This document shows, piece by piece, positions 1 through 33,016 of a stretch of 33,016 bases of DNA (positions are counted from its first letter, which is position 1; the number at the start of each line of letters is the position of its first letter). The DNA comes from Clostridia bacterium. Lineage in GTDB: Bacteria; Bacillota; Clostridia; Christensenellales; CAG-314. The stretch is taken from contig JAFVXX010000116.1 of assembly GCA_017500905.1 (NCBI GenBank), forward strand, positions 1 to 33,016. Direction: 5' to 3'. The position numbers and the translations under genes were made by a program. The notes below the pieces were generated by a model. That model saw only the letters and a program-made list of their open reading frames with translations. It ran no database searches and was not told where the DNA came from.

Positions 1-699
1 CTGGCATATGACGGCACGGGCGTATATGCCTCGGAGGGTGGTGGGTTGGTGGGCATGACGCAGCAGTTGATCGACCTTGACAACGTGCTGCAATTTGTTC
101 AAAGCAACCAACGCTTGGCATCCAAGCCGCTGTTTTTGTTTGGCCACAGCATGGGAGGTTACGCCTGTAGCGCCATACTTGCTTTGCGTGGTGCAACCGT
201 CAAGGCGGCTGCCTGCATTGCCCCTGTCAACGATGCTTCAACGCTGATGATGGACGTCAGCCGTAGGTACGTTGGCAATCTTGTGTGGGTTACAAAGGGT
301 GTGTTTGATGGCTACCAACGCTCTATTTTTGGCGATTGGCTGTACTACGACGGCGTGGACGGCATCAACTCGGTGGATATCCCCGTGTTTATTGCCCAAG
401 GCCTAAACGACAGTCTGATTCCTCACGACAGCCTGTCCATCACGGCGCATGCCGACCAAATTACCAATCCCAACGTCACGCTGTACTACCAGGACGGCCT
501 GCAGGGCAGCCACACCGACCTAATGTACTCTAAGGAGGCTACCCGGTACCGTGTTGACGTCAACAGCCGGCTTAAAAAGTGTATGGGCAACGTAAGGCGC
601 AAAAAGAAGCTTGTTTCAAGCGTTGACCACGACCTTTACAGCCAAGTAAACACCCAATTGTTTGACAAAATAATTCAAATGTACGTTCAATCAATTTGA
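1..699 (+). CDS. Alpha/beta-fold hydrolase (esterase/lipase-like), 5'-truncated by the window edge
   Basis: Frame is open from base 1 (LAYDGTGVYASEGGG...). Nucleophile elbow GHSMGG (GxSxG), candidate catalytic Asp in QGLNDSLI and His in GSHTDL. Confidence 0.85.
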   Translation: MAYDGTGVYASEGGGLVGMTQQLIDLDNVLQFVQSNQRLASKPLFLFGHSMGGYACSAILALRGATVKAAACIAPVNDASTLMMDVSRRYVGNLVWVTKGVFDGYQRSIFGDWLYYDGVDGINSVDIPVFIAQGLNDSLIPHDSLSITAHADQITNPNVTLYYQDGLQGSHTDLMYSKEATRYRVDVNSRLKKCMGNVRRKKKLVSSVDHDLYSQVNTQLFDKIIQMYVQSI

Positions 700-707
700 C
701 AATGCTA

Positions 708-736
708 TTGACACCCCCGTTGTTTAGTGGTATAAT
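708..736 (+). promoter_or_regulatory. Sigma-A/70 promoter for the zinc-ribbon membrane protein cluster
   Basis: TTGACA (708-713), 17 bp, TATAAT (731-736) with extended -10 TG; AAGGGGG RBS before ATG 766. Confidence 0.85.
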
Positions 737-765
737 TGTACTACCATTAGGCAAAGGGGGTTTGT

Positions 766-1200
766 ATGTACTGCATCAAATGTGGAAAGCCATTGCAAAA
801 TAAATCGGTGCTTTGCAATCAATGCAAAGGCATTGAGCCTGCCCCTGCGCCCGTAAGCAAGGTCATCAAGGTGCATATCCAACAAACTGCACCACAAGTT
901 ACAAGCAAATACGGAGTTTGGTCCTTTGTAATCAGCGTGGTGTCGTCAGTTGCAGCCTTTGTAGCCACCCTATGCGCCCTTTGGGACCAAAGCATTACTT
1001 GCTTTGTTGTGCCGTTTCTTGTCGTTGCCGAGGCCGTTTCGGTTATGCTTGCAGTCAAAGCCATTTCGGTCTTTAGATACGCCGTACGCACAGGTGGCAA
1101 AAAGCCCGTTGCAGGATTGGTAACCGCCATAGTTGCATTGGCAAATCAAATAGAAGCATTTAGTATCGTAGGAGCATGCATTGCCCTGGCCTTGGCGTAA
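766..1200 (+). CDS. Zinc-ribbon membrane protein, paralog 1 (DUF4190-like C-terminal TM region)
   Basis: N-terminal CxxC-x10-CxxC (MYCIKCG...LCNQC), three hydrophobic segments, KAI...KKPVAG motif shared with the next two genes. Confidence 0.75.
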   Translation: MYCIKCGKPLQNKSVLCNQCKGIEPAPAPVSKVIKVHIQQTAPQVTSKYGVWSFVISVVSSVAAFVATLCALWDQSITCFVVPFLVVAEAVSVMLAVKAISVFRYAVRTGGKKPVAGLVTAIVALANQIEAFSIVGACIALALA

Positions 1201-1302
1201 ATATAAATGGAATGATTATATAGTAATAAAAATAAATTATAAATACATTGCAAAGGTCACGTCTAAGGGGGATTGGCATTTGCAAATATCAGGAGGTACT
1301 TT

Positions 1303-1752
1303 ATGTATTGCAACAAATGTGGAAAGTATATCGAATCCGACGAAACCTTGTGCCCCGAGTGCAAACAAGTACAACAAAACGTAAGCACGCCAAACGTAGT
1401 TGTAATCGAGCGGCAAGCTACACCCATTACATATGCGGCAGCCCCATCCAACAAGCCGGGCGTCATCTCGTTGGTGCTAAGCATGGTAGGGCTTGTAGGA
1501 ATTTTTATTGCTGCTTTTTCAATTGGGTTTGAAAGTGTCGGATTGATGGTTTTTGCATCTGCAGTTGTAATTACGGGCTTTGTAATTTCGTTGGTGCAAG
1601 GCATTAAGGCAATCAAAAGCTTTATTTACACATGCAAAAACAAGCTTAAAAAGCCAATCGCAGGGTTTATCATGGGAATTGTTGGCTTGGAAACGTCGGC
1701 GATAGTAATTTTGTACTGGTTTATTTTGGCAGTTTCGTTTGCAGCAATGTAA
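1303..1752 (+). CDS. Zinc-ribbon membrane protein, paralog 2
   Basis: AGGAGG at 1291-1296 favours ATG 1303 over the 1273 start. MYCNKCG...LCPEC, three TM segments, GIKAIKSF...KKPIAGFIMGI. Confidence 0.8.
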   Translation: MYCNKCGKYIESDETLCPECKQVQQNVSTPNVVVIERQATPITYAAAPSNKPGVISLVLSMVGLVGIFIAAFSIGFESVGLMVFASAVVITGFVISLVQGIKAIKSFIYTCKNKLKKPIAGFIMGIVGLETSAIVILYWFILAVSFAAM

Positions 1753-1801
1753 CAAACAAGGCAAAACGGTAGAGTAGTAGTTTGTCAGGAGGTATTATAC
1801 T

Positions 1802-2299
1802 ATGTATTGTAACAAATGTGGAAGGTATCACGAAACGGAGGGCATCTTGTGCCCCGAGTGTCAACAAGCACAACAAAACGTAAGCAAGCCTGCCGTTGCG
1901 GTAATCGAAAAAACGGCTACGCCCGTTGTAGCAACTGCGGAAAAGCCATCCAACAGGCAAGGCATCAAGGCCATCATTTTTGGTGGAGTGGGCTTTATGT
2001 TGGGCTTGATTGCTTACATTGTTTCGATTGTTGCCATGGTAGAGATTGAATACAGCGACCTTGGCTACGACTTTGCAGTGCTGGCAATTTTTTTGGCGCT
2101 TGCAACCATTCCGTTTATGGTGATGGGCATTGTTTTTGGCGTCCAAGCAATCAAGGTGTTTAAGGCAGCAGGCGCATCGGGACAAAAGCGTCCCATCCCC
2201 GGCTTTATCATGGGCATAGGTGGCATAGTGTTTGCAGGTACGTCAGCAATCGTTGCTGTGTGCGCATTATTTTTTGCAATGCTTGTGTCTGCCATCTAA
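1802..2299 (+). CDS. Zinc-ribbon membrane protein, paralog 3
   Basis: AGGAGG RBS. MYCNKCG...LCPEC, three TM segments, GVQAIKVF...KRPIPGFIMGI. The 5' ~100 nt closely match paralog 2. Confidence 0.8.
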   Translation: MYCNKCGRYHETEGILCPECQQAQQNVSKPAVAVIEKTATPVVATAEKPSNRQGIKAIIFGGVGFMLGLIAYIVSIVAMVEIEYSDLGYDFAVLAIFLALATIPFMVMGIVFGVQAIKVFKAAGASGQKRPIPGFIMGIGGIVFAGTSAIVAVCALFFAMLVSAI

Positions 2300-2361
2300 C
2301 GTATAGGCAAGCAGATTGTCCAACAAAACGCAAAATCAAACAAAAAAAGTCAGCTTTTTTG

Positions 2362-2385
2362 CCGTCCCTTGAGGACGGTTTTTTT
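2362..2385 (+). terminator. Rho-independent terminator
   Basis: CCGTCC-cttga-GGACGG followed by a T7 tract downstream of paralog 3. Confidence 0.75.
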
Positions 2386-2560
2386 GTTGTGTTTGTGTAA
2401 AAATGTAACAAGCTTGCTAATGTGACAAATCAATCGGCACAAACAGGCACAAGGTGTCAGCTTTTGGCGTGGGCACAAATGCCAAAAACAAGGTCAAAAC
2501 GGCATTGCTTTGGCTCAATTTTTACGAAAAAAGAGTGCAAAAAAGCATGGTTTTTGCGCA

Positions 2561-2736
2561 AAAAAGCGGCACTTTTACCAACTAAAGCAAGTAAAATTTG
2601 GGCAAAAACAGAGCAAAAATCGCCTCGCTTTTGCACGGCAAAACAGGGCAAAAATTGCTGCAAAAAAGGCTTGCTTTCATCAACTAAAGTAGACGAGCAA
2701 AACGCCTCAAAAGGGCTCGCTTTCATCAACTAAAGT
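2561..2736. repeat. Three copies of a ~28-bp direct repeat with a CTTT-N8-AAAG core
   Basis: 2663-2690 aaaaaggcttgctttcatcaactaaagt and 2709-2736 aaaagggctcgctttcatcaactaaagt (26/28 identical); 2561-2588 aaaaagcggcacttttaccaactaaagc (20/28 to the 2663 copy). Confidence 0.75.
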
Positions 2737-3055
2737 GCCGTAAAGGCGACAACGGGGGCCTGGCTTTTGCAGCAACTTTCTTTGCAATTTGCCCCACAAA
2801 AGGCAGCGTACAACGTCCTGCAATTTGACGTAGTGCGAAGCCTTGCCAAAAATGCCAAAAGCAGTGCAAAAAACCACCTTGCTGCAGTTTGTCTGACCAA
2901 AGCGCCGTCGCTTGCGTGTGCGCCCGCACGCTGGAGGTGTCAAAAATGAACAAACGCTCATCGCTTTTTGTGAATAAACTGTCAAAAAAATTGCAAAAAA
3001 ATTAAAAAAAATTGCGTAAAACTTGCTTTTTTTTCAATTTACCATAGGTAAAGCG

Positions 3056-3085
3056 TTGACTTGACTAAATGCTTTGTGCTAAAAT
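3056..3085 (+). promoter_or_regulatory. Sigma-A promoter of the giant lipoprotein gene
   Basis: TTGACT (3056-3061), 18 bp, TAAAAT (3080-3085) with extended -10 TG at 3077-3078; A-tract-rich upstream region; GGAGGA RBS at 3147-3152. Confidence 0.6.
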
Positions 3086-3159
3086 ATTTTATTATTAAAC
3101 TTAAAATGGCATATTAGCCGTTTTTGCTTGATGAAAAATCTTTATAGGAGGAAAAACTC

Positions 3160-6100
3160 ATGACAGCAAGAAAATGGAATTACCTAATGAAAACACTTGT
3201 AGTCGTTTTGCTTGTTGCAGTAATCGGCTTTACATTTGTTGCATGTGGTAAAAACAATTCCACTCCTGTCAGCGGAGTATATTACTACGAAGCAGAAGGA
3301 GAGGAATACCAAATCACGCTAAGTGAAGACTTTGGTTTTGTTCTTGATGCCAACGGCGAAATTCGTTCCGGCGAATATTTTGGCGACGGCACAAATTTGC
3401 GTCTTGTCTTTGGCAAGGACGACGAAACCACAGCTACACTTAAGGATGGTGTTTTTAAGCTTACTTACGGCACAGCAACCTTCAACATGTTGCAACGTGT
3501 CAACTACACAGTAACCTTCAACACCAACGGTGGCAATGCAGTTGACGCACAAAAGGTGCTAAACGGCAAAACAGCAACCAAACCGGTTGATCCTACTCGT
3601 GCAAACGACAGATTCTTGGGTTGGTACGTTGACAGCGCATTCAGTGCGCCATTCAACTTTGACACACAAATCATCACTCAAGACACTACCGTTTACGCAA
3701 ACTGGGAGGCAGAAGATCCCAATCAACCAGAGTTTGTTGTAAACTTTGATGCCAACTACCAAGGCGCAGCAGCAGTTGCATCTCAAACAACCTACAACGG
3801 CAAGCTTACAGCATTGCCCGAAGTAACACGTGAGGGATACGAATTTGCAGGCTGGTGGGCAAGCATGGTTGGCACAGGCGACAAGCTTTCCTACCAATGT
3901 GACACAAGCTACGTGTTTGCAAACAACACAACCTTGTACGCAATGTGGGTAGCTACAACGGGCGTTAAGCAACCTGTTGTTACAGTTGCTGGCAATGCTA
4001 TTTCCTGGACAACTACTGCCAACGCAGAGTACGTCTTTGAAGTAACAGGTCCACAAGGCTTTACAGCAATCAGCAAAACAACACAAGCAAACAGCGAGGT
4101 TGTAGACTTTGCAAATGCTCCAGCAGGCGAATACGCAATCAGCGTTGCTGCAAAGGTTGGACAAGAGCAATCTGCTGCAACGGTTGTCTACTACGTAAAC
4201 AAGGGCCTTGCAATGCCCGAGGTTTGGGTAGCAGAGCCTGCAACATTGGTTTACAGCCAAGTTCCAAATGCCGAAAAGTACATTGTTACAATCGAGTGTG
4301 GTAGCCAAGGTCACCAACACTACGTTGACAACGGCAAATCCACAACCCTTCCATTTGCAAACTGCGAAATGAAGGAGGGTGGCATTGTGTTTACCGTTAC
4401 TGCAGTAGCAAACGGCTACGCATCTGCAACCACAACCTACGTTTACGACAAGGTTTTGGCACAAGTTACAGGCGTAGCATTTGACAATGCAACCGAAACT
4501 CTTACTTGGGCACAAGTAGTGGGCGCAACCAACTACCAAGTAACCGTAACTGCAGGTCAACAAACCTACACCTACAACAACGGCACAAGCAACAGCTTCA
4601 GCTTGAAGCAATTTGCTCAAGGCGAAATCAGCGTAGCAATCGTAGCACAAAGCAAGGGCTACAACGCTTCGCAAGCAACAACCTATACATACAACAAGGC
4701 TACAGTAGCAACCCCAAGCAACATCAAGGTTGTTGGCAACCAAATCACTTGGGACGTAGTAGAGGGCGCAACCTACGACGTAAAGGTGGGTTCATCCGTA
4801 TACGCATGCGACACTGCAAGCTTTGACATCACAACCGTTGCAGGCTTGGCAGCAGGCACAAAGTACCAAGTAAGCGTACGTGCAAAGGCTGCAACAACAT
4901 CCAACTGGTCTGATGCTGTTACAGTTGGCTACCAAGTACTTGAAAACGTAAGCTACTACGCAAACGTTGCAACTTGGGACGCTGTAGCAGGCGCAACAAT
5001 GTACAAGGTAAAGGTTACCGGTGCAAGCGAATTTGAAGTAGAAGGCGCAAACTATGCTCCAATCACCTTTACACAAGCCGGTGCAAACACCATCGCAGTA
5101 TGCTTCTACAATGGCAGCCAATGGTCCAACTGGGTAGAAACAACTGTACAAGTATACGCAGTCGAGTTTGACGCACGTCTTGGTGCAGGCGTAGACGCAG
5201 TTTACGTAGCAACAGGCGACACAGTAGATCTTGACGTAACCACACGCAGCGGTTACGACTTTGCAGGTTGGTACAATGCTCCGGGTGGTGCAGCTACAGG
5301 CGCATACAACTACAAGGACGGCTTTGTTTACGACTTGACAACAAGCACAGTTTTGTTTGCAGCTTGGACCCCAATGAAGGCAACAGTATCCTACAACTTC
5401 ATGGGCATGGGCGATGCAACGGACTTTGGTACAACAACCGTAACCTTTGGCGAAGGCTACGCACTTAAGGTTCCAACTCCTCCAAGCACAGCATATTCGT
5501 TTGGTGGCTGGTTCGGCGACATAGCTTGCAGAGACAACAAGCTTACAGACGAGCACGGTAACAGCTTTACAAATTGGGACTACTACCAACCAGAGCGTAC
5601 AGTATACGCAAAGTGGTACCAACTTTTGACCTTTACAAAGCTTAACGATGGCACCTACCGTGTAAAGAAGGGTCCGGACATCAGCAAGGTTAAGGAAGTT
5701 ACAATCCCTGCAGAGTTTGACGGCGTTGCTGTTACACAAATTGCAGGCTTTGCATTTGAAAGATGCTACGAGCTGGAAGTAATCAACATTCCAGACACAA
5801 TCAAGTACATCGACTTGCTTGGTAAGGCATTTGACAAGTGTAGCAGACTTAAGGAAGTAAACGTATACCACGTCGAGGGCAACAATGAAATCGTTTACAA
5901 GTCCGACAACGGTATTTTGTTGGTATACGACAAAAACGGAACACAAAAGCTTGAGCTTGGTTTTGTTCCTGCAACAATGCAAGGCACGTTTGACGTACCT
6001 GCAGGCGTAGAAGTAATCCCAGAAAAGCTCTTTGCAAAGAGCTCCATCACCGAGATTACAATCCCAGCATCCGTCTCCATCATCGAGCCATATGCATTCC

Positions 6101-9100
6101 AAAACTGTGCAAGCCTCAAAAGGGTAACGTTCCTTCCTGCAGCAGAGGGAGAAACACCTGCACAACTTACAATCGGTCAATATGCATTTGCAGGCTGCAA
6201 GGCATTGGAAGAAATTACGTTGCCTGCAAACCTTGTAAATCTTGCTACAACAGAAAGTGGCGAGGTTACAGCATTCAACTCCTGCGTCAAGCTACAAAAC
6301 GTATTTGTTGCAGAGGGTAACCAAAACTACAAAAACCCAATTGACAAAACAGGTATTGTACTTAACAACGAGGGCGTGCTTGTATACGCTCCAAACGCAA
6401 TTACGGGTGCATACACAATCCCAGCAGGCGTTACAGCAATCGGTCCATACACATTTGCACAAGCAAAAGAGCTTACCGAAATTGTAATCCCGGCATGGGT
6501 AACAAGCGTACAACCATACGCATTCTACAACGCAACCAATCTTGGAAAGGTTACGTTTGAAGCAGCACAAGCAAGCTTTGGTGCAGTTACAATTGGCGAA
6601 TACGCATTTGCAAACTGTGCCTTCTTGACAGAGGTTGTATATCAAGCAGGCTCCAACGTAGTCGAGCTTGGCAACAGCGCATTTGCAGGCTGCTCGGCAT
6701 TGATGGCTCTTGAAATCCCAGCAACCGTAACAAAGGTTGGCAACAAGGTATTTAGTGGCTGTGGTGCAAGAACAGCAACAATCGCAGACGGCGAAAATGC
6801 AATCACATTTGGCACAGGCGTTTACGAAAATTGTAAAAATCTTTACGAAATCAAATTGCCGGCACGTGTAACTGCACTACCAGAGGGTGCATTTGCAGGT
6901 TGCGAAAGCTTGCGTAACGTAAAGGTTGACGAAGCAAACACCATCTTGAAGGATATCGACGGTGTATTGTTTACAAAGGACGGCAAGGAATTGTTGTTCT
7001 TCTCGCAAGTTCGTGGTGGCGACTACGAGGTACCGGCAGGCGTTGAAAAGATTGGCGCAGGCGTATTCCAAGACAACACAAGCTTGACAAACATCACGTT
7101 TGGTGCAGACGTCAAGGAAATTGGCGACTACGCATTTGCAGGCTGTACTGCAATTACTAACCTTCACATTGGCGCAAACGTAACACGCATCGGCAAGCAC
7201 GCATTTGATGGCTGCTCGCTTAAGACTGTAACGTTTGATCAAACGGGCACCGAAGAGCTTGTAATTGACGAGTACGCTTTCCAAGCAGGTATCAACAACA
7301 CCAGCACCTCTTCATCTAAGCTCGTTTTGGATATTCCAGCACGTGTAAAGGCAATTGGTAGCTACGCATTCTACAGCGCAAAATTTGTTGGCGTTAAGTT
7401 TAACGAAGGTCTTGTGACCATTGGCGACTACGCATTTGCAAACAACACCTACTTGTACGGCAACGACTACGACGACAAAGCTCGTGGTGGCACGCTTGCA
7501 TTCCCACAATCCGTTACAACAGTTGGAGATTACGCATTCTACAGGTGCTCAAAGCTTACTGTATTGAAGCTTGACACGGTAGAAAACTGGGGTGATTACG
7601 CATTCCGTGATTGTTCAGGTATTTCGGACGTTACGTTCCCAACTGCTTGGGAAGTAATTCCTAAGGGCTTCATGTGGATGTCTTCCTCCTCCGGTTTGAA
7701 GAACTTCAAGGGCACAGTAACAATTGCTAAGACAGTTAAGCAAATTGAGTACCGTGCATTCTACAGCGCATTTACATATGCAGCAGGTCTTGTATTTGAA
7801 GAAGGTGGCACGGCAGACCTTGTCATCGGTACAAAGGGTAAGGAAGACGTTCGTACAGGCGAATGGATTGACAATGGCAACTACTCGTCCGAGGCATTCT
7901 ACTACTTGGGCAAGAGTAACAGCAGCTTCAAGGTTGTAAATCTACCGGATCGTTTGACAATCATTGGTATTGCTTCCTTCAAGGGCGCAAGCAAGATTAC
8001 AACCTTCAACATTTCCGAAAACAGCAAACTTGCCAACATTGGTGAGGAAGCATTCTCCGGATGTAGTGCACTTACAAGCATCTTTATCCCAAGCACGGTT
8101 GTCAACCTGCCACAAACACCGGGCTACGACCAAGCATGTGCTATTGGTTACCGTGCATTCTACAACTGCAGCAAGCTTGCTACAATCACGTTTGAAAAGG
8201 ACGCAACGGCTACAGCAGCAACTGCTCCTTTGACACTTGACAGCCAAGCATTCTACGGCTGCAAGGCAAGCGGCTTTACAACTCTTGATCTTCCAGGCAG
8301 ATTGACCTACAACCTTGATGCAGACGGCGTAAGCTACTTGCTTCCGGGTATGGATCTAAACACCTTCAACGCAACCGACCTAAAGACAATCACAATTGAC
8401 GAAGGCGAAGGCTGCACGTTGATGGCAGAAAACAACATCATCTACTCTGTAGATCAAACACACCTTTACTACGCAGCTCCAAAGCTTACGGGTGATGTTA
8501 CAATTCCAAAGGAAACAACAGACATTGCTAAAAATGCATTCAAGTCCAACACAGGTCTTACAAAGATCATCTTTGAAAAGGGTGGCACGGCAGACCTTGT
8601 AATCGGCGACTCTGCATTTGAAGGCTGCACAAATATTACCGAAGCAGCAATGCCGGAGCGTGTTGTAACAATCGGCAGCAGAGCATTCTACAACTGCAAG
8701 CTTCTTCCATCCATCTACGTACCGGCATCCGTAACATCAATTGGCAGCAGTGCGTTCCAAGGTAGCGGCATGACTTACACCAGCATTGAGTTTGGACGTA
8801 ACGATGACGGCACAGTCAACTTCAAGAGCATTCCAAACAGCATGTTTAACGCATGGGAAGGCATGACCGAATGGGAAGTTCCGGAGGGCGTTGAAACAGT
8901 TGGTTCGGACTTTATTGCAAACACCAGCTTGCGTGATTCAATCACAAAGCTTACATTCCCAAGCACGTTGACAAGCATCAACAACCCAACAACCAACAGA
9001 CAAGTTTTGTATTCATTTGTTGGCTTGACGGAGGTTGTATTTAACAACAACAATGCACTTAAGTGCGAAGACGGCGCAATCTACACCAAGGACGGCGCAA

Positions 9101-11532
9101 CACTTCTTGCTGTACTACTTGGTATCGAACGTGACGAGTTTGTCGTAGCAGAAGGCACTGCAGAAGTTGCACCAAATGCATTCCAAAAGACAGACATCGC
9201 AAAGATTGTAATTGCAAGCACAGTTCAAAAGTTAAACAAAGCATTCGGTCAAAGCTACGTTGAAGACATCCAAATCCTTGACGGTGACATTCCATTGGTT
9301 CTTAACGGAGCTTTCGATAGCGTTCAATACGTAGATGAGATCACCATTCCTGCACGTGCAGTATCCATGATCAACTACCCACTGAGCTACTCCTACATCA
9401 AGAAGGTAAGCTTTGCTCCAAACTCCAAAATGGAAACAATGGGCGACATCTTCTGCTTTGCTTTGGGATTGGAAGAGATCTTCATTCCAAAGTCGGTAAA
9501 GACAATTACGATGTTGGAAGAGTTTAGCACTCCAACCTTGAAGAAGGTTGAGTTTGAGGAAGGTAGCCAACTTACCGAATGGGGCGTATTGTACGGCTTC
9601 TTGGAAGCTAAGTTGCTGCCTGACAAGCTTTGGGAGACAACAGATATCAATGGCGACGGCGTAGTCAACGGTGACGACATTGTTTTGACTCCTGTTGAAG
9701 TAATCAACTTCCCATTTGAAACAGTTTTGACTTATGCAGAGGGCTCGTTGGCAAACAGCACCATCACAAAGGCTAACTTTGCAGAAGGTCTTACAACCGT
9801 TCCTGCAAACTTGTTTAGCTTCTACCAAGATGAACAGGTCTTCTACAGAAAGAACTTCGTAACCGAGGTTACAATCCCAAGTACAGCTACAAGCATTGGT
9901 GCAAATGCATTTGCATACACAGGCATCACTGAAATGGTACTTCCGGAAGGCTTGTTGTCCATTGGCGACGGCGCATTTGAAGGCTGCAAACAGCTTACAA
10001 GCATCACGTGGCCAAGCACCTTGGAGCGCATCGGTAAGAGAGCGTTTAAGGATTGCGTAGGCTTGACAACCGTTACACTTGCTAACACACTTGTCAACGG
10101 CCCAGATCCAGCAGGTAGTGCTCGTGACGCAGAGCTTGGTCTTGACGACAGCGCATTTGAAAACTGCGTCAATCTTGAACAAGTTACGTTTACCGAAGGC
10201 GGCACAGCAGGCTTCTCCATCGGTAAGTACGCATTCAAAAACACACCAAAGCTTACAAGCATCACATTCCCAGAAAGACTTGTTGACGGCTTCTACTCCA
10301 ACAACGCCAACGGTGTTGACGAAGGCTTCATCCGTGAAGGCGCATTCCAAGGCTCCGGCTTGACAGAGGTTGTTCTTCCATACTCGCTAAGCTGCAAGAC
10401 ACTTGGTGTAAGAGCATTTGCAGATTGTGCAAACTTGACAAGCGTAACACTTGGCTACGGCATTGAAATGGTTAGCGAATACGCATTTGAAAACTGCGCT
10501 AAGCTGGAATACGCATTTATTCCTGCATCGGTTAAGACCTTTACAAATGCATTCTTTGGATGTGACAAGGTTGAACTTGACATTGACGCTGACAACCTTG
10601 ACTTTACAATGGTAAACGGCGTAATGTACAACGCTGCAGAAACTGCTATTATCTACGTAGCAAAAGATGCATCCGGCGAAGTAAATATGCCAAACACAGT
10701 AAAGACTGTTGCTCAAGGTGCATTCAAGGGCATTGCAGGCATTACTTCTGTAAAATTGAGCACCGCTTTGACAGCTGTAGAGGACTACATGTTTGAAGGC
10801 TCGGGCGTTACAAGCGTAGTAATTCCAAACGGCGTAACAACCATTGGCAAAAATGCATTTAAGAATTGCGTAAATCTTCAAACCGTAACCTTTGAAAAGG
10901 GCGGCACAAAGAATTTGACAATCGGCGAAGCTGCATTCCAAGGTTGTACGTCTCTACTTGCAGTAGAAATCCCAGATCGTTGCCGTTCTAACTCTAACGC
11001 AAGCAACCCAGTATATGCAGTTGGCAACAACGCATTCCAAGGTTGTACAGCATTGGCAAGTGTAACTTTTGAAGAACACACCGAAACAAGTGCGTTTGAA
11101 GAACTTTACTTATCCGGTATCCCAACAGACGTATTGACAATTGGCCATTACGCATTCCAAGGTTGTACGTCCTTGACAACAATCTCCTTCCCATACAGAT
11201 TGTTGGATGCTAACAGAGCAAATGGTGTTGTTGCTATCGGTAACTTCGCATTTGACGGTTGTACACAACTTGCAACTGTAAACTTCTGGACAAATCCAGA
11301 TACAGGCGATGTCGGTACATGGCACAGCTCTTACATTGCAATGGGTGGTAACGCATTTACGAATACTGCTTTGACAACTATCCGCATCCCATACAACACC
11401 GAATTTGCAAGAGCAACTAGCGAGGGTGGCGGATACTACGGCATTAAGTACTTCAATGGCGAGTGGGCTTCTTACACAATGGAAGGTCCATTTGTAAACG
11501 AAGGCGTTGAAATTACATACGGTGCAAACTAA
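3160..11532 (+). CDS. Giant (2790 aa) surface lipoprotein with InlB B-repeats, Fn3-like modules and an extensive BspA/TpLRR (LRR_5) array
   Basis: Signal peptide with lipobox FVAC (Cys29). Four B-repeat-like units (e.g. YTVTFNTNGG...FLGWY...VYANW; REGYEFAGWW...LYAMW). About five units of type LTWAQVVGATNYQVTV / ITWDVVEGATYDVKV. From ~aa 830 dozens of IPxxVxxIGxxAFxxCxxLxxIxF repeats. No C-terminal LPxTG, SLH or TM anchor. Confidence 0.92.
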   Translation: MTARKWNYLMKTLVVVLLVAVIGFTFVACGKNNSTPVSGVYYYEAEGEEYQITLSEDFGFVLDANGEIRSGEYFGDGTNLRLVFGKDDETTATLKDGVFKLTYGTATFNMLQRVNYTVTFNTNGGNAVDAQKVLNGKTATKPVDPTRANDRFLGWYVDSAFSAPFNFDTQIITQDTTVYANWEAEDPNQPEFVVNFDANYQGAAAVASQTTYNGKLTALPEVTREGYEFAGWWASMVGTGDKLSYQCDTSYVFANNTTLYAMWVATTGVKQPVVTVAGNAISWTTTANAEYVFEVTGPQGFTAISKTTQANSEVVDFANAPAGEYAISVAAKVGQEQSAATVVYYVNKGLAMPEVWVAEPATLVYSQVPNAEKYIVTIECGSQGHQHYVDNGKSTTLPFANCEMKEGGIVFTVTAVANGYASATTTYVYDKVLAQVTGVAFDNATETLTWAQVVGATNYQVTVTAGQQTYTYNNGTSNSFSLKQFAQGEISVAIVAQSKGYNASQATTYTYNKATVATPSNIKVVGNQITWDVVEGATYDVKVGSSVYACDTASFDITTVAGLAAGTKYQVSVRAKAATTSNWSDAVTVGYQVLENVSYYANVATWDAVAGATMYKVKVTGASEFEVEGANYAPITFTQAGANTIAVCFYNGSQWSNWVETTVQVYAVEFDARLGAGVDAVYVATGDTVDLDVTTRSGYDFAGWYNAPGGAATGAYNYKDGFVYDLTTSTVLFAAWTPMKATVSYNFMGMGDATDFGTTTVTFGEGYALKVPTPPSTAYSFGGWFGDIACRDNKLTDEHGNSFTNWDYYQPERTVYAKWYQLLTFTKLNDGTYRVKKGPDISKVKEVTIPAEFDGVAVTQIAGFAFERCYELEVINIPDTIKYIDLLGKAFDKCSRLKEVNVYHVEGNNEIVYKSDNGILLVYDKNGTQKLELGFVPATMQGTFDVPAGVEVIPEKLFAKSSITEITIPASVSIIEPYAFQNCASLKRVTFLPAAEGETPAQLTIGQYAFAGCKALEEITLPANLVNLATTESGEVTAFNSCVKLQNVFVAEGNQNYKNPIDKTGIVLNNEGVLVYAPNAITGAYTIPAGVTAIGPYTFAQAKELTEIVIPAWVTSVQPYAFYNATNLGKVTFEAAQASFGAVTIGEYAFANCAFLTEVVYQAGSNVVELGNSAFAGCSALMALEIPATVTKVGNKVFSGCGARTATIADGENAITFGTGVYENCKNLYEIKLPARVTALPEGAFAGCESLRNVKVDEANTILKDIDGVLFTKDGKELLFFSQVRGGDYEVPAGVEKIGAGVFQDNTSLTNITFGADVKEIGDYAFAGCTAITNLHIGANVTRIGKHAFDGCSLKTVTFDQTGTEELVIDEYAFQAGINNTSTSSSKLVLDIPARVKAIGSYAFYSAKFVGVKFNEGLVTIGDYAFANNTYLYGNDYDDKARGGTLAFPQSVTTVGDYAFYRCSKLTVLKLDTVENWGDYAFRDCSGISDVTFPTAWEVIPKGFMWMSSSSGLKNFKGTVTIAKTVKQIEYRAFYSAFTYAAGLVFEEGGTADLVIGTKGKEDVRTGEWIDNGNYSSEAFYYLGKSNSSFKVVNLPDRLTIIGIASFKGASKITTFNISENSKLANIGEEAFSGCSALTSIFIPSTVVNLPQTPGYDQACAIGYRAFYNCSKLATITFEKDATATAATAPLTLDSQAFYGCKASGFTTLDLPGRLTYNLDADGVSYLLPGMDLNTFNATDLKTITIDEGEGCTLMAENNIIYSVDQTHLYYAAPKLTGDVTIPKETTDIAKNAFKSNTGLTKIIFEKGGTADLVIGDSAFEGCTNITEAAMPERVVTIGSRAFYNCKLLPSIYVPASVTSIGSSAFQGSGMTYTSIEFGRNDDGTVNFKSIPNSMFNAWEGMTEWEVPEGVETVGSDFIANTSLRDSITKLTFPSTLTSINNPTTNRQVLYSFVGLTEVVFNNNNALKCEDGAIYTKDGATLLAVLLGIERDEFVVAEGTAEVAPNAFQKTDIAKIVIASTVQKLNKAFGQSYVEDIQILDGDIPLVLNGAFDSVQYVDEITIPARAVSMINYPLSYSYIKKVSFAPNSKMETMGDIFCFALGLEEIFIPKSVKTITMLEEFSTPTLKKVEFEEGSQLTEWGVLYGFLEAKLLPDKLWETTDINGDGVVNGDDIVLTPVEVINFPFETVLTYAEGSLANSTITKANFAEGLTTVPANLFSFYQDEQVFYRKNFVTEVTIPSTATSIGANAFAYTGITEMVLPEGLLSIGDGAFEGCKQLTSITWPSTLERIGKRAFKDCVGLTTVTLANTLVNGPDPAGSARDAELGLDDSAFENCVNLEQVTFTEGGTAGFSIGKYAFKNTPKLTSITFPERLVDGFYSNNANGVDEGFIREGAFQGSGLTEVVLPYSLSCKTLGVRAFADCANLTSVTLGYGIEMVSEYAFENCAKLEYAFIPASVKTFTNAFFGCDKVELDIDADNLDFTMVNGVMYNAAETAIIYVAKDASGEVNMPNTVKTVAQGAFKGIAGITSVKLSTALTAVEDYMFEGSGVTSVVIPNGVTTIGKNAFKNCVNLQTVTFEKGGTKNLTIGEAAFQGCTSLLAVEIPDRCRSNSNASNPVYAVGNNAFQGCTALASVTFEEHTETSAFEELYLSGIPTDVLTIGHYAFQGCTSLTTISFPYRLLDANRANGVVAIGNFAFDGCTQLATVNFWTNPDTGDVGTWHSSYIAMGGNAFTNTALTTIRIPYNTEFARATSEGGGYYGIKYFNGEWASYTMEGPFVNEGVEITYGAN

Positions 11533-11564
11533 TTGAAAAATTAGTTACAAACTAAATTAATTTT

Positions 11565-11607
11565 GGTTCGCGCGCCATGCGCCCACGTGTGCGTGGCGCG
11601 ACGAATC
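11565..11607 (+). other. GC-rich intercistronic stem-loop without a U-tract
   Basis: cgcgccatgcgc (11571-82) pairs with gtgcgtggcgcg (11589-600) with two G-U pairs, extended by ggttcg/cgaatc; no poly-T follows. Confidence 0.7.
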
Positions 11608-11716
11608 TATACATCCCACTTTGCCTAACAGAAGTAAAAACTTGCCTGTTTTTTGGCAAAAACGCCACTTTTTTTAGGTAAAGTACGTGGGATGGCATTT
11701 TATTGTATAGAAACAA

Positions 11717-11745
11717 TTTACAAAACGTGTCAAATTTGGTAAAAT
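11717..11745 (+). promoter_or_regulatory. Putative internal sigma-A promoter for the MoxR/vWA genes
   Basis: TTTACA (11717-22), 17 bp, TAAAAT (11740-45) with extended -10 TG; AAGGAG RBS before ATG 11771. Confidence 0.6.
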
Positions 11746-11770
11746 AGTTTGACTAAAGGAGATTTTTAAT

Positions 11771-12823
11771 ATGAATGGCAAACAACTTTTTAACAAACAT
11801 ATTTCCCGCTTGAGGTGGGAAGGTGTACTGCGTTCCTTGTTTTTGGGGCTTGCAGTGGGTTTTGCCGTTGTATTTGTTGTTACGGCATTGCTGATACTGC
11901 TTTCGGTCTACGAAAAGATGTGGATTGTATTGGTAGCAGGAGCAAGTGCATTTGTGCTTTCGGTCCCTGTGGCATACTTTGTGTTTTACCGTCCAAACGT
12001 ATTGGCGGCAGCGCGTCGTCTTGACCAAACGGGATTGGAGGAAAGGGTAATTACAATGATGGAGCTTGCAAACGACCAGTCGATTATGGCAAGCTTACAA
12101 CGTCGTGATGCAACAGCAACGTTACAAAAGGTAAGCACCAAGGCAATCAAGATTGCGTTTCCCGTGGCATTGGCTATTGCGTGTGCTATTTGCTTGGTAC
12201 CGGCTACGGCTACAACCACCTACTACGCTTTGGTAAGCAACGGCTCTGTTGGACCGGTCATTCCTTTACCACCGGAGGAAACGTTTCAGATTGTGTACGA
12301 CGTGCATGAGGATGGCGGCGGCGAAATTTTGGACGAGCCCATCCAAGAGGTGATTCGTGGTGATGATGGTGTGACAGTTGAGGCAGTCCCAATGGAGGGA
12401 TATGCTTTTGACAGCTGGAGTGACGGATTTTCTGACCCTATCAGACAGGAAACCAACGTGCAAGACAACTTGTACGTAGTGGCAAGGTTTATTCCGGTTG
12501 GTGACGGCATGGAGGGCGACGGAGAGCCCGGCGAAAACGAAGGTGAGGGCAGTAAACCCCCACCGGAAAGTGATGCGTCCGAGCCAAGCGAAAAGCCATC
12601 GCATCAAGGTAGTGGTAAGTACGACCCTGCCAACCAAATAATCAATGGCCAAATTTTTTACGGCGACGTCTTTTTGGAGTACTACGAGCAAGCCATGAAG
12701 GAGCTTGCCGAAAACACCACAATGTCGGACGAATTGCGCGAAATAATTAAGGCGTACTTTGACATTTTATATCGAGAAAACGACACGGGCGAAGGCAGTG
12801 GTACAACACCCCCTAATCCCTGA
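11771..12823 (+). CDS. Membrane protein (3 TM) with a divergent InlB B-repeat-like domain, acidic linker and C-terminal helix; MoxR-operon accessory subunit
   Basis: Two N-terminal TMs, then AAARRLDQTGLEERVITMMEL, a third TM, EAVPMEGYAFDSWSDG...DNLYVVARF, a G/E/P/S-rich linker and REIIKAYFDILY. The layout recalls DUF4175-type proteins of MoxR operons (from memory, unverified). Confidence 0.75.
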   Translation: MNGKQLFNKHISRLRWEGVLRSLFLGLAVGFAVVFVVTALLILLSVYEKMWIVLVAGASAFVLSVPVAYFVFYRPNVLAAARRLDQTGLEERVITMMELANDQSIMASLQRRDATATLQKVSTKAIKIAFPVALAIACAICLVPATATTTYYALVSNGSVGPVIPLPPEETFQIVYDVHEDGGGEILDEPIQEVIRGDDGVTVEAVPMEGYAFDSWSDGFSDPIRQETNVQDNLYVVARFIPVGDGMEGDGEPGENEGEGSKPPPESDASEPSEKPSHQGSGKYDPANQIINGQIFYGDVFLEYYEQAMKELAENTTMSDELREIIKAYFDILYRENDTGEGSGTTPPNP

Positions 12824-12859
12824 TTAAATACAAAATACATATTAGAGAGGCAATAAAAA

Positions 12860-13897
12860 ATGATAACAGAAGCAAACATCGAAAAATTTAGCCAACAATG
12901 TAGCAAAATTTTTGAACAAATCAGACGTGACGTCATTGGTCAAACAGATATCATCGAAGGCACCGTAATTGCCATGATTGCTGGTGGTAACGTGCTTTTG
13001 GAAGGTGTTCCGGGCGTTGGTAAAACACGTTTGGTACGTAGCTTGGGCCGTGTATTTGACCTGCCATTTTCACGTATTCAATTTACTCCCGACTTGATGC
13101 CTGCCGACGTAACAGGTACAAACATCATCGTCAAGGATGAGCAAGGCAACTCTACCTTCCAATTTCAACCCGGCCCTGTATTTAGCAACATAATTTTGGC
13201 CGACGAAATCAACCGTGCTACGCCAAAGACACAATCCGCTTTGCTTGAAGCAATGCAAGAGCACACCGTAACGGTTATGGGTGTATCTCGCAAATTGCAA
13301 GAGCCTTTCTTCGTGCTTGCAACACAAAACCCAATCGAGCAAGACGGTACGTATCCACTTCCCGAAGCGCAAATGGACCGTTTTATGTTTAAGCTGATTG
13401 TCAAAAACCCAAGCCTAAACGAGCTTATGGACATTGTCACCATGACTCAAAAGACCATGGCCGAGGTTGCTGACGCTGTTTGCAGTGGCGAGGAGCTGCT
13501 TGAAATGAGAAAGACAGCCAATGCTATCCCAGTAGCAGAGGAAGTGCTTAGATACGCAATGACGTTGTGCTCGGCAACTCACCCTGACAGCGAGTGCGCA
13601 TCCAACGCTGCTAAAAAGTACGTTCGTCTTGGCGCAAGCCCACGTGCAGGACAAGCATTGATTTCGGCTGCAAAGGTAAAGGCATTGATGAGCGGTCGCT
13701 TCAACGTTTCGTACAACGACGTCAACGAGCTTGCTTACCCTGTATTGCGTCACCGTATGAAGATGACCTTTGAGGCAATTGCAGAAAGAGTGACTCCGGA
13801 CCAAGTAATTGGTATGATCATTGACGAACTAAACGGCAAAAAGCCAAGCGCAGAAGTAAAAGAAGAAACAAAAAAAGGTAAATTTGGGAGAAAATAA
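12860..13897 (+). CDS. moxR: MoxR-family AAA+ ATPase
   Basis: VLLEGVPGVGKT (Walker A), RIQFTPDLMPADVTG, ILADEINRATPKTQSALLEAMQE (Walker B), ATQNPIEQDGTYPLPEAQMDRF, GASPRA, VLRHR. Confidence 0.97.
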   Translation: MITEANIEKFSQQCSKIFEQIRRDVIGQTDIIEGTVIAMIAGGNVLLEGVPGVGKTRLVRSLGRVFDLPFSRIQFTPDLMPADVTGTNIIVKDEQGNSTFQFQPGPVFSNIILADEINRATPKTQSALLEAMQEHTVTVMGVSRKLQEPFFVLATQNPIEQDGTYPLPEAQMDRFMFKLIVKNPSLNELMDIVTMTQKTMAEVADAVCSGEELLEMRKTANAIPVAEEVLRYAMTLCSATHPDSECASNAAKKYVRLGASPRAGQALISAAKVKALMSGRFNVSYNDVNELAYPVLRHRMKMTFEAIAERVTPDQVIGMIIDELNGKKPSAEVKEETKKGKFGRK

Positions 13898-14793
13898 TGA
13901 AGGGCTCGTACTTAAATGACGCATTTTTCGGTCGTTTAGAGACGCTTGCACTCAACCTTCGTGCAGACCTTACGGGATTTTTTGGGGGCAAACACTTGGT
14001 CAAGACCTACGGTCAAACGGTCGAGTTTGCCGACTACCGTGAGTATATGCTGGGGGACGACATTCGTCGTATCGACTGGAATCTATACAGTCGTTTTGAA
14101 AAGTTTTTCCTCAAATTGTTTACTGACGAAAGACAAATGCACATCCACTTGTTTTTGGATTGCTCGGCATCAATGGGCAAGGTAGAGCCTCAAAAGGGCA
14201 ACTACGCTGTTGCCGTTGCTGCTGCACTGGGATTTTTGGCCGTGCACAACATGGACAAAACGTCCTTTAAGCTGATCAAAGGCAACCGTGTTGAGGATCC
14301 GTTTGGCACAATCGTTGGTAAAAACACCTTTTTCAAAGCGATTAGTCAATTAGAAAATTTGCAATTTGATGGCGACAGCAGCATTGCTGATGCCGTGTGT
14401 AATTGCGAAATGGGCTCTAATGACGGTCTTGCTGTCATCATCAGCGACTTTTTTTCCGAAAACGAATGGAAAAAGGCTGTTGACTACCTGACGTACAAGC
14501 GTAAGCAAGTGCTTTTGGTACAAATTGTTACGCAGGACGAATTGGACCCCATCTACAGTGGTAGGTTTGACCTCATCGACTCGGAGGCTGAAGAGCTGAT
14601 GGACAGCAGAAACCTACGTCTACGCATTACACCAAGTCAACAAATTGCATATCAAGAGGCGCTTGCCGACATCTTTGAGGATATCAGGCAATATTGCGTT
14701 TCTCATGGCGCAGGCTACCTGCGTGTCTCCACGGACAAGCCGTTGGAGCAAATGTTGTTTAGCGAATTACTAAAGGTAGGTATCATGGAATGA
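13897..14793 (+). CDS. DUF58 domain protein with vWA-like C-terminus
   Basis: EFADYREYMLGDDIRRIDWNLYSR DUF58 signature; LDCSASM MIDAS-like motif; IISDF; TAATG overlap with the moxR stop codon. Confidence 0.93.
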   Translation: MKGSYLNDAFFGRLETLALNLRADLTGFFGGKHLVKTYGQTVEFADYREYMLGDDIRRIDWNLYSRFEKFFLKLFTDERQMHIHLFLDCSASMGKVEPQKGNYAVAVAAALGFLAVHNMDKTSFKLIKGNRVEDPFGTIVGKNTFFKAISQLENLQFDGDSSIADAVCNCEMGSNDGLAVIISDFFSENEWKKAVDYLTYKRKQVLLVQIVTQDELDPIYSGRFDLIDSEAEELMDSRNLRLRITPSQQIAYQEALADIFEDIRQYCVSHGAGYLRVSTDKPLEQMLFSELLKVGIME

Positions 14794-16694
14794 AGTGGTT
14801 AGTACCTTTGGGATTTATAGGGCTGGTCGGCATTTTGGTGCTGATTTTAATCTACATACTTAAGCCCAACTATCAACAAAAGTTTATTTCCAGCACGTAC
14901 GTGTGGAAAATGAGCTTGAAATATCGTAAAAAGAAAATTCCTGTCAGCAAACTACGCAATTTGCTTATTTTGATTTGCCAAATTTTGTCTATTGCGTTGC
15001 TGGCTACCATTTTGGCAAGACCAATCATCCCAGGCGAAGAGCTTAGCAACAATGAAAAGATTGTAATCATCGATTCGTCTGCCAGCATGCTTACCCAAGT
15101 TGATGGTGTTACTCGCTACGAAAGGGCTGTTACGCAAGTGAAAGCCTTGACGGAAGATGTTTTGTCAATGGACAACGGATGTCTGTCAATTATTTTGGCG
15201 GGCGAAACCACCAAGGTGCTTGCACAAAGGGCGCTCCCTGAAGAAAAGGACGAGGTTGTTGCAGCGCTGACTCCGTTGATTTCAGACAAGCTAAATCTTG
15301 CGTGTGGATATGGCGATGCCGATATCGACGGTGCAATGGCTTTGGCAGAGGAAATTTTGTTTGAAAACCCCAACGCCGAGGTTGTGCTGTACACGGGTAC
15401 AAACTACTTGCGCAAAAACGGCGTAAATGTAGTGGACGTATCCAGCGAATTGGAGTGGAACGTTGCCGTTTTGAGCTGCGAGTCCGACCTTGTAGAGGGC
15501 TACTGCCTGTTTAGCGTTGAGGTTTCAAACTACCATGGTCCGGACGTTGGCCCCGGCGACGTAACCGTTTCCATTGCTTTGGAAAACGCCAACGGTCTGG
15601 GACAAACAATGTCTATGGGACAAAAGGTAAATTGCGACAACGAAGTAACAAAGGTAGAGTTTTACTTTGCTGACCTTTCCAATGCCGTATATTCCTACGA
15701 CACTGCTCGTATATACGTTGAGTACGAGGACAGCAACATGCTGGACAACGTGTTCTACCTGTACGGCGGCAACAAGGAAAACGTCAAAATTCAGTACGCA
15801 AGTGGCAAGGCAAACCCATTTTTCCAAGCAACGCTGCTTGCAATGCGTGACCGTATGAGCTGGCGCTGGAACATTACTCTTGATGACGTACAACCCAACG
15901 AAACTCCCGTTTTGGAAGGCTTTGACTTGTACATCTTTGAGCACAAGGCTCCTCAACAATTGCCAAACGACGGCGTTGTAATCTTGATGAACACAAACGT
16001 GGTGCCTACCGGACTGGATGGGTTGAGCTACGCCGCAGTTGAAAGCGAAATAAGTGGCACCTTTACCGGTGTAAGCGAGCACCCAATTTTGAAGGAGGTT
16101 GACGTTTCGCAGATTGAAACAAGCGCATTTTTCCCGATTATGTCCTACGACGACTTTGAGCCCGTTATGTACTGTGGCACCTATCCAATGCTGCTTGTCA
16201 GAAACAATCCTGCTCAAAAGATTGCCGTAATGCCATTTTCGGTGCACAATTCCACCGTTGCAATGACGGAGTTTGCAGCAATCATTTACAACCTGTTTAA
16301 CTACTTCTTGCCATCTACTGCAACACAAAACGTGTTTGAGGTAAATCAAGAGGCCGAGTTTAATTGCCGTGGCGCAAAGCTTAGCGTAAAGGGTCCAAAC
16401 AACTTTGATCAAGAGTTTGTCGAATTTCCTGCTAAGGTAAAGATGGAAATGCCGGGGACCTACTCTATTGAGCAAGTGCTTGTATCGGGCAACACCATCG
16501 TAGAAAAGGTGTTTGTTCACATTGCCAAGGACCACAGCAACGTTTTGCTGGAGGTTGAAGAGCTTACGGCCCCTGTAGTACAAGAAAACAACAAAACCAT
16601 TGATCGTGATTTGATCATTTGGTTTGCAATTGCATTGGTAGCATTGCTGTTTATCGAGTGGATTTTGCACACTCGTGACTTTAAGCGGAGGTAA
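14790..16694 (+). CDS. BatA-type N-terminal double-TM plus vWA domain membrane protein with a C-terminal TM
   Basis: MKWLVPLGFIGLVGILVLILIYILKP...ISSTYVW...LLILICQIL...LARP double anchor; IIDSSASM (DxSxS MIDAS); C-terminal DLIIWFAIALVALLFIEW TM; ATGA overlap with DUF58. Confidence 0.88.
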   Translation: MKWLVPLGFIGLVGILVLILIYILKPNYQQKFISSTYVWKMSLKYRKKKIPVSKLRNLLILICQILSIALLATILARPIIPGEELSNNEKIVIIDSSASMLTQVDGVTRYERAVTQVKALTEDVLSMDNGCLSIILAGETTKVLAQRALPEEKDEVVAALTPLISDKLNLACGYGDADIDGAMALAEEILFENPNAEVVLYTGTNYLRKNGVNVVDVSSELEWNVAVLSCESDLVEGYCLFSVEVSNYHGPDVGPGDVTVSIALENANGLGQTMSMGQKVNCDNEVTKVEFYFADLSNAVYSYDTARIYVEYEDSNMLDNVFYLYGGNKENVKIQYASGKANPFFQATLLAMRDRMSWRWNITLDDVQPNETPVLEGFDLYIFEHKAPQQLPNDGVVILMNTNVVPTGLDGLSYAAVESEISGTFTGVSEHPILKEVDVSQIETSAFFPIMSYDDFEPVMYCGTYPMLLVRNNPAQKIAVMPFSVHNSTVAMTEFAAIIYNLFNYFLPSTATQNVFEVNQEAEFNCRGAKLSVKGPNNFDQEFVEFPAKVKMEMPGTYSIEQVLVSGNTIVEKVFVHIAKDHSNVLLEVEELTAPVVQENNKTIDRDLIIWFAIALVALLFIEWILHTRDFKRR

Positions 16695-16696
16695 GT

Positions 16697-19465
16697 ATGA
16701 CAAATTTCAAAATTGAATTTACCCATCCGTTGCTACTATTGACCTTGATACTTGCAATCGGCTTTGCCCTGTTTACGTTTTTCCGTTCGGGCAAAAGATA
16801 TCGCAACAATCGCAATCGCATTGTGTCGCTTTGCTGCCACATTGTAGTGATGCTGTTGTGTATCTGCGTGCTTGCAGGCATCAGCTTTTCGTACGATAAG
16901 CCTAACACCGAAAACGAAGTAATTTTGCTTGTTGACGTGTCGGACAGCGAGTACGAAGCAGTGCAAAGACGTAATGCCTTTGTAAAATCAGTAATCGACG
17001 AGGGCGGAGATATGTTTAAGATGGGCGTTGTGACGTTTGGTTACGACCAAGTGTACGCTGTTCCTCTTACAAACAATGCCGACACCATTTACGACAAATA
17101 TCTCAATGCAGAGTTGCCTGACACCTCGGCATCGGATATCGCATCGGCACTTGCATTTGCCAGACAGCAAATTACAGTGCCACAAACAGCAAAAATCGTG
17201 CTTATCAGCGACGGCATGCAAACAGATACCAACGCACTTGGCGTAATCAGGTCCATTGTTTCTGAGGGTATCAAGGTGGATACAGCCTACTACGCATCCG
17301 AATACGGCAACGACCTGCAGGTTGTTGGGGTAACCACTCCCGATTACAACGTAGTTGCGGGTGAAACGTTTAAGCTGGGAGTAGATCTCAACAGTACGTT
17401 TGTAGGCGAAGCAACCATCACACTAACCGATATGCACACCAATGGCAACGTAGTTAGAGAGTACACGGTAAACGTCGTCAACGAATTGCAAACAATCGAG
17501 CTGGACCACTCGTTGTCCTTGCCCGGCTTGCATCAATTGATTCTGAGCGTAAGTAGCAGCAACGACACCTTGCAAAACAACAATGTCTACTGCACCTACA
17601 TCGATTTGCAGGTGTTTGACAAAATTTTGTTGGTCGAAACCTACGAGCACGAGGCTGATACACTAAACGATTTGCTGATTTTGGATTACGAAGTAACAAG
17701 AGTAAACGCACGTGATCCACAATTTCCAACCACATTGGGCGAGCTTCGTCAATACGACCAAATCATCATGGCCAACGTTGCAAGCGTTGATTTGCCTGCC
17801 GGATTTGACGTCACGTTGACGCAGTACGTCAAGGAATTGGGTGGTGGCTTGCTGACAGTTGGTGGCAACAGGTACGATGAGAACGGTAAGCCTGTTTTGG
17901 GCGAATATGACCTGCCTGTACCCAATGCTTACAACCCTGTTGACAACTACAACGTCAACAACCCCAACGCAAGCGAGCACCCCAACCCAACCTACCAGGA
18001 TTTGCTACCTGTCAAGGCCGAAAAGTACTCGCCACCTGTAGGCGTAATCATCATCATCGACCGTTCGGGCTCCATGATGAACAAATACGGCACCGACTCT
18101 AAGCTGGACTGGGCAAAAATTGGTGCAAAGGCATGTGTCGAGACGTTGAACGCACGTGACTACGTTGGCATAATGACGTTGGAGGATTACTACAACGAAG
18201 ATGCCAGCCTTACACCCGTTACTCACAAGAGTGAGGTGTTTAAGGCTATCGACAGCATTGAGTTTGGCGGTGGTACGGTATTTAAGGGCGCTTTGGAAAG
18301 AGCGGGCGCATCGTTGCTTGCAAACAAGTCCATCGAAAAGCGTCACATCATCTTGATTTCGGACGGCTTGCCATACGATGCAGACGCATATATGACGCCT
18401 GCCGGCTTTGGTCCTGAAATTATGCGTCTCAAAAAGCTGGGCGTAACCTTGTCCACAGTAATGGTTGCAGTTGAAAACCAAACTGCTGAGGACTTGATGA
18501 AAAACTGTGCTGAGGTGCTTGGTGGTGGTCGTTACTACAACGTACTTGACTACAAGGAATTTACCACCACAATGATTGACGAGCTTACCGTCAAGGAAAT
18601 CAAGGCATACAACCCGATAGACTTTACCCCTGTTGTTTCTACTCAAAACTCAGTCCTAAACGGAATTGACCTAAACGCAATCCCTCAATTGGGTGGCTTT
18701 TACGGATCACAAACAAAGCGTGGTGCAACCGAAGTGTTGTCTGCCGAGTTTGTTCCTGTGTATTCCACTTGGAAGGTGGGCAAGGGCCGTGTGGGCAGCT
18801 TTATGTGCGACCTAAACGGTACTTGGTCAAAAAATTGGTTTGAAAACAGCACCGGTAAGCAATTGATCAACAACATAGTCAACAACAGCTTTCCAACTGA
18901 AAACGTGGAAGGTCACGAAATTTCACTACAAATCAAGCAAAAGAATTACCAGCATGAATTAGGCATTGCTGCTCCAATGGCCGATGGCGATTGGCTGGAG
19001 GTGACGGTAAGTAATTTGTCTGATACACAACAAAAGGCTCAGGTGTTTAAGCCAAACGTGGACGGCGGATATGCACGTGTCAACTTTGCCATCACACAAA
19101 CAGGCTTGCACAAAATTGAAGTACAAAAGTACAACGCTTTAGGACAAAAGGTGGGCAAGCCAAAGGTAGAGTACAAGGAGTTTTCCTACTCGCAGGAGTA
19201 CGACTCCTTTGCCGATGCAACCACAGGCGTGGATTTGTTGGACAAGCTTTCTGAGCTTGGTGGCGGCAAAAGCATCAACAGCGCCAAAGATGTGTTTGAA
19301 AATGCTAAGCTTAGCATCCACATTGTCATCAATCCAAAGCCAACGTTTGTAATCATTTCGCTTGTGTTGTTCTTGCTGGATATTGCAGTACGTAAGTTTA
19401 AGTTTAAGTGGCCACACGAAATTGTTCGTGACAGAAAGATCAAAAAACAATTAAAGCAAAAGTAA
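16697..19465 (+). CDS. Membrane protein with two vWA domains, an Ig-like segment and a class I glutamine-amidotransferase-like (DUF1355-type) domain
   Basis: N-terminal double TM (FTHPLLLL...); vWA1 LLVDVSDSE...IVLISDG; YDQIIMANV...YVKELGGGLLTVGG...LLPV; vWA2 IIIDRSGSM...GGT...IILISDG; WKVGKGRVGSFMCD...WSKNW; C-terminal TM FVIISLVLFLLDIAVRK. Confidence 0.85.
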   Translation: MTNFKIEFTHPLLLLTLILAIGFALFTFFRSGKRYRNNRNRIVSLCCHIVVMLLCICVLAGISFSYDKPNTENEVILLVDVSDSEYEAVQRRNAFVKSVIDEGGDMFKMGVVTFGYDQVYAVPLTNNADTIYDKYLNAELPDTSASDIASALAFARQQITVPQTAKIVLISDGMQTDTNALGVIRSIVSEGIKVDTAYYASEYGNDLQVVGVTTPDYNVVAGETFKLGVDLNSTFVGEATITLTDMHTNGNVVREYTVNVVNELQTIELDHSLSLPGLHQLILSVSSSNDTLQNNNVYCTYIDLQVFDKILLVETYEHEADTLNDLLILDYEVTRVNARDPQFPTTLGELRQYDQIIMANVASVDLPAGFDVTLTQYVKELGGGLLTVGGNRYDENGKPVLGEYDLPVPNAYNPVDNYNVNNPNASEHPNPTYQDLLPVKAEKYSPPVGVIIIIDRSGSMMNKYGTDSKLDWAKIGAKACVETLNARDYVGIMTLEDYYNEDASLTPVTHKSEVFKAIDSIEFGGGTVFKGALERAGASLLANKSIEKRHIILISDGLPYDADAYMTPAGFGPEIMRLKKLGVTLSTVMVAVENQTAEDLMKNCAEVLGGGRYYNVLDYKEFTTTMIDELTVKEIKAYNPIDFTPVVSTQNSVLNGIDLNAIPQLGGFYGSQTKRGATEVLSAEFVPVYSTWKVGKGRVGSFMCDLNGTWSKNWFENSTGKQLINNIVNNSFPTENVEGHEISLQIKQKNYQHELGIAAPMADGDWLEVTVSNLSDTQQKAQVFKPNVDGGYARVNFAITQTGLHKIEVQKYNALGQKVGKPKVEYKEFSYSQEYDSFADATTGVDLLDKLSELGGGKSINSAKDVFENAKLSIHIVINPKPTFVIISLVLFLLDIAVRKFKFKWPHEIVRDRKIKKQLKQK

Positions 19466-19467
19466 AA

Positions 19468-19508
19468 GTTGCAAAGTGTACGCCCTTTGGGGCGTGCACT
19501 ACAGCAAC
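19468..19508 (+). other. Intercistronic stem-loop without a U-tract
   Basis: agtgtacgccc (19475-85), loop tttg, gggcgtgcact (19490-500), plus outer gttgc/gcaac pairing; followed by the RBS of the next gene rather than poly-T. Confidence 0.7.
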
Positions 19509-19523
19509 GTTTAAGGAGTAAAT

Positions 19524-22232
19524 ATGAAAAAATTCAGGGTAGTCCTGATATGTATAATATGCCTGTGCGTAATGCTGTCCCTTACGGCGTGTGCCAAGAT
19601 TAAGCTTGCAACGCCCATAGGTGTACGTATCAATTACGACAAGCTTATGCTAAACTGGGTTTCGGTAAACGATGCCGTTGCATACGAGGTTTCGGTGGAC
19701 GGCGAAGTGGTTGAGGAGGTACGCAAAACCAGTTGGGATATGTCGTTTATGGCTCCGGGCGAATACCAAATTGCCGTGCGCGCCGTGGGTGATGGAAACG
19801 TCACAAAAACGTCCGAGTGGTCTCAACCCGTACAGTTTATCAGAGATGCAGAAACAGGATTGGAGTTTAAGCTTTACAACAATTCTTCCGAATATATGGT
19901 TGTTGGTATAGGCAAATCGGGCGCAAACGTTGTCATTCCCGAATACTATCGCCAAAAGCCCGTCACAAGGATTTACGAAGCGGCTTTTGCCAACCATACA
20001 CGTGTCAAATCTGTGGTAGTAGGCTCCAACGTCACCGTAATTGACGACAAGGCGTTTGACAACTGCTCATTTATGGAAACAATCACCTTTTTGGCTGATG
20101 AAATGCAGTCCATTGGCGCAAACGCTTTTCAACGCTGCTGGGCATTGAAGGAAATTACAATCCCCAAGGGAATTACCACCATTGGCCCGTACACCTTCAA
20201 TTACTGCAAAGCGCTGGAAAAAGTGACCTTCAACGACGATTTGTACGTCATTGACAGCTACGCCTTTGACGGCTGTTCAAGTCTTAAGGAGGTTGTTTTG
20301 CCCGATTCGGTGGTTGCAATTGGCGAATATGCATTTAACAACTGCGATGAGCTCACATCCGTAACCTTTGGCAAAAATTTGCTTCAGCTTGGGCAATTCA
20401 GCTTTGCTAAGTGCGAAAAGCTTGCAACACTTGATTTTGGCGAAAGCAAGCTGCAAATTGTAGACCAATATGCGTTTACAGAGTGCTCTTCCTTGACAGA
20501 GGTTGCATTGCCCAGCGAGGTAATGGCCTTGGGTAATGCAGTTTTTAGCTTTTGTACCAATTTGGCCTCTGTTACCATTGGTGACAAGGTGCAACACATT
20601 GGCGCATATCTTTTGCACGAAACAGAGCTGCTAAACAAGGCAGAGGGCTTGGTTTATTTGGGCAATTGGCTTGTGTACAACAAGGACCCATTGGCAAGCA
20701 GCGTTGAGTTTAAGGAGGGCACGGTTGGTGTTGCCAACCAAGCCTTTGACAGCAACTCCGGCTTGGTAGTGGTAATTATGCCCGACACCATTAAGTACGT
20801 AGGTGCCTACGCATTTGTTGATTGTACCTCTTTGATGAGCGTTACGCTTAGCAATCAGCTTACCGAAGTACCATCTCATGCATTTAGTGGTTGTATCAAT
20901 TTGATTTCAGTAGTTTTTGGCTCAGAGATTGAATCTATTGGGCAGTACGCATTTTACAATTGCAGCAGTCTTTTAAACATAACGTTGCCTAATTCGGTTA
21001 CGAAAGTTGGATTGTATGCATTTAGACATACAAAGCTTTGGACGGACAGCACTCCGGGCGACTTTGTTTACGTTGGCAACTGGGCAGTAGGCTTTAAGCC
21101 CTCCATGTCGCCCATCATGCCTGAAACCTTTAAGGTAGGTACAGTAGGCATTGCCGATTACGCATTTTACGAAATGGAAGCAAACTACGTCACATTCCCA
21201 ACAACAATACAGTACTTGGGCGATTACAGCTTCTTCCGTGTCAGTATGGTATATCTAAAGCTGTCCAGCAGCCTCAAAAAGGTTGGTGACTATGCGTTTT
21301 TCCAATGCGTCGACCTTATGGAGGTGGTCATCCCTGAGGGTGTCGAGGAAATAGGTCGTTCGGCATTTTACCAAATTCAAGCAACCAACATACAATTGCC
21401 TCAATCAGTAAAGACAATTGGCATGTACGCATTTTACAGGCCTGCCAAGCTTATAACCGTCAATCTTGGTGGTGTCGAAACAATCGGCAGAGGAGCATTT
21501 TACAACGCACCATATCTAAGCGAGCTTGTGCTGCCTCAATCCACAAAGATTGTCGAGTCGTACGCATTTTACGGGGCTGCGACAATGGAAGCATTGACTC
21601 TAAACGAGGGATTGCAGGAAATTGGTGAGTATGCCTTTGCCAAGGCAGCAGCGGTTAAGTCGTTGAAAATCCCAAATAGTGTAACTACCATTGGCAGATA
21701 TGCCTTCAGAGACGCCATTTCTTGTCAAAGCATAGTGCTTGGCAATGCATTGCAAGCTGTTGGTGACGGCGCATTTATGAACAGTGGTGTAACAGCGTTG
21801 ACCGTTGTGGGCAACAACGTAGCCTTTGGTAAATATGTCTTCCGTGGATGCACCGATTTGCAAAGTGTGGTAATTACCGACTCTGTAAAATCTTTTGATA
21901 TGCATGCTTTTTACGGAAGTAAAAAAGCAACGTTCTTCATCGAAAACAACACCGACATGACAAACTGGAACGCAAGGTGGAACAGCTCTAAGGGTCCGGT
22001 TTTGTCGGGTGTAAACCTTTCGGCAGACAATTCGTACGTCGAAAGCTTTGTAAAAACAAATGACACTTTGGTGGTGGATACAGGCAAGGTTGCCTGTGCC
22101 CCTGTACGTGACGGCTTCGTCTTTGCAGGCTGGTCTACCACTTTGGGTGGAGCAAAAGAGTACACAATGGACACGTTGAAAACTGCCCCAGACGGCACAA
22201 CGTTGTACGCTTTGTGGGAGCCTAATGCGTAG
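19524..22232 (+). CDS. BspA-type LRR (LRR_5) surface lipoprotein with an N-terminal Fn3-like module and a C-terminal InlB B-repeat
   Basis: Lipobox LTAC (Cys23); LNWVSVNDAVAYEVSVDG module; many LPDSVVAIGEYAFNNCDELTSVTF-type repeats; C-terminal APVRDGFVFAGWSTT...TLYALWE; AAGGAG RBS. Confidence 0.92.
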   Translation: MKKFRVVLICIICLCVMLSLTACAKIKLATPIGVRINYDKLMLNWVSVNDAVAYEVSVDGEVVEEVRKTSWDMSFMAPGEYQIAVRAVGDGNVTKTSEWSQPVQFIRDAETGLEFKLYNNSSEYMVVGIGKSGANVVIPEYYRQKPVTRIYEAAFANHTRVKSVVVGSNVTVIDDKAFDNCSFMETITFLADEMQSIGANAFQRCWALKEITIPKGITTIGPYTFNYCKALEKVTFNDDLYVIDSYAFDGCSSLKEVVLPDSVVAIGEYAFNNCDELTSVTFGKNLLQLGQFSFAKCEKLATLDFGESKLQIVDQYAFTECSSLTEVALPSEVMALGNAVFSFCTNLASVTIGDKVQHIGAYLLHETELLNKAEGLVYLGNWLVYNKDPLASSVEFKEGTVGVANQAFDSNSGLVVVIMPDTIKYVGAYAFVDCTSLMSVTLSNQLTEVPSHAFSGCINLISVVFGSEIESIGQYAFYNCSSLLNITLPNSVTKVGLYAFRHTKLWTDSTPGDFVYVGNWAVGFKPSMSPIMPETFKVGTVGIADYAFYEMEANYVTFPTTIQYLGDYSFFRVSMVYLKLSSSLKKVGDYAFFQCVDLMEVVIPEGVEEIGRSAFYQIQATNIQLPQSVKTIGMYAFYRPAKLITVNLGGVETIGRGAFYNAPYLSELVLPQSTKIVESYAFYGAATMEALTLNEGLQEIGEYAFAKAAAVKSLKIPNSVTTIGRYAFRDAISCQSIVLGNALQAVGDGAFMNSGVTALTVVGNNVAFGKYVFRGCTDLQSVVITDSVKSFDMHAFYGSKKATFFIENNTDMTNWNARWNSSKGPVLSGVNLSADNSYVESFVKTNDTLVVDTGKVACAPVRDGFVFAGWSTTLGGAKEYTMDTLKTAPDGTTLYALWEPNA

Positions 22233-22256
22233 TACCACTCAAAAATGGAGGAAACA

Positions 22257-25200
22257 ATGAAACACAGCAAAAAATTACTTATTGCAGCGTTGCTGTTAAC
22301 CTTTGTTTTGGCATTGTCGGCACTTGTTGCCTGCGCGCCAAAGGTTACTCTTCTCAGTGTAGAGCTGCAACAAACAACCTACGTTGTAGGACAACAGCTA
22401 AAAGGCTCGCTTAAGGTAGACGTAAAGGGCGAGGAGCAGCTTTGGGAATTTACCCAAGAGGGTGTAACCGTCAGTGGCTACAATCCAAATCAATTGGGTG
22501 AGCAAACCGTCACCGTAAGCTACGACGAGCAAACCGTGTCTGCAAAGGTAACCGTTGTGCCTCGTGTTGTTGCACAGGGTATCAAGCAAGACTACGTTGT
22601 GGGCGACAAATTTGACACTACGCAAGGCACGCTTAGATTTACACGTGACGACGGCACCACCAAGGATGTATTTTTTACCGATGCCAATCTGACGCTGACG
22701 GGCTTTGCATCCAACGTAGAAGCATTGCCACTTACAATCACTGCAACCTACGTTGACAACGGCACAACCTTGACAGGCGAGTTTGCAGTAAACGTATATG
22801 GCATCGACAACTTGTCGTTGACACGTCCCGTCAATCGCCAATACGCAAGCCACGACACAGCATTGGACCTAAACGGCTGCTTTTTGACAGTAACAACGGC
22901 ATTGGGACAAAGCTTTGTTCAAGTTACCGAAAATATGTGCAGCGGCTTTGACCTTTCGGTTGTAAACGAGGCAAATCCAACTGCTACGCAAACCATCACG
23001 GTTACATATGCAGGCAAAAGCAAGGCGTTTGAAATTGACATCACCTACAGCGACGTTTCGTATATCAAGGACAACGTTGCAGCTTTGGCCGAGGTTGATT
23101 GGTCCGGCGAGGAAACACCAACCTTGACGCCTGAGCAAGGCGAGCTTGCACGCAACATGGCCGAAAAGTACTTTGCACTTAGCGATGTTCACAAGGCAAT
23201 GATTTCGCCGGAAGAAAGTGCCGTTGTAATGAAAAATGCAGCAAGATATGTGTTTGGCTTGTATCTTGAGCAGTGGAATGTGTACGAAGCAGCTTTTGCC
23301 TTGGAAAGCTACCAAGCGGTAAAGGATGCATATACTCAGCTAAGTGTTGAGTCTGCGCCCCTTCGTGTTTACGGCCGTTTGCTGGAGAAAATTTCGGATG
23401 AGTTTGGCGCAAACGAGTTTTTCAAAACAATTACAATCAAAAGCTACCTTTCGGGTGTAGTAACCGAAGAGCAATTTGCTGGCAACCTTGCAATCTTCAA
23501 TTACGCAATCACGCTGCACGAGGGCTTGACTGTACCTGCCAATTGGCAAGCAGCTGAGTTGACTCAATATGCGCAACAAATTGACAACGTTGTGCTTGCA
23601 ATCAACTCTAACAGCTACCGTGGTAGTGCCTACCGTCAATTGTACTCAGTGCTTACCAACTGGAGAGAAAACAAAGACTACTTTGACATTTTGTACACGT
23701 ACTACTTCAATGCCGAAAATACAAACGTGCTGCTTAGCTTGGTAGATATTTACTTGCCGGGCCCAATGGAAGAGATGTATATTTGCATGGAAGAGGCGTT
23801 TATTCAAGCAGTCGGAATGCAAAACAAACAAGTCGTCGATTCATCCTTGTTTGTGCTTAATTACAATAGGGCATACGAAACGGCAAAGCAAATTGCATCC
23901 GGCGACAACGCAATGTACAAATTTTTGTACGCAAACAGCAAGCTTAAGGGCTTTTTGGTAGACGGCGACGGCAACGATGCCGAAATCAGCTTTGCAGGTC
24001 TGATGTACTACCTGACAGTTACAGATATCCTACAATTTGGTTGGAACAAGCACCAAGGTCCTATGCTTGGAAACGAGCAATTTGACGATATGTGGGACAA
24101 GTATCTGGTTGTTCTTGAGGGTGCGCTTACTCCTGATTACGTCAAGGGTGAGCAATTCCCAATTGACCTAAAGGCAATGCTTGACACCTTTGTTACACTT
24201 GCACCAAACACTCAATATGAGTTTATTCGTTCGGTCAATGCGTTTTACGATCAATCCTTCCCAACGTATGCGTTGGATACTTCCGAGTACTGCTACAGCT
24301 ACTTTACCTACTTCATCGTTGAGTACTACGAAACTGTAGTAACTCCAGAGGAAATGAAGGTGCTTAAGGATATGTTGGTTGCTATCGAATGCCACAGCTT
24401 GACCAACCATCGTGCCGGCTCGCACACCGAGTTTTTGACACGTATGGAAGCTGTTGCGACGGCGTTTGGCAACCTTAGCGATGAGCAAAAGGCAAGCTTT
24501 ACAGCCAACTTTGGCACTGCATACAGCCGTTACGAGCTGTTGTGGAAGATTGGCACCAATCAAGTGACCGGTCCCGAAGCAGACTTTGGCGAAGAGTTTA
24601 ATCCACTTGTTCAAGCAATCCTCGATGCAATCAGCCAAATGGCAGAAATCGAAAGAGCAATTTCGGCAGGCGAATTGACTGCAAACCGTGGTGTTGTTCG
24701 TTTCCTTTCGGCATTTGAATACGCAGAGTATCTAAGCGACTACATCATTGAAAATGCGTCTGCAGAGGCTGTACACAACTTCTACTACAACAAGTTTGTG
24801 CCATTGGACGGTCAAACATTTGTTACGTTGGAGTGGTTGATGTACTACTACCGTATCAGCTACGGCAATTTGCTGTACAGCGCAATGGTGGACTCTCGCA
24901 CCGCATTGGCTCAAATATACTTTGACACCAATTTGGAAGAGTTTTTGATCAAAGCATATCCTGTAATTTGGTACAACCCACCAGAAAACTTGACCAACAT
25001 CTACACGGACGCTGTGATGCTTGCAATCAATTCGTTTAGAGATTTGACTCAAGGCGACAAAATGCTGCTTATGGCACTTGACGTAAACAACGACTACTAC
25101 GGCAACGTAGACAAGTTTTTCAAGCTTGTACTAAACGAGCAATGTGTTCCCGTTGCAGAAAAGCTTGTTCAACTGGAGCAAACCTACCTTGCATACGTAG

Positions 25201-25373
25201 CAAAAACAGCCGAAATCACTTTGCAAAACTTGGTTGACCTAAGCGCACAAGTAACCGAGCTTAAAAATGCTTTGCAAGGCACAGACGTAAACAACTTTGA
25301 AGCCTTTTTGTTGGAGATGTACAACTACTACGTAACTGCTGTACAAGAGCTTCAACAACAAAGCCAAGCTTAA
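22257..25373 (+). CDS. Lipoprotein with about three bacterial Ig-like (Big_3-type) domains followed by a long, predicted alpha-helical region of unknown function
   Basis: GGAGGA at 22247-52 favours ATG 22257. Lipobox LVAC (Cys26). Repeats TTYVVGQ...VSGYNPNQLGEQTVTVSY, QDYVVGDKFD...LTGF...ITATY, RQYASHD...CSGFD...QTITVTY. The remainder is A/E/L/Y-rich without recognisable motifs. Confidence 0.82.
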   Translation: MKHSKKLLIAALLLTFVLALSALVACAPKVTLLSVELQQTTYVVGQQLKGSLKVDVKGEEQLWEFTQEGVTVSGYNPNQLGEQTVTVSYDEQTVSAKVTVVPRVVAQGIKQDYVVGDKFDTTQGTLRFTRDDGTTKDVFFTDANLTLTGFASNVEALPLTITATYVDNGTTLTGEFAVNVYGIDNLSLTRPVNRQYASHDTALDLNGCFLTVTTALGQSFVQVTENMCSGFDLSVVNEANPTATQTITVTYAGKSKAFEIDITYSDVSYIKDNVAALAEVDWSGEETPTLTPEQGELARNMAEKYFALSDVHKAMISPEESAVVMKNAARYVFGLYLEQWNVYEAAFALESYQAVKDAYTQLSVESAPLRVYGRLLEKISDEFGANEFFKTITIKSYLSGVVTEEQFAGNLAIFNYAITLHEGLTVPANWQAAELTQYAQQIDNVVLAINSNSYRGSAYRQLYSVLTNWRENKDYFDILYTYYFNAENTNVLLSLVDIYLPGPMEEMYICMEEAFIQAVGMQNKQVVDSSLFVLNYNRAYETAKQIASGDNAMYKFLYANSKLKGFLVDGDGNDAEISFAGLMYYLTVTDILQFGWNKHQGPMLGNEQFDDMWDKYLVVLEGALTPDYVKGEQFPIDLKAMLDTFVTLAPNTQYEFIRSVNAFYDQSFPTYALDTSEYCYSYFTYFIVEYYETVVTPEEMKVLKDMLVAIECHSLTNHRAGSHTEFLTRMEAVATAFGNLSDEQKASFTANFGTAYSRYELLWKIGTNQVTGPEADFGEEFNPLVQAILDAISQMAEIERAISAGELTANRGVVRFLSAFEYAEYLSDYIIENASAEAVHNFYYNKFVPLDGQTFVTLEWLMYYYRISYGNLLYSAMVDSRTALAQIYFDTNLEEFLIKAYPVIWYNPPENLTNIYTDAVMLAINSFRDLTQGDKMLLMALDVNNDYYGNVDKFFKLVLNEQCVPVAEKLVQLEQTYLAYVAKTAEITLQNLVDLSAQVTELKNALQGTDVNNFEAFLLEMYNYYVTAVQELQQQSQA

Positions 25374-25388
25374 CAAGCAAATCAATAC

Positions 25389-25419
25389 AAAAAAACTCCA
25401 CAATCGTGGAGTTTTTTTT
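25389..25419 (+). terminator. Strong, potentially bidirectional Rho-independent terminator closing the MoxR/LRR locus
   Basis: AAAAAAACTCCAC-aatc-GTGGAGTTTTTTTT. Confidence 0.9.
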
Positions 25420-25427
25420 GTTGTCTC

Positions 25428-25456
25428 TTGACAAAAGGCTGACAATTTTATAAAAT
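25428..25456 (+). promoter_or_regulatory. Sigma-A promoter of the SDR gene
   Basis: TTGACA (25428-33), 17 bp, TAAAAT (25451-56); AGGAG RBS before ATG 25477. Confidence 0.8.
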
Positions 25457-25476
25457 GTAACTATTAGGAGAAGCTT

Positions 25477-26268
25477 ATGAAATACGTAGTAGTAACAGGT
25501 GCCAACGGCGGAATGGGCCGTGCCGTAGTAGAAAAACTTGCAAGCAGTGGTTACTTTGTGTTTGCTTTGGACAGACAATTGAGCGAGCCGTTTGACAACG
25601 TTTTGCCCCTTGCCGTGGACGTCACGGACACAGCCAGCGTGCAGCATGCATTTGACGTTGTAGCAAGTCACACCGACAATTTGTTTGCAGTGGTACACTT
25701 TGCCGGCATCTACCGTATGGATTCACTTGTGGAAATGGACGAAAAATCCTTTGCAGGCATATTTGACGTCAACGTCTTTGGCTGCTACAGGGTAAACAAG
25801 GCGTTTTTGCCCTTGCTTAAGCAAGGCAGCAAAATTGTAATTACCTCCAGCGAGCTTGCACCCCTTGACCCATTGCCCTTTACGGGCATTTACGGCATAA
25901 CCAAGTCCACGGTAGAAAAGTACGCCTTTTCGCTACGCATGGAGCTGCAGCTGCTGGGCATCAAGGTGGTAGTGTTGCGTCCGGGTGCAGTCAAAACCAA
26001 CATGCTGGGTGACTCTACCAGCCAGCTGGACCAATTTGTGTCGGGCACACAGCTGTACAGCTGCAATGCAGCAAGGTTTAAGGGCATTGTCGACAAGGTG
26101 GAGGCACGCAACGTTGCACCGCAAAGGGTTGCCAACAAAACGGCAAGGATACTAAGCAAGCGTCGCCCTCGCTACGTGTACAAAATCAATCGCAACCCCT
26201 TGCTGCTACTACTAAACGCACTACCGGATAGGTGGCAAACGGGCATAATCAAAATGATTTTGAAGTAA
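25477..26268 (+). CDS. Short-chain dehydrogenase/reductase (SDR), NAD(P)-dependent
   Basis: VVTGANGGMG Rossmann motif, DVTD, HFAG, catalytic TSS and YGITK (YxxxK), PGAVKT. Confidence 0.93.
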   Translation: MKYVVVTGANGGMGRAVVEKLASSGYFVFALDRQLSEPFDNVLPLAVDVTDTASVQHAFDVVASHTDNLFAVVHFAGIYRMDSLVEMDEKSFAGIFDVNVFGCYRVNKAFLPLLKQGSKIVITSSELAPLDPLPFTGIYGITKSTVEKYAFSLRMELQLLGIKVVVLRPGAVKTNMLGDSTSQLDQFVSGTQLYSCNAARFKGIVDKVEARNVAPQRVANKTARILSKRRPRYVYKINRNPLLLLLNALPDRWQTGIIKMILK

Positions 26269-26335
26269 TTTACAAGGACGGCTGTCAGTCCTTGTCCAAC
26301 AAGCATATAATATATTTAAGCAAGGAGAACAAACT

Positions 26336-26764
26336 ATGGATTGGAACAACACTTTTAGAGAATACGTCAATATGGACCCCAGCCTGCTGTACAACATTGC
26401 AACCAACAGCGCAGATGAAATTCAGTACACGCTGGAGGTTTACTTTGGCTATGGTCGCTCCAAAAGGCTAATGACACAAATTTTTGCCAGCTTTGCATCT
26501 GCAGACGACCGTACAACTCAGGCAGAGTACGACTTGTTTAGAAAGGTCACCGACACCTTGTTTGACGAGTACTACAGCTACAGCGAGTTTTGCGACATCG
26601 TCAGCGATTCGTACGATTGCGATTACGTAAGCACCGTAATGCCAATTGCAAGACAAAACGACGATTTGCGCAACGCCATCATACGTCTGGGACTGGCAGT
26701 ATGTGCAATTGACGATCGTATTTCGGTTGCAGAGCAAAACTTTGTTGCTTGGTTTGATCAATAA
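26336..26764 (+). CDS. TerB-like (tellurite resistance TerB / DjlA N-terminal-like) acidic protein
   Basis: Two internally similar motifs FASADDRTTQAEYDLF and VCAIDDRISVAEQNFV match the TerB pattern AD/IDxxxxxxE; AAGGAG RBS. Confidence 0.6.
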   Translation: MDWNNTFREYVNMDPSLLYNIATNSADEIQYTLEVYFGYGRSKRLMTQIFASFASADDRTTQAEYDLFRKVTDTLFDEYYSYSEFCDIVSDSYDCDYVSTVMPIARQNDDLRNAIIRLGLAVCAIDDRISVAEQNFVAWFDQ

Positions 26765-26784
26765 TTGATATGAATGGAGTAAAA

Positions 26785-27252
26785 ATGAATTATCAACAAC
26801 ATTTGCAAAACCTTCTTAATATAATAGTAGGCAAAAAGCTTAATCATCTAAAGCCTATTTTTGAAGTAATGTCGTTTGGCTTTGGAGAGTACGCTCTTCA
26901 CACATTGGGGCTAACACGCATTATTAAGGACAATGATATTCTTGTGACCACGCTAGATTATCAAAATTGGGATGGTGAAGAGGCGTTTAACAACGACGAA
27001 CACTATTTTATTAAAAAATTCAACGACCAAATAGTGGGTGGAGTTGTAACGTCTATAAAGGTTTCGCCTTTGTATGATTTGAAAATCGAAATGGACAATG
27101 GTGTAAGGGTAGAAGTATACGTTCAAAATGGGCATCATCATTTTGACCGAGATAACAATCAATGGTTGTTTTTCAAAGTAGATGAAGAAGGCGACAATGC
27201 ACCGTTTGTTTCTGTTTACAACAAAACGGTAGACATTACGGGGGAATGGTAG
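26785..27252 (+). CDS. Hypothetical protein, AT-rich gene
   Basis: GGAG at 26776-79 favours ATG 26785 (alternative 26770). Open frame of 155 codons, visibly more AT-rich than its neighbours. Confidence 0.7.
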   Translation: MNYQQHLQNLLNIIVGKKLNHLKPIFEVMSFGFGEYALHTLGLTRIIKDNDILVTTLDYQNWDGEEAFNNDEHYFIKKFNDQIVGGVVTSIKVSPLYDLKIEMDNGVRVEVYVQNGHHHFDRDNNQWLFFKVDEEGDNAPFVSVYNKTVDITGEW

Positions 27253-27296
27253 TATTTTTGCAGAGTGTAAAAGATCAATTTAAATAGCTAAAAGGC

Positions 27297-27316
27297 CACC
27301 TGTAAAGGTGTTTTTT
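27297..27316 (+). terminator. Weak Rho-independent terminator
   Basis: CACCT-gtaa-AGGTG followed by T6. Confidence 0.45.
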
Positions 27317-27319
27317 GTA

Positions 27320-27348
27320 TTGACAAAAAATGCTTGGTGGGGTATAAT
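27320..27348 (+). promoter_or_regulatory. Sigma-A promoter of the cysteine synthase-family gene
   Basis: Perfect TTGACA (27320-25), 17 bp, TATAAT (27343-48). Confidence 0.88.
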
Positions 27349-27420
27349 TTAATTCGCTAAAGCAATGCTTGTGGCAAAAGTGCCGCAACGTGAATAAAAT
27401 AGCTTTAAGGAAGTTTCAAA

Positions 27421-28347
27421 ATGATTTTAGACAACGTATTGCAAGCAATTGGCAACACTCCACTTGTAAGGCTTAACAGAGTGGTAGATAAAGACAGCGC
27501 CCAAATACTTGTAAAGGTAGAGGGCCTAAACGTAGGTGGCTCCATCAAGACACGCACGGCGTTTGCAATGATACAAGACGCCAAGCGTCGTGGTCTAATC
27601 AACGACGACACCGTAATTGTAGAGGCAACCAGCGGCAATCAAGGCATTGGCATTTCGCTGGTGGGTGCAGTGATGGGCAACAGGGTAGTGGTAGTAATGC
27701 CCGACTCGGTAAGCGAGGAAAGGCGCAAGCTTGTGCAGCTGTACGGCGCCGAGGTTGTGCTTGTGCACGACGAGGGCAAGGTGGACGACTGCTACAAAAA
27801 GTGCTTTGCTCTTGCAGAGAAAATGAGCAAGCAGCCCAATTACTTTTGGCCTCAACAATTTGAAAACCCCGAAAACTGCAAAGTGCACAATCAACAAACG
27901 GCAATGGAAATTGTCAATCAAGCAGGCTGCACAATCGACGGATTTTGCGCCGGCATTGGCACTGGTGGCACGCTGACGGGCGTTGGCACGGCATTGCGCC
28001 AAATCAATCCCGACATTGTCATTTGGGGCATCGAGCCTGCAACGGCATCGCCCTTGACGGGTGGGCAAATCGGCTCGCACGTTCAAATGGGTATTGGCGA
28101 CGGAATGGTGCCTCCCATCTTGGATTGCAGCGTGTTTGACAAGGTTGTCACCGTCACCGACCAAGAGGCAATCGAAATGGCACGTCAGCTTGGCAAATTG
28201 GAAGGCCTTGCTTGTGGCATTACAAGCGGCACCAACGTTGTAGTGGCAAAGCGTCTTGCAAAGCTGCTTGGTCCGGGCAAAACGGTAGTTACCGTGCTAC
28301 CCGACACGGCCGAAAGATACTTTTCGACACCATTGTTTCAGTTTTGA
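27421..28347 (+). CDS. cysK: PLP-dependent cysteine synthase family protein (CysK-like)
   Basis: IGNTPLVRL, KVEGLNVGGSIKTR (PLP Lys), EATSGNQG, QQFENPEN, GIGTGGT, QMGIG, EGLACGITSG, PDTAERYFST. Confidence 0.85.
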   Translation: MILDNVLQAIGNTPLVRLNRVVDKDSAQILVKVEGLNVGGSIKTRTAFAMIQDAKRRGLINDDTVIVEATSGNQGIGISLVGAVMGNRVVVVMPDSVSEERRKLVQLYGAEVVLVHDEGKVDDCYKKCFALAEKMSKQPNYFWPQQFENPENCKVHNQQTAMEIVNQAGCTIDGFCAGIGTGGTLTGVGTALRQINPDIVIWGIEPATASPLTGGQIGSHVQMGIGDGMVPPILDCSVFDKVVTVTDQEAIEMARQLGKLEGLACGITSGTNVVVAKRLAKLLGPGKTVVTVLPDTAERYFSTPLFQF

Positions 28348-28394
28348 CACAACAAGCCTAAATGGGCTTTGACAAACACAAAAGGAGAAGGCTT

Positions 28395-30005
28395 ATGAAA
28401 AAATCCATTGCTCTAATTTTGACGGCAGCGTTGTTGTTTGCTTTGACAACCTGTATGCTTACAGGCTGCAGCAAGCTGCCCGAAAAGCATCTCATTTTGG
28501 ATGCAGACGGCAACTACGGTGGCACGCTTGACGCAGCTCGCTACGGCGAGGGCGCACCACTAAACGGCATGTACGATCAAAAAAACTCGCAGTACTTTAC
28601 CGCTCCCGATTACTACAACATGCCAAGCACGGCAACTCGCACAATTTTCCCCAACTTTGCGCCTTATCAACAAACAATGAAGGATAGCAGTGGTGTTGCT
28701 TGCGCTTTGATGCTACTAAACTACTTTGGCGAAGACGTCAAAAACACCTACAACGAGTTGGCATTGGTAAACAAGTACGAGCAGCTTAACCAAGCCACCG
28801 TGTACGGCAACGGAACAACGGCCGACGGCCTTGTAAATTTGTTTACCGACCTTGGCTACGAGGCAGTTTCGGAAGAGTACGTGGAGTACTCGGCAGCAAC
28901 CGATGACAAAATTACTGACTTCAACATGTGGTTGGAAATGTACATCAACGATGGCAACTTTGTTTTGGTTAGATACAGAGACGACGTCAACGTTGGTTGG
29001 CACGTCATCATTGGCTACGACAACATGGGCACACCCAGCATCCCCAAGGACGACGTAATCATCTTTGCCGATCCATGGGACGGCTGGGACCACTACCAAG
29101 ACGGCTACACAACAAGTGGCTCGGGACGTTTTTACAGATGGTGGTTTGACAGCATCGAGTACACCGACGACGGCACAAAAATTACTCCAAGCCAAACCCG
29201 TGCGTTTGAAAACGTAATCGTAACCCCAAAGACACCAATTACCTTTGAACGTGTCGAAACGGACACCATGCCTACGCAAAAGGTGCCCGAGCATCACATG
29301 CTTCTTAATGCTGACGGCAGCTACGGTGGCACAACCAACGGCCTATTGTATGGCTCCATCAAGGAGAAAAACGGCTCGTCCGACCACTTGGACAAAACTT
29401 ACTACAAGTTTGTAGATTACTACAACATGAAGAGTACCTCCAGCCGTGTTATGCTTACCAATTACCGTGCATATCAACAAACCATGGCATCGTCTTGTGG
29501 TATTGCTGCAACAATGTCGGTGCTTAACTACTACGGACACGACATCGTTGGTACCTACAACGAAATTGCCCTTGTAGACAAGTATCACGAGCTTAACACC
29601 AACGAGCCCAACATCAAGGGTGTTGGCACAACCAGATTTGGTTTGCAAAAGATGCTGCAACACTACGGCTTTGATGCAACCATCACCCCTTACGAAAAGG
29701 AGGGCGACATCTACTTTGATACCTACCAAGCCTTTGTTGCTTGGGCAAAGGACGGACTAAGCAAGGGTATGCCTTTGACGATTTGCTTCAAGCCACACAG
29801 TGGTCACTGGGAAGTAATCATTGGCTACGACGACATGGGCACTCCATACGTGTACGACGACGTAGTAGTGCTTGCCGACCCTCACGACACCTTTGACCAC
29901 TACCAAGACGGCTACAACACCTTGTCGGCAATGACCTTTTACAGTCAATGGTACAACGGCAATTACAAGTGGCCACAAAAGTTTGTAATTTACCCAAACA
30001 AGTAA
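28395..30005 (+). CDS. Lipoprotein with two tandem papain-like (C39-like) cysteine peptidase domains
   Basis: AAGGAG RBS favours ATG 28395. Lipobox LTGC. Duplicated halves: HLILDADGNYGGT/HMLLNADGSYGGT, YQQTM, VIIGYD.MGTP...DDV...ADP.D..DHYQDGY. The second half has SCG and GHW. Confidence 0.85.
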   Translation: MKKSIALILTAALLFALTTCMLTGCSKLPEKHLILDADGNYGGTLDAARYGEGAPLNGMYDQKNSQYFTAPDYYNMPSTATRTIFPNFAPYQQTMKDSSGVACALMLLNYFGEDVKNTYNELALVNKYEQLNQATVYGNGTTADGLVNLFTDLGYEAVSEEYVEYSAATDDKITDFNMWLEMYINDGNFVLVRYRDDVNVGWHVIIGYDNMGTPSIPKDDVIIFADPWDGWDHYQDGYTTSGSGRFYRWWFDSIEYTDDGTKITPSQTRAFENVIVTPKTPITFERVETDTMPTQKVPEHHMLLNADGSYGGTTNGLLYGSIKEKNGSSDHLDKTYYKFVDYYNMKSTSSRVMLTNYRAYQQTMASSCGIAATMSVLNYYGHDIVGTYNEIALVDKYHELNTNEPNIKGVGTTRFGLQKMLQHYGFDATITPYEKEGDIYFDTYQAFVAWAKDGLSKGMPLTICFKPHSGHWEVIIGYDDMGTPYVYDDVVVLADPHDTFDHYQDGYNTLSAMTFYSQWYNGNYKWPQKFVIYPNK

Positions 30006-30015
30006 ATTGATACAC

Positions 30016-30045
30016 AAGCACTCAACTGCGGTTGGGTGCTTTTTT
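30016..30045 (+). terminator. Rho-independent terminator
   Basis: AAGCACTCAAC-tgcg-GTTGGGTGCTT followed by a T tract; a second hairpin lies at 30061-30088. Confidence 0.85.
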
Positions 30046-30138
30046 GTTGCTCAATTCGTCAAAAAAGGGTGTTTGTCGCCCTTTTTTTGCGTTGTATTGA
30101 TGGTACAATGAGGCAAAAGCATCTAAAGGAGTTTGACT

Positions 30139-32409
30139 TTGCTTAAAAAACTTACAAAAAAACAACTTTGCCTCAATCTTTCGGTTGCCCTGTTTATGCT
30201 TGCTTGTCAAAACCTGTTTGACGGCAGTCTGCTGTTTGGTGCCTACCTTGGTGGAGTTTGCTTTGCCAACGTCTACTTTTGCACGGCAGTTTTTGTAATA
30301 TGTGGATTGCTGCACGGGGCATCCATTTGGGTAGTAATCAGCAAGGCGTTGGTAGTGCTGGCGTGCACGGTGGTATATCGCTTGCTCAAACGCAGCTTCA
30401 ACAAGTGGACGGTGGCATTGCTGTACGTTGTTGCCAACGTGTTTTACCTTGTTTGGCGCACGGATGGCTACTTTGCCCTGTTTGACAAGCTAAGCTGGCT
30501 TGTTGTGGGCTTTGCCTTTACCTACGTTTGCATCTACACCTACAGGGCTGTGCTGGTCCGAGGGCTACGCTACCAGCCGGCATTGGACGAAAAAATTGCC
30601 ATTGGGCTGTTTGTCGTGGTGCTAAGCTACGCATTGGCAAAGTTCACCGTGTTTGATTACAACGTGCTTCAGCTTGTGGTGCCCTTTGCCTTGCTGTTTG
30701 TTTCGGTTACGGTGGACAACCAAACGGCGTTTGTTGCAGCCACTTTGTTTGGCGTAGGCCATTTGTTGGTGTATTTTGCCTTTGAGGTGCCCTGTATGTA
30801 CGTCGTAATGGCCCTTTCGTGCGTGCTGATGAACAACCTAAACAGGTTTGTATCGGCAGTGGCAGTGGTAATTTGCGACGTGCTGTTTGCTTACCTGTTT
30901 GATATATACCCCAACTTTACAGTATACAGCCTGCTGCCTACCTTTGTTTCGGCAACGGCGTTTTGCTTAGTGCCCGGCAAGGTGATACGCAACGCAGCAG
31001 ACATGCTATGTCAAAAGCAGCAATATTCGGGGCGTATGGTAATTACCAACTTTTGCAAAAGCCTGTCGCAAAAGCTTTACCGCCTGTCCGACGTATTTTT
31101 TGCAATGAAAAGCACCTTTGTATCCATGGCAATGCAGGCTGTAAGCAAGCAGGACGCTCAAATTGCCATCGTCAAGCAGGTGCAGGCAAGCGTATGCAAC
31201 GATTGCAAGCAAAAAAGCAATTGCTGGCGCAACAATCTGGAAAACACCGAGTCCAGCCTGCTTAGGCTCACCGAGTGCGCCCTAAGCCGTGGCAAGGTTA
31301 CTATTTTGGATATTTCACCCACGTTGTCCTTTAGGTGCGACAGGCTAAGCTTCATTTTGTCAACCATCAACACCCACGCCGAAAGCTTTTTGAGCTTTAT
31401 CAAAAAAAGCAAGGAGACGGACGGCAACAGGCTGCTTATTGGAGAGCAGCTGGGAGGAGTATCGCAAATTATGCAAAATCTTGCCAACGACTGCAAAACA
31501 AAGATTGTCTTTGACCAATCCAAGGAAAAGCAAATTGCCGAGGACCTTACCTTTCACAACGTGCTTACCAAGGAAACAATTTTTTTGGAGCAGGGCGACA
31601 GCGTTTCCGTAATTGTCACCGTTGCCCGTGCCGACTACGAGCAAGCCGTTGTCGAGCGCATAGTTTCTAATGCCGTCAAAAAGCAAATGCAGGTGCAAAA
31701 GGTGGAGTCCACCTCCAGCGACAAATGGATTTGCTTGTATCTTGCGCCCAAGCCACGCTTTTGTGTCAATTATGGCGTGGCAAGTGCCACCAAGCAGGGC
31801 AGTAGCCTTTCGGGCGATACGCACAGCTTTGTAAAGGTTGGCGACAGCAAGGTTATGTTTGCCGTATGTGACGGCATGGGTAGTGGCGCAGAGGCGGAAA
31901 AAATGAGCGACACAACCATTGGTTTGATAGAAAACTTTTACAAGGCAGGCTTTGACAACGACGTCATACTTAATTGCGTCAACAAGCTGCTGGGCAGCTT
32001 CAACACCGAAACCTTTACTGCTGTTGACGTTTGCGTTGTGGATTTACAAACCGGCCTTGCCGACTTCATCAAGTTGGGTGCAAGCAACGGCATGGTTAAG
32101 TGTGGTGGTCAGGTGCAGTACGTGTGCGGCAGCAGCTTGCCCATTGGCATATTAGATGAAACCAAGCCGTCCATATCCACCAAGGCCTTGTGCGATGGCG
32201 ACGTGGTGGTGCTGCTTAGCGACGGCGCTTGGGACAGCGTAGGCAATGCCGATTTGCTGGCAAATTGTCTTGCGCAAACCGTGCTGGTCAATCCCCAAGT
32301 GATAGCCAACGATTTGCTTTCAATGGTGCTTAGGCAATGCAACAGCATGCCAAAGGACGACGTCACCGTGCTGGTGGCAAGACTAAATCAACAAGGAGAC
32401 CAACAATGA
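30139..32409 (+). CDS. spoIIE: Stage II sporulation protein E (membrane-anchored PP2C phosphatase)
   Basis: About ten N-terminal TM segments; central VCNDCKQKSNCW and QLGGVSQIM; PP2C motifs SGD, VCDGMGSG, AVDVCVVDL, KLGA, LPIGIL, LSDG, KDDVTV. TTG 30139 is better spaced from AAGGAG than TTG 30133. Confidence 0.87.
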   Translation: MLKKLTKKQLCLNLSVALFMLACQNLFDGSLLFGAYLGGVCFANVYFCTAVFVICGLLHGASIWVVISKALVVLACTVVYRLLKRSFNKWTVALLYVVANVFYLVWRTDGYFALFDKLSWLVVGFAFTYVCIYTYRAVLVRGLRYQPALDEKIAIGLFVVVLSYALAKFTVFDYNVLQLVVPFALLFVSVTVDNQTAFVAATLFGVGHLLVYFAFEVPCMYVVMALSCVLMNNLNRFVSAVAVVICDVLFAYLFDIYPNFTVYSLLPTFVSATAFCLVPGKVIRNAADMLCQKQQYSGRMVITNFCKSLSQKLYRLSDVFFAMKSTFVSMAMQAVSKQDAQIAIVKQVQASVCNDCKQKSNCWRNNLENTESSLLRLTECALSRGKVTILDISPTLSFRCDRLSFILSTINTHAESFLSFIKKSKETDGNRLLIGEQLGGVSQIMQNLANDCKTKIVFDQSKEKQIAEDLTFHNVLTKETIFLEQGDSVSVIVTVARADYEQAVVERIVSNAVKKQMQVQKVESTSSDKWICLYLAPKPRFCVNYGVASATKQGSSLSGDTHSFVKVGDSKVMFAVCDGMGSGAEAEKMSDTTIGLIENFYKAGFDNDVILNCVNKLLGSFNTETFTAVDVCVVDLQTGLADFIKLGASNGMVKCGGQVQYVCGSSLPIGILDETKPSISTKALCDGDVVVLLSDGAWDSVGNADLLANCLAQTVLVNPQVIANDLLSMVLRQCNSMPKDDVTVLVARLNQQGDQQ

Positions 32410-33016
32410 GCAACCTTTCACCCTGGGTATATATCGAGCCATCCGTAAGGCTTGGCAGCAACGTAACCATTGCACCCTTTGTGGTGCTTCGTGGCAACAC
32501 GGTGGTGGGCGACAACGTCATGCTGGGCAGCTTTTGCAGCATTGTCGACAGCACCATAGGCAGTGGCACAATGATTGACAGCAGCAATCTTGATGGTGCC
32601 GTTGTTGGCTGCAATTGCCAAATTGGGCCTTTTGCGCATCTTCGCCAAGGCACGGTTGTACAAGACAACTGCAGGGTGGGTAACTTTGTAGAAACCAAAA
32701 ACGCCACCTTGGGACGTGGCACAAAGGCAAGCCACCTGGCGTATCTTGGCGACGCCACCTTTGGCGAAGACTGCAACGTTGGTTGCGGTGTAATCGTTGT
32801 CAACTACGACGGCACGGCAAAGCACAACACAACGGTGGGCAACAACGTTTTTGTAGGGTGCAACAGCAACCTAATTGCCCCTGTAACAATTGGCGACGAC
32901 GTGTTTGTTGCCTGTGGCACCACGGTAGATGGCAACCTTCCCAACGGCTGTATGGCAATAGGCAGGGTGCGTCAGCAAGTAAAGCCCAACTACCCCCACA
33001 AATACCTCAAACGCCC
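32406..33016 (+). CDS. glmU: Stand-alone GlmU C-terminal domain (glucosamine-1-phosphate N-acetyltransferase, left-handed beta helix), 3'-truncated by the window edge
   Basis: Absent from the ORF track because there is no stop in the window. Hand translation from ATG 32406 (AAGGAG RBS, ATGA overlap with spoIIE): MSNLSPWVYIEPSVRLGSNVTIAPFVVLRGNTVVG...IGPFAHLR...VGNFVETKNA...KASHLAYLGDA...NVGCG...NYDGTAKHNTTVG...FVGCNSNLIAPVTIG...MAIGRVRQ. Confidence 0.88.
   Translation, partial: MSNLSPWVYIEPSVRLGSNVTIAPFVVLRGNTVVGDNVMLGSFCSIVDSTIGSGTMIDSSNLDGAVVGCNCQIGPFAHLRQGTVVQDNCRVGNFVETKNATLGRGTKASHLAYLGDATFGEDCNVGCGVIVVNYDGTAKHNTTVGNNVFVGCNSNLIAPVTIGDDVFVACGTTVDGNLPNGCMAIGRVRQQVKPNYPHKYLKR

Follow-up and report, generated by a model that had tools for sequence, protein, structure and literature searches.

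Which proteins does a Bat-type MoxR module act on, and how does its ATPase reach them? To our knowledge the clients of Bat-type MoxR operons have not been known for decades, and we know of no explanation, in any Bat-type system, of how a cytoplasmic ATPase acts across the membrane through short loops. Both questions are raised by a locus from a Clostridia bacterium (Christensenellales; CAG-314), contained in a window of 33,016 nucleotides that is the whole stretch of DNA analysed (contig JAFVXX010000116.1, assembly GCA_017500905.1). Eight co-directional ORFs occupy the plus strand at 3160-25373 (ORF listing; lengths in Table 1), and across dozens of uncultured gut Clostridia species the module is found in fixed order with giant LRR lipoproteins. 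The ORF listing, Pfam and reading of the sequence bear out the first-pass annotation in its eight genes and their domains, its overlapping junctions, its three lipoboxes and its terminator.

Table 1. Genes and putative signals of the locus, with positions in the window
Feature	Positions	Strand	Basis
Promoter-like site ahead of g1	3056-3085	+	TTGACT-18-TAAAAT, TG before -10; 10/12 consensus matches
g1, giant BspA-type LRR lipoprotein, 2790 aa	3160-11532	+	LRR_5, Flg_new, lipobox
g1-g2 structured spacer, 238 nt	11533-11770	+	Second promoter-like site and g2 ribosome-binding site
g2, three-TM protein, 350 aa	11771-12823	+	Hydropathy, charge, AF2, Flg_new_2
g3, MoxR-proper (MRP-type) AAA+ ATPase, 345 aa	12860-13897	+	AAA_3, Walker A/B
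g4, DUF58 (vWA-like) protein, 298 aa, predicted cytoplasmic	13897-14793	+	Pfam DUF58, 104 bits
g5, BatA-type membrane protein, 634 aa	14790-16694	+	BatA N-domain, VWA_2, TM segments
g6, double-vWA membrane protein, 922 aa	16697-19465	+	Two VWA domains, TM segments
g7, BspA-type LRR lipoprotein, 902 aa	19524-22232	+	LRR_5, lipobox
g8, Ig/helical lipoprotein, 1042 aa	22245-25373	+	Big_3, lipobox
Bidirectional intrinsic-terminator-like hairpin	25389-25418	+	13 pairs, A-run before, U-run after

The ATPase g3 scores 208.8 bits against AAA_3 (PF07726, cut-off 27) and 64 bits against AAA_lid_2, carries intact Walker A (GVPGVGKT, residues 49-56) and Walker B (DEINR, 115-119) motifs and matches PDB 2r44 (E 3.6e-71). 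The AAA_3 and lid domains, the intact motifs and the directly adjacent DUF58 gene place it among the MoxR-proper enzymes. The RavA subfamily was rejected (NF010054, 17.6 bits against a cut-off of 681), as was a MoxR-vWA-beta-propeller conflict system, the bpMoxR model giving 40.5 bits against the AAA_3 score. Its neighbour g4 shows no TM segment by hydropathy and has a MIDAS-type DCSAS motif at 88-92, in which D88, S90 and S92 do not vary across 85 sequences.

Three TM segments are predicted in each of the membrane proteins g2, g5 and g6, which combine short, conserved and positively charged cytoplasmic loops (15-55 residues) with large, fast-evolving parts predicted to lie outside. Hydropathy and charge predict for g2 a cytoplasmic N-terminus (+4), a TM hairpin, a cytoplasmic loop of about 55 aa, a third TM segment and an extracellular part (-32) in which an InlB-B-repeat-like beta domain (171-242) is followed, through an acidic linker, by a helical hairpin; the AF2 model has a pLDDT of 86. 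The cytoplasmic loop, with D85, E91, R92, T95 and R111 invariant in 53 sequences, is the best-conserved stretch of the protein. Flg_new_2 is matched at 27.1 bits (cut-off 23.6). The likeness of the beta domain to the InlB B-repeat 2y5p is weak (probability 0.90, E 0.48), and so is that of the N-terminus to DUF4175 (PF13779; 20.5 bits where the cut-off is 27.3, over profile positions 12-98 of 825), which scores 16.5 bits in one distant relative. From N- to C-terminus, g5 is predicted to consist of a TM hairpin, an extracytoplasmic vWA domain (DSSAS, 95-99), a beta-rich region and a last TM segment, with positive-inside charges (loop +10, C-tail +3). Pfam finds the BatA N-terminal domain (PF07584, 37.5 bits, cut-off 25.9) and VWA_2, which recur in 76/76 and 74/76 of its relatives, respectively. 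Also framed by an N-terminal TM hairpin and a C-terminal TM segment (loop +6, C-tail +9), g6 is predicted to hold two extracytoplasmic vWA domains (DVSDS, 80-84; DRSGS, 455-459), with D80, D172, D455, S457, S459 and D556 invariant in 67 sequences; a sequence search found no PDB relative. The DxSxS motifs of g4, g5 and g6 (two in the last) vary little or not at all among 67-85 sequences. All three vWA/MIDAS ectodomains of g5 and g6 are predicted to lie outside the cell. In this the locus would resemble Bat-type operons, experiments on the homologous Borrelia protein BB0173 having placed its vWA domain on the periplasmic side (PMC5700661). No permease or channel for uptake is found by Pfam in the eight proteins.

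Signal peptides and lipobox cysteines mark g1, g7 and g8 as predicted lipoproteins; the lipoboxes were confirmed as FVAC (Cys29), LTAC (Cys23) and LVAC (Cys30), respectively. In g1 the lipobox is followed by three Flg_new repeats and then by some 15 LRR_5 stretches (Pfam, 15 stretches, 732.7 bits, E 2e-224). In g7 an N-terminal beta domain precedes the LRR_5 repeats (504.7 bits, E 7.5e-154) and a C-terminal Flg_new repeat, which lies slightly below the Pfam cut-off (25.9 against 27 bits) and above that of TIGR02543 (23.7 against 20.95). Both carry LRR_5 behind a secretion signal and are BspA-like in this sense. The InlB B-repeat-like module that had been noticed in three members is indeed present in each, as Flg_new (three copies) in g1, Flg_new_2 in g2 and TIGR02543 in g7. 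The third lipoprotein, g8, consists of three Ig-like (Big_3) domains (36-267) and an all-alpha domain of about 770 aa (AF2, pLDDT 83). No relative of the latter is recognised; Foldseek returns only Ig arrays and generic alpha-solenoids (TM ~0.1), and the best VIA-align match, 4fdw_A (Z 10.9), covers the third Ig domain only. Of 40 relatives searched, only 2 have g8; in a set of 18 g8 relatives Cys30 is invariant. LRR_5 genes are abundant in the source genome (at least 11 other contigs) and lipobox proteins are common, accounting for 43 of 493 ORFs of at least 250 aa (8.7%).

Since the candidate clients are very large (902-2790 aa), the module could be imagined as machinery dedicated to exporting or inserting surface proteins of giant size. 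A compositionally similar archaeal complex around arCOG01314 (Makarova, Galperin, Koonin 2015; PMC5898192) is one for which a secretion role was favoured. In that report, one conserved neighbourhood combines a MoxR/GvpN-family ATPase, secreted extracellular Ig-vWA proteins, small membrane proteins of 2-3 TM segments, a membrane-anchored flavodoxin-fold protein and Ig-like S-layer surface proteins; the secretion or membrane-remodelling complex is there a prediction from gene context only. A GATase1-like stretch of flavodoxin-type fold in g6 points the same way at a sub-threshold 24.5 bits (cut-off 27). Unlike the present locus, the complex is archaeal, with a DUF4350/GldG-like anchor and S-layer-type proteins, and as described in the same source it has no DUF58, BatA N-domain or LRR lipoproteins (PMC5898192). 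With three TM segments each, g2, g5 and g6 do not look like a channel, and neither a secretion ATPase nor a secretin family turns up in profile searches of the eight proteins. Moreover, a signal peptide with a lipobox directs Sec export and lipoprotein processing, and those of g1, g7 and g8 are ordinary. An export device is therefore very improbable.

The genes from moxR to the double-vWA gene are tightly packed. The junctions that had been taken as signs of translational coupling can be read directly in the sequence: TAATG at 13895-13899 (g3/g4, one-base overlap), ATGA at 14790-14793 (g4/g5) and TAA-GT-ATG at 16692-16699 (g5/g6). The g1-g2 spacer holds a second promoter-like site, absent from the earlier description (11717-11745, TTTACA-17-TAAAAT with TG, 10/12), and it folds strongly (MFE -77.6 kcal/mol, z -6.5, with 0 of 200 shuffles equally good) and matches no Rfam family. 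The g1-to-g2 gap is long throughout the relatives, with a median of 196 nt over 31 loci (range 68-645). The second promoter-like site and the strongly folded spacer suggest that g1 may be a transcription unit of its own, and two units, g1 alone and g2-g8, seem at least as likely as a single eight-gene transcript. A search for RNA runs that contain the locus returned none. The hairpin behind g8 is the strongest terminator-like site of the region; weak plus-strand matches within coding regions are few (e.g., 14429-14447, 6 pairs). It is followed by an SDR gene at 25477 with its own promoter-like site (25428-25456, 11/12). Promoter-like calls are consensus matches only and show no enrichment over shuffles (15 found against 13.4 +/- 3.5), and neither do terminator-like calls (17 against 16.5 and 16 against 15.7).

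Whether the lipoproteins belong to the module can be judged from related genomes. Starting from 595 confirmed DUF58 relatives, the best 80 loci, spread over about 77 assemblies, make up a sample that is biased to close relatives, and its 55 closest loci were taken separately; lipoboxes and ORFs were called with a self-made, permissive regex and caller. Among these 55, the gene next downstream of the double-vWA gene is of LRR_5 type in 48/48 evaluable loci (median gap 11 nt; lipobox flagged in 42 of the 48 g7 relatives), and a giant g1-like LRR gene lies immediately upstream of g2 in 28/35 and within two ORFs of it in 33/35. Since the genomes are kin, these counts are not independent events. 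Orthologous clusters without adjacent LRR/Ig lipoproteins, the outcome named beforehand as speaking against a link, did not turn up among the close loci, where the LRR lipoproteins are conserved neighbours on both sides. Of the 350-aa and ~1040-aa proteins, whose conservation as neighbours the first-pass annotation proposed to check, the former is constant and the latter only partly so. Instead of a flanking accessory, g2 is a core membrane subunit, directly upstream of moxR in 41/41 close and 16/19 distant evaluable loci, and g3-g4-g5-g6 are contiguous in that order in 66/67 loci. The second slot downstream of g6 (median gap to g7 17 nt) is variable: in 46 close loci it holds a g8-like gene in 17, another lipobox protein in 13, another LRR gene in 8 and another or opposite-strand gene in 8. 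The predicted lipid-anchored LRR/Ig proteins are thus co-inherited as a block with the core in the close loci, g7 always, g1 nearly always, and g8 or another lipoprotein variably. Median identity to relatives falls from 81% for MoxR (53 relatives) and 65% for DUF58 to 38% for g5, 37% for g6, 34% for g7, 31% for g2, 29% for g1 and 28% for g8, a gradient in keeping with a motor that is conserved and surface parts that diversify. None of the ten flank genes of the window occurs in the G015, G018, G019 and G024 loci; flanking synteny is gone between genera, so the LRR adjacency is not mere collinearity.

Farther away the five-gene core is kept and the lipoproteins are swapped for others with Big_2 arrays, aBig_2, Flg_new plus discoidin plus deacetylase, CotH or Big_3. 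Lipobox or LRR neighbours are found upstream in 14/21 and downstream in 10/22 distant loci, against 8.7% of the source-genome ORFs of at least 250 aa by the same regex. Some distant cores (L096, L097, L102 and L104) are without any lipoprotein neighbour, so the core is not strictly dependent on an adjacent one. Paralogous clusters (L083, L084, L086 and L092) keep the LRR lipoprotein with g2, g5 and g6 in the absence of MoxR, and one (G019:C2) is without both MoxR and DUF58. A MoxR orthologue lies elsewhere in 2 of 3 tested genomes with such a cassette; in G042, a genome whose completeness is not established, none is found at E <= 1e-20. In one protein the g2 membrane module (34% identity, E 2e-25) is fused to an LRR_5 ectodomain (80 bits), a fusion seen once, none of 28 retrieved g2-module proteins carrying PF13306.

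The same data bear on a simpler account, co-regulation without physical coupling. The module would be a general envelope-maintenance or stress system, a role suggested for Bat-type operons in other organisms, and the LRR lipoproteins would share its operon through common conditions or an ancestral order that has not decayed. In other phyla, Bat-type operons are reportedly tied to stress tolerance or envelope phenotypes without dedicated surface clients, examples being those of Leptospira and Riemerella and the P. aeruginosa PA4317-23 defence pathway. The distant cores devoid of a lipoprotein neighbour agree with this account, and the lineage is simply rich in LRR_5 and lipobox genes, which counts against a specific link. 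Against it stand the tight gaps, the 48/48 adjacency at only ~34% protein identity of g7, the loss of flanking synteny, the retention of the LRR lipoprotein in rearranged MoxR-less cassettes, the g2-LRR fusion, and the presence of different lipoproteins at the same positions in distant cores. Co-regulation alone is accordingly unlikely.

Comparison with known systems places the core in a familiar family. In the Bat (Bacteroides aerotolerance) operon, its spirochaete counterparts Borrelia bb0170-bb0176 and Leptospira bat, and MRP operons in general, as here, MoxR (AAA_3) is followed by DUF58 and then by BatA-N membrane vWA proteins. The B. fragilis Bat operon reportedly includes TPR proteins (BatC/BatE type) and BatD; by contrast, neither is found in the eight proteins (Pfam, E <= 0.01). 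The locus further differs from Bat-type operons in its monoderm-type rather than diderm host, in the extra conserved subunit g2 before moxR and in the giant LRR/Ig lipoprotein genes fixed in the block. In BspA LRR proteins and Listeria InlB, which are also surface-anchored, LRR_5 repeats likewise occur together with InlB-B-repeat (Flg_new) modules. They have been studied as stand-alone adhesins or invasins, and open-access full-text searches gave no report of either in an operon with a MoxR module. The same searches agree with the first-pass view that no characterised system has such a composition.

Two further systems suggest that signals might run from outside to inside: the LRR/Ig lipoproteins would sense host, phage or competitor ligands, and the vWA membrane proteins would relay them to DUF58 and MoxR inside the cell. 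Sensing is a classic role of LRRs, and the surface parts of the locus evolve fast while the cytoplasmic parts are conserved. Such a relay has been proposed for the MoxR-vWA conflict systems (Kaur et al. 2020) and actinobacterial Esr, which also couple a MoxR-vWA pair to variable cell-surface proteins; in oral Actinobacteria such pairs, with filamentous surface sensor proteins, are described as triggering a defence response (PMC13622651). The main text of Kaur et al. 2020 lacks the terms 'DUF58', 'BatA' and 'leucine-rich', and 'LRR' appears once, in the reference list. The Bifidobacterium PFNA cluster (pkb2, fn3, aaa-atp, duf58, tgm), also from a Gram-positive gut bacterium, joins an MRP-type MoxR and DUF58 to a large secreted protein with protein-binding domains, in that case an FN3 protein reported to bind TNF-alpha, and has species-specific, fast-evolving members (PMC8430577). 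As described there, PFNA differs in its Ser/Thr kinase and its transglutaminase-like membrane protein, in lacking BatA-type vWA membrane proteins and in its FN3 rather than LRR surface proteins. Membership in PFNA was rejected because Pfam assigns none of the eight proteins to a kinase, FN3 or transglutaminase family. Nor do these contain the beta-propeller sensors, kinase, phosphatase, FHA or toxin effectors of the conflict and Esr systems. No kinase, phosphatase, FHA, transcription factor or effector is found in them or in the Pfam-scanned neighbours, which cover a subset of the 80 loci, so that an output gene may have been missed. The far higher score of g3 for AAA_3 than for bpMoxR also speaks against inward sensing, which is altogether quite unlikely.

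The locus is instead tentatively read as the widespread Bat/MoxR-proper envelope module, elaborated in this lineage into a modular cell-surface binding apparatus, a joint reading that is plausible from domain content and gene order and falls a little short of an even chance. Through DUF58, MoxR would engage the membrane proteins at their conserved cytoplasmic loops, and ATP hydrolysis would remodel these proteins from inside. The remodelling might determine in which state the vWA/MIDAS scaffold outside the cell is, and this scaffold could hold, position or release the lipoprotein adhesins. Their LRR and Ig parts would lend them a variable specificity for ligands on the surfaces of host, food particles or microbes in the gut, and several cassettes could be served by one ATPase. 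In its most specific form, which is rather unlikely, the mechanism would amount to integrin-style inside-out control, MoxR and DUF58 acting on the conserved loops of the three membrane proteins to switch MIDAS/vWA binding and release of LRR adhesins, with exchangeable cassettes of an LRR lipoprotein, g2, g5 and g6 sharing one ATPase. If true, it would provide the first defined extracellular partners and a mechanism for Bat-type MoxR operons. Their fixed gene order with the module already makes the LRR surface lipoproteins concrete candidate partners for this poorly understood MoxR-vWA membrane module.

Few bacterial gene sets whose mechanism is unknown are as widespread as operons that combine MoxR, DUF58 and BatA/vWA genes, for which the reported phenotypes range from aerotolerance to envelope integrity and defence. 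We know of no client protein for any of them. Judged by its predicted domains, the core of the present cluster belongs to the Bat/MoxR-proper kind of operon, with an AAA_3 MoxR, an adjoining DUF58 protein and a vWA membrane protein carrying the BatA N-domain. The TPR and BatD components of Bat-type operons were not found among the eight proteins. What sets the cluster apart is that g2 adds a third conserved membrane subunit and that lipoprotein genes have a fixed place in the block. A search of the main text of open-access papers found none in which MoxR, DUF58 or BatA is joined with LRR or BspA-type lipoproteins.

ORF calling recovers the eight co-directional genes, g1 to g8, at the positions proposed in the first-pass annotation. 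The translational coupling that it described (TAATG, ATGA overlaps and a 2-nt gap) reads exactly so in the sequence, the lipobox is present in all three predicted lipoproteins, and the strong terminator lies where it had been marked. The Walker motifs of MoxR are intact. DxSxS MIDAS motifs occur once in DUF58, once in g5 and twice in g6, and across 67-85 relatives they vary little or not at all. The window is an entire 33-kb contig of a 1.06-Mb metagenome-assembled genome that is 74% complete; this genome is small and rich in surface lipoproteins. A SpoIIE gene is present in the window, and the nearest public relatives are uncultured Clostridia or Eubacteriales from gut samples.

Features of the window and of related loci (L numbers) in other genomes (G numbers); domains of g1 to g8 are from Pfam and NCBIfam
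Feature	Location	Length	Description
Stretch before g1	2734-3159	425 nt	Non-coding, 5′ of the promoter-like site; has a number of long A-runs, and words like 'TTGCAAAAAAA' recur as direct repeats
g1 to g8	3160-25373		Eight plus-strand genes
g1		2790 aa	LRR lipoprotein; three Flg_new repeats and ~15 LRR_5 stretches
g1-g2 spacer	11533-11770	238 nt	Strongly folding
Second promoter-like site	11717-11745		Within the g1-g2 spacer
g2		350 aa	Membrane protein; Flg_new_2 domain, sub-threshold match to the DUF4175 N-terminus
g3			Classical AAA_3 MoxR
g4			DUF58
g5			BatA N-domain and vWA
g6			Double vWA
g7		902 aa	Lipoprotein; LRR_5, Flg_new repeat at its end
g8		1042 aa	Lipoprotein; Big_3
Terminator	25389-25418		Strong
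C39-peptidase lipobox protein	28362-30005	547 aa	Two papain-like C39-family matches (Peptidase_C39_2, Peptidase_C39); just upstream of spoIIE, in a context not that of a bacteriocin exporter
CotH-kinase-family lipoprotein	L099:11711-13555		Beside a distant core
Deacetylase lipoprotein	L098:1197-4889		Flg_new, discoidin and polysaccharide deacetylase; beside a distant core
Core with non-lipoprotein genes upstream	L028:12395-18429		More distant genome G025; 839-aa protein with a weak DUF7408 match, 555-aa g2-like membrane protein, and two ORFs taken as putative ABC ATPase and permease from N-terminal residues only
Long MoxR ORFs	L098:8385-9983; L101:8363-9985	532-540 aa	~190 residues above the usual; extended at the N-terminus, or given too early a start by the ORF caller
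g2-LRR fusion	L111:8742-10085 (G019 contig 11)	447 aa	TM hairpin, conserved cytoplasmic loop, third TM, Cys-rich repeats, LRR_5

The likeliest transcriptional layout is g1 alone followed by g2 to g8 as one predicted operon. The g1-g2 spacer contains a second good promoter-like site, absent from the first-pass annotation. It folds at -77.6 kcal/mol (z -6.5), far better than shuffled sequence, with an 18-pair GC-rich hairpin immediately after the g1 stop and then a second long hairpin. The spacer is long in every one of 31 related loci (median 196 nt), whereas the remaining junctions from g2 to g8 are tight in related loci, with medians of -4 to 42 nt. It is because of the promoter-like site, the strong fold and this difference in spacing that g1 is set apart from the predicted operon. 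The spacer might terminate transcription without a U-run, be a site of processing or serve as a regulatory leader; Rfam matched no family anywhere in the window, the spacer included. No RNA run was listed for positions 10000-19999 of the window. In four gut DNA runs the window's strain, or strains much like it, is represented only by short contigs of low depth, and moxR also draws many foreign contigs.

Gene neighbourhoods were compared by aligning DUF58 against contigs, with one genome per species. The best 80 of 595 confirmed DUF58 relatives, from ~77 assemblies as counted by contig prefixes, were examined and form a sample biased to close relatives. They comprise a close set of 55 loci with at least 57% DUF58 identity and a distant set of 25 loci at 38-56%. 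ORFs came from a custom caller and were labelled by BLASTP to the window proteins and by a custom, permissive lipobox pattern. In the close set an LRR homologue lies immediately 3′ of g6 in all 48 evaluable loci (L030 included), 42 of them lipobox-flagged, and g2 stands immediately before moxR in 41/41. Directly upstream of g2, 28 of 35 loci have an LRR homologue. Among the exceptions, L035, L038 and L042 have only a spurious ORF of at most 110 aa intervening, L073 and L080 have one additional gene in between, and L033 and L095 are without the giant LRR gene. The slot after g7 (n=46) is variable: it is filled by a g8-like protein in 17 loci, by a different lipobox protein in 13, by a further LRR protein in 8 and by some other gene in 4, with 4 more on the opposite strand. 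Of the neighbours earlier named for a conservation check, the LRR lipoproteins and the 350-aa protein are conserved in the close set and the ~1040-aa protein is kept in part of it.

The cluster is patchy in its distribution, because only 5 of the 24 same-family genomes searched have a MoxR orthologue that reaches 75% identity. The search did not find the cluster in G001, a congener whose genome is 88% complete; another congener, G002, has g2 through g8. Among genomes of other genera with contigs long enough to compare order, G018 carries a g1-like gene, g2, MoxR, DUF58, g5, g6, g7 and g8 in the same order, G019 has all members except g8, also in order, and G015 and G024 have MoxR through g7. 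A search of these four genomes' loci turned up none of the ten genes that flank the cluster in the window, so the cluster is conserved and its surroundings are not. Genome G000, that of the window, has a lipobox in 43 of 493 ORFs of at least 250 aa by the same permissive pattern, and LRR_5 genes on at least 11 other contigs. Chance adjacency of the LRR genes and the core was rejected, given the 48/48 adjacency and the lost flanking synteny. Because the genomes are related, the locus counts represent one arrangement inherited rather than independent events. This arrangement has persisted while the surface proteins diverged to about 30-35% identity; median identity to the window proteins is 81% for MoxR, 65% for DUF58, 37-38% for g5/g6 and 28-34% for g7, g2, g1 and g8.

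The distant set keeps the core g2-MoxR-DUF58-g5-g6, with g2 before moxR in 16/19 loci. A lipobox or LRR neighbour occupies 14/21 upstream and 10/22 downstream positions; four loci (L096, L097, L102, L104) show no lipoprotein neighbour. Ten of these neighbours were scanned with Pfam and contain Big_2 arrays, aBig_2, CotH, Big_3, and Flg_new with discoidin and polysaccharide deacetylase, three being without any Pfam family. The CotH and deacetylase lipoproteins beside the cores therefore indicate that the partner slot takes enzymes as well as repeat proteins.

Several genomes carry additional cassettes of an LRR lipoprotein, g2, g5 and g6 without MoxR (L083, L084, L086, L092), and one on G019 contig 2 (L110) has neither MoxR nor DUF58. 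MoxR-less cassettes occur with or without DUF58 and in two gene orders, and some genomes have two or three cassettes; G019, G041 and G043 each have several. A MoxR orthologue is encoded elsewhere in two of three such genomes tested (77-82% identity); a search of the third gave no MoxR at E <= 1e-20. In one further protein of G019 an LRR_5 ectodomain (80 bits) is fused to a g2-type membrane module, which matches g2 with 34% identity over 133 residues (E 2e-25). This fusion was observed once, apart from any MoxR cluster and adjoining a 502-aa LRR_5 protein. A profile search of a large protein collection gave LRR_5 in 0/28 g2-module proteins among the matches listed, which is weak evidence on the frequency of such fusions; a word-based search returned at least four g2-module proteins. 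Where a source names these proteins they are 'hypothetical protein', and every relative in which the N-terminal module of g2 was found also has the MoxR cluster. An exhaustive HMMER search with whole g2 gave 15810 matches at E <= 0.001, mostly unrelated multi-repeat Flg_new proteins. Full-length g2-like proteins with one matching stretch and 331-437 aa make up at least 83 of the best 150, so that the size of the family can be given as a lower bound.

Hydropathy and charge counts give g2, g5 and g6 three membrane segments each; by hydropathy MoxR and DUF58 have none. Both g5 and g6 begin with a hairpin whose short loop is strongly basic (+10 and +6, respectively) and end with a membrane segment and, after it, a basic tail (+3 and +9). 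Because of these basic loops and tails, the positive-inside rule predicts that their large middle parts, including all three vWA domains, are extracellular. The prediction agrees with the Borrelia homologue BB0173, whose vWA domain is periplasm-exposed by experiment (PMC5700661). For g2 the prediction places the N-terminus and a loop of ~55 residues in the cytoplasm and the C-terminal 200 residues, with a net charge of -32, outside. An AlphaFold model (pLDDT 86) has the same membrane layout; beyond the third helix it shows a small beta domain (171-242) and a helical hairpin, joined by an acidic, disordered linker. Resemblance of the beta domain to the InlB B-repeat 2y5p is weak (probability 0.90, E 0.48), and the fold search with g2 gave no PDB match at E <= 0.001. 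The cytoplasmic loop (73-126) is the best-conserved stretch of g2, with D85, E91, R92, T95 and R111 invariant in 53 sequences, and the corresponding loops of g5 (25-56) and g6 (29-43) are likewise prominent in the alignment consensus lines. A complex prediction, run without controls, of g2 (1-165), g5 (1-95) and g6 (1-75) with DUF58 scored 0.30 against a mark of 0.32.

Conservation of g7 is uniform along the protein (0.41-0.64 per 30-residue block) and reveals no docking domain. In the protein atlas g8 has only Big_3-type leads, all scoring under 0.9. Foldseek matched the model of the whole protein, helical domain (about 270-1042) included, to Ig arrays and generic alpha-solenoids at TM ~0.1. 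VIA-align produced one good match, 4fdw_A, on the third Ig domain and only generic helical bundles elsewhere.

The best-supported reading, based on gene context, is that the lipoproteins would work together with the extracellular vWA scaffold to form a modular surface binding apparatus. Other MoxR-vWA pairs remodel a bound target, and by this analogy we infer that the cytoplasmic MoxR-DUF58 pair may act upon the conserved loops of the membrane proteins and so set the state of the extracellular parts. A rival reading of the same context is that the lipoproteins and the core are co-regulated without contact. The lipoproteins might alternatively serve outside-in sensing, as in the Esr pathway or the Bifidobacterium PFNA cluster (PMC8430577); however, no output component occurs in the proteins scanned. 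A dedicated export device, as predicted for an archaeal gene set of similar composition in section 3.2 and Table 2 of PMC5898192, is a weakened alternative, since the lipoproteins carry ordinary lipoprotein signal peptides.

This variant links the module to specific surface proteins, the same genes being kept across dozens of gut Clostridia species and different lipoproteins filling the same slots in more distant relatives. The client question of Bat-type operons becomes testable, namely whether the vWA ectodomains bind the lipoproteins and whether the ATPase alters that binding. In these abundant, uncultured gut bacteria with small genomes, the cluster is possibly a major device for adhesion or for organising the surface.
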